Shown piece by piece: positions 1-64,000 of a DNA stretch of 64,000 nucleotides. The DNA is from Clostridia bacterium. GTDB lineage: Bacteria > Bacillota > Clostridia > TANB77 > UBA1234. The notes below the pieces were generated by a model. The model did no database searches. It was not told where the DNA came from and saw nothing but the letters and a program-made list of their open reading frames with translations. The position numbers were made by a program, and so were the translations under genes. The DNA lies in assembly GCA_017462965.1 (NCBI GenBank), contig JAFTQC010000032.1, positions 138,026-202,025 on the forward strand, given 5' to 3'. The first letter of the stretch is position 1. Each line of letters starts with the position of its first letter.

Positions 1-830
1 GCTGTGCAAAGAGCGGTGAGGTCAATGCTGTTGATGTCACTTGGTACAAGCTGTTTCCTGAAGTTGCTGAAATCTTGAGAGAGATGGGATATCGCGTTAA
101 TGAGGAACGTGACGAGGTATTTGTCATCTCTTGGAAAGATGCGGAATGTGGAGAAGCATTTGAAACCTGGAAGGCAACTGTTCCGCCTCGCATTAGGAAA
201 GTCCAGAAGGAGATTAAGCAATGTGCGGAGAATGGTGAATTCAGTGCTAATTTTTCCGTTAGATTGTCTCCGGAAGTTGTTGGAAAACTACGAGATATGG
301 GATATTGCATTGATGAAAGCAATCCCAGGGGTCATAGCATCTCTTGGAAATATGTCGAGAGTGGAAATGCGTATAAATCGTTTAAGGCAGCGGTTGAGTA
401 TCACTTCAATAAAGCACGGGAGCATCATATTCGGTTTGGTGTAGAGTGCGGTAGGGAGTATGCCTGGGTGAAATGCTTTCCGAGAGCAGCTGAAACTTTA
501 TTAGAGGCTGGATATCGTCTTGTTGATAAAGCTAATGACGCCCTTAAGGTCTCCTGGGAAGACGCGGAACGTGGAGAAGCGCAAGAGATGTGGAAGGCAA
601 CAATCGAAGTTCCATTCAATGGGGTTCAGAAACGGATTAATTCAAAAGCGAGATTTGGAGAAATCGATGTTGTTTTTCACTTCAGATTACTTCCGGAAGT
701 TGTCAAAGCTCTGCAAGATGAAGGATATCGTGTGATTGAGGAAGAAACTAAATATCATAGAGTATCCTGGAAAGATGCAGAGTGTGGAGAAGCCTTGGAA
801 ATGCGTCGAAAGGCAACCACCAATTTATAA
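1..830 (+). CDS. 5'-truncated tandem-repeat protein, frame open to window start. It has at least 4 units of about 70 aa sharing LPEVV..L..GY.V.E....VSWKDAE.GEA.E.WKA, and is about 50% GC.
   Basis: The frame from position 3 has no stop, so the gene continues upstream and the TTG at 75 is not the true start. The nucleotide period is about 211 bp (units near 88, 300, 511, 723). A hairpin plus T8 terminator lies at 845-880. Confidence 0.6.
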   Translation, partial: CAKSGEVNAVDVTWYKLFPEVAEILREMGYRVNEERDEVFVISWKDAECGEAFETWKATVPPRIRKVQKEIKQCAENGEFSANFSVRLSPEVVGKLRDMGYCIDESNPRGHSISWKYVESGNAYKSFKAAVEYHFNKAREHHIRFGVECGREYAWVKCFPRAAETLLEAGYRLVDKANDALKVSWEDAERGEAQEMWKATIEVPFNGVQKRINSKARFGEIDVVFHFRLLPEVVKALQDEGYRVIEEETKYHRVSWKDAECGEALEMRRKATTNL

Positions 831-1093
831 GCAAAAAGAGAGCAGCTGATTTTATATCAGTTGTCTCTTTTTTTTGTGGGGAATGTCGAGCTTGGCTAAT
901 AAAAGAAGAATGCTGATGGTTGTGACGTTTAATTCATATAGGATAAAACGTTGAAAATAAAGAAAATTTGTTATAAAATACCTGCATAGATAAAGGCGAA
1001 AAAAGTAAGAAAGTTAAGATATTATGTTTGAAAAATGCGATAATATCAAAGAAAGAGAGATAGTTATGATAAATAATATAAAAGAGAGGAAAG

Positions 1094-2356
1094 TTGCTTT
1101 TTATACATTGCGGTTGCAAGGTTAATCAATATGAAACGAATGCGATGGCAGAAGGATTTAGAAATGCAGGATATGAAATTGTTGAATATGAGGAGTATGC
1201 AGACGTTTATGTTGTAAATACATGTACAGTTACTAATATGAGCGATAGAAAATCAAGACAAATATTGAGACGTGCTAAAGAAATAAATCCGGATGCTATA
1301 CTTTGCGCAGTAGGCTGTTATGCACAAGTTGCAAAGGATGAATTAGCAAAAATAGAAGAAATAGATTTGATTCTTGGAAATAACGATAAAAAGCATATTA
1401 TAGAGAAAGTAGAAGAAATGTTGAAAACAAGGGAAAAGATGTTTCAGGTTTCAAATATGCTTGATGAAAGAAAATATACAGAATGGGGATACACGGCGTA
1501 TACGGATAAAGCAAGGGCTGAGATAAAAATACAAGATGGATGTGACAGATACTGTACATATTGCATAATTCCATATGCACGAGGACCTGTTAGAAGTAGA
1601 AAAATTAAGGATATTTGTGAGGAAATTAAGAAAATTGCTGAAACAGACATAAAGGAAATTGTTATAACAGGAATTCATATTTCCTCGTATGGCAAGGATT
1701 TGGAAAATAAACCAACTTTAATTGATTTGCTTGAAACGATTAACGAAATCGAAGGAATAGAAAGAATAAGACTTGGATCTTTGGAACCACTTATTATTAC
1801 TGAGGAATTTGTTACAAGATTAAAAAATTTGCATAAAGTATGTAATCATTTTCATTTATCACTTCAAAGTGGTTGTGATTCAACACTTGAGCGTATGAAT
1901 AGAAGGTATACCACTGATGAGTTTAGAAAAATTGTAAATATATTAAGGAACAATATTGAAGAAGTTGCTTTGACAACTGATGTAATCGTAGGATTTCCGG
2001 GTGAGACAGACGAAGAGTTTGAAGTTACATATAAATTTCTAGAAGAAATAAAATTTTCTAAAATGCATGTTTTTAAATATTCACCAAGAAAAGGAACAAA
2101 AGCGGCAACGTTCCCAAAACAAGTGGATGGAAAAATCAAGGATTTAAGAAGTGAAAAATTGATAGAATTATCCTTGAAAAATGAAATAGAATTTGCAAAA
2201 CAATATTTAAATAAAGAAGTCAAGGTTCTTTTTGAAAATGAACATGATGGTCATACAACTAATTATATTGAGGTGTATTCAAAAGAAGAACAGAAGCCAA
2301 ATACATTAATTGATGTATTAGTAAGAGAGCAAAAAAATGGAGTTATTCATTGTTAA
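1094..2356 (+). CDS. mtaB: tRNA t6A37 methylthiotransferase MtaB (radical SAM MTTase with TRAM domain). The N-terminus is split by a frameshift.
   Basis: Contains CDRYCTYC (CxxxCxxC) and the three N-domain cysteines (GCKVN, NTCTVT, VGCYAQ). An upstream ATG at 1066 with RBS encodes MINNIKERKVAFYTL in another frame, stopping at 1123. Confidence 0.85.
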   Translation: MLFIHCGCKVNQYETNAMAEGFRNAGYEIVEYEEYADVYVVNTCTVTNMSDRKSRQILRRAKEINPDAILCAVGCYAQVAKDELAKIEEIDLILGNNDKKHIIEKVEEMLKTREKMFQVSNMLDERKYTEWGYTAYTDKARAEIKIQDGCDRYCTYCIIPYARGPVRSRKIKDICEEIKKIAETDIKEIVITGIHISSYGKDLENKPTLIDLLETINEIEGIERIRLGSLEPLIITEEFVTRLKNLHKVCNHFHLSLQSGCDSTLERMNRRYTTDEFRKIVNILRNNIEEVALTTDVIVGFPGETDEEFEVTYKFLEEIKFSKMHVFKYSPRKGTKAATFPKQVDGKIKDLRSEKLIELSLKNEIEFAKQYLNKEVKVLFENEHDGHTTNYIEVYSKEEQKPNTLIDVLVREQKNGVIHC

Positions 2357-2420
2357 TTTTACTTGAACTTTTAAAATGTTTATTATAAAATTTTATTAAC
2401 ATTTGAAAGGAGTAAGAAAG

Positions 2421-2792
2421 ATGGTAATTAACGAAGAAAAAAGACAAAAATTTATGGAGTACGCAGGAAAAAGAGTAAATAATGTTTTGCATGATATGCA
2501 AATTCTAGAGCCAATGTCTAGAAGTGCTGCGTATGATTTTACAAGACAAGATGTAGACGAAATGTTTGCAGCAATGCAAGAAACATTAAATAATGTAAAA
2601 GCTGAATTTGAGAAAAAATTTGAGGAGAAAGCTAGAGCTGAGAAGAAAACATTCGTATTTGGACAAACAACAGCATCAGAAGCAGCGGTGACAGCTACTG
2701 CTCCAGCTGTAAGTGAGACAGAACCTGTAGTTACAGCTACAGTTGCAGAAGCAACATTAGCTACTGATGCATCAGCAGAAGATACATTTTAA
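2421..2792 (+). CDS. Hypothetical small protein with an Ala/Thr-rich low-complexity C-terminus.
   Basis: RBS aaaggag before the ATG at 2421. Promoter TTGAAC-17-TAAAAT lies near 2366-2394. Confidence 0.5.
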   Translation: MVINEEKRQKFMEYAGKRVNNVLHDMQILEPMSRSAAYDFTRQDVDEMFAAMQETLNNVKAEFEKKFEEKARAEKKTFVFGQTTASEAAVTATAPAVSETEPVVTATVAEATLATDASAEDTF

Positions 2793-2824
2793 TTTTTTAG
2801 CAAGAGGGGCGTCCCTCTTGCTAG

Positions 2825-2853
2825 TTGACAAAATACGGATTTCGTAGTAGAAT
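2825..2853 (+). promoter_or_regulatory. Sigma-A type promoter, TTGACA-17-TAGAAT.
   Basis: Exact hexamers with a 17 nt spacer, 45 nt upstream of the 2899 ORF. Confidence 0.5.
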
Positions 2854-2898
2854 ACACATGGTTTTGAACCTTATATTATCTGTATTGGAGGGAGTTTT

Positions 2899-3132
2899 AT
2901 GAAGATAACTCTGCAGCAAGTTCGAACCAACTTCCCTGGATGTATCCCTTGCCAATCCGACAATATCAAGGCCAGCTGCCAAGATGATGCACTGTGCAAA
3001 GTGCGGTTCCATCTTGGTGAGCCGGATAGTCTGGTTATTCAGGCACTTGAAGTCACCTGCGAATGCTGTGGTGAATCGGGTTATTATCCTGTCGGCCATC
3101 TCGGAAAGACTCGCAAGATGCTGAAACTGTAA
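2899..3132 (+). CDS. 77-aa Cys-rich protein (7 Cys, including a CECCG cluster) of unknown function, about 52% GC.
   Basis: Strong RBS ggaggga before the ATG. It has its own promoter, and the terminator hairpin ccccatcgaa..ttcggtgggg plus T-run lies at about 3214-3250. Confidence 0.5.
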   Translation: MKITLQQVRTNFPGCIPCQSDNIKASCQDDALCKVRFHLGEPDSLVIQALEVTCECCGESGYYPVGHLGKTRKMLKL

Positions 3133-3352
3133 GCGATACGGTTTTACAGCTTATTTTATTCGATGTCAATCTGAGAAACTTATGAACAAAACACCTTATA
3201 AGGGTGTCCCCATCGAACTTATTTCGGTGGGGTTTTTTATTTTAATTTGACGAATTTTATTGCAATAAGTTAAATGGTTGTGATATAATTCACCCATTCG
3301 TGTTGCTTACGCGAAAAATAAATAATCTTATATAAGTGGAGGTGTTATTTTA

Positions 3353-5605
3353 ATGAACATTACACACGAAGATGAGACTAAAGAATTACAGAAATTAAAT
3401 AAGACGCAAAGGTTTATAGACAATGAAATCAAGGAAAGTGAAGAAAGACTTGAAAGAGGTTTTGAAGACTACGATTTTGATGACTATGCCGATGACTTTA
3501 TGAAAGCAGCCCTTAAAGAAAAGTTTAACCAAAGAATTAAAAATTTGAAAATGGTTAGACAAAAACCATACTTTGCAAGAGTGGATTTTGTTGAAGATGG
3601 TGAGGAAAAAAGGGATGCTTTTTATTTGGGAAAAGTTATGGTTACAGACCATGACACGCTTGAACAGATTGTAATTGACTGGAGAGCTCCGATTGCAGAT
3701 CTTTATTATGAAGGTCGACTTGGTGAAGCTACTTACAAATGTCCTGCTGGTGAAATCAAGGGAGAAATAAAATTAAAGAGACAGTATTTCTTTGATGATA
3801 AAGGACTTGCAGATGTGATGGATATTGATATCACGACAAATGATGAAATGTTGCAACCATTTTTGTCAGCTAATTCTGATACTAGACTTAAGAATATTAT
3901 CTCTACAATTCAGGCGGAACAAAATAGAATTATACGTTCAGATATGTGGCAACCTCTTGTTGTGCAAGGAGTTGCTGGTAGTGGAAAAACCACAATTGCA
4001 CTTCATAGAATTGCTTATCTAATATACAATTATGATAAAAACTTTTTTCCTGAAGAGTTTTTGATAATTGCTCCTAATAAATTCTTTTTAAATTATATTT
4101 CAAACGTATTACCTGATTTAGGTGTTGATAGAGTAGGCCAAAGTACTTACGAAGAAATTGCTTTTGAAGTAATCGGAAGCAAATTTGAAATAGAAGAACC
4201 AAATGAAAAACTTGCAAGAATAATAAACAATAATAAATCTGAAAAAGAGGAGAAAGCTTGCAAGATAATTGAAGAAGCTTCAATATTTAAATCTTCAATA
4301 AGATATAAAAATGTTATTGATGATTATATTTATGAAATAGAAAAAAGAATGTTGCCAGAAGATGATTTTAGAATTGGCAAATATATTTTTATGACAAAAC
4401 AAGAAATTGCGCATTTATATTATAGAGAATATGGAAACCTGCCAATATGCCGTAGAATAGAAGAAATTTCAAAACATCTTAAAAATTCTGTTACTATGAG
4501 AAATGGAGTAATAATAAAAGATATTGAAGAAGATAGAGATTATAAAGTTGCGAAAATTAAGCAAGAAGAGGATAATGAGCAAATAAGACTTGCAATGATA
4601 CGAGATGTTTATGATGAAGCAGATCAAATGAAAAAAACGGTGACAAAAGATGTTCAAAAGTATGTTCAAAAGTTCTTTTCAAATCAGAAAGTGTTAGAAC
4701 CTATAAAATATTATCGTGAATTTATAGATTATTATTTAGAGGAATTTGCAAGCCAGAGAATTCCTAAAGAGCAAATTGCATATATAAAAAATTCGTTTGA
4801 TAAATCGCAACGTACTGGAAAAATAGAAATGGAAGATATTGCGCCACTTATGTATTTAAAATACATGATTCATGGTGTTAAAACAAAATTTGATTTGAAA
4901 CATATTGTAATTGACGAGGCACAAGATTTTAGCGAATTTCAATTTTATATTTTTAAGAAAATTGTTAAGAGTAATTCGCTTACGATATTAGGTGATTTGT
5001 CGCAGGGAATTTATTATTATCGTGGTACACAAAACTGGCAAAAGACGATGAGTACTGTTTTTGGTGTTGATAACGAGCCGCAATATTTGACGCTTAAAAA
5101 GACGTATAGAACTACTGAAGAAATAATGAATGTTGCAAACCAAATCATTTCACATATAACGGATAAATTAAATTGTGCTTTGGGCGAGCCTGTAATGAAA
5201 AATGGTGAACCAGTTACAATTAAAGAGTTTGGTACAGAGCAAGAAATGTATGAAACAATAAAGGAAAGAATTAAAAAACTTAAGTCACGTAATCTGAAAA
5301 ATATTGCATTGATAGGAAAAACTGTAGATGATTGCAAAGAGATAGCAAATGCGATGAGTGATTTTAATGAAAATGAAATCCACATTATAAGTGATAAAGA
5401 TTCAGAATATAATGGTGGAATAAGCATTGTTCCTTCGTATTTGTCAAAAGGCTTAGAGTTTGATGCAGTTATTGTTACAAACGCAGATGTGCATAATTAT
5501 ACAGATTCAGAAGTTGATACAAAGCTTCTTTATGTGTGTGCAACTAGAGCAATGAATACACTTGATATATATCATGTTGAGCCTTTAACATGCTTACTTA
5601 AATAG
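3353..5605 (+). CDS. helD: UvrD-like DNA helicase, HelD/helicase IV type.
   Basis: Walker A GVAGSGKTT and DEAQD are present, with a C-terminal UvrD_C-like segment LYVCATRAMNTLDIY. Promoter TTGCAA-18-TATAAT near 3263-3292. Confidence 0.75.
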   Translation: MNITHEDETKELQKLNKTQRFIDNEIKESEERLERGFEDYDFDDYADDFMKAALKEKFNQRIKNLKMVRQKPYFARVDFVEDGEEKRDAFYLGKVMVTDHDTLEQIVIDWRAPIADLYYEGRLGEATYKCPAGEIKGEIKLKRQYFFDDKGLADVMDIDITTNDEMLQPFLSANSDTRLKNIISTIQAEQNRIIRSDMWQPLVVQGVAGSGKTTIALHRIAYLIYNYDKNFFPEEFLIIAPNKFFLNYISNVLPDLGVDRVGQSTYEEIAFEVIGSKFEIEEPNEKLARIINNNKSEKEEKACKIIEEASIFKSSIRYKNVIDDYIYEIEKRMLPEDDFRIGKYIFMTKQEIAHLYYREYGNLPICRRIEEISKHLKNSVTMRNGVIIKDIEEDRDYKVAKIKQEEDNEQIRLAMIRDVYDEADQMKKTVTKDVQKYVQKFFSNQKVLEPIKYYREFIDYYLEEFASQRIPKEQIAYIKNSFDKSQRTGKIEMEDIAPLMYLKYMIHGVKTKFDLKHIVIDEAQDFSEFQFYIFKKIVKSNSLTILGDLSQGIYYYRGTQNWQKTMSTVFGVDNEPQYLTLKKTYRTTEEIMNVANQIISHITDKLNCALGEPVMKNGEPVTIKEFGTEQEMYETIKERIKKLKSRNLKNIALIGKTVDDCKEIANAMSDFNENEIHIISDKDSEYNGGISIVPSYLSKGLEFDAVIVTNADVHNYTDSEVDTKLLYVCATRAMNTLDIYHVEPLTCLLK

Positions 5606-5703
5606 AATAAAATATAGATGATTAATACCCTGAGTTTACTTGAAAAAAATGTAAATTCAGGGTATAATTATATAAAACTTGTCGAAAGATGGGACGTGAT
5701 TTG

Positions 5704-7608
5704 ATGAATAAAAAAGTGTATAGATTTCTTATATTGATGATATTTATTATTACTGTTTTTTCTTCGTGTGTATTTGGAACGGAAACAAATGCACCAATTT
5801 TAGTGAAAAAAGTTGAAATATCATCTCTAAAAATTCCACAATTAAATGAAACAATTGATAAAGATGTTACAATAAAAAGAACTGATGCAGTTACTGTTTC
5901 AAATATAGTCTGGTATAAAGACGGATTGCCGATGTTTTCGGATACATTTGATGTACCTGGAGTATATGTATGCAGAATTTATTTAGACGTAAAAGACGGA
6001 TACATACTTTCTTCTCTTACTGAATTTATGGTTAAAGAGGGAAAAGTTACGTATGCAGTAATGGCTGGTAAACCAATGATAAGTATCACTTTTACAGTAA
6101 AAGAGCCTACGATTTCATATCCAAAGCAGATAAGAGTTGGTGATTTTGACATTCCTAAAGCTGGTAAAAAACCGGATTATGCTTTATCATCGGATTATCC
6201 TGAATTTTATACAATTAATAAAGTTGAGTGGTATAAAAATAATTCTTTAATGAATGAAAATGATGTTTTTAGAGGAGGAACATATAAATGCAGGGTTTAT
6301 ATTACGACAATCAATGGTTTTTCATTATATGAAGGTCTTCTTATTCGTATTGGGCGTGAGTATGCATCAGCTGTTACAACGACTACAGAAACATATATAG
6401 AAACTGAATATTTTGTTGAACCACTTAATGATGATAAATATGTTTCCGTAGCTAGTATAATTTTTGAAAAGACACCTTCTTTTGGATTAAAAAAAGAAAG
6501 TATTATGCCTAAAAAAGGCGAGAGTAAATATTATGATATAGATGAAGTTATTTGGTATAAAGATAATGGAATAATGTATGAAGATTATTTTTATTCAGGA
6601 ACATATAAATGTAGAGTTTATCTAAAGTTTATCAATGGGGGCTATTCAGATAATACTTTGGATGTATATATGGGAGATTCTTTTCTCCCAAAACCTGTGT
6701 CTAGTATAAATGGTAGGTATTTTGCTGAAAGATCTTTTACTATAAAAGAACCATATATTAAAACTTTTGAGTTTAATGAATTGAAGCTTCCTGAGTATGG
6801 AGGGATACAAGATAATAAAATAGAATCTGTATATCCGGGAATGTATATACCAAGTATGGTGTATTGGTATAAAGATGGTAAATTTATGTCTAATGTTGAT
6901 GTCTTTGAAGAGGGAATGTATACATGTAAGTTTACTCTTACAGTGAATAACGAATGTATTATTGATGAAAAGGCAAATGCGAAGATAAATGGCCTTGCTG
7001 CTACTGTTACTCAAGCTTATAATACGATTACAGTTGAAATGAATTATGAAGTTAAAAAGCCTAACATGGTTTGGACCAATTCATCCGATTGGTCAAAAAC
7101 TGAGCTTGAAGCAGCACTAAATCATGCGCTTATTCCTCAGGTGTTACATAATAAAGATTACACTCAAAGTATAACACGAGCAGAATTTGCTGCTGTTGCG
7201 GTTAAGTTATATGAGAGACTAGCATACAAAACAGCAAATCCGATAAGTACTAATCCTTTTACAGACACAAATGATGTGGAAATTCTAAAGGCATATGCAT
7301 TGGGAATTACAAACGGAACATCTTCAACAACATTTGAGCCAAACAGCTTAATAACAAGACAAGAAATGGCAACGATGATGGTAAGGGCACTAACTAAAGC
7401 TGGAATAAATACAAATGTAAATTTGTCAAATGTGTCAAGATTTTCTGATCATGATAAAATTGATGGGTGGGCGCTTAATGGAGTCTACTTCATGTCAAAC
7501 ATTGGAATTATAAAGGGAGTTGGAAATAATACATTTGATGTGTTTGGAAATGCAACAAGAGAAGAAGCATTGGCAATATCAATTAGAAGTGTGAATAAGT
7601 TTAAATAA
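5704..7608 (+). CDS. Secreted cell-surface protein. It has 5 tandem ~90-aa repeats (WYKDG...G.Y.C.VY) and three C-terminal SLH domains.
   Basis: Signal peptide MNKKVYRFLILMIFIITVFSS. SLH-like triplicate at the C-terminus (ITRAEFAAV.., ITRQEMATMMVRAL.., NATREEALAISIR). Confidence 0.8.
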   Translation: MNKKVYRFLILMIFIITVFSSCVFGTETNAPILVKKVEISSLKIPQLNETIDKDVTIKRTDAVTVSNIVWYKDGLPMFSDTFDVPGVYVCRIYLDVKDGYILSSLTEFMVKEGKVTYAVMAGKPMISITFTVKEPTISYPKQIRVGDFDIPKAGKKPDYALSSDYPEFYTINKVEWYKNNSLMNENDVFRGGTYKCRVYITTINGFSLYEGLLIRIGREYASAVTTTTETYIETEYFVEPLNDDKYVSVASIIFEKTPSFGLKKESIMPKKGESKYYDIDEVIWYKDNGIMYEDYFYSGTYKCRVYLKFINGGYSDNTLDVYMGDSFLPKPVSSINGRYFAERSFTIKEPYIKTFEFNELKLPEYGGIQDNKIESVYPGMYIPSMVYWYKDGKFMSNVDVFEEGMYTCKFTLTVNNECIIDEKANAKINGLAATVTQAYNTITVEMNYEVKKPNMVWTNSSDWSKTELEAALNHALIPQVLHNKDYTQSITRAEFAAVAVKLYERLAYKTANPISTNPFTDTNDVEILKAYALGITNGTSSTTFEPNSLITRQEMATMMVRALTKAGINTNVNLSNVSRFSDHDKIDGWALNGVYFMSNIGIIKGVGNNTFDVFGNATREEALAISIRSVNKFK

Positions 7609-7612
7609 AAAT

Positions 7613-7807
7613 TTGGAAATTGGGACGGTTCCTTTTTCCAGATTTTAATAATTGACAACAAAAAAGTATTGTTTTTAAGCCTCGGACAACTCATTATTCA
7701 TTGCGAACAAGATGCAATGAAAATGAGAACTCGGCGACAAAAAACAATACTTTTTTGTTGTCTTAAATAGTTTCATTTTTGGAAAAAGGAACCGTCCCAA
7801 TTTCCAA
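7613..7807. repeat. MITE-like palindromic element, copy A (195 bp). The TIRs are 28 bp: ttggaaattgggacggttcctttttcca.
   Basis: Perfect 28-bp terminal inverted repeats. The inner inverted repeat is caacaaaaaagtattgtttt / aaaacaatacttttttgttg. It exactly fills the gap between convergent stops 7608 and 7809. Confidence 0.85.
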
Positions 7808-7808
7808 T

Positions 7809-8444
7809 TTAATTTTTAGTTCTTTTTTTGTATTCTTTACAATATGTGTTGATGACGCATTCGTTACATTTAGGTTTTCTTGCATCACAAATGGCTCTGC
7901 CATAGTAGACAAATAGGTGATTCATAACACGCCAATACTTTTTTGGTATTTTTCTTAATAAATCTTGTTCTACTTTTGATGCGTCAGTATTTTTGGAAAG
8001 ACCTAGTTTGTTTGAAATTCGAAGTGCATGAGTATCAACTGCGATTCCTTGACAGTTATTAAAAGCTTCAAGCATTATTACATTTGCAGATTTTCTACCG
8101 ATTCCAGAAAGAGTGGTAAGCTCTTCCATAGTTTCTGGAACAACGCCATTAAAATTATTCATTATTTGCACGGATGCTTCACGTATATGCTTAGCTTTAT
8201 TGCGAAAGAAACTGATTGATGAGATTAACTTTTCAATTTCTGAAACTTTCATTTTTGAAAAAGCTTCAGGTGTGTTTGCAATTTTAAAAAGCTCTTTTGT
8301 AACTATATTTACTCGAGCATCTGTGCATTGTGCCGAAAGCATTACGGCGACTAATAGCTCAAAAGGAGTTGTATAATCTAAAGAACCTTTTTCACCATCG
8401 TAACATTTAGATAATTCAATAATAATTTTTTCGATATTTTTCAT
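7809..8444 (-). CDS. nth: Endonuclease III (HhH-GPD DNA glycosylase with a [4Fe-4S] loop).
   Basis: C-terminal CDARKPKCNEC..C motif. Start MKNIEKII with RBS gaggt. Confidence 0.85.
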   Translation of the reverse strand: MKNIEKIIIELSKCYDGEKGSLDYTTPFELLVAVMLSAQCTDARVNIVTKELFKIANTPEAFSKMKVSEIEKLISSISFFRNKAKHIREASVQIMNNFNGVVPETMEELTTLSGIGRKSANVIMLEAFNNCQGIAVDTHALRISNKLGLSKNTDASKVEQDLLRKIPKKYWRVMNHLFVYYGRAICDARKPKCNECVINTYCKEYKKRTKN

Positions 8445-8534
8445 AACATACCTCGTGTAATTTAGAATGTGACGTGTTTTTGTCACAATACTGATTTTAT
8501 CACATACAATATAGTAAATCAAAGGTAAGGAGAG

Positions 8535-8690
8535 ATGCCGAAAATGAATTTGTTTAAGAAAACTTTTGGAGTTTGTTTAATAGGATTTGGTTTTGGAACT
8601 TTATTAGTTTTATTACTTCCAGTATCCGGATGGATTTTCGGCATAGGAGTGATTACATTGTTAATGGGATTAATTTGGCTTTGTAGATAA
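8535..8690 (+). CDS. 51-aa small two-helix membrane peptide, below the ORF-track length cutoff.
   Basis: ATG at 8535 after the RBS aaggtaaggagag. Hydrophobic sequence MPKMNLFKKTFGVCLIGFGFGTLLVLLLPVSGWIFGIGVITLLMGLIWLCR. Confidence 0.3.
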   Translation: MPKMNLFKKTFGVCLIGFGFGTLLVLLLPVSGWIFGIGVITLLMGLIWLCR

Positions 8691-8821
8691 AATGAGAGGG
8701 AGTGGAATTATGAGAATTCTAGTTTACAGACCATCTAAGATAATGAGAAAAGTATTGCAATTTATGTTCAAAATAAAGAAATCTGAGGAATAGACAATAC
8801 ATAATATACGAGACAATTCAA

Positions 8822-8857
8822 AATCGTCCACGAGGGACGTCCGTCAAATGGACGATT
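8822..8857. repeat. GGACG-core palindromic repeat, type H3 (aatcgtcca..gggacgtcc..atggacgatt).
   Basis: Related copies occur at 24374-24410 and 46746-46786. Confidence 0.6.
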
Positions 8858-8867
8858 TTGAGTAAAA

Positions 8868-8898
8868 AAAAGCACCAGCTAAAACTGGTGTTTTTTTA
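8868..8898. terminator. Bidirectional rho-independent terminator: A-run, hairpin caccagctaaaactggtg, T-run.
   Basis: Sits immediately 3' of rpmB on the minus strand. Confidence 0.7.
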
Positions 8899-9084
8899 TT
8901 AAGCTCTTTCAATTAATCCAGATCTTAAACATCTAGAGCAAACTGTTAATTTTTTAGGTGTACCATCAACTACAGCTCTAACTGTTCTTAAATTTGGTTT
9001 CCAAGTTCTTGAAGATCTTCTATGTGAGTGACTCACTTGCATTGAGAACACTTTTTCTTTTTCACAAATTTCGCATTTTGCCAT
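8899..9084 (-). CDS. rpmB: 50S ribosomal protein L28.
   Basis: MAKCEICEK...SHSHRRS..TW.PNL family signature. Confidence 0.85.
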   Translation of the reverse strand: MAKCEICEKEKVFSMQVSHSHRRSSRTWKPNLRTVRAVVDGTPKKLTVCSRCLRSGLIERA

Positions 9085-9274
9085 TTCTAGCACCTCCCTC
9101 AGGTTTTTCTAAAATCGTTCTTTGATATTTTAGCACAAATAATAAACTTTGACAACAATTTTTACAATTTATTGCAATCAAAGTATATTAAATGGAATTA
9201 ATTGTAAGTTATATCTTTTGTTGCACGGATAGTTTATGACTTTTAAAGCAATTTGTCAATAATAATTTAAAAAT

Positions 9275-9299
9275 GGACAAAAGCCCCGTCCCTTTGTCC
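9275..9299. terminator. H2-type hairpin ggacaaaagccccgtccctttgtcc plus T-run. Terminator of the mcrB-like gene.
   Basis: 7-bp stem ggacaaa/tttgtcc followed by ttttt. Same unit recurs at 22419, 24347, 36713, 42705 and 42776. Confidence 0.65.
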
Positions 9300-9303
9300 A
9301 TTT

Positions 9304-10620
9304 TTATATTATTTCTAGTAGTTCGGCTGATAATTTCTTGTATTTTTCAGGGTTATTTTTGAAATACTCTTTTAAAAGTGGGATAACACTGTATTTTACA
9401 AGCATTTTTATTTCTGAATCTGGCATTGGCTTGCAGAAATATGAGTGACCTATTTGCATACTTTCATCAAGTTCTAGATTAATTTCTTTGATTTTCTCGA
9501 TAACTGCAGCTAATAGAGGATTTTGATTATAAAAGTTTTTAAATTTTTCGTTATTGAAAACGGGGTTAATAGTATAAAAGCAAAATCTTCTTCTAAGTGC
9601 GTAATCAGAAAGTGCTAAATTATCGTCAAATGTGTTCATTGTTCCTATAATATAAAGGTTTTCAGGAACGTAAAACCTTTCTCTCGAACATGATAATTCA
9701 ATGTAATTTTCTTTACCTCTTTTATCAATTTCGATAAGAGAAAAGGCTTCTCCAAATATTTTAGGGATGTTTCCACGGTTAATTTCATCTATTATTACAA
9801 AGAATTTTTGATTTGGATTATTTCGAGCTTTGTTGCAAATACGTTTAAAACATCCGCGTTTGTATTTATATATACCGATATCATCTGGACGATACCCTTC
9901 GATGAATTCGTCATTTGAGTACATTTCGTGGAATTGAACGTTAAGCATCTTTTCATCATCTTTTGAACCGATGATAGAGAAGGCCATACGTCTAGCAATA
10001 TATGTTTTACCAACCCCGGGAGCTCCCTGTAATACAACATTTTTTCTGGCTAGTATTAGTTCACGAAGTTCATCATATTCAGCTTCGTCAAAGTATACAT
10101 CGTTAAGAAAATGTTCCTTTGAATATGCATCGTATATTTGATAGCTTTTTTTGGGATTTAGTTCGCGAAGCATGCTGTAGATTACTTCAAATTCGCGTTT
10201 TGAAAGCTTGAAAAGAGTACCTTGCATGTATCTAAAGACTTCAAGGTTTGCAAGCTCTATGTGAGTTTCCATATTGTAGCGTGAAACCGTATCTGTAAGT
10301 CCTTCGATTTTCTTTAACATGATTCGTTCATTTTCTAATTCTTGAACACAAATGCAAAGACCAAGTACTTCATTACTAGGCTCAACTTCATACGCAACAA
10401 CGATTTCACCACATTTAATTTCTGTAAAATTTTTATGAAGAGTTCTACTTGTTCCGTCTTCGTTAAGTGCGGAATAGTAAAAGCAATCATCTATATCTAA
10501 TTCTCTAAATTTAAGCATCTTTGGATTGATGCTAATCCACCAATAATTATTCATATGATTGTATGTGAAAGTATGTTTTTCACAATGCTCCTTCCTATAA
10601 AACTGCATATATATTATCAT
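9304..10620 (-). CDS. McrB-family AAA+ GTPase with an N-terminal EVE/PUA-like domain (candidate modified-DNA reader). No McrC partner is adjacent.
   Basis: Walker A QGAPGVGKT. McrB signatures FVIIDEINRGNIPKIFGE and NTFDDNLALSDYALRRRFCF. The N-domain pattern YWWISINP..F..L......R.L..NF..IK.GE.VV.YE is PUA-like. The true start is ambiguous (ATG at 10620, 10608 or 10554). Confidence 0.75.
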   Translation of the reverse strand: MIIYMQFYRKEHCEKHTFTYNHMNNYWWISINPKMLKFRELDIDDCFYYSALNEDGTSRTLHKNFTEIKCGEIVVAYEVEPSNEVLGLCICVQELENERIMLKKIEGLTDTVSRYNMETHIELANLEVFRYMQGTLFKLSKREFEVIYSMLRELNPKKSYQIYDAYSKEHFLNDVYFDEAEYDELRELILARKNVVLQGAPGVGKTYIARRMAFSIIGSKDDEKMLNVQFHEMYSNDEFIEGYRPDDIGIYKYKRGCFKRICNKARNNPNQKFFVIIDEINRGNIPKIFGEAFSLIEIDKRGKENYIELSCSRERFYVPENLYIIGTMNTFDDNLALSDYALRRRFCFYTINPVFNNEKFKNFYNQNPLLAAVIEKIKEINLELDESMQIGHSYFCKPMPDSEIKMLVKYSVIPLLKEYFKNNPEKYKKLSAELLEII

Positions 10621-10744
10621 GATTTATGGTAAACTTCAAGCAATGAATTAGCAAAAAGGAGCGTCCCTCTTGCTGAAAAAGGGCTGTTCCCGTTGCTAAG
10701 AACAAAAGTTTGTGATAATCTGATTAAGGATGGAGGATTATATA

Positions 10745-12793
10745 ATGGTAGATTTGGATATGGATTTGCGTTTTATAAAGGGTGTTGGTCCAGCAAGAGT
10801 GGAAATCTTGAATAAATTGGGACTTTTTACGCTGAAAGATATAGTTAATTATTTCCCGAGGGAATATGAGGATAGAGGAAATTATAAAAAGATAATAGAA
10901 GTTGTTGATGGAGAAACCGTTGCGGTTAAAGCAATTATAGCTTCAAATGTAAGTGAAACGAGAGTTAGAAGAAATATGGCCATATATAAGGCTATTGTTA
11001 GAGATGAAACTGGAAGCATGATACTCACATGGTTTAATCAGCCGTATATAAAGAAACAGCTAAAGATGGGGGAAGAATATTCTTTTTATGGCAAAATAAA
11101 GAATACATTTGGAAAAATAGAAATGCAATCACCGGTTTTTGATGAAAGCAGTAAGGCGAAAAATACTGGTAAAATTATACCGATATATCCATTAACAAAT
11201 GGAATTACACAAAATGTTTTTAGAGGAATTGTTGAATCTGCTGTGAAAACTGCTAGTGGAAGCTTGGAAGATTCGCTTCCTGAATGGATTAGAACACAGA
11301 ATAATTTGGATGATATTGAAACTGCAATAAAAAATATACATTTCCCAGAACATTTGGCTCAGTTTGATAAGGCTAGATATAGACTTGCTTTTGAAGAGTT
11401 ACTTACGATGCAACTTGGACTCTTGAGGTTTAAGGAAAAGGGCAAAGAAGATATAAAGGGGATTTCGTTTGAGAAAGATGAGAGAATGGATGAACTTTTG
11501 GCTACTTTGCCGTATACGCTTACTAATGCTCAACAAAAAGTATGGAAAGAAATTGACGCTGACATGAAAAGTGATAAGTCGATGAATCGACTTGTTCAAG
11601 GTGATGTTGGATCTGGTAAAACGGTTGTTGCTACTATGGCTATGTTTAAAGCGGTTCGAAATGGATATCAAGCAGCATTAATGGCTCCGACAGCAATTCT
11701 GGCGAGACAGCATTATGAAGGCATATCAAAAATGGTTTCAAGCTTTGGAATGAAAGTGCAACTGTTAACGGGAGATGTTACGAAAAAGAATAAACAAATC
11801 ATTTTGGATGAATTAAAGAATGGCGAAATAGATATGATAATAGGAACGCATGCTTTAATCGAAGAAAATGTTGAATTTAAAAATATTGGTCTTGTAATAA
11901 CAGATGAACAGCATAGATTTGGTGTTAGGCAAAGAGGAATTTTGTCTTCCAAAGGTGAAAAGGTAGATACGTTAGTAATGACTGCAACTCCAATTCCTAG
12001 AACGCTTGCGATTATTTTGTATGGTGACTTGGATATATCAATAATTGATGAATTGCCACCAGGAAGACAAAAGATAGATACTTTTGCGGTACGTCGTAAT
12101 ATGGAAGAGAGAGTAAATAATTTTGTTATTAAAGAGATTACTGATGGTAGACAAGCGTATATAGTTTGTCCGCTAGTAGAAGAGTCTGAGAATATGGATG
12201 GGGTAAAGTCTGTGACTGAACAACTTGAATATTATAAGAAGGTTTTTAGGGATTTTAATGTAGAAATGCTTCATGGGAAGATGCGTCCGAAAGAAAAGGA
12301 TGAGATAATGGCTAGATTTAAGGCGAATGAAATACAGGTTCTTATATCAACGACGGTCATAGAGGTTGGTGTTGATGTGCCTAATTCAACTATTATGATT
12401 GTCGAAAATGCAGAAAGATTTGGACTAGCTCAGCTTCATCAGCTTAGAGGGCGTGTAGGAAGAGGTAAGTTTAAGTCGTATTGTATACTTAAATATGATA
12501 GTAAGTCGGACGTTGTTAGGCAGAGAATGGAAATAATGCAAAAAAGTAATGATGGATTTGTAATATCTGAAAAGGATCTTGAATTAAGGGGTCCTGGAGA
12601 CTTTTTTGGTACGAAGCAACATGGTATACCAGAGTTTAAGGTTGCAAATCTTTTTGTTGATGTTCCTATACTTAAAGTAGCACAAAGTGTTGCAAATACA
12701 ATAAATGAAGATGATCCTGAACTTAAATTGCCAGAAAATGGGATGCTGCTTAGAAAAATAGAAGAATTATTTAAAGAAAAAATATCTTTGTAG
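10745..12793 (+). CDS. recG: ATP-dependent DNA helicase RecG.
   Basis: Wedge domain followed by helicase motifs (GDVGSGKT, DEQHRFG). Confidence 0.9.
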   Translation: MVDLDMDLRFIKGVGPARVEILNKLGLFTLKDIVNYFPREYEDRGNYKKIIEVVDGETVAVKAIIASNVSETRVRRNMAIYKAIVRDETGSMILTWFNQPYIKKQLKMGEEYSFYGKIKNTFGKIEMQSPVFDESSKAKNTGKIIPIYPLTNGITQNVFRGIVESAVKTASGSLEDSLPEWIRTQNNLDDIETAIKNIHFPEHLAQFDKARYRLAFEELLTMQLGLLRFKEKGKEDIKGISFEKDERMDELLATLPYTLTNAQQKVWKEIDADMKSDKSMNRLVQGDVGSGKTVVATMAMFKAVRNGYQAALMAPTAILARQHYEGISKMVSSFGMKVQLLTGDVTKKNKQIILDELKNGEIDMIIGTHALIEENVEFKNIGLVITDEQHRFGVRQRGILSSKGEKVDTLVMTATPIPRTLAIILYGDLDISIIDELPPGRQKIDTFAVRRNMEERVNNFVIKEITDGRQAYIVCPLVEESENMDGVKSVTEQLEYYKKVFRDFNVEMLHGKMRPKEKDEIMARFKANEIQVLISTTVIEVGVDVPNSTIMIVENAERFGLAQLHQLRGRVGRGKFKSYCILKYDSKSDVVRQRMEIMQKSNDGFVISEKDLELRGPGDFFGTKQHGIPEFKVANLFVDVPILKVAQSVANTINEDDPELKLPENGMLLRKIEELFKEKISL

Positions 12794-12795
12794 CA

Positions 12796-12850
12796 GGAGG
12801 GACGCCCCTTTTTGTGAAAAAATTTTCACAAAAAGGGGCGTCCCTCTTGC
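12796..12850. terminator. H1-type long palindrome (agggacgcccctttttgtgaaaa aatt ttcacaaaaaggggcgtccct) plus A/T runs.
   Basis: About 23-bp perfect stem directly after the recG stop. Confidence 0.7.
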
Positions 12851-13030
12851 TAAAAAAAATTATTATTTATGGTAAACCAGGCAGGATTTTGAAAAAATCC
12901 GTCGAATTATTATAATTATGGGTTGATAAATAAAAAAAATATTGCTAAAATATTGAAACAATTTTGCTAGACTTCACTTTAAAGATGAATAGCAAGAAAC
13001 AAAAAAAGAAAAAATAAAGGTGTGTATGTA

Positions 13031-14848
13031 ATGGCTTTTTATTCTGATGAAGTAATTGAAGAGGTGAGAGCGTCAAATGATATTATTGATGTAATATCAC
13101 GCTATGTTACTTTGCAACGCAAAGGCAACAGTTACTTCGGTCTTTGTCCATTTCATAGAGAAAAAACGCCTTCATTTTCAGCTACGCCAGATAAACAAAT
13201 ATATCATTGTTTTGGGTGTGGGCTTGGTGGAAATGTTATTCACTTCATTATGAAGGTTGAAAACATTAGTTTCAAAGAAGCAATAGAGTTTTTAGCAGAA
13301 AGAGCAAATATAACCTTGCCTGTAAGCAATTATGATATTGGTATGTCTCAAGACGAACTAAAGAAGCGAGAAGCAAATAAGGCTGAGATGTACGAAATCA
13401 ATAAAATTGCAGGAAGGTTTTTTTATGACAATATAGAAAAATCCAAAGTTGCGCAGGAATATATTTTAAAGCGTAAAATAGACAAGAAAACGGTTGCCAA
13501 ATATGGACTTGGCTTTGCATTAGATGATAATGGACTTACCAAATTGCTACAATCAAAAGGTTTTAAGGAAGAGAACATTTTGGGAACAGGTCTTGTAGGT
13601 AAGACAGAAAAAGGATACATGTATGATAAGTTTAAAAATCGATTTATGTTTCCAATTTTTGATGTCAGAAAACGACTTATAGCCTTTGGAGGAAGAACTT
13701 TAGAATCATCTGAAGTGATGAAAGCAAATGGAATTCCTAAATATGTCAATTCTCCAGAAAACCTAATATATTCGAAAGGCCGCCATTTATATGGCTTAAA
13801 TGTAGCCAAAAGTTCAAACGAAAAAATGAAACGTTTACTTGTCGTTGAGGGCTACATGGATGTGATTTCGCCACATCAAGCTGGCATAACGAATGTTGTT
13901 GCATCACTTGGTACAGCGCTTACAGAGCAGCAAGGAAGATTAATTAGACAATATGCAAATGAAGTTGTACTTTCGTATGACTCTGATGCTGCTGGACAAA
14001 AGGCTATGCAACGAGGAATTGAAATAATGCAATCACTTGGGGTACCAACCAGAATATTAAAAATGGAAGGTGCGAAAGATCCAGACGAATATGTTTTAAA
14101 ATATGGTCCTGAAAGATTTGAAAAATTAGTAGACAACAGTATCTCCCCTGCAGAATATAAAATAGATTTATTGAAGCAGGAGTATAACCTTAGTGATACA
14201 GCTGAAAAGATTACATTTTTAACAAAAATGGCGGAAGTGCTTTCAAAAGTTGACAACAATATTGAAAGAGATGTGTATGTTGATAAATACTCAACAGAGC
14301 TAAATGTTGGGCGAGAAGCGATAATTGCTGAAATTGAGAAAAGAACAATTCGAAGTTCTTATAAAAATAACAAATGGCAGCAACCGAAACCAGTTGTTTT
14401 AAATGTTGATGAAACAGCAGACGAGAAAGCAAAGCGTGAAAGAGAAAAGATGATAATATATCTTTTAACTTTGCAGAAAAAAGAAATTTTTGAAAAGCTT
14501 AAAGATGTTTATACAGAAGCAGATATTGAACTTTCTTCAAATAAAGGATTGATTAAAAGATTCTATAATTTGTATGAAAGTGATGATACTGCAAATAAGG
14601 ATATAATGCTAATTTGTGAAACAGATGAAGAAAAAAGTTTAGTTTCTGAAGTGATGATGAAGTCTAATACTCGTGATGATATTGACAAATTTGCTGCAGA
14701 AATTATTCGAAATATCGAAGTGGAGAAATTGCAAAACGAGAAGAGAGAAGTTTTAAAAAGACTTCAAGCTGATGATCTTACTGAAGATGAAAAAGGGTTA
14801 TTAGGAAATAAACTTCAAGAAATAATTATTAAACTTGCAAAGAAATAG
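13031..14848 (+). CDS. dnaG: DNA primase.
   Basis: Zn-finger CPFHREKTPSF..CFGCG and TOPRIM region. Classic dnaG-sigA arrangement. Confidence 0.9.
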   Translation: MAFYSDEVIEEVRASNDIIDVISRYVTLQRKGNSYFGLCPFHREKTPSFSATPDKQIYHCFGCGLGGNVIHFIMKVENISFKEAIEFLAERANITLPVSNYDIGMSQDELKKREANKAEMYEINKIAGRFFYDNIEKSKVAQEYILKRKIDKKTVAKYGLGFALDDNGLTKLLQSKGFKEENILGTGLVGKTEKGYMYDKFKNRFMFPIFDVRKRLIAFGGRTLESSEVMKANGIPKYVNSPENLIYSKGRHLYGLNVAKSSNEKMKRLLVVEGYMDVISPHQAGITNVVASLGTALTEQQGRLIRQYANEVVLSYDSDAAGQKAMQRGIEIMQSLGVPTRILKMEGAKDPDEYVLKYGPERFEKLVDNSISPAEYKIDLLKQEYNLSDTAEKITFLTKMAEVLSKVDNNIERDVYVDKYSTELNVGREAIIAEIEKRTIRSSYKNNKWQQPKPVVLNVDETADEKAKREREKMIIYLLTLQKKEIFEKLKDVYTEADIELSSNKGLIKRFYNLYESDDTANKDIMLICETDEEKSLVSEVMMKSNTRDDIDKFAAEIIRNIEVEKLQNEKREVLKRLQADDLTEDEKGLLGNKLQEIIIKLAKK

Positions 14849-14914
14849 CTTGTTTGTTGACTTGAACTAATTACAAATAATCTTATTAAAAAGTTAGGAA
14901 GGAATGGTAGTAAA

Positions 14915-16018
14915 ATGAGTGAAGAAAACAAAGACCTAAAAGAAATTAGCAAACAATTGGTTGATGCTGCAAATAAAAAAGGTGGTAGCATAACTTATAA
15001 AGAAATAATCGACATCTTAGAAAAACACCAATTGGATGCAAATCAAGTTGAAAAAATTTATGAAGTATTAGAGACTGCTAATATTGAAATTATTGAAGAT
15101 ACTGAGGAACCAGATTTTGAAGAGTTAGAGGATATCGAAGAGGAAGATATTAAACTTGAAGATATTGAAACAATGGATGTTCCTGATTCGGTTAGTGTTG
15201 ATGATCCTGTAAGATTATACTTAAAAGAGATTGGTAAAATCTCTCTTTTAACAGCAGAACAAGAGATTGAATATGCGAGCAAGATGATGGAAGGCGACGA
15301 AGATGCAAAGAAAAAGTTATCTGAAGCTAACTTAAGACTTGTTGTAAGTATTGCAAAAAAATATGTTGGTCGTGGAATGCTTTTCTTAGATTTGATTCAA
15401 GAAGGAAACTTAGGTCTTATAAAAGCTGTTGAAAAATTCGATTACAGAAAGGGTTACAAATTCTCAACATATGCTACATGGTGGATTAGACAAGCTATTA
15501 CAAGAGCTATTGCAGACCAAGCTAGAACAATAAGAATTCCAGTTCACATGGTTGAAACAATTAATAAATTGATTAGAACTTCTAGACATTTATTACAACA
15601 ATTAGGTCGTGAACCAACAATAGAAGAGATTGCTGCTGAGATGGAGATGCCAGTTGAAAGAGTAAAAGAAATTAAGAAAGTTGCTCAAGAACCTGTTTCT
15701 CTTGAAACTCCAATTGGTGAGGAAGAAGACAGTCACTTGGGTGATTTCATTCCTGATGATGATGCGCCATCACCTTCAGAGCTTGCAGCTTATACACTTT
15801 TAAGAGAGCAATTAGATGAAATTATAGAAACCTTGACACCAAGAGAGGCAAAAGTATTAAGACTTAGATTTGGTTTGGATGATGGTAAAGCTAGAACACT
15901 TGAAGAAGTAGGAAAAGAGTTCCAAGTTACTAGAGAAAGAATTAGACAAATTGAGGCTAAGGCTTTAAGAAAATTAAGACATCCAAGTAGAAGTAAAAAA
16001 TTGAAAGATTATATGTAA
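14915..16018 (+). CDS. sigA: RNA polymerase sigma-70 factor (primary sigma).
   Basis: Acidic region 1, and regions 2-4 ([24 protein letters not shown]). Confidence 0.95.
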
Positions 16019-16039
16019 TATAAGGATGGAGGTTTATAT

Positions 16040-16732
16040 ATGAGAGGTTTAGAGAAATTCATTTTAATTGCGGTGTTTGTTGTTCCGATTGTTATCTGCT
16101 CTATAATATTGAAAAGTATTTGGAGTGACGATACAAATGTTAATGAATCAAAGAAGAACGACGTAATTGTGTCTATAGGGGAAGATACAGTATATCAAAG
16201 TGGTGATGAAATTATTTCAGGTGAAGATATTTCTAGTGGTTCTGATAATGGCAATTCTTCTGGAAGTCAAAGTGGAGAAGGTACAAAACCTGAACAAATA
16301 AGTAAATTATATACAGATGCTGTGATAGATGCTGTTTTAGCTGATGTATATTCTGCTACAGATGTTACATCTGAAAGAATTGGAACTATGGAGAAATATA
16401 CTAAAGTTACAGCACAAAAGTTTTCTGGCGGATGGTCTCAAGTCGCTGGTATAGATTCAAAAGGAATGAGCATTTCTGGCTGGATGAAGACGGATAATAT
16501 TTCGTTCCCATCAGATGTAAATGGTGATTTAAATGTTACACCTTCTAACGGTACAGGTGTTGTTACAGCAGAGCCATATTTAAATGTTAGATTAAATCCT
16601 TCAACTGATGCAGAAATTATTGCTACAGTTGACAAAGGAAAGACAGTTACAATTGAGGAAAGTACAAACGGATGGCACAAAATTACTGTAAATGGTCGTA
16701 CAGGATGGGTTTCAAGTGCATATATAAAATAA
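16040..16732 (+). CDS. Membrane-anchored protein with a C-terminal SH3b domain.
   Basis: N-terminal TM helix, and GWHKITVNGRTGWVSSAYIK at the C-terminus. Confidence 0.6.
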   Translation: MRGLEKFILIAVFVVPIVICSIILKSIWSDDTNVNESKKNDVIVSIGEDTVYQSGDEIISGEDISSGSDNGNSSGSQSGEGTKPEQISKLYTDAVIDAVLADVYSATDVTSERIGTMEKYTKVTAQKFSGGWSQVAGIDSKGMSISGWMKTDNISFPSDVNGDLNVTPSNGTGVVTAEPYLNVRLNPSTDAEIIATVDKGKTVTIEESTNGWHKITVNGRTGWVSSAYIK

Positions 16733-16750
16733 TAAAATAAGGAGGCTAAT

Positions 16751-19075
16751 TTGTTATCAATGTTTGCGATAACGATAGCGTTTCTAATAGGCATTATATG
16801 GGGGATATGCTTAGAAATTAAAATTCTAAGTATGTCTCTCATTTTTTTGTCTTTTTTTACGCTAGTGTTTGTTAAAAAATTTTACAAACAGATTTTTATA
16901 TTGCTATTTTTGTGCCTTTTTGCTGCCACATACACAAAAACTCAATTAAATGAGTTTGATAATAAGTATGCTACTGGAACGAATTTGAATTTAGAAGTTA
17001 CAATATTAACGCATAAGGAAGAATCTGAGTTTTACTATAAATATACTTGTAGAGCAGAGAATAAAGATAAATTCATTTTATTTTTTAGAAAAAATGCTAC
17101 GAATGTGTTTCGTATAGGTGATAAATTAAGCATAAATGGGGAATTTACAATTCCGGATTTGGCAAGGAACAAAGGTGGCTTTAATTATAGAAGATTTCTT
17201 AATTCGAACGGGATATATGGAAATATAAAAGTAGAAAATAATTTTGTAGTTTTGAAGCCTAATAAAAATTTGGTATATACAATGCAGAATCTGATTTATG
17301 ATAATTTTGAAAAAATATTTTCTAAGGAGCATGCAGGAATTTTAAGTGGGATGATTATTGGCGAAACTAGCAATATATCAGATGTTACGAAAGATAATTT
17401 TCAAAAGGCGGGAGTTACGCATCTTTTGGCTGTTTCGGGTTCTAATGTTGCATTAGTAATCACTTTTTCAAGTTATATATTTTCTAAAATATTTGGAAAA
17501 AGGTATAGTGATTATGTCTCGATAGTATTCGTGGTATTTTTTGTAATGTTAGCTGGTGCTTCACCTTCAGTAGTTCGTGCAGGAATAATGGCTATTTTGA
17601 GCGTGATTGCAAACATACTTATAAGGAAATCATCCAGTATAACTAATGTTTTTTCATCAGCGTTTTTAATTTTGCTCATGAATCCGCTTTCAATTTTGAA
17701 TGTTGGATTTGTGCTTTCGTTTGTAGGAACGATAGGAATTATTACGTTATCTAATTTTATAACTGATTTTCTAAAGAAATATATTAAAAATAAAATACTT
17801 CTTGAAACGGTTTCTATAACGATGGCTGCGCAAGTTGCGTTGATACCAATAATGTTATACTATTTTAATTCATTATCTTTAATTTCAATTTTTTCTAATC
17901 TCTTAATAATTCCAATTACAAGTTTAGTTACAATTTTAGGAATTATTATATTTGTTATTTCAATAATATTTATGCCACTAGCTAAATTAGTTAGTATACT
18001 AATTGTTCCGATGCTTAATTATATATTGGTTATAACTAAAGTTTGCTCTAAATTTGATTTTTTAAATTTATTGCTGCCAACTCCTAAAATATGGATGATT
18101 GTGGCGTTTTATGTGCTTTTGTGTTTTGAAGTTTATAAATTTAATCACAGGAATGATAATTATTTAGAAAAAGTGAGTTTTGAAAGAGAAGCTTCTTTTG
18201 TAGATAGAATGAAGAAATATACTTACACGATAATTGTGGTATTTATTAGTCTGCTTGTAATTAATAAGTTTATACCTAAAAACTATGTAGAGCTTACAGC
18301 TATTGATGTAGGTCAAGGCGATGCTTTTTTAATAATTACAGAAAATCAAAAAACGATTCTTGTTGATGGTGGTGGGAGCGAGACAAGTGATTATGATGTA
18401 GGGGCTAACATTCTGGTTCCATATTTGCTTGATAGAGGTATTATGAAGCTTGATTATGTATTCGTGTCGCATGCTCATGCTGATCATATTGATGGTATTT
18501 ATTCTGTATTAAAAAGTTTGAATGTTGGGAAAATATATATTGGCCCACAATTAGAAAACGATGCAATGATAGAAGAATTATATTCTCTTGCAAACAAAAA
18601 GAGGTTAAAAATTGAACAGATTAAAGCTAAAGATATGTTGACTATTGATGAGATAAAAATCGAAATTTTGTATCCTGGAAGGGCGGATATTGATACGAAT
18701 GTAAATAATTTATCTTTGATAATGAAGTTTACCTGTAACGGTAGAAAGATTTTGTTTACAGGGGATGCAGAGGAAAAAGTTGAGGAAAGTTTGGTTGCTG
18801 ACATCGAGGCCGACATTCTAAAAGTTGGACATCATGGTTCAAGAACATCGTCATCTGAAGAATTTGTAAAAAAGGTGTTGCCTAAAATTAGTTTAATAAG
18901 TGTTTCTGAGAATAATACATATGGTCATCCTAATAAGGATGTTTTAGAACGCTTACAAAAAGTTGGTAAGGTGTTTATGACGAAAGATTTTGGTGAAATA
19001 AATATTAGGATATATAAGAATTCAATGATGCATATTTTTACTTTTTTGGAGAATACTACCTTTATATTAAAATAA
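16751..19075 (+). CDS. comEC: DNA internalization-related competence protein ComEC/Rec2 with a metallo-beta-lactamase domain.
   Basis: Polytopic membrane region and HAHADHIDG motif. Confidence 0.85.
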   Translation: MLSMFAITIAFLIGIIWGICLEIKILSMSLIFLSFFTLVFVKKFYKQIFILLFLCLFAATYTKTQLNEFDNKYATGTNLNLEVTILTHKEESEFYYKYTCRAENKDKFILFFRKNATNVFRIGDKLSINGEFTIPDLARNKGGFNYRRFLNSNGIYGNIKVENNFVVLKPNKNLVYTMQNLIYDNFEKIFSKEHAGILSGMIIGETSNISDVTKDNFQKAGVTHLLAVSGSNVALVITFSSYIFSKIFGKRYSDYVSIVFVVFFVMLAGASPSVVRAGIMAILSVIANILIRKSSSITNVFSSAFLILLMNPLSILNVGFVLSFVGTIGIITLSNFITDFLKKYIKNKILLETVSITMAAQVALIPIMLYYFNSLSLISIFSNLLIIPITSLVTILGIIIFVISIIFMPLAKLVSILIVPMLNYILVITKVCSKFDFLNLLLPTPKIWMIVAFYVLLCFEVYKFNHRNDNYLEKVSFEREASFVDRMKKYTYTIIVVFISLLVINKFIPKNYVELTAIDVGQGDAFLIITENQKTILVDGGGSETSDYDVGANILVPYLLDRGIMKLDYVFVSHAHADHIDGIYSVLKSLNVGKIYIGPQLENDAMIEELYSLANKKRLKIEQIKAKDMLTIDEIKIEILYPGRADIDTNVNNLSLIMKFTCNGRKILFTGDAEEKVEESLVADIEADILKVGHHGSRTSSSEEFVKKVLPKISLISVSENNTYGHPNKDVLERLQKVGKVFMTKDFGEINIRIYKNSMMHIFTFLENTTFILK

Positions 19076-19082
19076 GGGAGAG

Positions 19083-19772
19083 ATGAGGATGCCTAAGTAT
19101 TTTGAATATGTTTTTCTTTTGCTTACGTTTGTTGTTGGAACTACGATTGGATTATATTCAGGAACTAATTTCACTCAAAATATAAATGAAATTGCTGAAA
19201 GTAGAATTACACGCAGTGTTCAAGACGCCGTAATTGCGAAGATTCAAGAAGAATATGACTTGAGAAAAATTGATGCAAAAGATTCTTTAGAAATTTTTAA
19301 TTCGGAAATTGCAAATATTGAAAATCGTATAAAAGCTAATGAAGATATAATTGAAGTTTCGGTTTCTGAGACAAAGCTTTCTACTTCTGCTGAAATGGTG
19401 GTAAAAAAGAATTTTTCACGTTGTAATCACAGTGAAGTGAATAGAATGAAAATACCTGCAGAGATAGTGAATTATACAGAGGATGAAGTTGAAGAAAAAT
19501 ACTCAGGTTGGACAATCGAGAAGTTCAGTGCGGATGAAATAGTTTTAAGCAAGGACATAGATGCCAACTGTACAGACCATTATGTTATAAAAGAAACCAA
19601 TGGTAAGGTGGCTGTATATAATGAAATTGCAGAAGATAAGATGAATTTTGTTGAACATATAGATATTGATCTTACACTTCTTTCGGATGCGGAAAAGGAA
19701 AAATTTGTTGATGGAATACGAGTGTATGGAAAAGAAGAAGTGAGCAGTCTAATAGAGGATTATAATTCATAG
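19083..19772 (+). CDS. Hypothetical membrane-anchored protein.
   Basis: N-terminal TM segment. The alternative start at 19089 is equally plausible. Confidence 0.5.
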   Translation: MRMPKYFEYVFLLLTFVVGTTIGLYSGTNFTQNINEIAESRITRSVQDAVIAKIQEEYDLRKIDAKDSLEIFNSEIANIENRIKANEDIIEVSVSETKLSTSAEMVVKKNFSRCNHSEVNRMKIPAEIVNYTEDEVEEKYSGWTIEKFSADEIVLSKDIDANCTDHYVIKETNGKVAVYNEIAEDKMNFVEHIDIDLTLLSDAEKEKFVDGIRVYGKEEVSSLIEDYNS

Positions 19773-19784
19773 CTAGAGTAATTT

Positions 19785-19978
19785 TTGGAAATTGGGACGG
19801 TTCCTTTTTCCAATTTTATCGAAAGACAACAAAAAAGTATTGTTTTTAAGCCTCAGACAACTCATTGTTCATTGCAACCATTATGCAATGAAAATGAGAA
19901 CTCGGCGACAAAAAACAATACTTTTTGTTGTCTTAAATAGTTTCTGTTTATGGAAAAAGGAACCGTCCCAATTTCCAA
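19785..19978. repeat. MITE-like palindromic element, copy B (194 bp). Same orientation as copy A and near-identical to it.
   Basis: Same 28-bp TIRs. Fills the gap between convergent genes ending at 19772 (+) and 19986 (-). Confidence 0.85.
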
Positions 19979-19985
19979 AAAATAT

Positions 19986-22316
19986 TTATCTTGATAATAC
20001 AACTTTATTTTCTATTAAATTTAATACGACTGTGTCGTTTGGTAGTAGTTCGTTTCTTAGCAAGCATTCAGCTAGTTCGTTTTCAACATATTTTTGAATT
20101 GCTCTACGAAGTGGGCGAGCGCCGTATTTTGCTTCGTATCCCTTTTCAAGAATATAGTTCTTAACTTCGTCGGTGAATGTGATTTGAATATTTTTTTCTG
20201 CTAATTCATCAGATATTTCTTTAAGCATTAAATCAATAATTTGTAATAATTCTTCTTTTGATAGTGTATTGAAGACAATTATTTCATCAACTCTATTTAA
20301 GAATTCTGGTCTAAATGAAGATTTTAATGCATCCATGACTCTAGCTTCTACAAGAGGAGCTTCGTCTCTATTAAAACCAATTCCATTTGTATTTAGGTTT
20401 GAACCGGCGTTTGATGTCATTATTATGATTGTATTATCAAAGTTAACTGTTCTTCCTTGCGCATCTGTAAGTCTTCCATCATCAAGTATTTGAAGAAGTA
20501 GGTTAAATACATCTGCATGAGCTTTTTCGATTTCGTCAAATAGAATTAGTGAGTATGGATTTCTTCTAACTTTTTCTGTTAATTGACCAGCATCATCGTA
20601 TCCAACGTATCCTGGAGGAGAACCAATGAATTTAGAAACAGAGTGGCTTTCCATATATTCGGACATATCAAGTCTAATTATTGATTCTTCATTGCCATAA
20701 AGTTCGTTTGCTATGCATTTTGCAAGTTCTGTTTTACCAACGCCTGTAGGTCCTACAAATATGAATGAAGGTGGGCGTTTTTTATTTCTAAGCCCTGCAC
20801 GATTTCTTCTGATTGCATTACATACAGCAGTAACAGCTTTATCTTGTCCAATCAATTTTTTATGAATGTTAGCTTCTAAATTTAGTAACTTTTCGGCTTC
20901 TGTCTCAGAAATCTTTGAAGCAGGTATTTTTGTCCAGTTTTCAATAACAGAAGCAATATCATCAATATTTAATTCAAGCTCTAAATTGTTTCCTTGAGAC
21001 ATATCTGCAATTTGGTTAAGCAAGGCCGTTTCATGTGATTTTAAGTTTGCAATTTTCTCGTAATCAGGTTCAGTGTTTGTATCTGTAATTTCAATATCTT
21101 CAAGAGAAGCTTTTTCTTCTTGAACTTGTTCAAGTTCTTCTTTTAATATTTGAAGTTGAGCAAGAACTTTGTTTGTCAAATTAACCTTAGAACATGCTTC
21201 ATCCAAAATATCAATTGCTTTATCAGGCAAAAATCTATCGTGAATGTATTTTTCGGACATTAATACAATTTGTTTTATCAAAGTGTCTGAAACTTTTACA
21301 TGGTGGTATTCTTCATAATAATCTTTAATTCCAAGCATAACCTCGATAGTGTCTGAGATAGAAGGTTCCTCAACGATAACTGGTTGAAATCTTCTCTCTA
21401 GAGCAGCATCTTTTTCGATATGCTTTCTATATTCTTTAAGTGTAGTAGTACCAATGACTTGAATGTCTCCGTTAGATAGAGCAGGTTTTAAAATATTAGC
21501 AGCATTCATCGTATGATCAACATCGCCACCTGCACCAACAATATTATGAATTTCATCGATAACTAGAATTATATTTCCAAGGTCGCGACATTCTTCAATC
21601 AAAGATTTCATTCTAGCTTCAAATTGACCTCTGAATTGAGTTCCAGCAACCATTGAAGTCATATCAATTTGATAAATCTCGCAAGATAAAAGTTTAGCAG
21701 GAACTTCTTTGTTTGCAATTCTAAGAGCTAATCCTTGAGCGATAGCTGTTTTACCAACACCGGGTTCACCAATAAGAACCGGATTATTTTTGCTACGACG
21801 ATTCAAAATTTGCGTAACTCTTTCAATTTCAGTGTCTCTGCCAATTAATTTATCAATTTTACCTTCACGAGCTTTGGCAGTTAAATTAATACCGAAAGCG
21901 TCAAGCGTTTTTCTTTTTTTATCTTTTTTCTTGTCTTTAACATTCTTAGAAGTAGTTTTTGATTTTTCAGTTTTTGGAGTGTCTTCCTTATTGTGGTTTG
22001 TAGAATTTGGGAATAAATTAGATAACATAGAAGAAAAAGCTTCTGGATTATCTAAATTTTCCATTTCCTTAGTCAATTCTTCAGGGATTTCCATATCTCC
22101 AGATGAAAGAGATGATACAATTTCTTCAAACTGTTCATTCAAACTAGCAATATCCTCCTCAGAAGCACCGTATTGTTTCATCATTGAAGCTAGTGGATTG
22201 ATGCCTCTTTCTTTTGCGCAAGTAAGGCAAAGCCCTTCAAGCTTAGGTGAGCCATCTATAATTCTATTAACAAAAACTACTGCCGTATTTTTCTTACATA
22301 CTGAGCATAGTGACAT
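19986..22316 (-). CDS. clpE: ClpE-like Clp ATPase: N-terminal Zn-finger followed by two AAA+ modules.
   Basis: MSLCSVCKK...CLTCAKERG zinc ribbon. Two AAA+ Walker A motifs: GEPGVGKTAIA and GPTGVGKTELA. Confidence 0.8.
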   Translation of the reverse strand: MSLCSVCKKNTAVVFVNRIIDGSPKLEGLCLTCAKERGINPLASMMKQYGASEEDIASLNEQFEEIVSSLSSGDMEIPEELTKEMENLDNPEAFSSMLSNLFPNSTNHNKEDTPKTEKSKTTSKNVKDKKKDKKRKTLDAFGINLTAKAREGKIDKLIGRDTEIERVTQILNRRSKNNPVLIGEPGVGKTAIAQGLALRIANKEVPAKLLSCEIYQIDMTSMVAGTQFRGQFEARMKSLIEECRDLGNIILVIDEIHNIVGAGGDVDHTMNAANILKPALSNGDIQVIGTTTLKEYRKHIEKDAALERRFQPVIVEEPSISDTIEVMLGIKDYYEEYHHVKVSDTLIKQIVLMSEKYIHDRFLPDKAIDILDEACSKVNLTNKVLAQLQILKEELEQVQEEKASLEDIEITDTNTEPDYEKIANLKSHETALLNQIADMSQGNNLELELNIDDIASVIENWTKIPASKISETEAEKLLNLEANIHKKLIGQDKAVTAVCNAIRRNRAGLRNKKRPPSFIFVGPTGVGKTELAKCIANELYGNEESIIRLDMSEYMESHSVSKFIGSPPGYVGYDDAGQLTEKVRRNPYSLILFDEIEKAHADVFNLLLQILDDGRLTDAQGRTVNFDNTIIIMTSNAGSNLNTNGIGFNRDEAPLVEARVMDALKSSFRPEFLNRVDEIIVFNTLSKEELLQIIDLMLKEISDELAEKNIQITFTDEVKNYILEKGYEAKYGARPLRRAIQKYVENELAECLLRNELLPNDTVVLNLIENKVVLSR

Positions 22317-22348
22317 TTATCAAAACTCCTTTTTCTTTAAAGTAAATA

Positions 22349-22408
22349 TGAGTCTAAAGTGCTACAGACTCAATAATAAATATTACAACAAGGGGGGAGA
22401 AATGTCAA
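22349..22408 (-). promoter_or_regulatory. clpE promoter TTGACA-17-TAATAT (minus strand). An inverted repeat gagtct-N10-agactc lies immediately downstream of the -10.
   Basis: -35 at plus 22403-22408, -10 at plus 22380-22385, IR at 22349-22372. Confidence 0.45.
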
Positions 22409-22418
22409 CTTGATGAAA

Positions 22419-22444
22419 TGGACAAGGGGGACGGGGCTTTTGTC
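22419..22444. repeat. H2-type hairpin (ggacaagggggacggggcttttgtcc) between divergent genes, so not a terminator here.
   Basis: Reverse-complement form of the 9275 unit. Confidence 0.6.
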
Positions 22445-22469
22445 CATTTTATGAAGAATTTATAGCACT

Positions 22470-22498
22470 ATTGACACATTATGTAAAGTGATATATAA
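22470..22498 (+). promoter_or_regulatory. Perfect consensus sigma-A promoter TTGACA-17-TATAAT.
   Basis: 65 nt upstream of the 22563 ORF. RBS aaggagg precedes the ATG. Confidence 0.55.
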
Positions 22499-22562
22499 TA
22501 TCTGTGAAAATGAAATGCATTTTCGAATAAAGAATCTCAAATTTTGAGAAGGAGGAGTTTGC

Positions 22563-23420
22563 ATGGGCAAATCTCGCTGGAATCGGAGTGTAGCGATTCC
22601 TACCGAATCCTTAACTCTTGAGGAGTTGAAGGAGGCTATTCATGAATGGGCAGAAGGGTGCGACGAACTTGAAAAACTGTTGTGGTCTTGTTACAACAAT
22701 GGTTTGAAGACTGCTGGATGCCACGTTGGCAAGTACAACAATTACTTGCAGTATTATGTTGCTTCTGAGAGCAAAGAACAGTCTGCGCGTGTTCTCAATG
22801 CTACTGAATCGTATGGCAATAGTGAAGCGTTTCTTACTTTCGGCGGTAATCCGATTAGTGGTCCGTCGTGGTACAAGACGAATATTAGCATTTCGTCGTA
22901 TATTCCTGACGATGTTGGCTCTTTTTATGCCAGCATTAATAGGGAATTGGAAGGCGAAACACATGTTGAGGCACGCTGTTTTGGACTGATGGCTGAATTC
23001 GCAGATTTTTTCGAAGATAAGATGACCGGACTTTATTTTCGGGTGACTGTTCGTAATCATTCCGAATATAGGTTTATTGTCGAATCTTACATGAATCAGC
23101 GGAACTGGGAATATCTTGATGAACTTTTCGGTTCTTTGGGTCTGGTTCGTGAAGAAAGAGAAGACGTTCCGCTTGTCGCATGGAGCTTGAATGCTTCTTC
23201 GGAAGAGGAGTTTTATAATGGAGTGAAATCTCTTCTGGATGCAATTCGTAGCAACTGGGCAATCGAGACTCCCACGACTTTTTTTGATGATATGGGTTTC
23301 AATCTCAAGGCATTGATCATGCAGAAAAAGTTTGGTACGACTCCTGAGGGTGTGGCTCTGATGAACAACTGGATCAACACCAATCATCCCAATCCCAATG
23401 TGCGCAAGGTCAATTATTGA
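22563..23420 (+). CDS. 285-aa hypothetical protein, about 50% GC with CG-rich codon usage.
   Basis: A long antisense shadow ORF (22611-23387) reflects the composition. The plus strand is chosen because of its promoter and RBS. Confidence 0.55.
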   Translation: MGKSRWNRSVAIPTESLTLEELKEAIHEWAEGCDELEKLLWSCYNNGLKTAGCHVGKYNNYLQYYVASESKEQSARVLNATESYGNSEAFLTFGGNPISGPSWYKTNISISSYIPDDVGSFYASINRELEGETHVEARCFGLMAEFADFFEDKMTGLYFRVTVRNHSEYRFIVESYMNQRNWEYLDELFGSLGLVREEREDVPLVAWSLNASSEEEFYNGVKSLLDAIRSNWAIETPTTFFDDMGFNLKALIMQKKFGTTPEGVALMNNWINTNHPNPNVRKVNY

Positions 23421-23589
23421 TAAGCGCGAGAAAGAATAACAATGAACACCTCTTATGGCACATGCTGTAAGGGGTGTTTATTGTTATCCTTATTGTATGT
23501 GCTTGTTATATTATATCAATATGGCTATAATGTTGGTGAATTGTCACTCTTTTTCTAAAACATCTCATTTGTTTGAGGAGGGAAGCTTT

Positions 23590-24114
23590 ATGTGTTTGTT
23601 CAAACGGCCATCTAATAGAAATTATGAATTCGATGCGAAATTAGAAGACCATCCCGTTGGCAATCAGGACATCTACAGATTACACTATGTTCATTACCAT
23701 AGGATTCAGGAGTATGACGGATGCACCGATAATAACGTCGGTGTTATAAACTGGTGGTGCAGGCCTTTCAAAATGCCGGCTGGCATGACTCGTGATGAAG
23801 GATTCAAGGTTTTGTCCTATCTGACAGATTTCATTGAAAAAAGGCCTGATATAGATCCTTGCTCTTGGAAATCTGTTCGGACCCTTGATTCAGTTTTGAA
23901 TCTTGAGCGTTTTGACTTTACTAGGGTCGACGAAAAAGACGAAAACAAAATTCTGGATCTTTTTTCTGTTGGAGGCAGAATCTTGCTTTTCAAAAAGAGC
24001 GAGCACTATCCGCGTTATTTTGAATGGTATGTCCAAAACGTGTCATTTGATGAGGTTCATAGCATATATGAAAGCTGTGGAATGGAGTTTAAAGATATTG
24101 TATGGCTTGATTAA
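23590..24114 (+). CDS. 174-aa hypothetical protein with higher GC.
   Basis: RBS gaggaggga before the ATG at 23590. Promoter TTGTTA-17-TATAAT near 23503-23531. The longer track ORF from 23455 lacks an RBS. Confidence 0.5.
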   Translation: MCLFKRPSNRNYEFDAKLEDHPVGNQDIYRLHYVHYHRIQEYDGCTDNNVGVINWWCRPFKMPAGMTRDEGFKVLSYLTDFIEKRPDIDPCSWKSVRTLDSVLNLERFDFTRVDEKDENKILDLFSVGGRILLFKKSEHYPRYFEWYVQNVSFDEVHSIYESCGMEFKDIVWLD

Positions 24115-24145
24115 AAGCTATAAACATTGAGGACGTCTGTTAAAC

Positions 24146-24342
24146 TTGGAAATTGGGACGGTTCTTTTTTCCAAAATACAAACTTTTTAAAACAACAAAA
24201 AAAGTATTGTTTTTTGTCGCCGAGTTCTCATTTTCATTGCATCATGTTTGCAATGAACAATGAGTTGTCTGAGGCTTAAAAACAATACTTTTTTCGTTGT
24301 CTTACGTTAAAATTGGACAAAAGCCCCGTCCCAATTTCCAAA
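24146..24342. repeat. MITE-like element, copy C (197 bp). Its core is inverted relative to A and B, and its right TIR is a hybrid with the H2 unit (ttggacaaaagccccgtcccaatttccaa).
   Basis: Followed by the H2 hairpin at 24347-24371 and the H3 repeat at 24374-24410. Confidence 0.8.
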
Positions 24343-24455
24343 AAAGGACAAAAGCCCCGTCCCTTTGTCCAGACAATCGTCCATTTGCCGGACGTCCCTC
24401 ATGGACGATTATTTACATTAATAGCTATTTATGGTATAATCTGCGAGGTGATGTC

Positions 24456-25667
24456 ATGATTGTTAATGATTTAGCTGAAAAAATATCTGCAATTGGTGGC
24501 AGATTATATTTAGTTGGTGGTGCGGTTCGTGATTTAATCATGAACAAAGAGGCTCATGATTATGATTATTGCGTTACAGGGCTTGATATTGAAGCGTTTC
24601 AAGAAATTGTTCCTGGAGCGGTAATGAGAGGAAAGTTTTTTCCAGTTTTTGACTTTGAAGGATGTGAGTATGCGCTAGCAAGAAAGGAAGTAAAAGCAGG
24701 GATTGGTCATAAAGCTTTTGAAATGATATCAAATAAGGATATTTCTATAGAAGATGATCTGCGACGAAGGGATATTACGATTAATAGTATTGCGATGGAT
24801 GTGCTTACTGGTGAAATTATTGATCCATATAATGGTAAAAAGGATATTGAAAATAAGATTATTCGTGCTACTAGCGAGGCTTTCGTCGAAGATCCGCTTA
24901 GGACATATCGTGTTGCGAGATTTGTGAGTGAGTTGGGATTTAATGTAGATGAAAATACAATTAAGCTTATGAGAAAAACTCGAGATGAGCTTAATACATT
25001 ATCATCTGAAAGGATTTTTGTTGAATTTGATAAAGCACTTAAATCAAGTAAGCCAAGTTTGTTTTTTGAAGCTTTGAATAAAGCGGATGTGTTAGATGTT
25101 CATTTTAAAGAGGTTCATAATTTGATTGGCGTTACTCAACCCGAAAAATATCATCCTGAAGGTGATGCATATAATCATACAATGCAAGTTATTGATAAAA
25201 TGGCGATTAAAACTAACGAATCGCATATAATTTTTGCTGGTTTAGTTCATGATTTAGGTAAAGCGTTGACACCAAAGGAGATACTTCCAAGGCATATTGG
25301 ACATGAAGAAAGAGGAATTGAATTAACTAAAAACTTATGCAACAGATTAAAACTTCCAACAAAGTATTTGAAAGCTGGAATCACCGCATGTAAAGAACAC
25401 ATGAAAGCTGGTATTTTTTATGAGATGAGAACTGCTAAAAAAGTTGATTTTATTGAAAGGTTAAGTAAATCGGCTTTAGGCTTGAAAAATATTGAAATTC
25501 TTTCGAATGCTGATAATACGAAGAATACCGAAATTAAATTTGCGGAAATCGGTAAAGAAATGCTAGAGAAAGTTAATGCAAAGGAATATCCAAAAGAAAT
25601 GGATTATAATATAATTAAAGAAAAATTAAGAAGAGATAGAATAGATTGGTTAAAGGAGAGAGTATAA
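24456..25667 (+). CDS. cca: tRNA nucleotidyltransferase (CCA-adding) / poly(A) polymerase family protein with an HD domain.
   Basis: GGAVRDL..RRDITIN head domain and HD motif VHDLGK. The track ORF start at 24297 lies inside the repeats and is not credible. Confidence 0.8.
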   Translation: MIVNDLAEKISAIGGRLYLVGGAVRDLIMNKEAHDYDYCVTGLDIEAFQEIVPGAVMRGKFFPVFDFEGCEYALARKEVKAGIGHKAFEMISNKDISIEDDLRRRDITINSIAMDVLTGEIIDPYNGKKDIENKIIRATSEAFVEDPLRTYRVARFVSELGFNVDENTIKLMRKTRDELNTLSSERIFVEFDKALKSSKPSLFFEALNKADVLDVHFKEVHNLIGVTQPEKYHPEGDAYNHTMQVIDKMAIKTNESHIIFAGLVHDLGKALTPKEILPRHIGHEERGIELTKNLCNRLKLPTKYLKAGITACKEHMKAGIFYEMRTAKKVDFIERLSKSALGLKNIEILSNADNTKNTEIKFAEIGKEMLEKVNAKEYPKEMDYNIIKEKLRRDRIDWLKERV

Positions 25668-27368
25668 ATGAATTACAAAAATGAAATAGCTAAAAGGATT
25701 AATGCTATAACGAATGTAGAAGTTTCTTCGCTTGAAGAATACATTGAAATTCCACCAAATACTGAACTTGGAGATTTTGCATTTCCTTGCTTTAAACTTG
25801 CTAAGGAGATGAGAAAAGCGCCTCCTGCAATTGCTGCTGAATTAAAAGAAAAATTAGCTGAGGATGAAGTTATTTCTAAAATTGATGTTGTTGGGGGATA
25901 TTTGAATTTCTTTATAAATAAATCAGCTTTTGCTAAAAATGTTGTAACAGAAGTTCTTGCTAAAGGTGATGATTTTGGTAAAAGTGATATAGGTGCTGGA
26001 AAGAATATTGTTATTGACTATTCGTCTCCTAACATTGCAAAGCCTTTTCATATAGGTCATCTTCGTACAACTGTTATAGGTGGAGCGCTTTATAACATGT
26101 ATAAAGCTGCAGGATATAATGTTATTGGAATCAATCATTTAGGTGATTGGGGAATGGGAATTTCTAAGTCAATAGCAGGTTATGAGATGTGGAAGGATGA
26201 GTATACATTTGATGAAAATGCAATATACTCAATTCTTGCTATTTATGTAAGATTTAACAAGTTGGAAAAAGAAGATCCTTCAATGACTGATAAAGCTCGT
26301 GATGTTTTGATTAGACTTGAGAATAAAGATGAGGAAACAACGAAAATTTGGAAATGGATTATTGATATAAGCTTAAAGAATTATGCAAAGATTTATGAAT
26401 TGTTGGGCAGCAAATTTGATTCATATAATGGAGAAGCTTTTTATAATGACAAAATGGATAGAGTTGTTAGCATGCTAGAAGAAAAAGGACTTCTTAAAGA
26501 AAGTGAAGGCGCTAAAGTTGTTGAAATGCCTGAAGAAAACATGCCTCCTTGCATAATTATTACATCAGCAGGGACAACCATTTATGCTACACGTGATTTA
26601 GCTGCGCTTCTTTATAGAATTGAAAATTATGATTTTGAGAAAGCTTTATATGTTGTTGGTAGCGAGCAATCTTTACATTTTAAGCAAGTTTTCAAAACGT
26701 TGGAACTTATGGGATATGAAAAGTATGCAAAATCTTGTGAGCATATTCCTTTCGGATTGATTTTAGATGAAAATGGTGAAAAGATTGGTTCTCGTAAAGG
26801 TGGAAAGCTTCCAACTCTTGAAGAAATTTTAAATGAGTCTATTGAAAAGTCATTACAAATAATTGAAGAGAAAAACCCTTCACTTGAGAATAAAGAAGAA
26901 GTTGCTAAGATGGTTGGTGTTGGTGCAATTATATTTAATGATTTGTCAAATAATAGAATCAAGGATGAAATTTTTGATTGGAATCAATTGCTTAATTTCA
27001 CGGGTGAAACTGGTCCTTATCTTCAATATACATACGTTAGAACGAATAGTATTTTGAGAAATGCAAACGTTGATTTATCTGATATAAATACAGATGAATT
27101 ATTAGATAAAGAGGCTATTGAAGTAATTAGAAAATTGTCTGAGTATCCAGATGTTGTTTTAAGTGCTGTAAATAAAAATGAGCCATCGCTTATTTCTAGA
27201 CATTTGATTGATCTTGCTCAATGCTTCAGCAGATTTTATAATGAACATCAAATTATTTGTGATAATGAAGATACGAAGAAAGCAAGGGTTGCACTTTCAA
27301 AATGTGTTGGAACAACAATTAAGAATGGTTTAAGTTTACTTGGAATTCAAACACCTGAAAAAATGTAA
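25668..27368 (+). CDS. argS: Arginine--tRNA ligase.
   Basis: HIGH-type motif PFHIGHLR and the class I fold. Its start overlaps the cca stop (taaatg). Confidence 0.9.
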   Translation: MNYKNEIAKRINAITNVEVSSLEEYIEIPPNTELGDFAFPCFKLAKEMRKAPPAIAAELKEKLAEDEVISKIDVVGGYLNFFINKSAFAKNVVTEVLAKGDDFGKSDIGAGKNIVIDYSSPNIAKPFHIGHLRTTVIGGALYNMYKAAGYNVIGINHLGDWGMGISKSIAGYEMWKDEYTFDENAIYSILAIYVRFNKLEKEDPSMTDKARDVLIRLENKDEETTKIWKWIIDISLKNYAKIYELLGSKFDSYNGEAFYNDKMDRVVSMLEEKGLLKESEGAKVVEMPEENMPPCIIITSAGTTIYATRDLAALLYRIENYDFEKALYVVGSEQSLHFKQVFKTLELMGYEKYAKSCEHIPFGLILDENGEKIGSRKGGKLPTLEEILNESIEKSLQIIEEKNPSLENKEEVAKMVGVGAIIFNDLSNNRIKDEIFDWNQLLNFTGETGPYLQYTYVRTNSILRNANVDLSDINTDELLDKEAIEVIRKLSEYPDVVLSAVNKNEPSLISRHLIDLAQCFSRFYNEHQIICDNEDTKKARVALSKCVGTTIKNGLSLLGIQTPEKM

Positions 27369-27400
27369 TTTTAAAATATTAATATAGCGGAGGATGAGCT

Positions 27401-28624
27401 ATGAAGAATATTGACGAGATGAGAGAATATTTAAAGAAGTATGATGCAGAGTATTTATTGAATTTTTATGATGAATTAAATGATTCGGAAAAAGAAGGTT
27501 TAATAAATCAAATAAAGCAAATTGATTTTAAGTATATGAAAGAGCTTTATAATACGAAAGCTATGTTCAACATGGAAGAAAACAAGATAACTAGTATACC
27601 AGCGATTGATAAAAATAAGTTGAATGACGATACGTATGAGAAAAGTGGTATAGAAGAAATTAAAGCTGGCAGGCTTGCTGTATGCTCAATGGCAGGTGGG
27701 CAAGGTACAAGACTTGGGTTTAATGGTCCAAAAGGTACATATATGCTTGAACTTGATAAGCCTACATCAATTTTTGAGACAATAGTTATTAAGCTTAAAG
27801 AAGCATATGAAAAGTATGGAGTGCTTACATATTGGTATGTCATGACGAGTGAACAAAATGATAAAGAGACTCAGAAATTTTTTGAAAATAACAATTTTTT
27901 TGGTTATGATAAGGAACATATTGTTTTCTTTAAACAAGGTGAATTACCTTTACTTGATACCAATGGTAAAGTTGTTTTAAAAGACAAAGCAGATGTATTT
28001 ATGGCTGCTGATGGAAATGGTGGAATTTTTAGAGCTCTTGGAAATAGAGGAATTATTGCTCATATGAAAGAGCATGGAATAAAATATTTAGCTATAGGAA
28101 ATGTTGATAATATTTTAATTCATATGGTTGATCCGATTGCGGTTGGACTTATGAAAGAAAATAATATGGAACTATTATCAAAGTCGTTTATGAAGCCTAC
28201 TCCAGAAGGTAAATGGGGAGTGTTTTGTAAAGTAAATGGTAAGCCAAGAGTAATTGAGTATATTGAAACTCCTAGAGAACTTTTAGAGGCTCGCAATGAA
28301 GAGGGTGAATTAATATACGGCGATGCACATTTTGGTTGCAATTATTTTGATGTAGAGTTATTAGAAAAAATAGTTACAGAAAAATTGCCGATGCATGCAG
28401 CACTGAAAAAAAATAAAGGCTTAAATTCAGATGGTGAGATAGAAGAGATGGAAACATACAAATTTGAAGCTTTTATTTTTGATGGTTTTAGTATGGCTGA
28501 GGATATAATTGTTTTTCGTGTTAATAGAAATGATGAGTTTGCTCCAATAAAGAATAAAGAGGGCGAAGAAACTCCAGAAAGTGCGATAAAATTATATAAG
28601 GAATTTTATAAAAAAGAAGATTAA
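27401..28624 (+). CDS. UDPGP-family UDP-sugar / UDP-N-acetylhexosamine pyrophosphorylase.
   Basis: MAGGQGTRLG signature. Confidence 0.7.
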   Translation: MKNIDEMREYLKKYDAEYLLNFYDELNDSEKEGLINQIKQIDFKYMKELYNTKAMFNMEENKITSIPAIDKNKLNDDTYEKSGIEEIKAGRLAVCSMAGGQGTRLGFNGPKGTYMLELDKPTSIFETIVIKLKEAYEKYGVLTYWYVMTSEQNDKETQKFFENNNFFGYDKEHIVFFKQGELPLLDTNGKVVLKDKADVFMAADGNGGIFRALGNRGIIAHMKEHGIKYLAIGNVDNILIHMVDPIAVGLMKENNMELLSKSFMKPTPEGKWGVFCKVNGKPRVIEYIETPRELLEARNEEGELIYGDAHFGCNYFDVELLEKIVTEKLPMHAALKKNKGLNSDGEIEEMETYKFEAFIFDGFSMAEDIIVFRVNRNDEFAPIKNKEGEETPESAIKLYKEFYKKED

Positions 28625-28685
28625 GAAATTATGATAAAAAAGAGTGCTATTTAGCACTCTTTTTGTTTGCAAAATATATTGCTCA

Positions 28686-28850
28686 CTAATATTTGCGATT
28701 TTCAGCGTATGAACTACAGCATGTTTCGTCTTCGGGTGTTCCATTTTTTTGATTCTTACAAGGACACACTTGTATAGCATTTAATGTACACTCGTTTTTT
28801 TCTGTTAAATTGTGAGCACATGAACAAACACTGCATTTTATTTTAGCCAA
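28686..28850 (-). CDS. 54-aa small Cys-rich protein (8 Cys: CSVCSC..C..CPC..CC).
   Basis: TTG start after the RBS ggagtg. Flanked by a terminator at 28640-28668 and an H2-like hairpin at 28925-28957. Confidence 0.35.
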   Translation of the reverse strand: MAKIKCSVCSCAHNLTEKNECTLNAIQVCPCKNQKNGTPEDETCCSSYAENRKY

Positions 28851-29031
28851 ATCAATCACTCCAAAATAAAAGTTTGTTTTTGAGGCCTCAATAAATATTA
28901 TTTTCAAAATAGTGAAGAATATTCATAACAATTTAAATTTATGGACAAAATTTTCCGTCCCCGTTGTCCAAAATTATTAAATATGATAAAGTTGTTCTAG
29001 GAAATTATTTCATAGAAGGAGTGTTTTATTT

Positions 29032-29961
29032 ATGGGTATTGTTACGACAAAAGAAATGTTTGAAAAAGCTAGCAAAGGTGGATACGCAATCGGTGCGTTT
29101 AATGTAAATAATATGGAAATTATTCAAGGTATTACGGAGGCTGCTAAAGAAGTTAATAGTCCGCTTATTTTACAAGTTTCTGCTGGTGCGAGAAAGTATG
29201 CAAAACATAATTATTTAGTACATTTGATTCAAGCTGCTGTTGAAGATACTGATCTTCCAATTGCTATTCATTTGGATCATGGTGCTGATTTTGATATTTG
29301 TAAAAAATGTATTGATGGTGGTTTTACATCAGTTATGATAGATGGTTCTAAATATGATTTTGAAGAAAATATTGAGCTTACTAGAAGAGTTGTTGATTAT
29401 GCTCATGAGCATGGCGTTGTTGTTGAAGCTGAACTTGGAAAACTTGCTGGTGTTGAAGATGATGTTAATGTAAGTGCTGAAGATAGTTCTTATACTGATC
29501 CTGATCAAGCTGTTGAGTTTGTTCAAAGAACAGGTTGTGATTCTTTAGCGATTGCTATTGGTACAAGTCATGGTGCTTACAAATTTAAAGGTGAACCAAA
29601 ACTTAGATTTGATATTTTAGATAAAATAACTGCTGCTATGCCTGGTTATCCTATAGTATTACATGGTGCTTCTACTGTTATTCCTGAATTTGTTGAAAAA
29701 TGTAACAAATATGGTGGTAATATTCCTGGTGCTAAAGGTGTTCCAGAGGATATGCTTAGAGAAGCTGCTAGACATGGTGTTTGCAAAATTAATATTGATA
29801 CTGATTTAAGACTTGCGTTGACAAGTGCTATAAGAGAAGTTTTTGTAAATGAGCCAGGAGAATTTGATCCAAGAAAGTATTTAGGCGCAGGAAGAGATGC
29901 TATTAGAGATATGGTTAGACATAAGATTGTTGATGTGTTAGGATGCAATGATAAAATATAA
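29032..29961 (+). CDS. fba: Fructose-bisphosphate aldolase class II.
   Basis: Conserved GVVVEAELG and TSHGAYKF segments. Confidence 0.9.
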   Translation: MGIVTTKEMFEKASKGGYAIGAFNVNNMEIIQGITEAAKEVNSPLILQVSAGARKYAKHNYLVHLIQAAVEDTDLPIAIHLDHGADFDICKKCIDGGFTSVMIDGSKYDFEENIELTRRVVDYAHEHGVVVEAELGKLAGVEDDVNVSAEDSSYTDPDQAVEFVQRTGCDSLAIAIGTSHGAYKFKGEPKLRFDILDKITAAMPGYPIVLHGASTVIPEFVEKCNKYGGNIPGAKGVPEDMLREAARHGVCKINIDTDLRLALTSAIREVFVNEPGEFDPRKYLGAGRDAIRDMVRHKIVDVLGCNDKI

Positions 29962-29988
29962 TTAATACTAAAGGGTGGAGGAGTGCAA

Positions 29989-31266
29989 ATGAAAAACTCT
30001 AGAGGTATATCTGTTTTGGCGCTTGTTATAACGGTAATTGTAATGATTATTATTACTTCGATTACTGTGTATAATGGTGTTACGGTAATTGCTGATGCGA
30101 GAAAGAAGGATGCGACGGATAAGCTTTCAACTATTTGTAGTTCGCTTAGAAAAGATGATAGCTTTTTGGCTTTTGTAAGTGGGGAAACTATTTTAACAGA
30201 ACAAGATTATATGGCGTTGGATTTGAGAGAATTTTATGATGAAGACTATCCGGTTCTTTTAACAAAGAATTTTTCTGATACTAAAACAAGTAAAGTAACA
30301 ACATATCGTTTGGATATGTACGATAGTTCTGAGATGACGGATGTGTATACTTCTCAAGAATTTTCAATTGAAAAGTCGCTTGAGAAAAATGTTTATGAAG
30401 CAACTTTTGATGAGCTGCGTGGTGTTAACAGACCTATTTTGTTTGATAATATGCATGCGCTTACAACCGACATGAGTGCTTTAGTTGAGGATGTGTATGA
30501 GGATACATGGTATAATTATAATCCTTCAGCTCCTTCGTTTGCAAAAATGAAGTATGATACAAACGGAGATGGAAGTATAGAGGATGAAACCATTACTTAT
30601 GCATGGATTCCACGCTTTGCATATTCAATTCAAGAGTATTATGATGGTCTAAATAATCCACTTAGACCATTTACGAAAGTTCCAAGTACTGCTATTAAAA
30701 TTGTATTTTTGCGTGAAAATTCAAATTATATGATTAATAACGAAACATTACCTTCAGGGTATATAATTCATCCTGCTTTTAGAAGTGCAGATACTGAAAA
30801 GCCAGGCATTTGGGTTGCAATAGATTCTTCTATTAATGAGACTACATTTTCTAGTGCTGTTAGCATCTGCAGTAATATTGTTGGTACGAATGCTGATCTT
30901 TCAAGTCATCTTATGACAAATTCTGAATTTTCAGCGGCGCTTTATTTGATGTATGCTTTCAATTGCTTGGATGAAATTGATTTTACAAAATATGACGAAT
31001 ATGTTGCTGCAGGTTCGGCAAATAATTCGACTTTAAAGAGTTTGGAGTTTGCAGATTTGTATGCTAAAGATGCTGATTCGGATACAGGAATTGTTGACAA
31101 AAACGGAGATGCAATGACAGAAACGAATTGGGATAGATACACGGGTATTTTCCCAGTAAGTCAATCTAATATTGTTGTAAGATTATTAGAATCAGGATAT
31201 TTTAATTTTGATGTAGCAAGTACATCAGAGCTAAACCATTATAGATCTGTAATTGTTACGAGATAG
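29989..31266 (+). CDS. Secreted or anchored hypothetical protein. Its N-terminus (RGISVLALVITV) is prepilin-like but has Ala at +5.
   Basis: RBS ggtggagg 10 nt before the ATG at 29989. Confidence 0.5.
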   Translation: MKNSRGISVLALVITVIVMIIITSITVYNGVTVIADARKKDATDKLSTICSSLRKDDSFLAFVSGETILTEQDYMALDLREFYDEDYPVLLTKNFSDTKTSKVTTYRLDMYDSSEMTDVYTSQEFSIEKSLEKNVYEATFDELRGVNRPILFDNMHALTTDMSALVEDVYEDTWYNYNPSAPSFAKMKYDTNGDGSIEDETITYAWIPRFAYSIQEYYDGLNNPLRPFTKVPSTAIKIVFLRENSNYMINNETLPSGYIIHPAFRSADTEKPGIWVAIDSSINETTFSSAVSICSNIVGTNADLSSHLMTNSEFSAALYLMYAFNCLDEIDFTKYDEYVAAGSANNSTLKSLEFADLYAKDADSDTGIVDKNGDAMTETNWDRYTGIFPVSQSNIVVRLLESGYFNFDVASTSELNHYRSVIVTR

Positions 31267-31275
31267 GGACGGTGT

Positions 31276-31836
31276 ATGAATTTGAATGATACGTCTTTGA
31301 TGAAAAAAATAAGAGAACTTTTTTTGTATTTCATTTTATATTCTATGATAGGATGGATATACGAGGTCGTTTTGGAAGTATTCATTTATAAATGGGGATT
31401 TTCAAATAGAGGAGTGCTGTTTGGCCCTTATTGTCCAGTGTATGGATTTGGGGTATTAGCGTTTTTCTTTACGATATATCCTCTTATAAAGGATAAATCT
31501 TGGAAGAAAAAATTGCTTTATATTCCGGTAGTATTTTTAGGTTGTATGCTTGTTGCAACTGCTATTGAACTTGTAACGTCATATATATGTGAACTATTCA
31601 TGGGCTCATGGCCTTGGCAAACATATGCCAGAGACTATGTGTATCATTTTCAGGGTAGAATAGCGCTTAGTCCAAGTATTAGATTTGGACTTGGAGGAAC
31701 ATTCTTTTTATACGTATTACAACCATTATTTGAGAAGCTTACAAAAAACATGAGTTCTAAAGTGTTAAATATTGTAACTAATATATTAGCAGTAATAATA
31801 GGTGTGGACGTAATATACACATTTTTAATTAAATAA
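31276..31836 (+). CDS. Small polytopic membrane protein (DUF1113 / putative ABC-transporter type IV-like).
   Basis: Hydrophobic profile and YSMIGWIYEV motif. Confidence 0.45.
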   Translation: MNLNDTSLMKKIRELFLYFILYSMIGWIYEVVLEVFIYKWGFSNRGVLFGPYCPVYGFGVLAFFFTIYPLIKDKSWKKKLLYIPVVFLGCMLVATAIELVTSYICELFMGSWPWQTYARDYVYHFQGRIALSPSIRFGLGGTFFLYVLQPLFEKLTKNMSSKVLNIVTNILAVIIGVDVIYTFLIK

Positions 31837-31884
31837 AATTAGAAAAAGACAAAGGGAAAAAACCTTTGTCTTTTTTAGCAAGAG

Positions 31885-32175
31885 TTATCAAGAGGGACGC
31901 CCCTTTTTGAAAAAAAATTCATCAAGAGGGACACTCCTTGATTAAATTGATTAGTATAAGAAGAAAGTATTCCTTTCAAGCTTTAAACAGAATATTTATA
32001 TTACATATATGATTTAATACAAATGAGAAATTAGCAACAAAAACAATACTTTTTGTATTGAATAAAATTAGTTGAAGTAAGCTAAAAAAGTGACTTTTAC
32101 TGATAAATATTTTTTCTCAAAAAGGGCTGTCCCTTTTGATGAATTTTTTCTCAAAAAGGGGCGTCCCTCTTGATA
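31885..32175. repeat. Cluster of H1 hairpins (caagagggacgcccctttt) plus a degenerate ~40 bp fragment of the MITE core (aatgagaaattagcaacaaaaacaatactttttgtattg) at about 32022-32060.
   Basis: By eye against the cores of copies A and B. Confidence 0.55.
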
Positions 32176-32332
32176 ATTTTTTGTAAAAAATGGTATATTT
32201 GTATGCTTTTGAAATATGTATATTGGGTGAAAAACTTGCAAATGAGCTTGGTTAATTGTAGAATAATGATGGATATTGTCGACTTAAAGATTGATTTAGT
32301 TGATGGATATTAGTTTGGAGGAAATTAAGATT

Positions 32333-35300
32333 ATGAAAAAAGTGTTAAATGTTGGTTTAGACATTGGTTCAACAACGGTTAAGGTTGTTGTTTTAGATGA
32401 AAATGAAAAAGTTTTGTATTCATCATATAGAAGACATTTTTCTGATACTAAAACTGCGGTGTATAATCTTTTAGTTGAGGTTGTTCAGAAATATAAGGAT
32501 TATTCGTACAAGGTTTGTTTTACTGGTTCAGGAAGTATGTCTATTGCTAAAGTTTTAAATTGTAAGTTTATTCAAGAAGTTATTGCATGTAAAAATGCGG
32601 TTAAAAAGTATATTCCGGAGACGGATGTTGCAATAGAGCTTGGTGGAGAAGATGCGAAAATAATTTATTTTGATAAGTTTATTGAACAAAGAATGAATGG
32701 TAGTTGTGCTGGTGGTACAGGTGCTTTCTTGGATCAAATGGCTACGCTTTTAAATACGGATCCATCTGGTTTAAATGAACTTGCAAAGGATTTTAAGATT
32801 ATTTATCCGATTGCATCTAGATGTGGTGTTTTTGCTAAAACGGATGTACAACCACTTATAAATGAAGGTGCAAGTCGTGCAGATCTTGCAGTTTCTATTT
32901 TACAAGCCGTTGTAAATCAAACTATTAGTGGACTTGCTTGCGGTAGACCTATTAGAGGGAAGGTTGCTTTCCTTGGCGGACCACTTACATATTTGCCTGA
33001 ACTTAGAAATAGATTTATTGCTACTTTAAATATGAAAGATGAAGATGTAATTGTTCCAGAAGAAGGACATTTGCTTGTAGCTAAAGGAGCTGCGCTTGAT
33101 GCTGTTTCTGAAGCGGAAATTTCTTCAGCAAAGTTTTCTGAATATCTTGAAATTTTAAAAGAGTATAAAGGTGATGAAAACCCAGCGTTACCACCATTGT
33201 TTAATACAATTGCGGAACTATCTGAATTTAAAAAGAGACATGCTAAGTTTAAAGCTCCAAGAGCAAAGTTAGAAGGGTATTCTGGAAATGTATTTCTTGG
33301 AATTGATGCGGGTTCTACAACGTCAAAACTTGTTTTGATTGATGATAGGGGATGCATTTTGTACTCTGCATACAGAAGTAATGAGGGTAGTCCTTTGAAT
33401 ACAGTTTCAGAGATGATTAAGGATGTTTATCAATCATTACCAAAGAAGGCTAAAATTAAACTTGTTGGTACAACTGGTTATGGAGAAAATCTAATAAAGA
33501 CAGCTATTAATGCAGATATAAGCGAAATTGAAACAATTGCTCATACGAGAGCTGCAAATCATTTTATGCCAAATGTTGAGTCTATCGTAGACATAGGCGG
33601 TCAAGACATGAAGTATATAAGACTTAAAGAAAGTACAATTGATAACATTATGCTTAATGAAGCTTGTTCATCAGGATGTGGATCTTTCTTACAAACTTTT
33701 GCTAGTAATTTAAACATTTCATTAGATGATTTTGTTAGAGAGGCAATTCTTGCGAAGACCCCTGTTGATTTGGGTTCAAGATGTACAGTTTTCATGAATT
33801 CAAAGATTAAACAGGCTCAAAAAGAAGGTGCGAATGTAGGCGATATTTCTGCGGGACTTTCTTATTCAGTTGTAAAAAATGCACTTCAAAAAGTTATGAA
33901 GATTCGTGATACAAGCAAGCTTGGTGACCATATAATTGTTCAAGGTGGAACATTTTCGAATGATGCAGTTTTAAGAGCTTTTGAATTGATAGTAGGGAAA
34001 AATGTTATAAGACCAGATATATCTGGACTTATGGGTGCATATGGAATGGCGCTTCTTTGTAAAGATAAATATAAATCTTCAAAGAGAATTGCTGACGAAA
34101 AATCTAGTATGCTTTCTTATGATGAACTTAAGAATTTAACTTTCAAAACTTCGCATGTTAGATGTCAAAATTGCGAGAATCATTGTTTACTTTCAATTAA
34201 CAAATTTAGCAATGGTAAGAGTTTAGTTACTGGTAACAGATGTGAAAAGGGTGCAGGTAATACTACATCTAAGAACAACAATTCGTTACCTAACTTATAT
34301 AAATACAAATATGAAAGAACTTTCGACTATGTTCCGTTAAAGGAAGAGGATGCTAAAAGAGGAAAGATTGGTATCCCAAGGGTTCTTAATATGTATGAGA
34401 ATTATCCATTCTGGCATACGTTTTTTACAGAGCTTAAATTTAGTGTTGTTCTTTCTGAAAAGACAAGTAGAAAAACTTATGAAAAAGGCATGGAATCGAT
34501 ACCTTCAGAGTCAGTATGTTATCCTGCAAAGATTACGCATGGACATATAATGAGTTTAATTGATCAAGGTGTAGATACAATTTTCTATCCATGTATTCCT
34601 TTTGAAAGAATAGAGCAAAAGAATGCGGAGAATCACTATAATTGTCCGATTGTAATTTCGTATTCTGAAGTTATTAAAAATAATGTTGAAGACTTGTCTG
34701 AGAAGAAAATTAAATTTATGAATCCATTCTTGCCTTTTGAAACTAAAGCGTTAGTTGAGGTAATATACGGACTTGAAGAGTTTAAAGAATATAATTTGAA
34801 GAAATCGGAGATTGCTAGAGCGGCGAAAAAAGCGCAAGAGGAATATAATAGATATAGAAATGATATTCAGAAGAAGGGTGAAGAAACCTTAAAATATTTG
34901 GAAGAAAACAATATTAAAGGCATTGTTTTATCTGGAAGACCATATCACATTGACGGAGAAATTAATCATGGTATTGATACGATGATTACGGGACTTGGAA
35001 TGGCAGTACTTACTGAAGATTCAGTTGCACATTTGAGTGAACTTGAAAGACCGCTTAGAGTTGTTGATCAATGGATGTATCATTCAAGACTATATGCTGC
35101 AGCTGATTTAGTTGGAAGAAAAGATAATTTAGAGCTTGTTCAACTTAATTCATTTGGATGTGGAATTGATGCTGTTACAACAGATCAAGTTGAAGAAATT
35201 TTAACAAGCTTTGGCAAGATGTATACACTTATAAAAATTGATGAGGTAAATAATCTTGGTGCAATTAGAATTAGAATAAGATCGCTTCTTGCTGCTATGA

Positions 35301-36646
35301 AAAAGCGTGAAGAAGAAGGAACTTGTCCAATTTCTAAGGCGCCTACATATACAGTTAATAAAGTTCCTTTCACCAAGAAAATGAAAGAAACTCATACGAT
35401 TCTTTGTCCACAGCTTTCACCAGTTCATTTTGAATTTTTGGAAGCAGCTATGGATAGCTCAGGATATAAATTAAAATTACTTCGCGAATGCACAGAAAAA
35501 ACTGTTGAAGTTGGATTGAAATATGTTAATAACGATGCATGTTATCCATCGCTTCTTGTAATTGGACAATTAATCGAAGCATTGCAATCAGGCGAGTATG
35601 ATTTGGATACTACTGCTGTAATTATTTCACAAACTGGCGGCGGATGTAGAGCTACAAACTACATAGGATTCTTAAGAAAAGCACTTGCTGATGCAGGATT
35701 CCCAAATGTTCCTGTAATATCATTTAACTTTGCAGGACTTGAAAAGATGCCAGGCTTCAAGATTACGTTAAGTATGGCCTCAAAGCTTATAAGAGCCGTT
35801 ATTTTCGGAGATTTATTAAGCAGACTATTATTACGCAATCGTCCATATGAAATGAATAAAGGCGAATCTAACGCGTTATATGAGAAGTGGGTAAAACGCG
35901 GAAGAGATGTAATTAGAAGTGGTCATGGTGAAGAATATAAAACAGCAATCCAAGAGATGGTTAATGACTTTGATAAGATAAAGATTACAAATGACGTTAA
36001 ACCTAAAGTTGGTGTTGTTGGAGAAATATTGATTAAATATCATCCTTTTGGAAATCACAAAGTTGTGGAACAACTTGAAGCAGAAGGTGCAGAAGTTGTA
36101 CTTCCTGATTTTATGGGATTCATTAAATTCGTTGCTACAAGTAAAATTAACATTAGTGACCTTATGAAAATAGGAAAATTCAAAGGATATATTTCAAGAA
36201 AAGTAATTGACTTACTTGATGCGCAAGAAGTATATGTAAGAGAAGTTTTGGAAAAAGCTAAAAAATCATATAGAGAGCCATGTGACATTTGGAAACTTAG
36301 AGATAGAGTTGGGGAAATTTTATCGATAGGTAACCAAACAGGTGAAGGTTGGTTCTTGACAGCAGAAATGCTAGAACTTATAAAAGATGATGTTCCAAAC
36401 ATTGTTTGTGTTCAACCATTCGCGTGCCTTCCAAACCATGTTGTTGGTAAAGGTGTTATAAAATCAATAAGAGAGCATTATCCAAAAGCAAACATTGTTG
36501 CGGTTGACTATGATCCAGGTGCAAGTGAAGCAAACCAAACAAATCGTATAAAACTGCTTATGTCAGTAGCCAGGGATCAAATGGAGGAAACAGCTTCAAA
36601 CAAGAAAAAAGCAAAAGGAAAAACTAAAATTAAAGCAGCAAAATAA
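32333..36646 (+). CDS. Giant fused CoA-substrate-specific enzyme activase (two BadF/BcrA/HgdC-type ATPase modules) and 2-hydroxyacyl-CoA dehydratase HgdB-like component, about 1437 aa.
   Basis: Repeated GIDAGSTTSK and LDIGSTTVK ASKHA motifs, and a Cys-rich middle segment. RBS ggagga before the ATG at 32333. Confidence 0.75.
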   Translation: MKKVLNVGLDIGSTTVKVVVLDENEKVLYSSYRRHFSDTKTAVYNLLVEVVQKYKDYSYKVCFTGSGSMSIAKVLNCKFIQEVIACKNAVKKYIPETDVAIELGGEDAKIIYFDKFIEQRMNGSCAGGTGAFLDQMATLLNTDPSGLNELAKDFKIIYPIASRCGVFAKTDVQPLINEGASRADLAVSILQAVVNQTISGLACGRPIRGKVAFLGGPLTYLPELRNRFIATLNMKDEDVIVPEEGHLLVAKGAALDAVSEAEISSAKFSEYLEILKEYKGDENPALPPLFNTIAELSEFKKRHAKFKAPRAKLEGYSGNVFLGIDAGSTTSKLVLIDDRGCILYSAYRSNEGSPLNTVSEMIKDVYQSLPKKAKIKLVGTTGYGENLIKTAINADISEIETIAHTRAANHFMPNVESIVDIGGQDMKYIRLKESTIDNIMLNEACSSGCGSFLQTFASNLNISLDDFVREAILAKTPVDLGSRCTVFMNSKIKQAQKEGANVGDISAGLSYSVVKNALQKVMKIRDTSKLGDHIIVQGGTFSNDAVLRAFELIVGKNVIRPDISGLMGAYGMALLCKDKYKSSKRIADEKSSMLSYDELKNLTFKTSHVRCQNCENHCLLSINKFSNGKSLVTGNRCEKGAGNTTSKNNNSLPNLYKYKYERTFDYVPLKEEDAKRGKIGIPRVLNMYENYPFWHTFFTELKFSVVLSEKTSRKTYEKGMESIPSESVCYPAKITHGHIMSLIDQGVDTIFYPCIPFERIEQKNAENHYNCPIVISYSEVIKNNVEDLSEKKIKFMNPFLPFETKALVEVIYGLEEFKEYNLKKSEIARAAKKAQEEYNRYRNDIQKKGEETLKYLEENNIKGIVLSGRPYHIDGEINHGIDTMITGLGMAVLTEDSVAHLSELERPLRVVDQWMYHSRLYAAADLVGRKDNLELVQLNSFGCGIDAVTTDQVEEILTSFGKMYTLIKIDEVNNLGAIRIRIRSLLAAMKKREEEGTCPISKAPTYTVNKVPFTKKMKETHTILCPQLSPVHFEFLEAAMDSSGYKLKLLRECTEKTVEVGLKYVNNDACYPSLLVIGQLIEALQSGEYDLDTTAVIISQTGGGCRATNYIGFLRKALADAGFPNVPVISFNFAGLEKMPGFKITLSMASKLIRAVIFGDLLSRLLLRNRPYEMNKGESNALYEKWVKRGRDVIRSGHGEEYKTAIQEMVNDFDKIKITNDVKPKVGVVGEILIKYHPFGNHKVVEQLEAEGAEVVLPDFMGFIKFVATSKINISDLMKIGKFKGYISRKVIDLLDAQEVYVREVLEKAKKSYREPCDIWKLRDRVGEILSIGNQTGEGWFLTAEMLELIKDDVPNIVCVQPFACLPNHVVGKGVIKSIREHYPKANIVAVDYDPGASEANQTNRIKLLMSVARDQMEETASNKKKAKGKTKIKAAK

Positions 36647-36650
36647 AATT

Positions 36651-36737
36651 TGGAAAAGAGAACCGTCCCAAATTCCAATTTGGAAATTAGGACGGTTCCG
36701 TTTTCCAAAAAAGGACAAAAGCCCCGTCCCTTTGTCC
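36651..36737. repeat. Core-less MITE derivative: a right-type TIR is directly followed by a left-type TIR forming a ~26 bp stem, then an H2 hairpin and a T-run. It acts as the terminator of the 32333 gene.
   Basis: tggaaaagagaaccgtcccaaattccaa + ttggaaattaggacggttccgttttccaa + ggacaaaagccccgtccctttgtcc tttttttt. Confidence 0.75.
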
Positions 36738-36796
36738 TTTTTTTTATTGCATAAATTCTTTTACAAATTCATATAATTGGATTTGAGGAGGGGGCT

Positions 36797-37534
36797 ATGA
36801 TTGTTTTTACGAAAAAGGATTTGATGTTTTATTCTTTTATGTTTGTGATTTTGGTGATTTCAATAGTTATGCCGATAACAGTAGATGGATTTCATGATAC
36901 CGTGATTGATGCAACTGCGAATCTGGAGCAAGTGACAATAGTGGTGGATGCTGGGCATGGTGAACCTGATGGAGGGGCTGTTTCGGCAAATGGAGTAAAA
37001 GAGAGCGATTTGAATCTTATGATTGCTAAAAAGTTAAGAGATAAGTTGAAAGAAGAGAATTTTAATGTTGTAATGACTAGAGAAAATGAGAATAATGTAG
37101 CAGATTCGACGATGCAAAATAGTAGCATCAGAGAGATTAAAACTGCGGATTTAAATAATAGAGTGAAAATTGCAAATGGGAGTGATGCTCTTTTACTTGT
37201 GTCTATACATATGAACAAATTTCAGGATTCTAAGTATAGGGGATGGCAAACTTTTTATTCTCAAAATTCTGAAAAGGGGAAGTTATTAGCTGAGAGTATT
37301 CAAGAATCGATAAAAGAAAGCGTAGAAATAGAAAATAATAGAACAGCGTTGAAGATTGATGGAATAAAAATAATAGACAAATCAACTATTCCGGCGGTGA
37401 TAGTGGAATGTGGTTTTTTATCAAATCCAGAAGAGTGTGCATTATTGCAAAATGATGAATATCAAGAGAAACTTGCTGAAGGAATAAAAAGTGGAATAGA
37501 AAAATATTTGAGTAAGATGAAAGCGAGTACTTAG
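36797..37534 (+). CDS. N-acetylmuramoyl-L-alanine amidase (Amidase_3, CwlD-like) with an N-terminal TM segment.
   Basis: VVDAGHGEPDGGA..MTRENE..SIHMN motifs. A terminator hairpin lies at 37536-37560. Confidence 0.8.
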   Translation: MIVFTKKDLMFYSFMFVILVISIVMPITVDGFHDTVIDATANLEQVTIVVDAGHGEPDGGAVSANGVKESDLNLMIAKKLRDKLKEENFNVVMTRENENNVADSTMQNSSIREIKTADLNNRVKIANGSDALLLVSIHMNKFQDSKYRGWQTFYSQNSEKGKLLAESIQESIKESVEIENNRTALKIDGIKIIDKSTIPAVIVECGFLSNPEECALLQNDEYQEKLAEGIKSGIEKYLSKMKAST

Positions 37535-37565
37535 TGTAAGTACTCGCTTTTGATGATTTTTTGGA

Positions 37566-38174
37566 TTACTGGGCGGAAACGTCTTCCAGGTACCAGGCTA
37601 CAGAATCCTTGATTCTTTGATAGCTCTTTTCATTGATGAGCGGATATCCGTCACCTGTGTAAAGCAGCCACACGTCGCCATACAAATCAATCTTGAAGTT
37701 ACCAATCAGAGCAGAAGTGCCGGTGATTGCAACTCCATCACCAATTTCGTGAGGATAGAAGTTGATTGCGACGTCTGTTGCTTCAAGATTTCTGTTGACG
37801 TAGAGAATTACATTCATGAGATGGACCCAAGTTTCCTTGGTAGAAATCGAATAGTTGTATTCTTCAACGATTTTTTTGAGCCTTTGGTAACTGATCATGT
37901 TGATGTTGTCAGGATTATATGCAAACGTTGCACCGGAAAGAAGTTGACCTTGATTTTCTGTATCCCATTTGACACAAATTGCAAATGGCACATTGTTTTC
38001 GTCCCGGATGAGCGTGGGGATAATCCCAATTTCGTCTTCGAGATAGCCCATTGCCTGATCGAGAGGAATGCTTACGATTTCTTCCGTAAAATCTTCTGCA
38101 CTTGCAGGAATGGTTGTGAAAACCAAAGAGAGGAGGAGCATGATGCAAAGGGCAAATTTGGAGTTTCGAGTCAT
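37566..38174 (-). CDS. 202-aa secreted hypothetical protein with a signal peptide, about 50% GC.
   Basis: Signal peptide ...IPASA. Its promoter is at 38235-38264. A long antisense shadow ORF overlaps it. Confidence 0.55.
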   Translation of the reverse strand: MTRNSKFALCIMLLLSLVFTTIPASAEDFTEEIVSIPLDQAMGYLEDEIGIIPTLIRDENNVPFAICVKWDTENQGQLLSGATFAYNPDNINMISYQRLKKIVEEYNYSISTKETWVHLMNVILYVNRNLEATDVAINFYPHEIGDGVAITGTSALIGNFKIDLYGDVWLLYTGDGYPLINEKSYQRIKDSVAWYLEDVSAQ

Positions 38175-38234
38175 TTTGACACGTCCTTTCTTGTCGGTGA
38201 GTTAACTTGTGCAAGTGTCCATGAAAAAATTAAG

Positions 38235-38264
38235 ACACAAGAATATTATACCATTTTGTTGCAA
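38235..38264 (-). promoter_or_regulatory. Consensus promoter TTGACA-18-TGgTATAAT (minus strand) for the 37566-38174 gene.
   Basis: About 85% identical over 40 bp to the minus-strand promoter at 47579-47607. Confidence 0.55.
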
Positions 38265-38277
38265 TTTATGTCAACTA

Positions 38278-38923
38278 CTAGTGACTTATAAGAAAAGTTA
38301 AGAAAAGCATATGCAGAGGATAAAAAGCATAAAATAGATATTTTATATTTTTCCCTTTTTGACCATTATATAGGCATATTGGAATTAATGCTAATATAGC
38401 TGGAATGTTGAAGCCACTGCTACACACGTGGCAGTAGAATAGCAATAATATTGCATATCCAATAGAATGAAGGAATTTGGAATCCTTAAATATATAGAAA
38501 ATGATGATTGCAAGGAATCCATAGAAAGAATAATCCATTGGAACTATCCATGAGATGCCAAATAAAATAAATAAAAGTGGCATTTTAATTGCAGGATGCT
38601 TGATTTTGTCGATAACATATAGAGCTAATAATCCAGTTGTTAAGGTAGCACCTACATTTAGTTTGAATGCTGTTCCTGGTGCAGCAGCATTTAAAAATAA
38701 ATCATATGGTATTTGCGAAATTATTGTAAAAATAAGCATTCTAATAATATATTTTTCTTTACTTTTTGTATGTGAAAATCCATTTGCGATTTGAAATGCA
38801 AAAATAGGGAAGGCAAGTCTACCGAATCTGCCTAAAAATAGGATATTCTTTAAAAAGTCCAAATCCTATGTGATCTATAAACATTGTAATAATTGCAAGA
38901 ATTTTTAAACCAAATGAAGTCAT
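38278..38923 (-). pseudogene. TraX-family membrane protein with an apparent frameshift between the N-terminal 34 codons (MTSFGLKILAIITMFIDHIGFG...) and the main ORF (..GRLAFPIFAFQIANGF..).
   Basis: ATG at 38923 with RBS ggagg. That frame stops at 38819-38821, and the main frame restarts with TTG at 38862. Confidence 0.55.
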
Positions 38924-39033
38924 AGTCAAGTACCTCCTAACATAGTATTTTAGCACTTGCTGAAGAAGAATAGAAGAATATTATTTTATTTTTATATAAA
39001 GAAAGAGAGCCTTGTAAGGCTCTCTTTTTGTGG

Positions 39034-39660
39034 TCAGTCTACCATCTCCTGCTGATAGGACTCTTCAATGCACTGAACAAATTCCTCGTTCAGCATGAAG
39101 ATGTTGTCCTTTGCCCAGCAGAAATCGCCGTGCGAAGCGAAGCGGTAGAAGATTCCTTCAGCGGTAGGAATCCGGAAGGCAAGATGATTGTTAATCATCG
39201 CTACATCCAGTTCCACCTGGAATTTTTCCTCAAACTGCTTAAATGCTTCAGCGATATTTACGTAGCGTTCGTCGCCATCGATGATATACGCCACGTCTTC
39301 AGCGACTTGCTCTTCACAGACCAAGGATTCGTCACGACGATCGTACTTGTCTTTCAACGCAAACGCGGTGGACGGCTTAAGTCCGATGCAGTTCGCGACG
39401 TTTCTGCTTTCATCGTAAATGAAGAACAGGTCATCTTTACGGATAAGTTCCGTGTGGAAGCTTTCCGCGTCGCTGTTATAGCAGCAAAGGAGCAGGTGGC
39501 CATGAGCGTCGAGCTCCAAGGACCAGTCTTCGTCGCCGAAGATGTTTTTCATGAGTTCATCCCCAAAGGGAAATTCCTCGCTTGCCAGGGCAGCAGTGGG
39601 GGTGAAGGTCAGAGTCGCGGTCAGGATTGCGGTCAGGATCATAGCAAAAAACTTCTTCAT
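39034..39660 (-). CDS. 208-aa secreted hypothetical protein with a signal peptide, about 48-50% GC.
   Basis: RBS aagaggag before the ATG. Promoter candidate TTGACA-17-TGgTAAACT at about 39854-39890 (minus), giving a ~190 nt leader. Confidence 0.55.
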   Translation of the reverse strand: MKKFFAMILTAILTATLTFTPTAALASEEFPFGDELMKNIFGDEDWSLELDAHGHLLLCCYNSDAESFHTELIRKDDLFFIYDESRNVANCIGLKPSTAFALKDKYDRRDESLVCEEQVAEDVAYIIDGDERYVNIAEAFKQFEEKFQVELDVAMINNHLAFRIPTAEGIFYRFASHGDFCWAKDNIFMLNEEFVQCIEESYQQEMVD

Positions 39661-39894
39661 GATAATTCTCCTCTTGATGATGTAGTTGAGCGGGATACGG
39701 TCTATTGGTCAATGTTGCGTCATCTCATAAGGCAACTCCTTCTTGATACGTACGACTGAGCACGCTTTGGTTGCATGAAAAAAGCATGCATACCGCAGAG
39801 AACATTAAGTTGAGTCAGTCAATCTCACAAAAGTTCCTGCGTGTTGTTAAAAAACACAATTATAGTTTACCACTTTTTGTATATTATGTCAACG

Positions 39895-39955
39895 TTCGAA
39901 GGGCGTCCCTCTTGATGATTTTTTTATCAAAAAGGGGCGTCCCTCTTGCTAGTTT
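39895..39955. repeat. Pair of H1 hairpins (gggcgtccctcttga ... aaaaggggcgtccctcttgc).
   Basis: Same unit as at 2795, 12796 and 31885. Confidence 0.6.
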
Positions 39956-40002
39956 TGGCGATTTTTGGTATATTATTATGTGGTTAAAGGAGGGCTTATA
40001 TA

Positions 40003-41811
40003 GTGACAAATCAAGAAAATATTAGGAATTTTTGTATAATTGCACATATAGACCATGGAAAATCAACTCTAGCGGATAGATTGATAGAGCTTACAGGAGT
40101 TTTAACTAAGCGTGAAATGCAAGAGCAAGTCCTTGATAATATGGATTTAGAGCGTGAAAGAGGCATTACAATTAAGCTTCAATCTGTTAGAACTACTTAT
40201 AAAGCAAAAGATGGAAAAGAATATATATTGAATTTAATAGATACACCTGGTCATGTTGACTTTACATATGAGGTTTCAAGAAGTTTGGCTGCTTGTGAGG
40301 GGGCTATTTTAGTCGTTGACGCCTCTCAAGGTATTGAAGCACAGACCTTGGCTAATGTTTATTTGGCTTTAGATAATAACCTTGAAATCATTCCGGTTCT
40401 AAATAAAATTGACCTTCCGAGTGCTAATCCGGAGATGGTTATTGAGGAAATTGAAAATGTTATAGGTATTGAAGCTCAGGATGCTCCTAGAGTTTCTGCA
40501 AAAACAGGCTTAAATATTGACCAAGTTTTGGAAAAGGTAGTTACAGGGATTCCTGCACCTTCTGGAGATGTTAATGCACCAACAAAAGCACTTATATTTG
40601 ATTCTTATTATGATAATTATAAAGGTGCGGTTGCTTATATTAGAGTAAAAGAAGGAAGAATTAAGGTTGGCGATGAAATCAAATTTATGGCTACGAATAA
40701 AACATATACGGTTACTGAAGTTGGATATTTTGGTGCGGGCACTTATGTTCCAACAGAAGAACTTACAGCTGGTGAAGTTGGATATGTTGCTGCAAGTATA
40801 AAAAATGTATCAGATATCAACGTTGGTGATACTATTACTACAAAGACTAATTCTGCAGAGGAGCCTCTACCTGGCTACAAGAAGATAATGCCTATGGTTT
40901 ACTGTGGTATTTATCCTGCTGATGGTAGTGATTATGAGGATTTGAAGGCTGCTTTAGAAAAACTATCGCTAAATGATGCTTCATTATTTTGGGAACCAGA
41001 AACATCTGTTGCATTAGGATTTGGATTTAGATGTGGTTTCCTTGGACTTCTTCATATGGAAATTATCCAAGAACGTATCGATAGAGAGTATGATTTGAAC
41101 GTTATCACAACGTCTCCAAGTGTTATTTACAAGGTTATTAAAACTGATGGAGAAAAATTTGATTTATACAATCCTACTGAACTTCCATCGATGCAAGAAG
41201 TTTCAAAAATGGAAGAACCGATTGTTAAAGCTGATATAATGCTTCCAAAACAATACGTTGGGAATATTATGGAGCTTTGTCAAGATAGACGTGGTATTTA
41301 TAAGGACATGAAATACTTGGATGAAACAAGAGTTATCTTATCTTATGAAATGCCACTTAATGAGATTATTTATGATTTCTTTGATGCACTTAAATCAAGG
41401 ACAAAGGGGTATGCATCTTTTGATTACGAGATTATAGGTTATAGAGAATCTGATCTTGTTAAACTTGATATTTTACTTAATGGAGATTTGATTGATGCAT
41501 TTTCTATGATTGTACATAAAGATAAAGCATATGCTCGTGGAAGAAAAATGGCTGAAAAGCTTAAGACAACTATTCCAAGACAAATGTTTGAAATACCTAT
41601 TCAAGCTGCCATTGGTGGTAAAGTTATTGCAAGAGAAACTATTTCAGCAATGAGAAAAGACGTACTTGCGAAATGTTATGGTGGAGATATTACTCGTAAA
41701 AAGAAATTATTAGAGAAACAAAAGGAAGGAAAGAAGAAGATGAGACAGCTTGGTACGGTTGAAGTTCCACAAGAGGCGTTCTTATCAATTCTTAAATTGG
41801 ATGAAGAATAA
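40003..41811 (+). CDS. lepA: Elongation factor 4.
   Basis: G-domain AHIDHGKST and DTPGHVDF, plus the LepA C-terminal domain. GTG start. Confidence 0.9.
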
Positions 41812-41832
41812 TATTAAAAAGGAGAGTCTAAG

Positions 41833-42702
41833 ATGAGAGACTTTAAAAATGAGAGAAAGGGTAATACAAAAGGTAAAAGAGATTATAAACAAAGTTCAAA
41901 ACCAAGAAGAGATTATGAAAAATCTGAATCAAGGGTAAAAAGTAATAAAAGAGATGAAGATACTGGAGATTTTAAAGTTGAAGGTAGAAATGCAGTTATT
42001 GAGCTTTTAAAATCAGGCAAACCAGTAAATAAAGTCTTCATTCAAAAAGGCGAAAGGCAAGGTTCTATTAACGAAGTAATCAAGCTTACTAAAAAGAATA
42101 ATAATTTAATTTCTGAAGTTGAAAAATCTAAGTTGGATATGCTTTCAGATACAGGACACCATCAAGGTGTTATTGCTTTTGTTTCTCCAGTTGAATATAA
42201 GACTTTGGACGATATCTTTGCTTTAGCTAGTGAAAGAAATGAAGATCCATTTATACTTATTGCCGATGAAATTGAAGATCCACACAATTTAGGTGCATTA
42301 ATTAGAACTGCTGAATGTGCAGGATGCCACGGAGTGATAATACCAAAAAGACGTGCTGTCGGTGTTACAGAAGTTGTTGCAAAAACATCAGTAGGAGCTA
42401 CAGAGTATGTTCCTGTTGCAAGAGTTAACAACATAAACGAAACAATTAAAGAGTTACAAGATAGAGGCGTATGGATAGTTGGTACAGACGGAAATGCAGA
42501 CAAACTATACTACGAACAAGACTTAACAGGTCCTATTGCAATAATAATTGGAAGTGAAGGAAAAGGAATGGGAAATCTTACAATGAAAAATTGTGATTTC
42601 TTAGTTAAAATTCCTATGATGGGAAAAATTACTTCACTTAATGCAAGTGTATCAGGTGGAGTAGTGGTGTTTGAAGCGTTAAGACAAAGACTGTTAAAAT
42701 AA
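41833..42702 (+). CDS. SpoU/TrmH-family rRNA 2'-O-methyltransferase (RlmB-like) with a K/R-rich N-terminal extension.
   Basis: SPOUT motifs IGSEGKGM and a GxG segment. Confidence 0.75.
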   Translation: MRDFKNERKGNTKGKRDYKQSSKPRRDYEKSESRVKSNKRDEDTGDFKVEGRNAVIELLKSGKPVNKVFIQKGERQGSINEVIKLTKKNNNLISEVEKSKLDMLSDTGHHQGVIAFVSPVEYKTLDDIFALASERNEDPFILIADEIEDPHNLGALIRTAECAGCHGVIIPKRRAVGVTEVVAKTSVGATEYVPVARVNNINETIKELQDRGVWIVGTDGNADKLYYEQDLTGPIAIIIGSEGKGMGNLTMKNCDFLVKIPMMGKITSLNASVSGGVVVFEALRQRLLK

Positions 42703-42704
42703 AA

Positions 42705-42805
42705 AAGGACAAAGGGACGGGGCTTTTGTCCTTTTGGAGAATAATTTTTTATAGTGCTGATTTAAACAAGAAAAAAAGGACAAAAGCCCCGTCCCTTTGT
42801 CCTTT
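42705..42805. repeat. Two H2 units in inverted orientation about 50 bp apart. They can form either two local hairpins or one long stem.
   Basis: ggacaaagggacggggcttttgtcc ... ggacaaaagccccgtccctttgtcc. Confidence 0.65.
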
Positions 42806-42825
42806 TTTATTAAGGAGGAAATCTA

Positions 42826-43404
42826 ATGGAAAGAGAAGAACTTATGCAAGCTGTTGAAGCCATGATTTTTGCAAGTGGCAGACCAGTTACTGCAAAAGCG
42901 TTATCGGAAATATTGGATACAGATACTAAAGAGGTTGAAAGTGCGGTTGATGAGTTAAAAGAAAAGTTGATTGAAAGAAAAAGCGGAATTCAGGTTATAA
43001 AGGTGAATGATACATATCAACTTGCTACTCTTGAAAAGTTTTATTCGTATATTTGTAAGTTATTAGATAATAGACCAAAGCCAAATCTTTCACAAGCGGC
43101 ACTAGAGGTGCTTTCTATTGTTGCGTATAATCAAGGTATTACAAGGGCAGAAATAGAAAAAATTAGAGGTGTTTCTTCTGATAGTGCATTGAGCAGACTT
43201 TTGGAATATAGTTTGGTTGAAGAAGCTGGTAAAATGAATGCACCAGGTAGACCAATGATGTATAAGACAACAGATGATTTTCTGAAAATGTTTGGGTATA
43301 CGTCGCTTAAAGATTTGCCAGAATTACTTACGATAAAAGAAGCTTTGGACGAAGAGGACGGGCAAATAAAGATAGAGGAAGATTCCTTAGATAAAGAAGA
43401 TTAA
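42826..43404 (+). CDS. scpB: Segregation and condensation protein B.
   Basis: EAMIFASGRPV and the twin winged-helix pattern. Confidence 0.85.
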   Translation: MEREELMQAVEAMIFASGRPVTAKALSEILDTDTKEVESAVDELKEKLIERKSGIQVIKVNDTYQLATLEKFYSYICKLLDNRPKPNLSQAALEVLSIVAYNQGITRAEIEKIRGVSSDSALSRLLEYSLVEEAGKMNAPGRPMMYKTTDDFLKMFGYTSLKDLPELLTIKEALDEEDGQIKIEEDSLDKED

Positions 43405-43424
43405 TACCATAGGAGGTTAAAAGA

Positions 43425-43586
43425 ATGATTCTAACACAACTCCAAAAAGAATTGATACAAGAGATGGTAGAACAAGGGACGTCAAAAGATGTAGTTAATA
43501 AAGTAATATCTAGATTAGAGACAGCAGAACAACAAGAGGAAATGATGAAATATTTAGTTTCAAACAGAAAAAAGAATATATTATAA
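43425..43586 (+). CDS. 53-aa small acidic protein, below the ORF-track length cutoff.
   Basis: RBS aggagg 7 nt before the ATG. Confidence 0.35.
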   Translation: MILTQLQKELIQEMVEQGTSKDVVNKVISRLETAEQQEEMMKYLVSNRKKNIL

Positions 43587-43743
43587 TTAACAATAGAAGA
43601 GCTAGAATTATTTTCTAGTTCTTTTTCTTTGGATAAAAATATAAATGTGTTTTGTATTTCTTGTCATCAATATTCTTGACGAAAAATTTTATAATGTGAT
43701 ATCCTAAAAATTAAGAAAATAATAAGAAGAGGAGTGGGGTTTT

Positions 43744-45033
43744 GTGTTTAAAAACGTGTCATTAATAATTTCGTTGCTTTTATCAGGAACAATGCTTTTA
43801 TCAGGATGTTCTATAGAAGAGCAACATCCAAATCTAGAGGTATTAAATCCAGAAGTAGTTAACCCAATAATTGAACATGTTAGTGGAGAAGAAGCAGAAA
43901 TAGGTAATTTAAATGAAAAAACTATCGGTTTTAATGTATTTGATTCAAGTTTAATTTCTTTTATTGATATAGAAAAATCAAAAGAAAATTATATGATTTC
44001 TCCATTATCTTTTAAATGCGCTTTAGGTTTAGCTGTGTCTGGTGCAAGTGGAGATACAGCTAAAGAGCTATATGGTGTTTTAGGTTATGATGATTTTTCG
44101 GATTTTGAAAGTTTGATGAGACGCATAAATGATTTAAAAGTACAATTTGATTCGTATAACGAGAGAATACAAGGTTATGAATGGATTGAAGAAAAAGAAA
44201 AGGAAGGTATGAAGATTCATTTTGATGTAGCGAATTCAGTGTGGGATGTTTCAGGCAAACTAAAAGAAGATTATATAGAAGAAGTAAAATCAAAAATTAA
44301 TGCTGAGGCTAAAAATACTTCTATTAATACAGTTGTAGAGGAAGTCAACACATGGGTAAATGAGAAAACAAGAGGATTGATTCCTCAGCTTTTAAGTAAT
44401 GTCCCTCCTGATTTAGGTGCAGTTTTAGTTAATACTGTTTATTTAAAATCAAGCTGGTTTGAGGAATTTAGTGTTACTGCAAATCCTATGAAATTCACTG
44501 ATGTTGATAATAATGTAGTTGAGAAAGAAAGTATAAATAAAACAGATAAATTTGCTTATTATAAAGATGATGATTCAGAGTTAGTTATAGTTCCTTTAAA
44601 TGGTGGAGCAAATATTGCATATGTTTTGGGTTCTAGAGAGAATATTTCAGAAAAAATAAATAAGGCTGAAAAGAAGAAAGAAATTTATGTAGAAGTACCT
44701 AAAATTGAGATGGAAACTACATTCGACAAAAAGGAATTAGTAAATTATTTGCAAGCAAATGGAGTAAAAGAAGCATTTTTAGAAACTGCTGATTTTGATA
44801 AAATGTCAGAAGATATGTTTATAGGAGATATTATTCAAAAAACAAAAATTAAAACAGATGAAAAAGGACTTGAAGCCGCTGCCGCAACAGCAATAATAAT
44901 GAAAGATAATGCAATGTTTATGGAACAAGAAGAACCAATTAAATTCATATGTGATAAACCATTTACTTTTTATATTTATTCTGAAATAGATGGTGTGAAA
45001 GATTTAATGTTCTTTGGAAACTATGTAAAATAA
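43744..45033 (+). CDS. Serpin-family protease inhibitor that is a predicted lipoprotein (lipobox LLSGC).
   Basis: The serpin C-terminal signature FICDKPFTFYIY is present. GTG start. Confidence 0.8.
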   Translation: MFKNVSLIISLLLSGTMLLSGCSIEEQHPNLEVLNPEVVNPIIEHVSGEEAEIGNLNEKTIGFNVFDSSLISFIDIEKSKENYMISPLSFKCALGLAVSGASGDTAKELYGVLGYDDFSDFESLMRRINDLKVQFDSYNERIQGYEWIEEKEKEGMKIHFDVANSVWDVSGKLKEDYIEEVKSKINAEAKNTSINTVVEEVNTWVNEKTRGLIPQLLSNVPPDLGAVLVNTVYLKSSWFEEFSVTANPMKFTDVDNNVVEKESINKTDKFAYYKDDDSELVIVPLNGGANIAYVLGSRENISEKINKAEKKKEIYVEVPKIEMETTFDKKELVNYLQANGVKEAFLETADFDKMSEDMFIGDIIQKTKIKTDEKGLEAAAATAIIMKDNAMFMEQEEPIKFICDKPFTFYIYSEIDGVKDLMFFGNYVK

Positions 45034-45186
45034 TAATTTTAAAATTGGAAATTAGTATTATGCTAATTTCTAATTTTTTTACAAAATTTCTGGCATAATT
45101 ATTCAAAAATCACATTTAATACATGAATTTTTCACAAAAAATATATAAAATAAGGACTAATGAAACTTAAATAAGGAGGAGTTTTT

Positions 45187-46746
45187 TTGAAAAAGGTTAG
45201 CATATTATTTATTTTTGTAATGTTATTTACTATGAGTGCTGTTTTTGCGGAGCCAAATCAAGCTTTTTATGATGTTGTTTTAAATGATAATGTCACTACA
45301 GTAAATGGTGAGAATATATCTACAGATTTGACTAAAGACATCTATTGGTCAGAGAATATGAATAATGGTGGAACAAGTGATGAGGCTATTGTTGCTAATG
45401 TAAAAGTTGATGATGTTATTAATATTAAGGCGCCAGGAACATATAGAATTACTGGAACACTTACAAGCGGACAAATTGCTATTGATACAAATAGTATAGA
45501 TGGTGATGTTGTTATTATTCTTGCTGGTGCGAGTATTACGTGTAATGATGGTCCCGCTATTGTTGCTTATAATGTGAATACGAAAACAGCTGATAATTGC
45601 AATGTAACTATTAGAACGGAGAAAAATACTGAAAGTTATGTTTATGGCACTAGAGTAAAGACTAGTGTAATAGGATGGCCTGATCAAGAAAAGATTGTAT
45701 ACAATATTGAAAAAGGTACTAATGATGAGGGACAATATTTTGAACAGTATAAGTATGACGGTGCGATTAGTTCAGATATTTCTTTGACTTTTGACGGTGA
45801 AGGTACTTTGAAATTTGAATCTGGTAGAGAGGGTATCGAGGTTAAAGGTGACATTATCATTAATAGTGGTAATTATATTTTTAATACAGATGAAGATGGA
45901 ATTAATGCTTGTTTAGATCGTGAGAGTGTTATTGAAATCAACGGTGGTAACATTTTGGTTGCAACTAGGAAAGATGGTCCTCAAGGTGATGGCATAGATT
46001 CAAATGGATATTTGTATATCAATGGTGGTAATATATATTCTTTTGCAAATCCAACTACAGGTGATAGTGGAATAGATTCTGATTTAGGTATTTTCATCAA
46101 TGGCGGTAATGTAGTTGCTACAGGTAATATGTATGACATGATTGAAACTGAGTCAAAGCAAGATTTTATTTTGATTCCGTTTGGTGAAAAAATTAAAGAG
46201 GGAACATTAATAACTGTGGTAAATGAAAAGGATGAGCCTGTTATCGCCTTTGAAACAGAAAGAGACTATACGATTTTGACAATTAGTAATCCTGAGTTAA
46301 GAAGAGGCGTTTATTCAATTTACAAAGGTGGAACAATTGAAGGAGAGGCAACAAACGGGTTGTATTCAAATATAACTTCCTATACAAAAGGAGAAAAAAT
46401 TGACGTAACAGTGTATACAAAAGAAGATGAATATAGAGGAAGAGGTCCTGGTGGCATGATGATGCCAAATAATTTCGTTAGAGAGTTAAATATTGGATTA
46501 GTTGTTTTACTTGGCGTAGTTGCTGCTGTGTGTGTTGTATTTGCTATAGTACTAATTAAGAAGGAAAAGGGAAGAGTAGCTAACTTGTTTTTAGGTATGA
46601 TTGCCGGTGGAGCAATTATTGCGATTATATTTATGATTATGGGCACTGCAAGAGTAAATAATCCATATGATATGTTTAAAGGAGAAAGAAATTTCGGCGA
46701 TTTTTCTAGCGAAAGACCAACAATGAATCAAAATCAAAGATTTTAA
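45187..46746 (+). CDS. Secreted right-handed beta-helix repeat protein (Cthe_2159 / carbohydrate-binding-like) with C-terminal TM anchors.
   Basis: Repeated GDGIDSNGYLYINGGN and GDSGIDSDLGIFINGGN turns. TTG start after ggagga. Confidence 0.6.
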   Translation: MKKVSILFIFVMLFTMSAVFAEPNQAFYDVVLNDNVTTVNGENISTDLTKDIYWSENMNNGGTSDEAIVANVKVDDVINIKAPGTYRITGTLTSGQIAIDTNSIDGDVVIILAGASITCNDGPAIVAYNVNTKTADNCNVTIRTEKNTESYVYGTRVKTSVIGWPDQEKIVYNIEKGTNDEGQYFEQYKYDGAISSDISLTFDGEGTLKFESGREGIEVKGDIIINSGNYIFNTDEDGINACLDRESVIEINGGNILVATRKDGPQGDGIDSNGYLYINGGNIYSFANPTTGDSGIDSDLGIFINGGNVVATGNMYDMIETESKQDFILIPFGEKIKEGTLITVVNEKDEPVIAFETERDYTILTISNPELRRGVYSIYKGGTIEGEATNGLYSNITSYTKGEKIDVTVYTKEDEYRGRGPGGMMMPNNFVRELNIGLVVLLGVVAAVCVVFAIVLIKKEKGRVANLFLGMIAGGAIIAIIFMIMGTARVNNPYDMFKGERNFGDFSSERPTMNQNQRF

Positions 46747-46853
46747 AAATCGTCCGTTGGGGACGTCCATTAAATGGACGATTTGGTAACAAAAAGGCGC
46801 CCTTTTGGGGCGTCTCTTTTTTCTACTGTGTAAGATGATACAGTAGAGGGTGA

Positions 46854-47462
46854 TCAGTTGTCGTATTCCTCACAGGCAGCGTCGATGATTTTCGAAGAAT
46901 CGACACCTGCTTCATCGCAGAGCTGCTGGAAGAAACGGGCGTCGTCTTCACCTTCGTCATAGGCTGCATCATTGAGCGAATCGAGGTGTTCACGTTCGAC
47001 CATCGCATTGTAATGGGGGTCGTTCTTGATTTTCTCATGAATCTCGTGTCCCCAGGGATTTTCCTGCATTTTCATGTTGTACAGAAGCCCAGTAAGGACG
47101 TAGACATCGTTCGTCGCCAGGAGAATGGATGCCGCTTTCTGGCAAAGATTCTCATTCTGAGAGAGAATGCTTTGAACAGCTCCGTTTTTCTTCTGAGCAA
47201 AAACAATCTGAGCTTTTTCACAGATTGCCTTGTTTTCAGCCAGAGTGTCCCACAGAAACTCGAAGTCGCTGTTTGTCGCGATACGAATCTGTAATTGGGG
47301 AATGATGCAGGGATTGCTTGCCAATGCTTCAATGAAGCAATTTTCATCGAGCTTCCAAACAGCAAGCTGTTCTTCTTTGGAGAGCTGCTGGGTTGCTACA
47401 TACCGTTCGACATCGGCGGTAGAAGCTTGGTAGAGGAATGCTTCGAACTTTTTCATTTCCAT
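46854..47462 (-). CDS. 202-aa acidic hypothetical protein with higher GC.
   Basis: RBS aaggag. Its minus-strand promoter TTGACA-17-TATAAT lies at plus 47579-47607. Confidence 0.5.
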   Translation of the reverse strand: MEMKKFEAFLYQASTADVERYVATQQLSKEEQLAVWKLDENCFIEALASNPCIIPQLQIRIATNSDFEFLWDTLAENKAICEKAQIVFAQKKNGAVQSILSQNENLCQKAASILLATNDVYVLTGLLYNMKMQENPWGHEIHEKIKNDPHYNAMVEREHLDSLNDAAYDEGEDDARFFQQLCDEAGVDSSKIIDAACEEYDN

Positions 47463-47578
47463 TTTCGTTTTGCTCCTTCTTTTTTGTCTTCATCGCTATT
47501 TAGCATAGCGACTACAGGAAATGATTCTGCAATAGCACGTAAAAGAATGCTACCTTGCAAATTCAGAATCACAAAAAA

Positions 47579-47620
47579 ATTATACCATTGTTTGAATTTT
47601 ATGTCAACTTATGGTATAAT
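47579..47620. promoter_or_regulatory. Back-to-back overlapping divergent sigma-A promoters on a quasi-palindrome. Minus strand: TTGACA-17-TGgTATAAT. Plus strand: TTGAAT-17-TGgTATAAT.
   Basis: The -35 boxes of the two promoters interdigitate (47592-47597 plus, 47602-47607 minus). Confidence 0.55.
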
Positions 47621-47686
47621 GTCTCTGTTGAAGTTCGACTTTCAACGGTATCCAATCAAATAATTTAGAAGGGATGTGAAAACAAG

Positions 47687-48655
47687 GTGGGTAAGAAGCA
47701 ACTGACGTATACCCCACTGAGGCTGGTCGATGAGTACAGCCGGGCTATCCGAGAGTTTGAAAAAGCGCGAGCTTTGAGAACAATTGGTGGAGCCGAAGAT
47801 GAAGTTGGTGCTGCTGTTGAATTCGCTGTACCGCGGATTTACGAGCGAAATGGCATCAAAGGACGCAAGCCTACGAAGGCGGAAGAGGATTTACTTGTTT
47901 ACCAAATCTATGATTATGCAATTGCAACGGTAATTGCATCATATTGGAGCAAGTGTAAGCAGGTGTATACCTTTTCTCGTGATTTCTATGAGATGCTCCT
48001 GGATATGGATGATTTCGATATTGGCTGGTCGCTTTTCGACTATCTGCCGTACGAAGCGTTCTATCTGGAACTCAAGGAACACAAGGAAATTGATGGTGTG
48101 CTTGTAAAGTATACGAAAGGTCCGAGACCTTCGATTCTTTACACTATCTGTGGTAAGAAAGGTAGATTGCTTAACATCAATAGCGGCATTGTGGATCCTC
48201 GTGACAATATCAGCTATAAGAGCTTCTTTGAGACGGAAGTCTTTTGCTCTAAAGCGGATATGAGTGCTCCTTACGTTGTGCTTGTGAGGCAAGTGTTGGC
48301 GTTCACTTTGCAGGCATGCATGTATCTGTGTGCGAAGAATGCAGATATTGAGGAAAATCCTCTCCAGAAGAAGATTTATACTCCGTCCAAAACGATTCGG
48401 AATCGTTTCTCCGAAATTCGCAAGTGGGATGTAGGTGTACGAGTCGTTCGCGAGCATAAGGCTGCACAAGATCTGTCAACGGAAACATCTGATGCACCTG
48501 ATGTATTTCGGCGTAGGCCCCGTCAACATTGGCGCAAAGCCCACTGGCATACCTACTGGGTAGGCAAGGGACGAGCCAAGCGCGAGCTCAAGTTCATCGC
48601 TCCGGTACTGGTGAATGATAACGGTGACGAGATGCCGGTAATTGTTCACGAGTAA
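47687..48655 (+). CDS. 322-aa hypothetical protein, about 55% GC. GTG start.
   Basis: Served by the plus promoter at 47592-47620. CG-rich codons. Confidence 0.5.
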   Translation: MGKKQLTYTPLRLVDEYSRAIREFEKARALRTIGGAEDEVGAAVEFAVPRIYERNGIKGRKPTKAEEDLLVYQIYDYAIATVIASYWSKCKQVYTFSRDFYEMLLDMDDFDIGWSLFDYLPYEAFYLELKEHKEIDGVLVKYTKGPRPSILYTICGKKGRLLNINSGIVDPRDNISYKSFFETEVFCSKADMSAPYVVLVRQVLAFTLQACMYLCAKNADIEENPLQKKIYTPSKTIRNRFSEIRKWDVGVRVVREHKAAQDLSTETSDAPDVFRRRPRQHWRKAHWHTYWVGKGRAKRELKFIAPVLVNDNGDEMPVIVHE

Positions 48656-48727
48656 AGACAACAAAAAAGAGGAAATTTGCTATTGTAGCGGGTTTCCTCT
48701 TTTTCATTTGTTGTAGTACCTCAAAAA

Positions 48728-49960
48728 TTATTTCGTACCTTTCTTTTTAGGAATCGTGAGACGGAGTGGGTAGCGGTAGGTTACGCCTTGAGTGGGATGA
48801 ACTGCGAAGAGTTTCTGGATGGGATAGTTGGCGGTGACGAGACCTTTCATGGAGTAGAGACTGCCACCAGGCCAGCAACCGTTGACGAATTTTTCAGTGG
48901 TGACGCCAGAAAGTTCGGAAGGCACGTGGAAATGTCCGAGTTCAAGGTAATTGTAGCTGAGTCCCATGAGTTCCAAAAGTTCGCGATAGTTCTTAGCAGC
49001 GCGGTCGATACCGTAGTAGGGAATGCCCTGCCAAGAGCGAATATCGTCGCCGTGGAACATCAGGAAATTGAAACCGTAAATCTTGTCGATTTGCCACCAG
49101 GACTTAGTGATTTGCCAGGTGATGCGGTCATAGTTCTTGAGTTCAGACTGCATCCACTTGTATACGATGTAGTCCCAGCTGACGTAGTGCAAGTTTTCAC
49201 CCTTGCTACCGATACGGCCGTGGTTACCGGGAACCGCAACAACGTGGATTTTGTCAAACAGGTGAAGTGCCTTAAGCAAGAAGTCACAAAGCAAATCTTT
49301 GACGCCGATTGCTTGTTCGGTGATTTCGCGGTCGATTTGACGAGTCTGACCTTTGAAGATGTCATATCCCTCAACAATGTCACCAATAAGATGAACATGC
49401 AGCGAAGAGATAGGAGCAACTTGCTTGTGACGAGTGACGATTTCTTCAAGTCCTTTGTAAAGCTGGACAAACTGCTTCTCAAGGATTTCCCAGTTGTATT
49501 CATTGAGACCACCACTTGCTTCGTCGGAGATATAGGTACCAGCCTGAATATCCGAAATCATAAGCACGATGGTTTCTTCAGAGTAGTTGCGGTCGACGTT
49601 AACCTTGAAGGGTTTGATGTCGCGCAAAGGACGATCCTTGATGATATCTTTGATAGAGTCGACGATCATGTCAGTGACAGCAATCTTGGTAAGCAGCTTT
49701 TTGTCGCGTCTTGCGACTTCAGAAGAAATGATGCTGGTACGACGTTCAGAAACTTCATCCTCGAAAGTCTTGGGCGGCGGAGGGTACTCTTCACGCAAAA
49801 AACGTTTTACAGTCCGCGCAGAAGATTCCTTGCCTTTAAAGTTCGGTCCATATTGTTCGTAAACTTTAGAAATGATTTCCTCTTCAGTATGTCCCTCTTC
49901 ATGGAGAATACGTGCAAACTCTCTCCAGGTAATAGTAGGTTCTACCTTCTGATTTCTCAT
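48728..49960 (-). CDS. Calcineurin-like metallophosphoesterase (GDxxE, GNHG, GHxH motifs) with a ~135-aa N-terminal extension. High GC.
   Basis: HLIGDIVEG, VAVPGNHG, MFHGDD and LGHFHVP motifs. RBS gaaggagg. The antisense ORF 48788-50026 is a shadow. Confidence 0.6.
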   Translation of the reverse strand: MRNQKVEPTITWREFARILHEEGHTEEEIISKVYEQYGPNFKGKESSARTVKRFLREEYPPPPKTFEDEVSERRTSIISSEVARRDKKLLTKIAVTDMIVDSIKDIIKDRPLRDIKPFKVNVDRNYSEETIVLMISDIQAGTYISDEASGGLNEYNWEILEKQFVQLYKGLEEIVTRHKQVAPISSLHVHLIGDIVEGYDIFKGQTRQIDREITEQAIGVKDLLCDFLLKALHLFDKIHVVAVPGNHGRIGSKGENLHYVSWDYIVYKWMQSELKNYDRITWQITKSWWQIDKIYGFNFLMFHGDDIRSWQGIPYYGIDRAAKNYRELLELMGLSYNYLELGHFHVPSELSGVTTEKFVNGCWPGGSLYSMKGLVTANYPIQKLFAVHPTQGVTYRYPLRLTIPKKKGTK

Positions 49961-50127
49961 GGTGAATTCCTCCTTCAGAAAACACTGTCGGTTAGGTTAA
50001 AAATAATTCCTTCAACAAAACGATAGCATACCCAAAAAATGAAGTCAAATTACATTCTTGTTACAAAGTATATATTATGATAGTATTTTTATGAGAAAAC
50101 AAAAACTTTTACGAAAGGAGAAATAAA

Positions 50128-53100
50128 GTGAAGTTAATTTTAGGAAGAGCAGGTTTCGGAAAAAGTTATTATTGCATGAATGAAATTAAAGAGTCTTTAG
50201 AAAACGAACACGAAGGCTCCATTATATATATAGTTCCTGAGCAATTCTCATTAACTGCAGAATATGATATTTCTGAAGTTATTGGAAGAGGTGGAATATT
50301 AGAAGTACAGGTATTATCTTTTAAACGTTTGTGTCACAGAATATATAACGAGTTCGGATACAAGAGTGCATCTATATCAAAATCTGCAAAAGCGATGCTT
50401 GTATATTCAGTAATGAAAGATTTAGAAAAAGAACTTATCTTACTTAAAGGAGTGGATAAAAAACTAGGACTCGTTACAACAGTCAGTGATTATATTTCCG
50501 AATTCAAAAGATATAATGTTACACCAGAGATGCTACTAAATGTTAATACAAAAAATGAGAGACTAACCAATAAACTAAAAGAGCTTGCATATATATATGC
50601 TGAATATGAGAAACGTATAGAAGGACGTTTTATAGATAGTGATGATGATTTAAGAATCGTAATGAATTATCTTGAAAAGTCAAAACTTGTAGCAGGTGCT
50701 AAAATCTGGATTGACGGTTTTGATGGATTTACACCGCAAGAGCTTGAAGTTATAAAAGTATTAAATAAATGTGCCGATGTTACAATTGCAATTTCATATG
50801 ATGATAATAATAGTGAATTGTTTTTGCTTAATCAAAGGACAATATCTAAATTAAAAAGATTTGCAAATATTGAGGAAGTTTATTTGGAAGAGCCAAAGAG
50901 GTTCATGAACAATGAGCTTATTCATTTGGAAAAAAACTTTAATACCTTCCCACCAGAAAAATCTTTAGATAATACAAAGCATATCGATATATCTGTAATG
51001 CCTAATCTTCATATGGAAGTTGAGAGAATTGCGTGTGATATTTTAAAAAAGGTTAGAGATGAAGGGTATAGATATGACAATATAATGATTGCATCTAGAA
51101 ATATTGAAAATTATGAGTCTATTTTTAAAATGATATTTGAGCGCTATAATATTCCATATTTTATAGACGTAAAGACAGAATTATCGATACAGCCGCTAAT
51201 AAGTTTAGTGTTATCGCTTTTAGATATTAGTAGTCGTAATTTTCAAACAGAACATATACTTACATACTTGAAAACGGGATTATCTAATATCGATGATATT
51301 AATGATATAGATAAGCTTGAGAATTATGTTTTGAAATATGGAATAAAAGGAAATAGATGGACCGAAGAGTGGAAATATGATACTGATGAAATCAACGAAA
51401 AAATAAATGCTATAAGAACGAAAGTTATCACACCTATAGCTAACTTCAAAGAAAAGCTAGCTGGTAAAAAGACAGTTGCTGATTTGTCTAAGTCAATATA
51501 TGAATTTTTGATTGAGATAAATGTAGAGAGTAATATACAAAGGTTATTAGATAAGATTAAAGAAAATGATGATGTTACAAGTGGAGAAACTATGCTTGCT
51601 AATGCACAAATTCAAGTATGGAACATTTTCGTAAAATTACTTGATGAACTCGTTGATGTGATGGGTGATGAAAGAGTTTCTTTTGATAAGTTCCAATCAA
51701 TTATAAAAGAAGGAGTATTGACGCAGCAGATTGGTTTGATTCCGACAAGTAAGGATGAAGTTATAGTAGGAGATATTGCTCGTTCGAGGAATTCACATAT
51801 AAGTATTTTGTATATAGTTGGTGTTAATGATGGGTTGTTTCCAATGCAATATACTAATGAGGGATTTATTAATGATAGTGAAAGAAACTTATTATTAGAA
51901 AACGATTTAGAAATTGCTAAAGATACGAAAATGTTGCTTCTAGAGGAAAACTTTAATATATATAAAACACTTACTGTTCCCAAAAAAGAACTTCACATTT
52001 CGTATCCAATAACCGATGAAGAGGGGACAACACTTCGTCCCTCTTCAGTAATCAACGAAATAAAGAATATCTTTCCTAATGTAAAAGAAAATAATTATTT
52101 GAATATGGAGTTATCGTGGGACGACTTAATAAACACGAAAAAGTCTACATTTGTTCATTTAGCATATGAAGCTCGTAAAGAGAAAGAGAATGTGAATATA
52201 GACGATAGATGGAAGGTTACGTATAAATGGTTTGAGAAGTATAATCCTGAATTTATTTCGCTTATAAGTGCGGGGCTAAATTTTGATAATAATGTTAGTC
52301 GTCTAAATAGGGCTACGGCAAGTTCTTTATATGGTACAACAATGAAATCAAGCGTTTCGAAAATGGAAACATATGCGTCGTGTCCGTTTAAGTTTTATCT
52401 GCAATATGGTCTTAATGTAAAGGAACGAAAAACATATAAATTAGAAACTCCCGATGTCGGTATTTTTATGCATGATATATTAGATAAGTTTTCTAGATAT
52501 TTAGAAGCGCACAATATAAAATGGCGTGAAATTGAAAGGGATGATTTGGAAGCTATTGCATCACAAATAGTTGATACTACACTTACCGAACGTAAATATA
52601 ATATCTTTACAAGTAATAATAGACTTAAATTCTTGAGTGTAAAGTTAAAACGTATCGTAAAGAGGGTTTTATGGATAATAACTCTTCATATAAAGAACAG
52701 TGAATTTGATATTGCTGGCAGTGAGGTGACATTCGGCGAAAACGAAAAATATCCTCCACTTGAAATAAGTCTCGACGAAGGCAACAAACTCGTTTTAAAC
52801 GGCAAAATAGACCGAATGGACATAGCTAAAACTGAAGAAGGAAAATATATCCGTATAATTGATTATAAATCCTCTTCAAAAGCAATCGAATTATCTAAAG
52901 TGTATTACGGTCTTCAGTTACAGCTAGTCACATATCTAGATGTAGTAACGGCCGATGACTTAATACCAGGCGGAGCACTATATCTTAAACTTGATGATCC
53001 AATAGTTCGTTCTAAAAAGAAATTAACACCTGAAGAGGTCGAAGAAGAAATTCGTGAAAAATTAAAAATGAACGGAATTATACTTTCTGATGTTAGACTT

Positions 53101-53430
53101 GTGAAAGCTATGGATACAGAGATGGGAAAAGAATCAAAAAATCTGAATCTTTCAGTAAAAAAGGATGGTACATATTCACGTATGCCTACTGCAACAGAAG
53201 AAGAACTTAGAAGGTTATGTAAGCATACCAAAAACATACTAAAAAAATTTGCAGATGAAATACTATCAGGTAATGTAGAGATAAAACCATCTAGATTAAA
53301 GAAAGAAACACCATGTGACTATTGTGACTATAAAGCTATATGTAATTTTGATAAAGAACTAGGTAATAGATTTAAAGTAATAAATACCATGAAAGATGAA
53401 GAAGTATTTGAGCAGACAAAGTTGTTTTAG
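50128..53430 (+). CDS. addB: ATP-dependent helicase/deoxyribonuclease subunit B (AddB/RexB) with a C-terminal Fe-S nuclease domain.
   Basis: N-terminal GRAGFGKS and C-terminal C..CDYCDYKAIC cysteines. Confidence 0.85.
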   Translation: MKLILGRAGFGKSYYCMNEIKESLENEHEGSIIYIVPEQFSLTAEYDISEVIGRGGILEVQVLSFKRLCHRIYNEFGYKSASISKSAKAMLVYSVMKDLEKELILLKGVDKKLGLVTTVSDYISEFKRYNVTPEMLLNVNTKNERLTNKLKELAYIYAEYEKRIEGRFIDSDDDLRIVMNYLEKSKLVAGAKIWIDGFDGFTPQELEVIKVLNKCADVTIAISYDDNNSELFLLNQRTISKLKRFANIEEVYLEEPKRFMNNELIHLEKNFNTFPPEKSLDNTKHIDISVMPNLHMEVERIACDILKKVRDEGYRYDNIMIASRNIENYESIFKMIFERYNIPYFIDVKTELSIQPLISLVLSLLDISSRNFQTEHILTYLKTGLSNIDDINDIDKLENYVLKYGIKGNRWTEEWKYDTDEINEKINAIRTKVITPIANFKEKLAGKKTVADLSKSIYEFLIEINVESNIQRLLDKIKENDDVTSGETMLANAQIQVWNIFVKLLDELVDVMGDERVSFDKFQSIIKEGVLTQQIGLIPTSKDEVIVGDIARSRNSHISILYIVGVNDGLFPMQYTNEGFINDSERNLLLENDLEIAKDTKMLLLEENFNIYKTLTVPKKELHISYPITDEEGTTLRPSSVINEIKNIFPNVKENNYLNMELSWDDLINTKKSTFVHLAYEARKEKENVNIDDRWKVTYKWFEKYNPEFISLISAGLNFDNNVSRLNRATASSLYGTTMKSSVSKMETYASCPFKFYLQYGLNVKERKTYKLETPDVGIFMHDILDKFSRYLEAHNIKWREIERDDLEAIASQIVDTTLTERKYNIFTSNNRLKFLSVKLKRIVKRVLWIITLHIKNSEFDIAGSEVTFGENEKYPPLEISLDEGNKLVLNGKIDRMDIAKTEEGKYIRIIDYKSSSKAIELSKVYYGLQLQLVTYLDVVTADDLIPGGALYLKLDDPIVRSKKKLTPEEVEEEIREKLKMNGIILSDVRLVKAMDTEMGKESKNLNLSVKKDGTYSRMPTATEEELRRLCKHTKNILKKFADEILSGNVEIKPSRLKKETPCDYCDYKAICNFDKELGNRFKVINTMKDEEVFEQTKLF

Positions 53431-53461
53431 AAAAAATGGACAAAGGAGGAGCTATAGTGAA

Positions 53462-56400
53462 ATGGGAGATGTTAAGTGGACCAATGAGCAACAAAATGCA
53501 ATAGACATACGTAATTCAAAGACACTTGTTGCCGCTGGTGCGGGTAGTGGTAAGACAGCAGTGCTAGTTGAAAGAATTATAAGAAAAATAATTGATGATG
53601 GCGTTGATATAGATAAAATGCTTATTGTTACATTTACTAATGCGGCTGCGAGTGAGATGAAGGAGCGTATACGTAGTAGATTGTATGATGAGGTTAATAA
53701 GAATCATTCACTTCAAAAGCAAATATTATATTTAAATAGATCAAGTATAATGACTATTGATGCATTTTGTAAAAAAGCTATAAAAGACTATTTTTATAAA
53801 TTAGATATAGATCCTAATTTTAAAATTGTTGATTCGACGGAAGGGGAGTTATTAAGACTCGAAGCGATTGATGAAGTTTTAGAGGAACTTTATGAATCAA
53901 AAGATGAGGAAATCCTAGATGTGCTTGATGCATATTCAAGTAATAAATCAGATGAAGGTTTAATTAATTTAATATTATCGATTCATAGATTTATACAAAG
54001 TTGTCCAAATCCGCTTGAGTGGTTAGAGGAAAAGACAAACATGTATAATGTAGAGGATAGCGATTTTTCAAACACTATATGGGGAAAGAAGATAATAAGA
54101 TACGCTAGAAATTTGATTGAAGAATGTGTTGAAGAGTTTAAGATGATGGAAGAGGAACTAATAGATGATCCAGACGCTAAGAATTACTTATTGGTTATAC
54201 AAGATGATATTTTAAAACTTGAAGCTGTCAGAAAGAACATGCATACATGGGATGATTATTATAATGCTATTAGGTATCTTGAATTTGGAAGATTAAAAGT
54301 TGCACCAAAGATGGATGAAGACATGAAGAAAGCTGTGCAAGAACTTAGAAAAAAGGCAAAAGCTTTAATAATTGATTACTTAAGAGATAAAGTATTCATA
54401 TCCTCTTCAAATGAGATTTTAGATGATTTAAAGAATGCATATGCACATGCTAGAGGTATTAAAGAAATTATTTGTTTGTTTGATGAACGTTTTAAAAAGA
54501 AGAAAAATGATAAAAACTTATTAGATTTTGCGGACATCGAACATTTGTGCTTACAATTATTTGAGAATAATAAAGACGTATTAGAAGACTATAAGAATAA
54601 ATATGAGGAGATTTTAATAGATGAGTATCAAGATAGTAATCTAATACAAGAAACAATATTAAATAAGATTTCTAATGGTAATGTGTTTATGGTTGGAGAT
54701 GTTAAGCAAAGTATATATAAGTTTAGGCAAGCAAGACCAGAGCTATTCTTAGAAAAGTATAGTACATATGCCAAGTATACTGGAAATGCAGATGACCATT
54801 TCCTGGAAAATAAGATTTTGTTGTTTAAAAACTTCAGAAGTAACGAGAATATAATTGACGAAGTAAACTTCATATTTAAAAATATCATGTTTAAGGATAC
54901 TGGTGAAATTGAATACACTGAAGAGGAATATTTAAAATATGGTGCTACTTATTATGAGTATGATGGAGAGCCTGCAGAACTTCATTTAATTGAAAAGAAA
55001 AATGAAGAGGAACAAGATGAAGATACATCTTCAATAATAGAAGATGACATAGAAGAGAAGCTTCAACTTGAAGCTAGGGTTGTAGCAAAACGTATTAAAG
55101 AATTAGTTGGTAATTTTGAAGTATTCGATAAACATACTAGGCAAAAACGAAAAGCTAGATATTCAGATATTGTAATTTTATTAAGAGCAACTAAAAACTC
55201 ATCTGCTACTTTTGTAGAAGAATTATCTAAAAAAGATATACCTGTATATGCGGATTCAAAAAGTGGTTATTTTGACAATACAGAAGTACAAATCTTTTTA
55301 TCTCTTCTTAAGATAATAGATAATCCATATCAAGACATACCTCTTCTTGCAGTTCTTAGATCTCCTATAGGTAATTTTGATGTTAATGAATTAACAAAGA
55401 TAAGACTATATGATAGAAAAAGTCCTTTTTATGATGCAATGATTATTGCAGCTTCACAAGGTGATGTAAAAGTAAAAGCTTTTATTGATAAATTAAGTGA
55501 ATGGAGAGAGAAGTCTAGATATTTAGTTATTAATGAACTAATATCATATCTATATGATGATACAGGATATTACTATTATGTGTCATTGTTACCACATGGA
55601 GATACTCGTCAAAATAATTTGAAAGTATTACTAAAAAAAGCTACTGATTTTGAAAAATCTAGTTTTAAAGGTTTATATAATTTCCTAACTTTTATAGATA
55701 ATGTGACACTAAGTTCTGGAGATTTTGATTCTCCAAGCGAACTTTCTGAAAATGATGATGTTGTTAGAATAATGAGTATTCATAAAAGTAAAGGTTTAGA
55801 GTTTCCTATAGTTATTCTTTCTGGTACAAGCAAAAAGTTTAATAATAAAGATATGCGAAATCCTATAATTTGTCATCAGGATTTAGGTTTTGGATTTGAT
55901 ATTGTTGATCCTAAATTAAGAATAACCTATGAGAGTATTCCTAAGCTTGCTCTTAAACTTCAAGCAGAACAAGAAATGCTTGCCGAAGAGATGAGAATTT
56001 TGTATGTTGCAATGACTAGAGCAAAAGAAAAGCTTATAATAACTGCTCTTCATGATAATGTTGAAAAGAAAATGATGGAGTGGGAAAGTCCTCTAAGTAA
56101 ATATAAAATATCTTCTGCAAAGTGTTATTCTGATTGGATATCTAACGCTGTATTGTCTACTAAAAATAATTGGACGGTAAGGCCTTGGCAGTATAGTGAA
56201 TTATTAGATAATAAAGATAGTGAAGAGGGAAGTATTAATGATAATCTGGAAAAATCTAATAAAACATTTAATATAAGCGACAACAATGAATTTGAAATAA
56301 TTGATAAGCGTTTTAATTGGAAATATCCATATATACTTTCTACAAAAATTCCATCAAAACTTTCAGTGAGTGAACTTAAGAGACTACATAATATTGAGGA

Positions 56401-56953
56401 TGTTACAAGTATTCAAAAAGTAAAAGAGATAGAAACGCCTAAATTTATAGAGGAAGTTACATATAAAGGTGCAACATATGGTTCTCTACTACATAATAAA
56501 ATGGAGCATTTAGATTTTAGCTTAGCAACAGAACAATTAAGTAATTTATTGCATGACGTTGAAGATAAAAAAACAAAGAGTAGGCTAGAGGCAGATATTA
56601 CTAAGTTTATGCAAAGTGATTTGTATAAAGATTTAATGAATAGTAAACGAATTTATAGAGAAATTCCTTTTAATTTATCAGTTTCTGCTAAGAATGTATT
56701 TAAATTTGAAAATGATTCAAATGATGATGAAATAATGGTTCAAGGTATAATTGATTTATATTATGAAAATGAAGAGGGACTTGTATTAGTAGACTATAAA
56801 AGTGATAGATTACATAATGCAAACGATTTCATAAACAGATATAAAAAACAATTAGAATATTATAAAATGGCGCTAGAGACAATTACACATAAAAAGGTTA
56901 CAAATGCATTTATTTACTCGTTTGAAATGGAAAAGACAATTAAAGTTTTTTAA
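53462..56953 (+). CDS. addA: ATP-dependent helicase/nuclease subunit A (AddA): UvrD-like helicase plus a RecB nuclease domain.
   Basis: AGAGSGKT Walker A. The ATG at 53462 follows the RBS aaggagg and overlaps the addB 3' end. Confidence 0.85.
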   Translation: MGDVKWTNEQQNAIDIRNSKTLVAAGAGSGKTAVLVERIIRKIIDDGVDIDKMLIVTFTNAAASEMKERIRSRLYDEVNKNHSLQKQILYLNRSSIMTIDAFCKKAIKDYFYKLDIDPNFKIVDSTEGELLRLEAIDEVLEELYESKDEEILDVLDAYSSNKSDEGLINLILSIHRFIQSCPNPLEWLEEKTNMYNVEDSDFSNTIWGKKIIRYARNLIEECVEEFKMMEEELIDDPDAKNYLLVIQDDILKLEAVRKNMHTWDDYYNAIRYLEFGRLKVAPKMDEDMKKAVQELRKKAKALIIDYLRDKVFISSSNEILDDLKNAYAHARGIKEIICLFDERFKKKKNDKNLLDFADIEHLCLQLFENNKDVLEDYKNKYEEILIDEYQDSNLIQETILNKISNGNVFMVGDVKQSIYKFRQARPELFLEKYSTYAKYTGNADDHFLENKILLFKNFRSNENIIDEVNFIFKNIMFKDTGEIEYTEEEYLKYGATYYEYDGEPAELHLIEKKNEEEQDEDTSSIIEDDIEEKLQLEARVVAKRIKELVGNFEVFDKHTRQKRKARYSDIVILLRATKNSSATFVEELSKKDIPVYADSKSGYFDNTEVQIFLSLLKIIDNPYQDIPLLAVLRSPIGNFDVNELTKIRLYDRKSPFYDAMIIAASQGDVKVKAFIDKLSEWREKSRYLVINELISYLYDDTGYYYYVSLLPHGDTRQNNLKVLLKKATDFEKSSFKGLYNFLTFIDNVTLSSGDFDSPSELSENDDVVRIMSIHKSKGLEFPIVILSGTSKKFNNKDMRNPIICHQDLGFGFDIVDPKLRITYESIPKLALKLQAEQEMLAEEMRILYVAMTRAKEKLIITALHDNVEKKMMEWESPLSKYKISSAKCYSDWISNAVLSTKNNWTVRPWQYSELLDNKDSEEGSINDNLEKSNKTFNISDNNEFEIIDKRFNWKYPYILSTKIPSKLSVSELKRLHNIEDVTSIQKVKEIETPKFIEEVTYKGATYGSLLHNKMEHLDFSLATEQLSNLLHDVEDKKTKSRLEADITKFMQSDLYKDLMNSKRIYREIPFNLSVSAKNVFKFENDSNDDEIMVQGIIDLYYENEEGLVLVDYKSDRLHNANDFINRYKKQLEYYKMALETITHKKVTNAFIYSFEMEKTIKVF

Positions 56954-56962
56954 CCAAAAAGT

Positions 56963-56991
56963 TTGATATTTAAAATATGTTGTAATATAAT
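56963..56991 (+). promoter_or_regulatory. Promoter TTGATA-17-TATAAT for mreB.
   Basis: Hexamers and spacing counted directly. Confidence 0.45.
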
Positions 56992-57072
56992 CGTAACAGA
57001 AAAGTAATGACCGTGTAAATTATATAAAATATGCAAAAAATTAAGTAATAAAAGAAAGTGAGTGATGCTGAT

Positions 57073-58095
57073 ATGTTCGGTTTTGGTCAATCCATAGGTA
57101 TAGATTTAGGAACAGCTACTGTTTTAGTGCATGTAAAAGGTAAAGGGATTGTACTCAGAGAACCATCAGTTGTTGCTATAGATAGAAATACAGGAGAAGC
57201 AGTTTCTGTTGGTGAAGAAGCCAGAAGAATGCTTGGTAGAACTCCTGGAAACATTGTTGCAATAAGACCTCTTAAAGATGGAGTAATTTCAGATTATTCA
57301 GTAACAGAAAAAATGCTTAAATACTTTATAAGAAAGGTATGTGGTAAATTTGTTATGGCGCCTACAATAATGGTTTGCGTTCCATCTGGGGTTACAGAAG
57401 TTGAGAAAAAAGCTGTTATTGATGCTTCAATGCAAGCTGGTGCTAAAAAAGTTTATTTAATAGAAGAGCCGATTGCTGCAGCTATTGGTGCTGGAATTGA
57501 CATAAGTAAAGCTTGTGGTAGTATGGTTGTTGACATGGGTGGTGGAACTACAGACATTGCAGTTATTTCCCTTGGTGGCGCCGTTGTAAGCACATCAATA
57601 AAAGTTGCAGGTAACAAATTTGATGAATACATAATCAAGTACATAAAGAAAAAATATAATGTAATTCTGGGAGATAGAACAGCTGAAGAAATTAAAATCA
57701 ACATTGGCTGTGTTTTCCCTAGAATGCAAAAGCTTGAGATGGACGTAAGAGGTAGACATCTTGGAACAGGTCTTCCGGTTAATTTAACTGTTAATTCAGA
57801 TGATATTTTAGAAGCTCTTCAAGAACCTGCTATGCAAATACTTGAAGCTGTTATGTCTGTTTTAGAAAGAACTCCACCAGAGTTATCTGCAGATATAAGT
57901 GATCGTGGTATTTACATGACCGGTGGTGGCTGTCTAATTTATGGGCTAGACAAATTAATCCAAAAACGTACAGGTATAAACGTTATGATTGCTGAAGAAT
58001 CTGTATCTTGTGTTGCACTTGGTACAGGTAAAGCGTTAGACAATGAAGATATGCTACAAAAACTAGATGCAAGAAGAAAAATACCTAAATATTAA
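57073..58095 (+). CDS. mreB: Rod shape-determining actin homolog MreB/Mbl.
   Basis: IGIDLGTA..EPSVVAI..LGRTPGNI.AIRP.KDGVI.D. Confidence 0.9.
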   Translation: MFGFGQSIGIDLGTATVLVHVKGKGIVLREPSVVAIDRNTGEAVSVGEEARRMLGRTPGNIVAIRPLKDGVISDYSVTEKMLKYFIRKVCGKFVMAPTIMVCVPSGVTEVEKKAVIDASMQAGAKKVYLIEEPIAAAIGAGIDISKACGSMVVDMGGGTTDIAVISLGGAVVSTSIKVAGNKFDEYIIKYIKKKYNVILGDRTAEEIKINIGCVFPRMQKLEMDVRGRHLGTGLPVNLTVNSDDILEALQEPAMQILEAVMSVLERTPPELSADISDRGIYMTGGGCLIYGLDKLIQKRTGINVMIAEESVSCVALGTGKALDNEDMLQKLDARRKIPKY

Positions 58096-58147
58096 TTTAA
58101 TATATTATCCAAAGAGGATTCTAATTTTTCGTTAGATTCCTCTTTTT

Positions 58148-58885
58148 TTATATTCTGTCTATAAATACCGTTAAATTGTTTGGGTCGTGCGAAGTTCTAA
58201 ATTTTATCGGATAATCGAAAGAATTTTTAAATTTAAAATCTAAATTACTTTGAAGGCTGACTGTAGCATCTTGATTTTTAGGCACATATGCAACTGGACT
58301 GCTGTGATGATGATGCTCTGTTATTTCTAAATCTAAGGCATTTACTGCATTATAGAGAGTTGAAGAAAGTTGGCAGACTCCACCACCATAGCCTTTATCT
58401 TCTTCACCATTACTTAAAAGTATAGTTGCTTCTAAAAATCCATCATCTTTGCCATATGGTCCGCATACATTATTAAAAGAAAACTCTTCTCCTGGTTCTA
58501 ACACATAATTATTTAATCTATCTGCAACGATTTTAATATTATTATATCTATTGTCATCATCAGTTAAAATTTCAGTAGAATAGGTAGATAATAAAGATAT
58601 ATTTGCATTTTCATCAAATTGAGTATCTTCTACAATTTCTACTTTAGAATCGACACTCGTAGATTCGTTTGAATTTAGATTATCACTAGCTATATTATCG
58701 GTATCTTCTGGACGTAATCTTTCTTTATCCAAATTTAATCTATCTACATCATATGAAGAATAATCTTGTGCATTATTTCTTAAGCCAACTATATTATCGT
58801 TCTCTTTATTTTCACAGCCAACTAATAAAAATGTCAAAATAGCAAAAATATATATACATAAAAATTTCATAAAAAAGCACCTCAA
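58148..58885 (-). CDS. VanW-domain lipoprotein.
   Basis: Lipobox LLVGC and the GGGVCQLSSTLYNA VanW motif. Confidence 0.7.
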   Translation of the reverse strand: MRCFFMKFLCIYIFAILTFLLVGCENKENDNIVGLRNNAQDYSSYDVDRLNLDKERLRPEDTDNIASDNLNSNESTSVDSKVEIVEDTQFDENANISLLSTYSTEILTDDDNRYNNIKIVADRLNNYVLEPGEEFSFNNVCGPYGKDDGFLEATILLSNGEEDKGYGGGVCQLSSTLYNAVNALDLEITEHHHHSSPVAYVPKNQDATVSLQSNLDFKFKNSFDYPIKFRTSHDPNNLTVFIDRI

Positions 58886-58961
58886 TTATATATTAACCAT
58901 TATGAAGATGGAATAAAATGGAATATAATGGAAATTTAAAATATAAAATTAAACAAACTAC

Positions 58962-59339
58962 TTGTTAAATTATGTAATCTGGATTATAATGTATGTTGTA
59001 AAATCTCTAATAGGGAGGAGAGAACACGTGAAGAAATATATATCAAAGAATTGGCAAAAAATATTAAGAATCGGCGGATACATATGCTTAGGATTAATAA
59101 TTTTCTTAAAATTAAATGCTGAAAAAACAGTATTAAAAGATTACATAAAATATGGTAAAGAAGTAACACCTACTAAAGGAAGCGGAATATTATCTGGTGT
59201 TAAAGATAATTTTGTTACAACTTTTACAAGTGTTGATTCTCAACTTGTAAAGTTTGCAATTATTTTCATAGCGGCAATTACAATAGTTGTTTTCTTTACT
59301 TCTTTGTTAGATAGAAAAAAGGATACAAAGAAAAAATAA
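58962..59339 (+). CDS. Hypothetical small membrane protein.
   Basis: Two TM segments and a K-rich tail. Confidence 0.4.
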   Translation: MLNYVIWIIMYVVKSLIGRREHVKKYISKNWQKILRIGGYICLGLIIFLKLNAEKTVLKDYIKYGKEVTPTKGSGILSGVKDNFVTTFTSVDSQLVKFAIIFIAAITIVVFFTSLLDRKKDTKKK

Positions 59340-59508
59340 ATATAAATATAAATTTTAAATCTCTTGTTTTATAAAAACAAGGGATTTTTTTGCTTTATTA
59401 TAATCATAATATTATTGACTAATTCTTATATAAGCAATATAATTTTGTTAGTAACAAAATATTAATAACACCATTGAGTTATAATAAAATAAGAAAGGAT
59501 GATGTCCT

Positions 59509-60945
59509 ATGAAAAATTATACTATGATGACTGATTTATATGAACTAACTATGGCACAGGCATATTTCAATTCAAATGAAAAAGAAAAAATTGCTATCTT
59601 TGATGCGTTCTTTAGAAGAGAACCTCTTGAATCTGGATATGGAATAATGGCCGGTTTAGATAATATCATTGAATATATAAACAACCTACACTTTACAGAA
59701 GAAAACATAGAATATTTAAAAAGCTTAAAAATATTTTCATTAGATTTCTTGGAATATTTGAAAAACTTTAAGTTTACAGGAGATATATATGCAGTTCCTG
59801 ATGGTACTCCGATTTTCAGAAATGAACCATTGCTTGTTGTTAAAGCGCCTTTAATTGAAGCTCAAATAATTGAAACTGCTGTATTATCTTTTTTAAATGC
59901 AAGTATCTGCTACACTACCGCTACAAAAAAAATTGTTGAAGCCGCTGGAGATATACCTGTTATGGAGTTTGGCGCTAGAAGAGCTTTTGGACCAGATGCT
60001 GCTATTGAAGCGAGTAAATGCAGTATAATAGCTGGTGCTGCAGGAACGAGTAATGTTTTAGCCGGTGAAAAATATAACATTCCTGTAATGGGTACAATGG
60101 CTCATAGTTTTATTACCGAAGCTGATTCTGAATATGAAGCATTTTTAAATTATGCTAAAGCTTTTCCTAATAATTGTATGCTTTTAGTAGACACATATGA
60201 TGTTTTAAAAAGTGGTGTTCCTAACGCAATAAAAGTAGCTAAGGACTATTTAATACCTAATGGATACAGATTAAAAGGTATTCGCATAGATTCTGGTGAT
60301 CTAGCCTATTTATCAAAGGAAAGTAAAAAATTACTTATAGATGCAGATATGGGTGATACAAAAATTTGTTTATCTAATGGTTTGAAAGCTGATACAATCA
60401 GATCATTAATAGACCAAGGAGCAATCATTGATTCTATTGGTGTTGGAGACAACATAGTAGCGCCAGATAACGGTAGAGTAGGGTGTGTATATAAAAATGT
60501 AGGTATGCTAACAAATAATAATATAATACCAAAAATAAAGTTAAGTGCAGATACAGAAAAGACAATCACACCAGGATTTAAAAAGCTATATAGATTTTAT
60601 GATAATAATACTGGATATGCGCTTGCAGATTTAATTGCATTACATGATGAAAAAATTCCAAATAATGAATATACATTAATAGATCCTGCTGATGAAACAA
60701 ATCAAACTAAAATATCAAATTATACAGTTAAAGAATTACTTGTAAAAATATTTGAAAATGGAAAATTAATTTATAATGATCCAAGTATCTATGAAAAGAA
60801 AAGATATTGCACAAATGAGATGAAAACATTATATCCAGAAATAAAGAGAGTAAATAAACCTCATAAATACTATGTTGATTTAAGTGAAGAATTATTAAAC
60901 ATGAAAAAAGATTTAATTAAAAGAATTAAAAAATCTATATATTAA
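59509..60945 (+). CDS. pncB: Nicotinate phosphoribosyltransferase.
   Basis: NAPRTase family pattern throughout the protein. Confidence 0.85.
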   Translation: MKNYTMMTDLYELTMAQAYFNSNEKEKIAIFDAFFRREPLESGYGIMAGLDNIIEYINNLHFTEENIEYLKSLKIFSLDFLEYLKNFKFTGDIYAVPDGTPIFRNEPLLVVKAPLIEAQIIETAVLSFLNASICYTTATKKIVEAAGDIPVMEFGARRAFGPDAAIEASKCSIIAGAAGTSNVLAGEKYNIPVMGTMAHSFITEADSEYEAFLNYAKAFPNNCMLLVDTYDVLKSGVPNAIKVAKDYLIPNGYRLKGIRIDSGDLAYLSKESKKLLIDADMGDTKICLSNGLKADTIRSLIDQGAIIDSIGVGDNIVAPDNGRVGCVYKNVGMLTNNNIIPKIKLSADTEKTITPGFKKLYRFYDNNTGYALADLIALHDEKIPNNEYTLIDPADETNQTKISNYTVKELLVKIFENGKLIYNDPSIYEKKRYCTNEMKTLYPEIKRVNKPHKYYVDLSEELLNMKKDLIKRIKKSIY

Positions 60946-60955
60946 AGTTAGGAAG

Positions 60956-60998
60956 ATAGGACTAAGATGAGAGATTCTTAGTCTTATTTTTGTATAAA
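60956..60998 (+). terminator. Rho-independent terminator of pncB (ggactaaga..tcttagtc plus a T-run).
   Basis: 8-bp stem followed by ttatttttg. Confidence 0.6.
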
Positions 60999-60999
60999 G

Positions 61000-61790
61000 A
61001 CATAGATTATTCATTGCACAAAATAAAAGTTTTGTGATAATTGCGCGTGCGTAAAACGGCTTAAAATCAATACTTACACAGAAACCGCTATGTTGGGCTA
61101 TATTACTAATAAACTTATTTATGGCAAGTAACAATATATTATAACATTGCACATATAGTTCCACTAAAATCTTATTATTTATTTGAGCTATTACAATTTT
61201 ATCTATATATAATTTTATTTTCAAAATTTAATTTTGTATCTTATATTTTAATATTTTTTTTATAAATTTATCTCAATTTGGTCTTTTTTATATTTAGCCG
61301 TATTTCGCCTGTTTTTTGACCTATAAAGAGATATTACCCTTGGTAAAAAAATCGATTTTAGGCGATTCTCGTGCGTCGTTTTTGGACGGTTTTTTCATAT
61401 ATAAATAAGATTAAAAACTTCATAAAATTATATATAAAAATATGATTTAAATTAAAAAATTAATCAATGATTTTATAAAATTATAATGACAAAACTAACT
61501 AATAAAATAATAATTTTAGAATCATAAAAATTTAAACTTAATTATTAAAAAATTATATAAATAAAATTATTAAGTAAAAAATAAAAAAGTGTTTTTATAA
61601 AAATTAAAGTTATATGTACACTTATTGCCTATCGAAAAAAATTTCATTAATAATATTAATATTATTGTAAAAATAAATTTTCAATTCAATATTTTGTGCA
61701 ATGTATGAGTGGAATCTATTTTATTTAATTTTTGAATAATTAACATTTTTTTGAATACACTAAATATAAATAAATTTTATGGAGGTAATT
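61000..61790. other. About 800 bp non-coding AT-rich spacer, locally near GC-free across about 61420-61700. It carries three copies of TTTTGTGCAATG (one inverted) and a GC-richer patch at about 61290-61410.
   Basis: No ORF of 60 aa or more on either strand. Motif copies at 61016-61027 (inverted), 61694-61705 and 62064-62075. Confidence 0.6.
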
Positions 61791-61792
61791 TT

Positions 61793-62011
61793 ATGAAAAC
61801 TTTATATAACTTATCATTAACTCTTGTTATTATTGGTGCTCTTAATTGGCTTCTTATAGGTCTTTTTGAGTTTGATTTAGTAGCATCTATTTTCGGAGAA
61901 ATGAGTGCTTTTAGTAGAATAATATATACTTTAGTTGGTGCAAGTGGAATTGTTTCTTTCGGTATTTATAAAGAAATAAATAGAGCTGGAAACAGAACAA
62001 TGTCTATGTAG
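61793..62011 (+). CDS. DUF378-family small membrane protein (YuzA-like).
   Basis: ALNWLLIGLFEFDLVASIFG motif. RBS ggaggt before the ATG at 61793. Confidence 0.7.
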   Translation: MKTLYNLSLTLVIIGALNWLLIGLFEFDLVASIFGEMSAFSRIIYTLVGASGIVSFGIYKEINRAGNRTMSM

Positions 62012-62142
62012 GTATTAAACTTCCTCTACTCTCCTCTCGACATTTCATATTGATTATTATTTTTTGTGCAATGTTTACTTTGTTTTTATTAAATGATATT
62101 ATTTATTTAGTATTATACTAATGAAAACACGGAGGGTGTAAA

Positions 62143-63138
62143 ATGTTTGATAATAAACTACCTAAACTATTAAGAGATTATTTGAATTATAGTTCTAATC
62201 TAAATAAATCTTCTAATACTATTAAAGAATATCAATATGATTTGGTAAACTTCCTAAAATATATGAAGTTGCAGTCACTTAATAATAGAAAAATGACAAT
62301 TGATGATATTGAAACTATTACTGATATAGACTCTAAATTTCTAAATAATGTTGATATTAATGATCTTTATGAGTATATGACTTATCTAAAAGACAAATGT
62401 AACGATTCAGCTGTAACACGTGCTCGAAAAGTTGCTAGCTTAAGAGGTTTTTTTAAATATTTACATGTTAAAGCTAGAGTTATCGATGATAATCCTGCAA
62501 AAGAATTAGAAAGTCCCAAATTAGGAAAACGATTGCCAAAGTTCTTAACTCTAGAACAAAGTACTTCGCTTCTAAATGGTGTTAAGAATGCTCCTCTTAC
62601 CGGTAAACAACATGATAATAGAATTAGAGATTATGCGATTATAACTTTGTTTTTAAATTGTGGTATGCGTCTTGCTGAATTAGTTGGAATTGATATAACT
62701 CATATTAAATTTGATGAAGCTTTGCTTACCGTTGTTGGAAAAGGTAATAAAGAAAGAACAATATATTTGAATAAAGCTGCACTATCAGCAATTAAGGAGT
62801 ATTTAGAGGTTCGCCCTACTGATGGAGTAATAGACAAAAATGCATTATTTTTAAGCGAACGTAAAACAAGAATTAGTAGAAGGACTGTTCAAAATCTAAT
62901 AAAAAACTATTTAAGAAATATTTGTGGACTTACAGAACATTATTCAACGCATAAGTTAAGACATACTGCAGCAACACTTATGTATCAATATGGTAATGTA
63001 GATATAAGAGCTCTTCAAGAAATATTAGGTCATGAAAGCATTGCAACCACTGAGATTTATACTCATGTTGATAATTCGCAAATACGTGAAGCTGTGGAGA
63101 ATAATCCTCTTGCTAATTATAATCCTAAAGAAAAATAG
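62143..63138 (+). CDS. Tyrosine site-specific recombinase of the XerC/XerD / phage-integrase family.
   Basis: Catalytic R...H..R...Y region: RHTAATLMYQYG..LGHESIATTEIYTHV. Confidence 0.8.
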   Translation: MFDNKLPKLLRDYLNYSSNLNKSSNTIKEYQYDLVNFLKYMKLQSLNNRKMTIDDIETITDIDSKFLNNVDINDLYEYMTYLKDKCNDSAVTRARKVASLRGFFKYLHVKARVIDDNPAKELESPKLGKRLPKFLTLEQSTSLLNGVKNAPLTGKQHDNRIRDYAIITLFLNCGMRLAELVGIDITHIKFDEALLTVVGKGNKERTIYLNKAALSAIKEYLEVRPTDGVIDKNALFLSERKTRISRRTVQNLIKNYLRNICGLTEHYSTHKLRHTAATLMYQYGNVDIRALQEILGHESIATTEIYTHVDNSQIREAVENNPLANYNPKEK

Positions 63139-63190
63139 TTAATAAATCATTATTGGTTAATGTAAAGCAGAAAACACTAACCAGTAATGA

Positions 63191-63466
63191 TTATTTTTTT
63201 ATAGGAATAATTAACTCTTGACCCTCATAGATAATCGATCCATTTAAATTATTTATTTCTTTTATATCATAAATGTTTTCACTTACGTCTCCATTAAGCT
63301 CTAAAGCTATTCCCCATAAAGTATCACCTTCAGAGACAGTAATTGTGTCATATTCAATTGGTGCAGCAGAAAACACCTTAGAAGTAGCCATGCTCAAAAA
63401 GAAAGAGAGTAAGCAAACAATTATAGATATTGATATTATAAATCTTGGAAAATTAACTATTTTCAT
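63191..63466 (-). CDS. LysM-domain protein with an N-terminal TM anchor (91 aa).
   Basis: LysM sequence ITVSEGDTLWGIALELNG...INNLNGSIIYEGQELIIP. RBS aaggagg. Confidence 0.7.
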   Translation of the reverse strand: MKIVNFPRFIISISIIVCLLSFFLSMATSKVFSAAPIEYDTITVSEGDTLWGIALELNGDVSENIYDIKEINNLNGSIIYEGQELIIPIKK

Positions 63467-63589
63467 AAAAAATACCTCCTTAGAACAGTTGTTCTTGTTA
63501 CATGTTTTATAATACACGAACATTTATTCTCTGTCAATCTTTTTTTGAAAAAATGCAAAAAAACGTTCTCATTTGTTTGCTATACCTAA

Positions 63590-63625
63590 TAAAAAACCAC
63601 GCACCATTTTGGTACGTGTTCTCTC
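63590..63625 (-). terminator. Hairpin (cacgcacc..ggtacgtg) plus T-run on the minus strand, 3' of the permease remnant.
   Basis: Minus-strand reading is gagaacacgtaccaaaatggtgcgtggtttttt. Confidence 0.5.
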
Positions 63626-63643
63626 CTCTTAATACAAGAATCT

Positions 63644-63770
63644 CTATATTTCTTTATTCTGTTCTAAGTGCTTCTACCGGATCTTTTTTACTTGCTATTC
63701 TAGCTGGAATTAACCCCTCAATCATAGTTAAAATCATGCTAACTAAAATTAGAATTATGCTAAAAATATA
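63644..63770 (-). pseudogene. C-terminal remnant (about 40 codons) of an FtsX/MacB-type ABC transporter permease. The upstream 90% of the gene is absent.
   Basis: Minus-strand translation ...VYIFSIILILVSMILTMIEGLIPARIASKKDPVEALRTE* matches the family C-terminal consensus PA.RAA..DPVEALR.E. There is no in-frame upstream continuation (stop after about 49 codons). Confidence 0.5.
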
Positions 63771-63868
63771 CACTTGTAAGATACTTGTCGTCTTAATTTT
63801 AATATAGTATAATTCCGTTTGTTAAGATACGTAATTATCAATTAGCCTTAAATAGGAGGTAAATTTAA

Positions 63869-64000
63869 TGATTAAAAAAATAATAATTATACTTCTAACC
63901 ATAATTATATGCATTGGAGTTTTTTACCATTTAAATATAAGAAATATCGATGTAGAAATAACAAATGAGGTTTTATCTGTTTCAGGTGATAACGAGTCAG
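63869..64000 (+). CDS. 3'-truncated hypothetical membrane-anchored protein that continues past the window end.
   Basis: RBS taggaggt before the ATG at 63869. Promoter TTGTCG-17-TATAAT at about 63793-63821. Confidence 0.5.

Follow-up and report, generated by a model that had tools for sequence, protein, structure and literature searches.

The window, a 64-kb stretch of chromosome from an uncultured low-GC gut species of Clostridia, carries nine GC-elevated genes, here called islands i1 to i9 (Table 1), among about 46 genes in all. All nine open reading frames (ORFs) of the initial annotation are present, eight of them as exact NCBI-annotated proteins (MBQ8299001-038), and its view that they are compositionally foreign holds. 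GC content ranges from 0.39 to 0.49 in the island genes and from 0.26 to 0.36 in 35 backbone genes, and third-position GC content (GC3) does not overlap between the two groups (islands 0.37–0.63; backbone 0.21 ± 0.04, maximum 0.28, 35 genes), each island lying 4.2–11 sd over the backbone mean (Mann–Whitney p = 2e-6). The contrast of about 50% with 28% GC first proposed is real in direction and overstated in size, pooled values being 45.3% for island DNA and 31.5% for the remainder of the window; the 60-bp samples behind it were roughly right (0.50, 0.50, 0.55 instead of 0.57, and 0.25 instead of 0.27) and unrepresentative of whole ORFs. AGA/AGG are the main arginine codons in most backbone genes and CGN codons dominate in seven of the nine islands, as had been claimed for all; i4 and i5 use mainly AGA/AGG. 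Antisense shadow ORFs are present as described, for example at 22611-23387(-), 37617-38291(+), 39028-39759(+), and 48788-50026(+).

Table 1. Island genes of the window with their cassettes and predicted expression signals.
Island	Cassette	Strand	ORF	Product	Signals
i1	1..864	+	1-830	3' part, 276 codons, of P0145 (466 aa; IJX99_03895)	terminator-like hairpin 842-864
i2	2825..3232	+	2899-3132	77 aa, 8 Cys	promoter-like 2825-2853 (11 of 12); GGAGGG ribosome-binding site; terminator-like hairpin 3208-3232
i3	22471..23483	+	22563-23420	285 aa	perfect promoter 22471-22499; terminator-like hairpin 23440-23483
i4	23503..24114	+	23590-24114	174 aa	promoter-like 23503-23531 (10 of 12); GAGGAGGG ribosome-binding site
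i5	37518..38274	-	38174-37566	202 aa, signal-peptide-like N-terminus	perfect promoter with TG extension 38274-38245; shared hairpin 37518-37552
i6	39002..39892	-	39660-39034	208 aa, signal-peptide-like N-terminus	promoter-like 39892-39864 (10 of 12, with TG); terminator 39027-39002
i7	46798..47607	-	47462-46854	202 aa	perfect promoter with TG extension 47607-47579; terminator 46812-46798
i8	47592..48704	+	47687-48655	322 aa, AcrVA2/FinQ family	promoter-like 47592-47620 (10 of 12, with TG); bidirectional terminator 48664-48704
i9	48664..50048	-	49960-48728	410-aa metallophosphoesterase, helical N-terminal domain	promoter-like 50048-50020 (9 of 12, with TG); shared terminator 48664-48704

GC-elevated genes are not confined to these nine. 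A tenth lies immediately upstream of the window, and such genes account for 12–37% of coding bases at each of the six loci inspected in relatives or in extensions, where they include housekeeping-type proteins such as an RNase J-like paralogue, a thymidylate kinase, and a Band_7 protein. The suggestion that such a concentration is very unusual is therefore doubtful, the frequency of GC-rich genes in the six sampled loci going part of the way to refuting it.

Each island is a small cassette in which an ORF is preceded by a promoter and a ribosome-binding site and followed by a terminator. Three perfect σ70-type sites (TTGACA-N16-18-TATAAT) occur in the 64 kb against 0.19 expected, and each of them precedes an island ORF (i3, i5, and i7); the promoter-like sites of the remaining islands score 9–11 of 12, that of i1 lying outside the window. 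At the level of sequence pattern, the initial annotation was thus correct in giving each ORF a near-consensus promoter. The i5 and i7 promoters are alike beyond the hexamers, the i7 and i8 promoters stand back-to-back, and i6 has a GC-rich 5' leader of roughly 200 nt. Terminator-like hairpins follow the island ORFs on their 3' side. With promoter-like and terminator-like sites of their own, the islands are probably separately expressed genes, as had been proposed.

i9 belongs to the phage-type metallophosphoesterase nucleases and resembles DP1, the small subunit of PolD. It matches PHROG 284 ‘exonuclease’ (E 8e-40), and its metal-binding motifs are invariant in 32 homologues. Relatives were found on 271 IMG/VR contigs and in 171 GenBank phage records. 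On the two viral contigs whose context was examined, the i9 relative lies after replication and recombination genes (a DnaD-like loader and a Holliday junction resolvase; L178) or ahead of terminase and portal genes (L176). Metal-binding motifs are conserved as in other calcineurin-like nucleases (archaeal PolD DP1, SbcD/Mre11, PHROG 284). i9 differs in carrying about 120 aa of additional helical sequence as an N-terminal domain, in having no partner gene (DP2, SbcC, or Rad50) nearby, and in standing alone in at least four bacterial chromosomal contexts, three of them outside this locus. It is likely a DP1/Mre11-type nuclease drawn from a phage replication and recombination module.

The initial annotation recognized a fold in i9 only, which is wrong because i8 is AcrVA2-like. 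i8 matches Pfam PF26125 (precomputed) and PHROG 6160 (E 1e-19), with distant finQ plasmid matches and phage matches as well. The AcrVA2/FinQ family has been reported from diverse mobile elements (bioRxiv 10.1101/2022.11.29.518452). The protein has nearly the length of AcrVA2 (322 aa vs 323 aa) and keeps the C-terminal H-x-R-x-x-H-W-H-x-Y-W motif, its HWRKAHWHTYW aligning with H286/R288/H291, the residues that AcrVA2 activity needs (PDB 7ci1; bioRxiv 10.1101/2022.11.29.518452). Similarity beyond the C-terminus is, in contrast, very low (phmmer E 0.016), and i8 further differs from the known family in being chromosomal and kept at one locus in at least three related species, with no Cas12a gene visible in its 64-kb window. 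A likely role for i8 would be to reduce mRNA levels for one specific target protein, whether to counter defence systems or to compete with other mobile elements.

The other islands are less readily classified. i3, likely a conserved protein, belongs to an uncharacterized family of 135 representative clusters and has no Pfam or PDB sequence match and no fold match. One distant homologue of i4 was found, P0121, a protein of 425 aa whose N-terminal half is 57% identical to i4. i1 has a GC of 0.44 and a GC3 of 0.37, and in its full 466-aa protein a module of roughly 70 aa (...PEV..L...GY.V ... SW.D.E.GEA) is repeated six times. i5 (GC3 0.47) and i6 (GC3 0.63, the highest of the nine) are likely secreted proteins, judging from their N-termini; both are singleton clusters for which the homologue search found none. 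i7 (GC3 0.54) has a near-identical cluster mate, and word-index search gave no further homologue. The same search found no homologue of i2 (GC 0.49, GC3 0.50), a singleton cluster annotated by NCBI only, and the coding status of i2 is less certain than that of any other island. No donor was identified for any island, and as i2, i5, i6, and i7 lack homologues other than the i7 cluster mate, the argument for their foreign origin is one of composition and slot variability only. i3, i4, i8, and i9 are under strong purifying selection (pN 0.08–0.24 vs pS 0.72–0.76, against orthologues), which bears out the earlier view that the islands are real coding genes.

Core gene order is kept in related species, where i1, i3–i4, and i8–i9 occur at the same loci and the slots of i5, i6, and i7 hold other cargo. 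Orthologues of i3 (63% identical; L262 and L263) and i4 (71%; L263) adjoin each other, and those of i8 are 63% identical in L172, L173, and L269. In L172 and L173 the same AddB...Cthe_2159 locus carries i9 and i8 orthologues without i7, whose slot there and in L269 is taken by three or four different small ORFs. L268 and L269 lack i5 and i6: the BcrAD-like gene is directly followed by TraX, and different genes fill the TraX–LepA slot over about 7 kb. One of these, GC-elevated but unrelated to i6, takes the i6 position upstream of LepA. The slot that holds a serpin gene in the window holds a type I restriction-modification system in L268 and SUKH/M78 genes in L269. Turnover of these slots among relatives is thus directly observed, and so is the recent exchange of one cassette: the i1 homologue at the same locus in L256 is 89% identical with a dS of 0.08, whereas dS reaches 1.36 in the neighbouring MtaB gene, and high identity extends from the i1 promoter up to the MtaB start codon. 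Among same-species contigs compared, no presence/absence polymorphism of islands was seen. There are no tRNA genes in the window and no direct repeats flanking the islands, and neither Pfam nor NCBIfam annotates an integrase or transposase among their neighbours. A ComEC competence gene lies at 16751-19075.

Synonymous sites of both island and backbone genes are saturated. GC3 of i8 and i9 is 0.48–0.54 here as opposed to 0.28 and 0.31 in their same-locus L172 orthologues, so that old acquisition and amelioration alone do not explain the GC-rich versions in the window; a later replacement from a GC-richer pool would have to be assumed.

The source is a metagenome-assembled genome (MAG) with sharp changes in GC at gene boundaries, as would be expected if reads from an organism of roughly 47% GC had been chimerically joined into a low-GC contig. 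The initial annotation rejected chimeric assembly and we agree, the identical gene order around the islands being found on 6–9 independent contigs from different samples and assemblers (among them ENA ERZ28018670; Logan SRR12529365, SRR12529332, and SRR12529359; and an NCBI MAG with locus tags IJX99_03895-04095). As related species moreover hold orthologous islands at the same loci, and every island has host-style signals and edges in intergenic DNA, this explanation is effectively refuted. It is unlikely that the islands are native, long-resident genes whose GC was raised locally by GC-biased gene conversion at hot spots or by expression-linked selection. The strongest predicted promoters of the window on island genes, the GC-elevated housekeeping-type proteins of the six other loci, and the sharing of i1, i3–i4, and i8–i9 with species that have reached saturation at synonymous sites of the backbone would all fit such a history. 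The i4, i8, and i9 orthologues have backbone-like GC3 (0.20, 0.28, and 0.31), however, so high GC is not intrinsic to island genes; the slots show gene replacement besides sequence change, and i8 and i9 are of phage or plasmid families. To our knowledge, effects reported for biased gene conversion in bacteria are far below the GC3 shift of +0.2 to +0.4.

The initial annotation proposed that the nine may form a single dispersed set of accessory genes sharing an origin or function; remnants of a single phage or mobile element, or a coordinated anti-defence repertoire, would be examples. We consider such a set improbable, although GC is elevated in all nine, predicted promoters are strong, and i8 and i9 are both of phage or plasmid families. 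The nine proteins have no detectable pairwise homology, their GC3 is widely spread, their distributions across relatives differ, and PADLOC gave no matches. The i9 homologues in L084 and L088 have none of the other eight islands within 10 kb, nor did any of the eight turn up beside the i9 relatives of 81 viral loci; i9 alone was seen among the matches listed (40 of the 171 phage records), and the plasmid matches, 11 in total, all fall on it. The sole hint of linkage is in another MAG (L169), where homologues of i3 (35% identical) and i9 are 4 kb apart within a GC-elevated patch; together with the likeness of the i5 and i7 promoters, it would allow some of the islands to have a source in common. 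Decay of one or more prophages in these slots, nearly all else having been deleted, would account for the adjacent phage-type genes i8 and i9, along with i7, for the viral i9 relatives in replication modules beside terminase, and for the block of unknown genes in the TraX–LepA slot of relatives. Against this quite improbable course stand the lack of structural, lysis, integrase, and repressor genes or att-like repeats in any slot, the single-gene nature of most islands, the solitary i9 genes elsewhere, and a promoter and terminator for each gene, unlike operon fragments.

We favor, with a probability of about 0.68, the reading that the nine are separate accessory genes of heterogeneous ancestry that arrived independently in hot spots and are exchanged via flanking genes. 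The acquisition route and the island functions are what we infer here. The islands occupy variable intergenic slots of an otherwise conserved, syntenic chromosome, and at least two of them come from phage or plasmid gene families; they would have arrived at different times, i1, i3–i4, and i8–i9 before the split from related species and i5, i6, and i7 in this lineage. Homologous recombination in flanking conserved genes may be how related species gain, lose, and exchange cassettes, as the one case of i1 suggests, presumably with no element-encoded integrase or transposase, none having been seen. Their raised GC would reflect donor composition, incompletely ameliorated, and they would have no common functional system.

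Phage ‘morons’ are transcription units of their own that have been inserted into phage genomes (PMC3594210). The islands resemble them in comprising one ORF with its own promoter and terminator, in a composition unlike that of their neighbours, in lying between conserved genes, and in horizontal spread; they differ in residing in a bacterial core chromosome, between housekeeping genes such as LepA, AddB, MtaB, and a ClpB-like gene, outside any prophage. Comparative genomics also knows, as general concepts, genomic islets, hot spots where accessory genes turn over, and ORFans of bacterial chromosomes that stem from mobile elements. Like islets, the islands are small insertions of one to three genes without an integrase, at recurrent intergenic positions where cargo differs among related genomes, and many are ORFans. 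Foreign DNA in bacterial chromosomes is more often AT-richer than its host, whereas these islands are GC-richer; their density (nine of about 46 genes) is also unusually high and their promoters are strikingly near consensus. Rather than a hidden gene system, the nine islands look like a known and ordinary kind of feature, islets of single genes that resemble morons and sit at hot spots of recombination.

The nine GC-elevated ORFs picked out by the initial annotation (i1 to i9, here called islands; see the table) are all present, eight encoding proteins identical to annotated ones in the NCBI MAG "Clostridia bacterium" (IJX99_03910...04095) and i1 being the C-terminal portion of the 466-aa protein IJX99_03895. 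They represent 9 among about 46 genes in an otherwise core region with an ordinary backbone (MtaB, HelD, Nth, McrB, RecG, DnaG, RpoD, ComEC, ClpB-like ATPase, CCA-adding enzyme, ArgS, aldolase, BcrAD-type activase, LepA, SpoU methylase, ScpB, AddB/AddA, and MreB). Their foreign composition is real but had been overstated: whole-window GC is 32.9%, and pooled island DNA has a GC content of 45.3% against 31.5% for the remainder, rather than about 50% against 28%. The contrast itself holds at the level of single genes, with a GC content of 0.39–0.49 in island versus 0.26–0.36 in backbone genes (n = 35), and GC3 values of 0.37–0.63 versus 0.21 ± 0.04 (maximum 0.28), two ranges that do not overlap and that place the islands 4–11 sd over the backbone mean (Mann–Whitney p = 2e-6). 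CGN codons are the main arginine codons in seven islands, the exceptions being i4 and i5 (mainly AGA/AGG); AGA/AGG prevail in most backbone genes. The long antisense ORFs mentioned in the initial annotation are also found, and are an expected by-product of GC-richer coding DNA. Its view that the assembly is not chimeric is upheld, as an artefact is ruled out by the recovery of the exact i9, LepA, and i1 proteins on 6–9 contigs each, from several samples and assemblers and always in the same context, and by orthologous islands at the same loci in related species.

Positions of the islands and other features in the window and in comparison loci from other contigs
Feature	Sequence	Position (nt)	Description
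i1	Window	1-830	
i2	Window	2899-3132	77 aa, 8 Cys
i3	Window	22563-23420	285 aa
i4	Window	23590-24114	
i5	Window	37566-38174	
i6	Window	39034-39660	
i7	Window	46854-47462	
i8	Window	47687-48655	322 aa, AcrVA2/FinQ family
i9	Window	48728-49960	410 aa, metallophosphoesterase
i5 promoter-like site	Window	38245-38274	
i7 and i8 promoter-like sites	Window	47579-47620	
McrB-like GTPase gene	Window	9304-10620	Backbone
ComEC/Rec2 competence channel gene	Window	16751-19075	
CCA-adding/poly(A) polymerase-family ORF	Window	24297-25667	Mechanical ORF, opens with TTG at 24297
REP-like repeats within this ORF	Window	24309-24410	Three repeats
Promoter-like site within this ORF	Window	24412-24440	Good match
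CGTCCC/GGGACG palindromes (examples)	Window	2798-2823, 7615-7640, 9275-9300, 12794-12850, 19787-19812, 22420-22446, 24142-24410, 31889-31936, 32159-32172, 36655-36750, 39901-39948, 42705-42810, 46750-46825	
AT-rich segment	Window	61201-62400	GC 0.16-0.23, strongly AT-rich; one small ORF only
Tenth GC-elevated gene	L265	7217-8884	GC 0.46, GC3 0.48
Type I restriction-modification system	L268	14148-20017	HsdM, HsdS, HsdR; complete
SUKH_5, M78-peptidase, and uncharacterized genes	L269	12657-16463	
GC-elevated genes beside i9 and i3 homologs	L169	8442-9545, 11954-12661, 14053-15118	GC 0.42-0.47
Tandem repeats	L084	9760-9940	Upstream of i9 homolog

Core gene order is kept in this region, with turnover of cargo in a limited number of intergenic slots, and the nine ORFs are the present cargo of these slots in this species. 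Two large scans gave no close species: among genome contigs with LepA no relative exceeded 74% identity among the matches listed, and among metagenome contigs with the SpoU methyltransferase the best reached 77%, the match lying on a 5.7-kb contig whose local synteny differs. Island homologs were absent from the about 160 LepA or SpoU neighborhoods. Related contigs were obtained through exact-protein and cluster look-ups. One of them, locus L256, shares about 87% DNA identity and has an i1 homolog in the corresponding position upstream of MtaB, its GC content likewise being 0.44. Between the window and this locus dS is 0.08 for i1, 1.36 for the adjoining MtaB, and 0.51 for the next gene, and the high-identity tract runs from the i1 promoter to the MtaB start codon; i1 is therefore a single cassette (one ORF with its own signals) recently swapped between two diverged species.

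Other islands have stayed longer. Beside a ClpB-like neighbor 83–89% identical at the protein level, loci L262 and L263 carry, in the same position, orthologs of i3 (63%) and i4 (71%) whose GC3 is lower (0.37 and 0.20). In L172 and L173, with AddB and Cthe_2159 about 80% identical (protein), the slot between these two genes holds an i9 ortholog 88% identical over the aligned region (87% by BLASTP) and an i8 ortholog at 63%; i7 is missing and the intervening small ORFs differ from those of the window. The old residents i3, i4, i8, and i9 are under purifying selection, with a pN of 0.08–0.24 versus a pS of 0.72–0.76. At the same locus, i8 and i9 have a GC3 of 0.48–0.54 in the window versus 0.28–0.31 in L172, with synonymous sites saturated, and this excess would fit either a recent replacement in this lineage from a GC-richer pool or differing rates of amelioration.

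By contrast, i5, i6, and i7 are lineage-specific. In L268 and L269 (LepA 95–96% and backbone 80–85% identical at the protein level), TraX directly follows the BcrAD-like gene, the amidase and i5 are missing, and the TraX–LepA slot contains about 7 kb of other, uncharacterized genes, among which an unrelated GC-elevated gene (GC3 0.50–0.56) takes the exact position of i6; homology to the window picks up again at the LepA promoter. Four small ORFs replace i7 in these loci. The slot between ScpB and Cthe_2159, occupied by a serpin gene in the window, houses the type I restriction-modification system in L268 and the SUKH_5 and M78-peptidase genes in L269, so the same hot spots also accommodate defense-type cargo. 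At each of six examined loci, from relatives or extending the window, GC-elevated genes account for 12–37% of coding bases. The contig of the window itself has a tenth such gene about 1.1 kb ahead of the first window position, within the overlapping 21-kb locus L265. Its product is an RNase J-like protein (beta-CASP/metallo-beta-lactamase type) of 555 aa, and the gene is also found in L256. It is probably a foreign paralog, located 1.9 kb downstream of a second RNase J-like gene whose low GC (0.33) is native.

Each island is a compact unit in which a σ70-type promoter-like site and a Shine–Dalgarno sequence precede one ORF, most being followed by a terminator-like hairpin. These patterns bear out the earlier claim that every foreign ORF has its own promoter, and would make the island genes independent transcription units, as judged from sequence patterns. 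Exact matches to TTGACA-N16-18-TATAAT number three in 64 kb versus 0.19 expected, and all three front islands (i3, i5, and i7), none fronting the roughly 37 backbone genes; this exclusiveness suggests that the cassettes may bring in strong, possibly phage-type promoters. The GC-elevated tract of i6 takes in a 5' leader of about 200 nt and reaches the promoter, which thus seems to be part of the imported DNA. The divergent i7 and i8 have back-to-back promoters forming a near-palindromic pair with common TGGTATAAT elements, and the likeness between the i5 and i7 promoters extends past the hexamers (TTGACATAAATTGCAACAAAATGGTATAAT versus TTGACATAAAATTCAAACAATGGTATAAT). A common promoter source may underlie the likeness among these three, or it may be due to chance. 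Comparison of i9 loci from different genomes gave no evidence of promoter or terminator conservation, since their flanks do not align.

Two island genes, i8 and i9, are clearly tied to phage or plasmid families. The initial annotation had correctly recognized a metallophosphoesterase fold in i9 but considered it the only recognizable one, which does not hold given that i8 is AcrVA2-like. The exact i8 protein has a match to Pfam PF26125 (AcrVA2-like) on record in a precomputed table, the local Pfam copy giving no match at E<=1; it also matches PHROG 6160 (E 1.1e-19) and, distantly, plasmid finQ and phage ORFs. Its C-terminus, HWRKAHWHTYW, aligns (phmmer, 7ci1) with HIRRGHWHGYW of AcrVA2, a segment covering H286, R288, and H291, residues at which mutation abolishes AcrVA2 activity (bioRxiv 10.1101/2022.11.29.518452). 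The AcrVA2 family, including FinQ, is reported in the same study to be widespread on mobile elements, mostly in hosts without Cas12a (bioRxiv 10.1101/2022.11.29.518452). The i8 gene itself shows no mobile-element hallmarks; it lies in the Cthe_2159–AddB interval, between two core genes, and is syntenic in L172, L173, and L269. A role of this family, which i8 may share, is to lower a target mRNA (Cas12a or transfer genes) through nascent-peptide recognition. A chromosomally conserved member of this family could serve the host against mobile elements.

The neighboring i9, located between i8 and AddB, matches PHROG 284 "exonuclease" (E 8.1e-40), and scores 20.8 bits against Pfam Metallophos, slightly below the cutoff of 21.5. 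Metal-binding motifs (D, GD, GNH, H, GHxH) are kept in the family: G193-D194, G245-N246-H247, H303, and H345 are invariant in 32 homologs, at least 90% of which also keep D137 and H343. In motif I, as read off the sequence, Gln replaces the usual His (SDIQ). The protein thus shares profile, metal motifs, and fold with DP1/Mre11-like nucleases but is without an adjoining partner subunit, no DP2 polymerase or SbcC/Rad50 ATPase being found in the window or in L084, L088, and L169. In these three low-GC Clostridia MAG loci an i9 homolog is a lone GC-elevated gene in further, unrelated contexts, with an i3 homolog 4 kb away in L169 within a patch of GC-elevated genes. Viral-contig scans with single proteins (i9 and i8) found almost nothing; an alignment-based scan was effective for i9 only, the i3 alignment being too variable. 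Relatives of i9 occur in 171 GenBank phage records and 271 IMG/VR contigs, and in the two viral contigs examined for gene context the relative lies downstream of replication and recombination genes (DnaD-like loader, Holliday junction resolvase; L178) or precedes terminase and portal genes (L176). Given its solitary occurrence in at least four chromosomal contexts and its commonness in phages, it is conceivable, though rather unlikely, that i9 is a homing-type nuclease gene of an undescribed kind that propagates itself. The L169 patch is about 8 kb long and may represent the decayed remains of a mobile element. Its other GC-elevated genes code for an AAA_28 ATPase, a thymidylate kinase, and a pair of small uncharacterized proteins (164/179 aa and 182 aa) that may be akin to each other. 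In L084, a unit of roughly 35 nt (...GTCCGACGCAAAGTGTTCGCTGGG...) is repeated in tandem about four times.

Some of the homology searches used island proteins joined by X spacers into one query. A full HMMER scan recovered 135 representative clusters for i3, a family with no Pfam or PDB sequence match. The protein was considered as a possible LAGLIDADG homing endonuclease, a candidate rejected because i3 did not match the double alpha-beta-beta-alpha-beta-beta-alpha fold of known LAGLIDADG structures, the weak LAGLIDADG-like Foldseek hits having TM-scores of about 0.2. One distant relative (57% identity) was found for i4 in addition to its ortholog in the related species. On direct inspection a module of roughly 70 aa occurs six times in i1, and i5 and i6 have signal-peptide-like N-termini. 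No homolog of i2, i5, i6, or i7 was found in a word-index search that misses relatives below about 40% identity; the same search came back empty for i3 despite its 135 clusters, and the ORFan status of these four is therefore provisional. PADLOC defense models gave no meaningful match for the island proteins.

About 30 short intergenic palindromes with a CGTCCC/GGGACG core are scattered over the window. Their arms fall into three or more types, and the three distinguished (GCAAGAGGGACGCCCC, GGACAAAAGCCCCGTCCC, and GGAAATTGGGACGGTTCC) amount to 24 copies, with 9 more in the overlapping L265; one 14-mer has 12 matches versus 0.02 expected. The palindromes are essentially missing at the loci of relatives and look like a REP- or MITE-like element that has expanded in this species. 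They have no Rfam match, and some copies also form terminator-like hairpins. The mechanical ORF of the CCA-adding/poly(A) polymerase-family gene spans three of them together with a promoter-like site, and its true start codon is probably beyond 24440.

The initial suggestion of one dispersed accessory gene set is unsupported, given that no mutual similarity was detectable among the nine proteins, that their presence in relatives differs, and that the slots turn over. Nor do the islands resemble a classical genomic island or integrative element, with its integrase or recombinase, tRNA or att site, and direct repeats: domain annotation and gene tables gave no integrase or transposase domains among the neighbors, the window has no tRNA genes or Rfam matches, and no bracketing direct repeats or target-site duplications were found at the islands. 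The shared palindromic end site and integrase of integron-like cassettes are likewise absent, with no IntI-like gene; the REP-like palindromes were rejected as cassette recombination sites because they occur in most intergenic regions with or without an island and are missing at several island borders. Phage morons come closer, as independent transcription units with their own promoter and terminator, a likeness that holds here as a pattern, but the islands lie outside any phage or prophage and the window is without phage structural, lysis, or integration genes. It is conceivable, and in our estimation rather unlikely, that single-gene cassettes with strong promoters of their own represent a separate type of transferable unit in these gut Clostridia, moving phage-derived and ORFan genes between the chromosomes of related species into a few intergenic slots, with i9 as a possible homing-type member.

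The islands instead fit a familiar pattern, that of single-gene islets gained by horizontal transfer, or of accessory genes resembling morons, at hot spots; they reveal no new system. In the only dated exchange, that of i1, the tract ends inside or beside conserved flanking genes. Because the cassettes have no mobility genes and the i1 exchange stops at the flanks, the most economical route would be delivery by DNA uptake or transduction followed by homologous recombination through the flanks. The ComEC/Rec2 gene of the window would fit DNA uptake as the route of cassette exchange.

The main value of the analysis is to put right the reading of the islands as one dispersed gene set. It also leaves leads in the chromosomal AcrVA2/FinQ-like i8, the recurrent lone phage DP1-like nuclease i9, and the i3 family of about 285 aa, confidently modeled and without a known fold relative, while i1 provides a clean case of one cassette passed between species. 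Small foreign cassettes, located at hot spots of recombination, make up a considerable proportion of the genes in this otherwise core region of an uncultured lineage of low-GC Clostridia.

Follow-up and report, generated by a model that had tools for sequence, protein, structure and literature searches.

Probable REP/BIME-like non-autonomous hairpin repeats in the intergenic regions of an uncultured Clostridia genome

Work on REP and REPIN repeats and on the domesticated transposases associated with them has been confined almost wholly to Proteobacteria. The REP/BIME (PU) sequences of E. coli and the REPINs of Pseudomonas, which are mobilised by the Y1 transposase RAYT/TnpA_REP, are short imperfect palindromes that are dense in extragenic space and occur in several sub-types per genome, as solo units, inverted dimers and mosaic clusters with conserved linkers. 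They are found 3' of stop codons and within operons, cause no target duplication and differ in abundance from lineage to lineage; in BIME-1, two inverted REPs surround a linker with an IHF site. The CGTC-tagged REPs, often arranged as head-to-head dimers and lacking an identified dedicated transposase, have an unpaired 5' CGTC head and a CCA tail, with a 4-5-nt loop on a stem of 8-9 bp whose first bases are AT; they were reported from five phyla, with Firmicutes and Clostridia named nowhere in the text of that paper (Di Nocera et al. 2013, PMC3733652).

The window analyzed here, a stretch of 64,000 nucleotides, contained hairpin repeats that share the above features of REP, BIME and REPIN sequences, including a unit–linker–unit layout comparable to that of BIME-1, and that share with CGTC-tagged REPs the CGTC string, frequent head-to-head dimers and the lack of an identified dedicated transposase. 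However, the units had no unpaired GTAG or CGTC head at the 5' base of their stems; the bases 5' of the stem were variable A/T, the sole invariant block was the apical GGGAC, and CGTCCC lay within the loop and the upper stem. In addition, the linker (core) was much longer than that of BIMEs and itself palindromic, the host belongs to a low-GC Clostridia lineage in which no REP family has been described, and no unit-flanked RAYT gene was present in 471 kb of the window and the compared loci. Rfam, plasmid and phage sequences and the literature yielded no match to a described family, and this kind of repeat is not so far described for the Clostridia group. These sequences are probably REP/BIME-like non-autonomous hairpin repeats, new for Clostridia, rather than a classical MITE family.

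The preliminary description had listed four sequences (A to D) and a core-like stretch at 32022–32060, and all of them were found there, far above chance; with up to three mismatches allowed, the 27-mer end had seven matches in the window versus 0 in 100 shuffles. Composite A (7613..7807, plus strand) consisted of a type-1 unit (7613–7640), a linker, the core, a second linker and an inverted type-1 unit (7780–7807), and composite B (19785..19978, plus strand) had the same orientation and a core 94% identical to that of A. Both filled convergent gaps, as had been noticed: A began 4 nt past the stop codon of an SLH-protein gene (7606–7608) and ended 1 nt short of the nth stop (7809–7811), and the inverted repeat of B (19779–19984) was bounded by stops at 19770–19772 and 19986–19988. 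The inverted ends of A and B were perfect over 27–28 nt (TTGGAAATTGGGACGGTTCCTTTTTCC in A), and the core of A was an imperfect palindrome of ~140 nt, with the whole element folding into a single ~200-nt hairpin (-97.5 kcal/mol, z = -14.9). The ~195-nt sequences had no apparent coding capacity, and their insertion sites were AT-rich. Composite C (24146..24341/2, minus strand) was opposite in orientation to A and B and aligned with them in reverse orientation over its full length (88–93%); the three elements were 93–94% mutually identical. Because the element ends are symmetric, the inverted core ascribed to C is merely the whole element inserted in the other orientation, whereas the hybrid nature of its right end was borne out: the window-right end (24313–24341, TTGGACAAAAGCCCCGTCCCAATTTCCAA) joined a type-2 left arm to a type-1 right arm at CGTCCC.

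The core fragment at 32022–32060 was present but belonged to a fifth composite, E (31871..32190, plus strand), which was complete although diverged and in which the core (31943–32075) lay between paired type-3 units, at 31887–31910 and 31921–31942 on one side and at 32116–32142 and 32150–32174 on the other. The inverted arms of E were 69 nt long with 88% complementarity, and its core was about 71–73% identical to that of A. The ~140-nt core was a second module, with type-1 ends in A, B and C and type-3 ends in E. Copy D (36650..36708), described earlier as a core-less copy and possibly an excision footprint, consisted of two abutting type-1 units in (-,+) order; since this reverses the (+,-) orientation of the element ends, D is the opposite kind of dimer, neither a core-less element nor an excision footprint.

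The 28-bp "TIR" was itself a self-folding hairpin, one sub-type of a superfamily of intergenic units of ~25–36 nt that have the apical GGGAC(G) in common on covarying stems. The family was multi-copy, non-coding, palindromic and placed in intergenic gaps, as first proposed, but it was far larger than the five members then counted. The GGGACG motif occurred 32 times in the window, where 3.9 occurrences are expected and no shuffle had more than 8; at 24 of the 32 sites it lay at the apex of an intergenic hairpin. There were ~30 units, with 15 of the 27 intergenic gaps occupied between 1 and 47 kb of the window. Across 59 distinct units, 9 of the 11 stem pairs showed two-sided changes, with 83 two-sided change cells versus 28 in shuffles (0/500 shuffles) and a covariation score of 0.414 versus at most 0.22 for slid registers. 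The type-4 apex TTGGGGACGTCCGTTAAAT was constant across three different arm pairs.

The units were arranged solo, as direct dimers, as inverted dimers or in clusters. Inverted dimers were common (12792–12851 and 42706–42803 in the window, and others in loci L004, L009, L013 and L024), with solo units and direct dimers about as frequent. Among the solo units, that at 2799..2822 (type 3, minus strand, AGCAAGAGGGACGCCCCTCTTGCT) lay 6 nt past a stop codon, that at 8822..8857 (type 4, plus strand; arms AATCGTCCA/TGGACGATT, apex GGGACGTCC) lay 3' of the rpmB terminator, and that at 9273..9301 (type 2, minus strand; ATGGACAAAGGGACGGGGCTTTTGTCCAT on that strand, ATGGACAAAAGCCCCGTCCCTTTGTCCAT on the plus strand of the window) was terminator-like and lay immediately 3' of a McrB-like gene. 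A further type-2 solo unit occupied the divergent region 5' of clp (22418..22447, plus strand), and a type-2-like one was found at 28941..28970 (minus strand). Type-3 direct dimers, both on the minus strand, were located in the divergent McrB-like/recG promoter region (10650..10697, second unit degenerate) and 5' of lepA (39897..39950, first unit partly degenerate). The type-3 inverted dimer at 12792..12851 overlapped the recG stop codon, and the type-2 inverted dimer at 42706..42803 had 38-nt, 100% complementary arms around a 38-nt spacer, the arms starting inside the stop codon of a SpoU-methylase gene. A type-2 unit with A-run and T-run flanks (36712..36738, minus strand) adjoined D. The last unit, of type 4 and solo, was located where a Cthe_2159-domain gene stops (46748..46783, plus strand); beyond it, 26 kb of core genes, made up of the stretch from 47 to 64 kb of the window and a further 9 kb, were free of units.

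Composite C was abutted by an armless type-4 apex remnant (ATTGAGGACGTCTGTTAAAC, 24126..24145, plus strand; 16 of 20 type-4 apex positions matching, by eye) and was followed by a type-2 unit (24345–24370) and a type-4 unit (24375–24410), both on the minus strand (24345..24410). Together with C, the latter two are a BIME-like cluster, and the whole stretch 24126–24410 combined unit types 4, 1, 2 and 4; alternating palindromic units, a conserved linker and a combination of several sub-types, which characterise BIME-type mosaics, were all found. The core was found only in the window, L001 and L044, and the type-1 unit was present without the core in 26 metagenome loci, solo or dimeric, as well as in L002–L004 and in MAG CASDSU01. 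The type-1 unit was 25–27/27 identical in organisms with MreB just 76% identical; REPs do not usually show such conservation, which could point to horizontal spread or a host constraint.

Comparison of syntenic relatives indicated that the family is evolutionarily dynamic and showed that the repeats turn over quickly by presence, absence and replacement, often displacing ordinary terminators, without target-site duplication. At the site orthologous to B, L044 (a sister species; clp 97% identical in amino acids) had a core 85% identical, type-3-like ends and 11 compensatory pairs relative to B, L045 had ordinary terminators, and L046 had a different GGGAC palindrome. A single intergenic gap thus held four different fillings in four genomes, with a fifth, partial configuration at the contig end of L047, and B was only about 85% identical to its own ortholog versus the 93–94% among A, B and C. 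The gap orthologous to site C had an ordinary terminator and no element in L047 and L044; the dimer at 12792..12851 stood where L044 and L045 keep an ordinary recG/dnaG terminator, the terminators displaced at these two sites being ancestral. The dimer at 10650..10697 was absent in both L044 and L045. The unit at 22418..22447 was present in L047 and absent in L044, and the site at 28941..28970 had an extra abutting 34-nt type-2 unit in L047 and a decayed remnant in L044. Two clean indels, of 163 nt and 34 nt, separated the window from L047. Most of the "replacements" were not clean insertions and could have their source in gene conversion or recombination instead of transposition. The window had 0.42 units per kb and L047 had 0.40, whereas L044 had 0.04, a tenfold difference between sister species. 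Sister species of ~86–93% nucleotide identity with 0.04 to 0.42 units per kb, and a single gap with four or five different fillings, constitute a natural experiment.

Under the REP/BIME-like reading, the hairpin repeats would spread as selfish DNA, with a trans-acting enzyme recognising the hairpin and the conserved apex serving as the specificity determinant. The enzyme would most likely be a RAYT/IS200-type HUH/Y1 transposase specific for single-stranded DNA, with its gene in another part of the genome and with hairpins that extrude from single strands as its substrates; group 1 RAYTs have been reported in Clostridia (PMC5581495). The end modules may be shuffled when adjacent units recombine, or serve as alternative templates, at the common CGTCCC, of which the hybrid end of C would be an example. 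Inserted units would be tolerated, and part of them are probably co-opted as bidirectional terminator-like or 3'-end hairpins. It should be noted that RAYT-type recognition is only an analogy, because the motif is apical here but lies at the 5' base of the stem in GTAG and CGTC REPs (PMC3733652). No Y1/HUH or other transposase gene was found in the Pfam lists for the window, its 16-kb flanks, five syntenic loci and 26 metagenome loci, nor by tblastn with approximate queries in the 471 kb of window and loci. A dense modular superfamily of this kind in uncultured spore-forming gut and digester Clostridia would extend the REP/REPIN phenomenon to Firmicutes, and the design, conserved at the apex and covarying in the stem, makes the 6-nt loop motif a handle for finding the recognising protein.

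It is possible, but rather unlikely, that the repeats are a new, loop-recognised class of hairpin repeat, in which a non-RAYT enzyme (for instance an HUH nuclease nicking the loop in the manner of rolling-circle Rep proteins, or a hairpin-specific recombinase) mobilises or recombines the units, producing nested palindromes, swaps of end modules and the overwriting of terminators throughout the clade. One unit alone, the hybrid at 24313–24341, suggests cleavage at the apex. Recognition of single-stranded DNA hairpins and the absence of target duplication are likewise known for the IS200/IS605 PATEs and the hairpin nick sites of rolling-circle Rep (HUH) proteins, and in rolling-circle origins, as here, the loop motif is conserved and the stem varies. 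In contrast, the subterminal hairpins of PATEs differ between the left and the right end and are directly oriented, the target of PATEs is a specific tetra- or pentanucleotide, and no Rep or TnpA gene was linked to the units here. If a loop-recognised class were true, the near-identity of the 28-nt unit at 76% MreB identity would mean that enzyme and substrate spread horizontally.

A doubtful alternative is that these are host-selected hairpins (bidirectional terminators, stabilisers of mRNA 3' ends or binding sites of a host protein) that were spread or homogenised by recombination or gene conversion and not by transposition. Units at or over stop codons were flanked by A-runs and T-runs and several scored as terminator-like, ordinary terminators were displaced at orthologous sites, the apex and the type-1 unit were kept across distant taxa, pairing was preserved by compensatory changes, and the central core was nearly invariant next to variable linkers, all of which are consistent with a host function. 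However, the units lay in both orientations between stop codons, terminators and promoters, some of them in divergent promoter regions or immediately 5' of ribosome-binding sites; no orientation bias relative to transcription was found (27 versus 22), and many genes retained their own classical terminator beside the unit. The tenfold density gap between sister species with decaying units in L044, and the complete absence from 26 kb of core genes, also argue against this alternative, and gene conversion could not place units at new loci. The replacement of canonical terminators is relevant to operon and terminator prediction in MAGs.

A classical MITE, that is, a deletion derivative of an insertion sequence whose 28-bp TIRs are recognised by a DDE transposase and which moves by cut-and-paste or copy-paste, is quite improbable. 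The size of ~195 bp, the perfect 27–28-nt inverted ends, the lack of coding sequence, the AT-rich sites and the several copies would fit such an element, as would the 163-nt palindromic element of L047, a clean insertion with at most a possible, ambiguous 2-nt (GC) duplication. However, the preliminary idea of a self-contained MITE with private TIRs was at odds with the "TIR" being an autonomous, self-complementary hairpin, present singly or as direct dimers far more widely than the core and lacking the core in 26 loci, and the end units were exchangeable among orthologous and paralogous composites. Target-site duplications, whose presence the preliminary description had proposed to check, were not found as direct repeats around A, B, C or the L001 copy. 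Pairs of units enclosed no transposase in any locus and flanked ordinary genes in L016, L035 and L031; exact unit sequences of types 1–4, tried as patterns, had no match in viral contigs, copy A had no blastn match in plasmid and phage collections, and a parent IS with the same ends was not found in the available window and loci, viral contigs, plasmids and phages. The Correia elements of Neisseria (CREE/NEMIS, 100–155 bp) are likewise intergenic, with ~26-bp inverted ends and a core, and form long hairpins in transcripts near gene ends, affecting termination and processing, but their ends are not autonomous hairpins with a separate solo-unit superfamily, they duplicate a TA target, which was not seen at A, B and C, and they have no sequence similarity to these repeats. 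RUP, BOX and SPRITE of S. pneumoniae and bcr1 of the B. cereus group are also small, non-coding, multi-copy, structured intergenic sequences of low-GC Gram-positive bacteria, and BOX is modular too (boxA, boxB, boxC); however, none is related in sequence or consists of hairpin units in which the apex is invariant while the stems covary, and RUP and bcr1, which duplicate their targets, have the behaviour of IS-derived MITEs.

That the ~140-nt core is a structured small RNA flanked by hairpins acting as terminator or processing signals, as had also been considered, is extremely improbable: the central ~95 nt hardly varied among four copies from two genomes, in contrast to the linkers, the fold was very stable (z about -15) and the asymmetric internal-loop sequences (CTCGG..ACAA) were conserved, but the palindromic nature of the element lets either strand fold as well as the other, the copies lie in both orientations without bias relative to transcription, E has diverged to 71% identity, sigma-70 consensus scans listed no strong promoter-like site within the copies, and Rfam gave 0 matches at gathering thresholds. 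When Rfam was searched in E-value mode, the matches were confined to miRNA-precursor models of plants and animals, with scores below the thresholds, a generic artefact of long hairpins.

Five independent short-read contigs ended exactly at elements, and the repeats fragment short-read assemblies of the clade exactly at gene boundaries.

The window contained 32 occurrences of the hexanucleotide GGGACG/CGTCCC, where 3.9 were expected and no shuffle exceeded 8, and 24 of them were located at the apex of intergenic hairpins. What the preliminary description had termed a terminal inverted repeat (TIR) is one member of this hairpin superfamily, which comprises at least four sub-types of ~25–36-nt units with a common layout, namely, a 5′ arm, GGGAC(G), 3–5 nt, and a T-rich 3′ arm: type 1 (TTGGAAATT-GGGACGG-TTCCTTTTTCCAA), type 2 (GGACAAA-GGGACGG-GGCTTTTGTCC), type 3 (AGCAAGA-GGGACGC-CCCT(C/T)TTGCT), and type 4 (AATCGTCCA...GGGGACGTCC...TGGACGATT). 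The type-4 apex TTGGGGACGTCCGTTAAAT was constant on three arm pairs (CGTCCA/TGGACG, GAGCA/TGCTC, and GTCCC/GGGAC). The first 47 kb of the window has 27 intergenic gaps that are 30 nt or longer, and 15 of these contained units, 30 in all with degenerate copies included; four more were found in the 6.6 kb upstream of the window. Alignment A3 comprised 59 distinct units, collected from metagenomes and relatives as well as from the window itself. Two-sided changes were seen at 9 of the 11 stem pairs (83 cells versus 28.2 in shuffles, 0/500), with a covariation score of 0.414 versus at most 0.22 for slid registers. Only units able to form 8 or more of the 11 pairs had been admitted, which inflates the percentage paired but not the two-sided changes.

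The window was 100% identical to contig k141_970404 (275 kb) of the ENA metagenome assembly ERZ28018670 and represented core chromosome, with the genes mtaB, helD, nth, rpmB, recG, dnaG, sigA, comEC, clp, cca, argS, fba, lepA, scpB, addBA, and mreB. The units were located at stop codons or overlapping them, in the space between a terminator and a promoter, and in divergent promoter regions, while in metagenome loci they were often immediately 5′ of ribosome-binding sites. Several units scored as terminator-like and many were flanked by an A-run and a T-run; several genes retained a classical terminator beside a unit. The confinement of the GGGAC motif to intergenic hairpins led us to reject a DNA-uptake sequence, Chi, or a KOPS-like motif. 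A further hairpin branch, with the apex GGGGACA (e.g., GATTTTGGGGACACATCCCAAAATC and TAATTTGGGGACACACACCAAATTA), was observed in three metagenome loci (L010, ~380–420; L034, 2240–2290, 4040–4090, and 6660; L035, ~1870 and ~2200), as were half-units such as GTGTCCCTTTTTCCAAC.

All five sequences that the preliminary description had assigned to a MITE-like family of ~195 bp with 28-bp TIRs were found where it had placed them. The inverted ends of copies A (7613–7807) and B (19785–19978) were perfect over 27–28 nt (TTGGAAATTGGGACGGTTCCTTTTTCC in A), and the 27-mer end had seven matches with no more than three mismatches in the window versus none in 100 shuffles. Copy A did fill a convergent gap: 4 nt separate its start from the stop codon of an SLH-domain gene, and 1 nt its end from that of nth. 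The inverted repeat of B (19779–19984) lay between the stop codons of a BofC-like gene and the clp ATPase gene. Copy C (24146–24341) matched A and B over its full length in reverse orientation; since the ends are symmetric, its supposed flipped core reflects only insertion the other way round, whereas its hybrid window-right end (TTGGACAAAAGCCCCGTCCCAATTTCCAA) was genuine. At D (36650–36708), two units do adjoin, but not as a core-less element or an excision footprint: their order is (−,+), as opposed to (+,−) in the element ends, and D is therefore a tail-to-tail dimer. Abutting (+,−) dimers were found elsewhere, in one locus of the metagenome-assembled genome (MAG) CASDSU01 (L004) and in four metagenome loci (L009, L013, L023, and L024). 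The sequence regarded as a core fragment was indeed core-like but belonged to a complete, diverged fifth composite, E (31871–32190), with 69-nt inverted arms (88% complementary) carrying two hairpin units each and a core 71–73% identical to that of A. The central ~95 nt were nearly invariant in four copies from two genomes, and the linkers were variable. Each strand of the whole composite folded into a single ~200-nt hairpin (RNA, −97.5 and −97.1 kcal/mol, z −14.9 and −15.8; DNA, −65 kcal/mol).

Unit and core are two separable modules. Scanning 185,579 species-representative genomes with a 20-mer of the TIR yielded a single MAG, CASDSU01 ("uncultured Eubacteriales bacterium"), with four matches; evidently, GTDB does not include the species of the window among its representatives. 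Besides one full composite (L001), whose core was 95.5% identical to that of A, this MAG contained two units on their own and a dimer. Of 29 loci returned by a metagenome scan, 26 were real (GC 25–31%), and all 26 carried the unit TTGGAAATTGGGACGGTTCTCTTTTCCA, solo or in direct or inverted dimers, while the core was absent from every one. The host of one of these loci had an MreB only 76% identical to that of the window, and the 28-nt type-1 unit was almost identical among distantly related hosts. The core was restricted to four composites in the window (A, B, C, and E), to L001, and to the B-orthologous site of one relative (L044).

Relatives were retrieved via Clp homologs, five of them syntenic, namely, L053 (99.5% nucleotide identity), L047 (98% amino acid identity in Clp), L044 (97% in Clp, about 86% at the nucleotide level), L045 (90% in Clp), and L046 (86% in Clp), and two more distant (L051 and L052). 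In ENA, assembly ERZ28654157 represents the L047 lineage and scaffold_149 of ERZ16268056 the L044 lineage. The gap holding copy B was filled differently from genome to genome: by a type-1 unit, the core, and a type-1 unit in the window; by the same core with type-3-like ends in L044, where 11 pairs had undergone compensatory change, including three within the core; by a type-1 unit followed by other units in L047; by two ordinary terminators in L045; and by a palindrome of GCACTTTGGGGAC units in L046. Between recG and dnaG, a terminator conserved in L044 and L045 was replaced in the window by a type-3 inverted dimer, and the gap holding copy C, occupied by an ordinary terminator in L047 and L044, contained in the window element C itself, preceded by a type-4 remnant and followed by a type-2 and then a type-4 unit. 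Two clean indels were also identified. In L047 (reverse complement, about 8190–8360), a nested palindrome of 163 nt, whose outer inverted repeat of 27 nt (GGCAGGGAAAGTTTAGATTTAGGGCAG) encloses a type-4-like inverted dimer, occupied the exact midpoint of the TGAGG/CCTCA palindrome of the window (28881–28890); this perfect 10-nt palindrome TGAGGCCTCA is precisely the "empty site" of the L047 element, or else what a central deletion in it left behind. The second was an additional 34-nt type-2 unit in L047 adjoining the shared unit at 28941, with a decayed remnant in L044.

The number of units per kb was 0.42 in the window, 0.40 in L047, 0.04 in L044, 0.18 in L045, 0.24 in L046, 0.09 in L051, and 0 in L052. 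Copies A, B, and C were mutually 93–94% identical, whereas B and its L044 ortholog shared only about 85%, which points to recent copying or concerted evolution in the window's lineage. Contigs of the same population were 100% identical to the window or ended inside repeats, and short-read contigs from other samples stopped within elements (window positions 7634, 24171, 24344, and 32175, as well as the B-orthologous gap of L047), the usual signature of multi-copy repeats. L053, from the same sample series, matched window 19992–24171 up to the 3′ end of clp, the very point at which B adjoins the gene, and there diverged abruptly. In its positions 1–236 (reverse complement), corresponding to window 19756–19991, the final codons of clp differed, the terminator was of the ordinary kind, and another gene lay upstream; the divergence reflects either recombination with a breakpoint at the element or a chimeric assembly.

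On their anatomy and dynamics, A, B, C, and E are read as BIME-like composites and not as a self-contained MITE. As in REP/BIME/REPIN systems, there are several sub-types of short palindromic unit, which are found singly, as dimers, or combined with conserved linkers into mosaics; the units keep to extragenic space, lack target duplication, and vary in abundance by lineage. Unlike in REP–RAYT systems, the stem foot bears neither the GTAG nor the CGTC tag that defines such units, and it is the apex that carries the invariant motif. On this ground, and because the 471 kb searched yielded no RAYT, membership of the REP–RAYT family is not claimed; CGTC-REP membership was rejected on architecture. 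In the REP survey of Di Nocera (2013; PMC3733652), Firmicutes and Clostridia are nowhere named, and in that of Quentin (2018), Clostridia are named only for subclass 1.1; published REP surveys report no such family, and literature searches by sequence strings and topic found no description. Rfam gave nothing at gathering thresholds and only spurious miRNA-precursor matches in E-value mode, blastn of copy A against plasmid and phage collections gave no match, and units of types 1–4 had no matches in viral contigs. No described family matched in these collections or the searchable literature; the repeats behave like REP/BIME elements but differ in having an apex-conserved, stem-covarying unit and a long palindromic linker, in a clade without a prior description.

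A family of terminators or binding sites selected by the host and spread by recombination would account for the replacement of terminators and for conservation between taxa, but it leaves unexplained the placement in promoter regions, the tenfold differences in density, and the decay seen in L044. The evidence speaks against a DDE-type MITE: its supposed ends are autonomous units that can be exchanged, a parent IS was not found, and the target-site duplications sought after the preliminary description did not appear as direct repeats flanking A, B, C, or the L001 copy. The core as an sRNA is weakly supported at best; in unidirectional gaps the units present GGGAC on the sense strand 27 times and GTCCC 22 times, making a strand-specific RNA role unlikely, and an RNA-level protein-binding hairpin (CsrA- or IRE-like) was rejected on this unbiased orientation.

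For the BIME-like composites, we infer mobilisation in trans, by analogy, by a hairpin-recognising single-strand DNA enzyme, most likely a RAYT/IS200-type Y1 enzyme; Group 1 RAYTs have been reported in Clostridia (PMC5581495). The hybrid end of C, which has a genuine type-2 unit next to it, switches from a type-2 left arm to a type-1 right arm precisely at CGTCCC, as would be expected after recombination, template switching, or strand transfer at a common motif. The transposase gene anticipated earlier was not detected by Pfam/NCBIfam among about 45 window ORFs, and tblastn with approximate IS200/IS608/RAYT query sequences gave no match in 471 kb, a weak negative that covers a minor part of the genome. 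An IS110 match in a CoA-activase protein was a BadF/ROK-fold artefact, and REPtron-like arrangements were rejected, the inverted units bracketing ordinary genes (a small membrane protein; SASP; a lysine-rich protein beside a large enzyme gene). The block 22417–24411, which lies between two type-2 units in inverted orientation (22418 and 24345), comprised genes for 285 aa (22563–23420) and 174 aa (23590–24114), both with a GC content of about 39%, copy C, and flanking units. It was polymorphic, with both genes in L053, the 174-aa gene only in L047, and only a ~100-nt remnant in L044. Both genes were rejected as candidate enzymes: they had no family match and no nuclease motif, and the 285-aa gene was absent from the unit-rich L047.

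From 47 to 64 kb of the window and in the next 9 kb (locus L038, 11800–20996), no units were found in ~26 kb, versus 34 in the preceding 53 kb. This stretch covers addBA, mreB, NAPRTase, a xer-like gene, and beyond, and its gaps have ordinary terminators (e.g., 48664–48704 and 59357–59387). The last unit (46748–46783) lies at the left edge of a segment (46800–50030) with a GC content of 40–46% versus ~32% elsewhere, which may be foreign DNA. The segment contains ORFs at 46854–47462 (−), 47687–48655 (+), 48728–49960 (−), and, overlapping, 48788–50026 (+), and a 12/12 promoter-like site at 47579–47607 (−); its long ORFs had no NCBIfam match, and their sole Pfam match was a sub-threshold Metallophos on 48728–49960. 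GC skew flattens past ~58 kb (window 58000–64000 and L038), and gene orientation changes from mostly + to mostly − just past an XerC/D-like tyrosine recombinase gene (62143–63138), a switch that could mark a replication terminus or an inversion boundary. Inside addA (55958–56057, +), a weak match to Rfam n00280, a Clostridioides difficile sRNA located within a helicase gene, was obtained (35.6 bits; gathering score, 65.2), probably owing to conservation of the coding sequence.

Follow-up and report, generated by a model that had tools for sequence, protein, structure and literature searches.

A high-GC patch of 3.2 kb lies between the Cthe_2159/serpin genes and addBA in the window, as the whole 64-kb stretch of DNA analysed is called here. 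The patch carries three open reading frames (ORFs), designated pA, pB and pC (Table 1). The hairpin between Cthe_2159 and pA forms its left edge, and the intergenic region between pC and addB its right edge. The original prediction had described a foreign, separately transcribed three-gene cluster, the last gene of which encodes a metallophosphoesterase (MPE) next to a DNA end-processing locus, and had suggested a module accessory to defence or DNA repair. An ORF check confirmed the positions and strands of all three ORFs.

Table 1. Genes and predicted regulatory features of the high-GC patch (positions refer to the window).
Feature	Position	Strand	Description	Source
Terminator hairpin, GC-rich, bidirectional	46795..46815		Predicted; between convergent Cthe_2159 (+) and pA (-)	Terminator scan, both strands
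pA	46854..47462	-	202 aa, acidic (pI 4.4), predicted all-helical, LRV/HEAT-like repeats, acidic C-terminal tail	
Divergent sigma-70-type promoters, interdigitated	47579..47620	pA on -, pB on +	Predicted; 12/12 (pA) and 10/12 (pB) matches	
Leader palindrome GTTGAA-N8-TTCAAC	47627..47646	+	Just 3' of the pB -10	
pB	47687..48655	+	322 aa, GTG start, predicted AcrVA2/FinQ family (Pfam PF26125 'AcrVA2-like')	
Bidirectional terminator, 19-bp stem	48664..48704		Predicted; common to convergent pB and pC	Inverted repeat I3 and terminator scan
pC	48728..49960	-	410 aa, predicted phage-type MPE, phrog_284 'exonuclease'	
pC-addB intergenic region, AT-rich	49961..50127		Weak back-to-back promoter-like sites, 9/12 matches only	Inferred

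Composition, boundaries and transcription of the patch

The GC content amounts to 0.43-0.47 over 47-50 kb compared to ~0.30 in the flanks. Analysis by codon position yielded GC3 values of 0.54, 0.48 and 0.53 for pA, pB and pC, respectively, versus 0.16-0.25 for the flanking genes encoding ScpB, serpin, Cthe_2159, AddB, AddA and MreB, which bears out the foreign composition originally noted. Since GC3 is ~0.5 versus ~0.2 and homologs of the patch genes showed the same contrast to their host in every host examined, the patch was probably gained by horizontal transfer and is phage- or plasmid-like in type. The spacer between pA and pB has a host-like GC content of 0.33. High GC3 has been kept although residence appears to have been long (dS ~0.6 between relatives), an observation that is incompletely accounted for.

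At the DNA level, the whole patch did not match any of 50,697 phage records. Searches for att repeats or transposon ends, in the form of flanking direct or inverted repeats, yielded only short matches at chance level, and neither a mobility gene nor an empty insertion site was found for the patch. An Rfam scan of the 64-kb window detected no RNA family at the gathering threshold, and an NCBIfam search with the patch proteins gave no credible match. The position of the patch is a variable site in one uncultured lineage of gut Clostridia ('Eubacteriales'), because the same flanks enclose three different gene contents, one found in the window, L005 and L015, one in L006-8 and one in L010/L011.

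The predicted promoter of pA (- strand, 47607-47579) reads TTGACA-17-TGgTATAAT and that of pB (+ strand, 47592-47620) TTGAAT-17-TGgTATAAT, both with an extended -10. Their -35 regions interdigitate, and the near-perfect symmetry agrees with the symmetric bidirectional promoter proposed earlier for the first two genes. AcrVA2-like genes at other loci share the -10 of the pB side as well as the upstream ATTATGTAAA element in conserved form. The leader palindrome was likewise found 5' of pB homologs in L015, L006, L012, L016, L017 and L018, where the neighbouring genes differ, and the changes in L016 preserve G.U pairing. It may serve as an operator or fold into a hairpin in the RNA. Promoter and leader of pB form a cassette that recurs in conserved form at other loci. 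Separate transcription of the patch genes, as originally suggested, is supported by their own predicted promoters together with the predicted terminator hairpins at 46795-46815 and 48664-48704, both of them bidirectional.

Characteristics of the three proteins

The AF2 model of pA (pLDDT 56) consists exclusively of helices. Only two close homologs were found among 5.8 billion proteins, both located at the orthologous site. In an exhaustive HMMER search, residues ~24-136 recurred 3-7 times in larger proteins, which show weak matches to LRV, LRV_2, HEAT and DUF2336. Sequence matches to EthR and MglB in the PDB (E>0.2) were rejected as noise. The dN/dS ratio of pA is 0.22 in comparison to L005, the copy in L015 carries an out-of-frame internal deletion, and the gene is absent from L006 and L010. 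Judged from these comparisons, pA is dispensable and shows the lowest conservation of the three genes.

The middle gene, pB, had been missed in the original prediction and is here identified as a member of the AcrVA2/FinQ family. A profile built from 32 pB homologs matched AcrVA2 in the PDB (7CI1) with E=5e-22, aligning profile positions 15-306 with AcrVA2 residues 10-318, and thus over the full length. With pB as single sequence the match to AcrVA2 was E=0.016, and only the C-terminal motif was aligned. According to precomputed annotations, PF26125 is carried by 62/62 pB homologs, including ones 79-83% identical to pB. When pB was run through hmmscan with a Pfam copy that apparently lacks the PF26125 model, no family was returned at E<=1, and the PF26125 label of pB itself is indirect, resting on the homologs of 79-83% identity. 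No paper naming the label was retrieved in a literature search for 'PF26125'.

In the homolog alignment A1, residues H281, R283, H286 and W87 of pB are invariant, and they correspond to H286, R288, H291 and W79 of AcrVA2, respectively; the motif H281-x-R283...H286 is intact. The importance of AcrVA2 H286, R288 and H291 for mRNA down-regulation has been reported by Marino et al. In tblastn searches, residues 202-320 of pB matched loci annotated 'protein FinQ' on plasmids (E 1e-5 to 1e-7), amounting to more than 500 plasmid records with 507 conjugative. pB further matched phrog_6160 (1e-19). Its dN/dS ratio is 0.04; the synonymous sites of pB are saturated, whereas those of pC are not. The alignment of the whole AcrVA2-like family shows a variable N-terminal half followed by a conserved C-terminal half. 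Faster evolution of the N-terminal half of pB among close relatives was considered and rejected, as dN is similar in both halves. Taken as a whole, the sequence comparisons identify pB as a full-length AcrVA2/FinQ-family protein, and the affinity points to a tool of mobile-element conflict rather than to a DNA-repair accessory. The characterised members of this family are AcrVA2, an anti-CRISPR protein, and FinQ, a plasmid-borne factor that inhibits fertility.

Compared to AcrVA2, an anti-CRISPR of a Moraxella bovoculi prophage (PDB 7CI1/7CI2), pB is of nearly the same length (322 versus 323 aa), is homologous over the full-length profile, contains the essential H-x-R...H and the conserved Trp, is encoded by a compositionally foreign gene and belongs to a family with the same division into a variable N-terminal and a conserved C-terminal half. 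Nevertheless, D89 of AcrVA2 is not conserved, and pB resides in a Clostridia lineage, where it is fixed chromosomally with no accompanying prophage genes and with neither acrVA1 nor aca as neighbour. No CRISPR array and no cas gene, including Cas12a, was detected in the 64-kb window, and the target of pB is probably a different one. FinQ, which occurs on IncI/F-like plasmids of enterobacteria and is said to reduce the mRNA levels of genes on a competing element, shares 28-30% identity with pB residues 202-320. However, only the C-terminal third of pB aligns with it, and the two differ in location: FinQ is encoded on conjugative plasmids in Enterobacteriaceae, pB in the chromosome of Clostridia.

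pC matched phrog_284 with E=8e-40 (residues 64-392 to profile positions 73-385 of 398) and yielded tblastn matches in 160 phage records; the family comprises more than 575 viral loci. The match to Pfam Metallophos (PF00149) reached 20.8 bits at a cutoff of 21.5. The calcineurin-like motifs GDIVEG, GNHG and GHFH described earlier were recovered in an alignment of 41 family sequences as G193-D194-IVEG, G245-N-H-G-R249 and G342-H-F-H345, H303-G-D-D is present as well, and all MPE motifs are invariant or nearly so. Motifs II-V of the dimetal MPE are intact and invariant, whereas in motif I (S-D137-I-Q139-AG) Gln replaces His. The original observation of D-I-Q instead of D-x-H was thus correct, but it reflects a polymorphism of the family, since Q and H both occur at this position among genuine phage members. 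D-x-Q as the mark of a dead enzyme was rejected, given this alternation and the invariance of the other motifs.

The AF2 model of pC (pLDDT 87) comprises an HTH-like three-helix bundle (residues 12-58), a long helix (66-107) and the MPE core (129-400). With the first MPE strand at residue 129, the N-terminal extension, previously estimated at 135 aa, is present with ~128 aa. A Foldseek search against the PDB supported the MPE fold at a probability of 1.0 and listed PolD DP1 first (E 4e-11), followed by LpxH, Vps29 and Mre11, the latter at rank 42 or lower. The nuclease proposed for the cluster is consistent with this MPE fold, which is closest to that of a nuclease. DP1, the small subunit of archaeal PolD and an MPE 3'-5' proofreading exonuclease, is the best match to pC among solved structures, and motifs II-V are shared with DP1 and Mre11. 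In contrast to these enzymes, pC carries Gln in motif I, has no OB domain and no DP2, Rad50 or SbcC partner, and shows only ~17% identity at a TM score of ~0.44. pC does not belong to the DP1 or Mre11 families but shares only the MPE fold used by those nucleases.

Sequence and model together assign pC to the phrog_284 phage family of the MPE superfamily. Its kin include the SPbeta metallophosphoesterase beside YonK, the phiCD211 'exonuclease' and the 'DNA repair nuclease' of Streptomyces phage Dagobah. They share with pC the N-terminal helical domain, the MPE core and a length of ~400 aa; full-length structural matches to phage proteins were found in BFVD (TM 0.6-0.68), and D-x-Q in motif I also occurs in Dagobah and one phage-borne homolog. 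Identity to characterised phage genomes is nevertheless only 22-28%, and pC stands alone in the chromosome, with no genes for phage replication or packaging in its surroundings. The pC kin of phiCD211 and SPbeta-type phages lie just upstream of the terminase; a phmmer comparison of five proteins (two TerL, the phiCD211 portal and two upstream hypotheticals) with 80 viral loci yielded nothing. A literature search retrieved no demonstrated activity among phrog_284 members, and 'yonJ' gave only irrelevant matches.

The dN/dS ratio of pC is 0.016 at a dS of 0.64, close to that of MreB. The pC copies of the window and L015 share 98% identity; recent transfer as an explanation was rejected, as dS is comparable to that of the flanks (0.19-1.23).

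Genomic association of the genes and alternative readings

An AcrVA2-like ORF was present within 10 kb of none of 80 viral pC-family loci, and a pC-family ORF accompanied only one of 79 AcrVA2-like genome loci, that one being the orthologous site. Homologs of pC with 80% and 62% identity stand alone elsewhere in chromosomes, away from addBA, at a DUF2207-SLH and an AIM24/Lactamase_B site. AcrVA2-like genes elsewhere occur singly or as tandem paralogs, with arrays of 2-3 in related Clostridia. Because of this independent occurrence, pA, pB and pC do not make up a conserved three-gene module, contrary to what had been supposed. The location of pC at addBA is a feature of one narrow lineage and a historical accident of the insertion site. 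A lineage-specific functional link between pB and pC may nevertheless exist, as the two lie side by side and converge in each of the three arrangements of the lineage and both are strongly constrained. Overall, foreign origin, separate transcription and a nuclease-like MPE stand from the original prediction, but not the module, the link to addBA or the match to a defence system.

We consider it likely that the patch is foreign DNA of phage or plasmid type and that its three genes are independent, each transcribed on its own, and do not constitute a single system. A module of pB and pC, with or without pA, in which pB would recognise a target that pC degrades or in which pC would be an effector or toxin under pB, appears very unlikely. 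Such a module might be argued from the common terminator in all three island variants, the strong purifying selection on both genes and the fact that the mRNA-degrading machinery downstream of AcrVA2 is not known. However, co-occurrence does not extend beyond the orthologous site, small ORFs lie between pB and pC in L006, L010 and L011, and the difference in saturation of synonymous sites indicates different histories at the site. Moreover, AcrVA2 works in Pseudomonas aeruginosa from acr-only plasmids with no MPE partner described, and the fold of pC is closest to DNA exonucleases of DP1/Mre11 type. The same fold, constraint at the level of MreB and the divergent orientation of pC and addB, separated by a 167-bp spacer, in the window, L015, L006 and L010 could also be expected of an accessory DNA-end-processing nuclease working or co-regulated with AddAB. 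We regard this as quite improbable, since the closest homologs outside the lineage are those away from addBA, the family is overwhelmingly phage-borne and the GC3 of pC is foreign. In addition, the patch contains no SbcC/Rad50-like or other repair partner, and an SMC-like ATPase (Rad50/SbcC) is also absent next to the solo pC homologs.

An anti-phage or anti-plasmid defence island, with pB acting like FinQ and pC as defence nuclease, would be in line with the inhibition of F-plasmid transfer by the family member FinQ, with fixation of the genes in the chromosome under purifying selection and without a mobile-element backbone, with the tandem paralog arrays in related Clostridia and with the hotspot-like variability of the site. 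It is unlikely, however, as PADLOC-DB v2 gave credible matches for 0/3 proteins (none for pA or pB, and for pC only a spurious Cas2e at E=0.025), no known defence genes were found in the flanks, and the only protein of the pB family whose mechanism has been characterised acts against defence. At the other extreme, the patch might be what is left of a decaying prophage, inert and without present function, as the lack of mobility or structural genes and the frameshift of pA in L015 and its loss from other relatives could suggest. This reading is strongly disfavoured and, in our view, extremely improbable: the dN/dS ratios of pB and pC are low over substantial synonymous divergence, their ORFs and motifs are intact in all relatives, and the predicted promoter is strong and conserved.

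Proposed functions and implications

Within the favoured reading of three independent foreign genes, pB would most likely bind one particular protein, plausibly by its nascent N-terminal peptide, via the variable N-terminal half of pB and would then trigger loss of the corresponding mRNA via the conserved C-terminal H-x-R...H domain. This mechanism is modelled on AcrVA2, whose inactive mutants in the H-x-R...H residues stay stably bound to the target; for pB itself, family membership and conservation of the motif are the direct findings. The target need not be Cas12a. On the basis of fold and motifs, pC is most likely a metal-dependent DNA exo- or endonuclease, with an HTH-like domain, a coiled-coil-like helix and a DP1/Mre11-like MPE domain in the architecture of a widespread phage family. 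As both genes are under strong purifying selection in a chromosome without mobility genes, pB and pC would be retained, domesticated or moron-like genes and not decaying remnants; on this pattern of substitution they are maintained genes. A further reading, in which AcrVA2/FinQ-like genes of this group of gut Clostridia have been adopted by the host as chromosomal, peptide-directed mRNA silencers against incoming phages or plasmids and the equally constrained pC has been co-opted at the addBA site, possibly as degradative partner, is based on the single or 2-3 tandem copies, the portable promoter/leader cassette and the purifying selection, and we hold it to be rather improbable.

With the nuclease next to AddAB explained by chance placement of the insertion, one misleading candidate for a new defence or repair system drops out. 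To our knowledge, AcrVA2 represents the only known case of nascent-peptide-directed mRNA destruction in bacteria. Most of its ~1,800 relatives sit in genomes without Cas12a. The locus adds a clean case to this family, a chromosomal and strongly constrained Clostridia member with a predicted functional motif that is intact. Its own conserved promoter and leader, together with the paralog arrays in relatives, may be of use in seeking targets other than Cas12a.

Composition and transcription signals of the high-GC genes

The three predicted open reading frames pA, pB and pC, located between Cthe_2159/serpin and addBA, were found with the boundaries and strands originally proposed (see table). The patch has a GC content of 0.43-0.47 compared to ~0.30 in its flanks, and GC3 values of 0.54 (pA), 0.48 (pB) and 0.53 (pC) compared to 0.16-0.25 in six flanking host genes, which bears out the proposal of a foreign cluster. 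Although the patch has long resided in a host whose GC3 is ~0.2, its own GC3 has stayed at ~0.5. Neither an integrase, repeats or an empty site for the patch nor a DNA-level match of the patch to known phages was found. The spacer between pA and pB has a host-like composition (GC 0.33), and the bidirectional promoter proposed for the first two genes resolved into two promoters interdigitating within it. Since predicted bidirectional terminator hairpins lie on either side of the pA-pB gene pair, pA, pB and pC appear to be separate transcription units, consistent with the original prediction.

A fourth foreign-looking ORF (GC 0.46, GC3 0.53 compared to 0.16-0.25 for the host) was observed between a TraX-like gene and lepA. 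It matched no Pfam or PHROG family and showed no relationship to the profiles of pB or pC. Elsewhere, a 34-nt tandem repeat precedes a 1448-aa ORF by ~110 nt.

Features of the window and AcrVA2-like loci of related genomes (positions refer to the window unless a locus is named)
Feature	Position	Strand	Details
Tandem repeat	32109-32190		34 nt, 2.4 copies, 87% match
ORF	32300-36646		1448 aa
TraX-like gene	38278-38862	-	
Foreign-looking ORF	39028-39759	+	243 aa
lepA	40003-41811		
Segment with serpin gene	43744-46746		
Terminator hairpin	46795-46815	both	bidirectional
pA	46854-47462	-	202 aa
pA promoter	pA-pB spacer	-	TTGACA-17-TATAAT, 12/12, extended -10 TG
pB promoter	pA-pB spacer	+	TTGAAT-17-TATAAT, 10/12, extended -10 TG
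pB expression cassette	47600-47680		
pB	47687-48655	+	322 aa, GTG start
Terminator hairpin	48664-48704	both	bidirectional
pC	48728-49960	-	410 aa
AcrVA2-like array or extra copy	L012 7153-8990		
AcrVA2-like array or extra copy	L016 8810-10969		
AcrVA2-like array or extra copy	L017 8816-10966		
AcrVA2-like array or extra copy	L018 7736-10993		
AcrVA2-like array or extra copy	L021		

The AcrVA2-like gene pB

Judged by its sequence, pB, to which the original prediction had assigned no identity, is a protein of the AcrVA2/FinQ family, named after an anti-CRISPR and a plasmid fertility inhibitor. A Pfam scan yielded no match, the PF26125 model ('AcrVA2-like') seemingly being absent from the local Pfam-A copy; precomputed PF26125 matches were present in 62 of 62 pB homologs in a large protein database, and phrog_6160 (function not known) matched at 1e-19. 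A single-sequence PDB search returned AcrVA2 (7CI1) as sole match via the C-terminal motif HWRKAHWHTYWVGKG (E=0.016), and a profile built from 32 family members matched AcrVA2 over its full length (E=5e-22). Residues H281, R283 and H286, corresponding to AcrVA2 H286, R288 and H291, are invariant in the family alignment, as is W87 (AcrVA2 W79). More than 500 plasmid records, 507 of them conjugative, carry finQ-annotated genes that match residues 202-320. The majority fraction across the family was 0.60-0.64 in the C-terminal half compared to 0.32-0.49 in the N-terminal half, which fits a variable recognition part joined to a conserved effector part.

According to Marino et al. (bioRxiv 10.1101/2022.11.29.518452), AcrVA2 binds nascent Cas12a at its N-terminal peptide, leading to loss of the Cas12a mRNA, and requires H286, R288 and H291; ~1,800 orthologs are carried by mobile elements, mostly where Cas12a is absent, and FinQ is a homolog. 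The machinery for mRNA degradation has still not been identified, according to a 2026 review. By analogy with AcrVA2 and FinQ, pB would most likely recognise one specific protein, probably co-translationally, and then lower the mRNA of that protein via its HxR...H domain.

The gene is preceded by a portable expression cassette consisting of ATTATGTAAA-N3-TGnTATAAT, a GTTGAA-N8-TTCAAC palindrome and the conserved ribosome-binding region CAAATAATTTAGAAGGGATGTGAA. The cassette is kept upstream of AcrVA2-like genes at six loci of other genomes (L015, L006, L012, L016, L017 and L018) despite quite different neighbours. As changes within the palindrome in L016 preserve G.U pairing, an RNA hairpin seems somewhat likelier than an operator. 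In related Clostridia, two to three diverged AcrVA2-like paralogs are arranged in tandem at ordinary chromosomal locations, the second paralogs lacking the palindrome; the L015 genome additionally harbours, on a different contig (L021), a second copy that is 39% identical.

The metallophosphoesterase pC and the repeat protein pA

On the basis of sequence matches, pC belongs to a phage metallophosphoesterase (MPE) family. It scored just below the cutoff for Pfam Metallophos (20.8 versus 21.5 bits) and matched phrog_284 'exonuclease' at 8e-40; distant relatives were detected in phage genomes (160) and viral contigs (more than 575), and in phages the gene sits among replication or late genes. All MPE motifs originally noted are present, including D137-I-Q139. 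Motifs II-V are invariant in the family, and motif I reads D-x-Q in the window, in Streptomyces phage Dagobah and in a phage-borne 45% homolog, and D-x-H in phiCD211, the SPbeta type and a protein encoded by a megaphage-like contig of 522 kb. The glutamine is therefore a family polymorphism, and its interpretation as decay is ruled out by this alternation.

A confident AlphaFold2 model (41-sequence alignment, pLDDT 87) comprises an HTH-like three-helix bundle (12-58), a ~40-residue helix (66-107) and the MPE core (129-400). The closest solved structure was the PolD DP1 3'-5' exonuclease (E 4e-11), followed by LpxH, Vps29 and Mre11, and the full-length matches among viral models (TM 0.6-0.68) were phage proteins of ~400-440 aa annotated as 'DNA polymerase II small subunit' or 'metallophosphatase'. 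Judged by its fold and motifs, pC would most likely bind DNA via its predicted N-terminal domain and cut or trim it at the dimetal MPE site. The homolog on the 522-kb contig (L181, the context of protein P0089) is 34% identical and neighbours Cpn10, IF3, a helicase, a D12 methyltransferase and a 3150-aa protein, a gene content that looks like that of a megaphage.

The first gene, pA, encodes a dispensable repeat protein with only 2 close homologs among 5.8 billion proteins. It is acidic (pI 4.4, acidic tail) and predicted with low confidence to be all-helical. An exhaustive HMMER search demonstrated that residues ~24-136 form a repeat recurring 3-7 times in larger proteins, which show weak LRV/LRV_2/HEAT/DUF2336 matches. 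The gene is weakly constrained (dN/dS 0.22 versus L005), in L015 has an internal deletion that shifts the frame, and is missing from L006 and L010/L011. Two homologous proteins of 1000-1265 aa (P0186 and P0195) combine an N-terminal dynamin-like GTPase domain with 5-7 C-terminal copies of the repeat.

Arrangement and history of the three genes

Close relatives have the site in common but differ in gene content. The window, L005 and L015 share the order Cthe_2159-pA-pB-pC-addB; L006-8 carry serpin-TM2-pB-orf90-pC-addB, and L010/L011 carry Cthe_2159, three small ORFs, pB, two to four small ORFs, pC and addB. No annotation was found for the accessory ORFs. Through these three rearrangements of the site, pB and pC stay next to each other. 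Outside this lineage the genes occur apart: pC homologs (80% and 62% identical) were seen singly at two different sites, between ordinary chromosomal genes, and pB homologs (40-73% identical) occur alone or as two or three paralogs in tandem, with no accompanying MPE. Profile searches of ORFs detected an AcrVA2-like gene within 10 kb at none of 80 viral pC-family loci, and a pC-family gene at one of 79 AcrVA2-like genome loci, namely the orthologous one of the closest relative. Such independent occurrence is the outcome that the original prediction itself named as refuting it, and PADLOC gave no credible match for the trio, which is thus not a new system. Apart from their being adjacent in this lineage, there is nothing to connect pB or pC with AddAB in function.

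Both pB and pC are nevertheless alive. Between the window and L015, pC showed a dS of 0.64, within the range of the flanks (0.19-1.23), and a dN/dS of 0.016, close to that of MreB (0.011); pC was thus inherited together with the chromosome, under a constraint like that on a core gene. For pB, dN/dS was ~0.04, and synonymous sites were saturated against every relative, even where those of pC and the flanks were not (pS 0.64-0.85 versus 0.43-0.60 for pC and flanking genes, compared to L015 and L006). These neighbouring genes thus have different histories, which suggests that pB alleles were exchanged, possibly via allelic replacement, or are older than the divergence of the hosts. At synonymous sites the serpin gene upstream of the patch is unusually close to its L005/L015 counterparts (dS 0.13-0.19, compared to 0.6-1.5 for its neighbours), suggesting recent exchange of that segment.

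Overall, the observation underlying the original prediction was confirmed and its interpretation only partly supported: the locus holds new members of two known phage/plasmid gene families and one dispensable repeat protein. It is chiefly of use as a source of a clean, chromosomal AcrVA2-like gene with which to hunt for targets.
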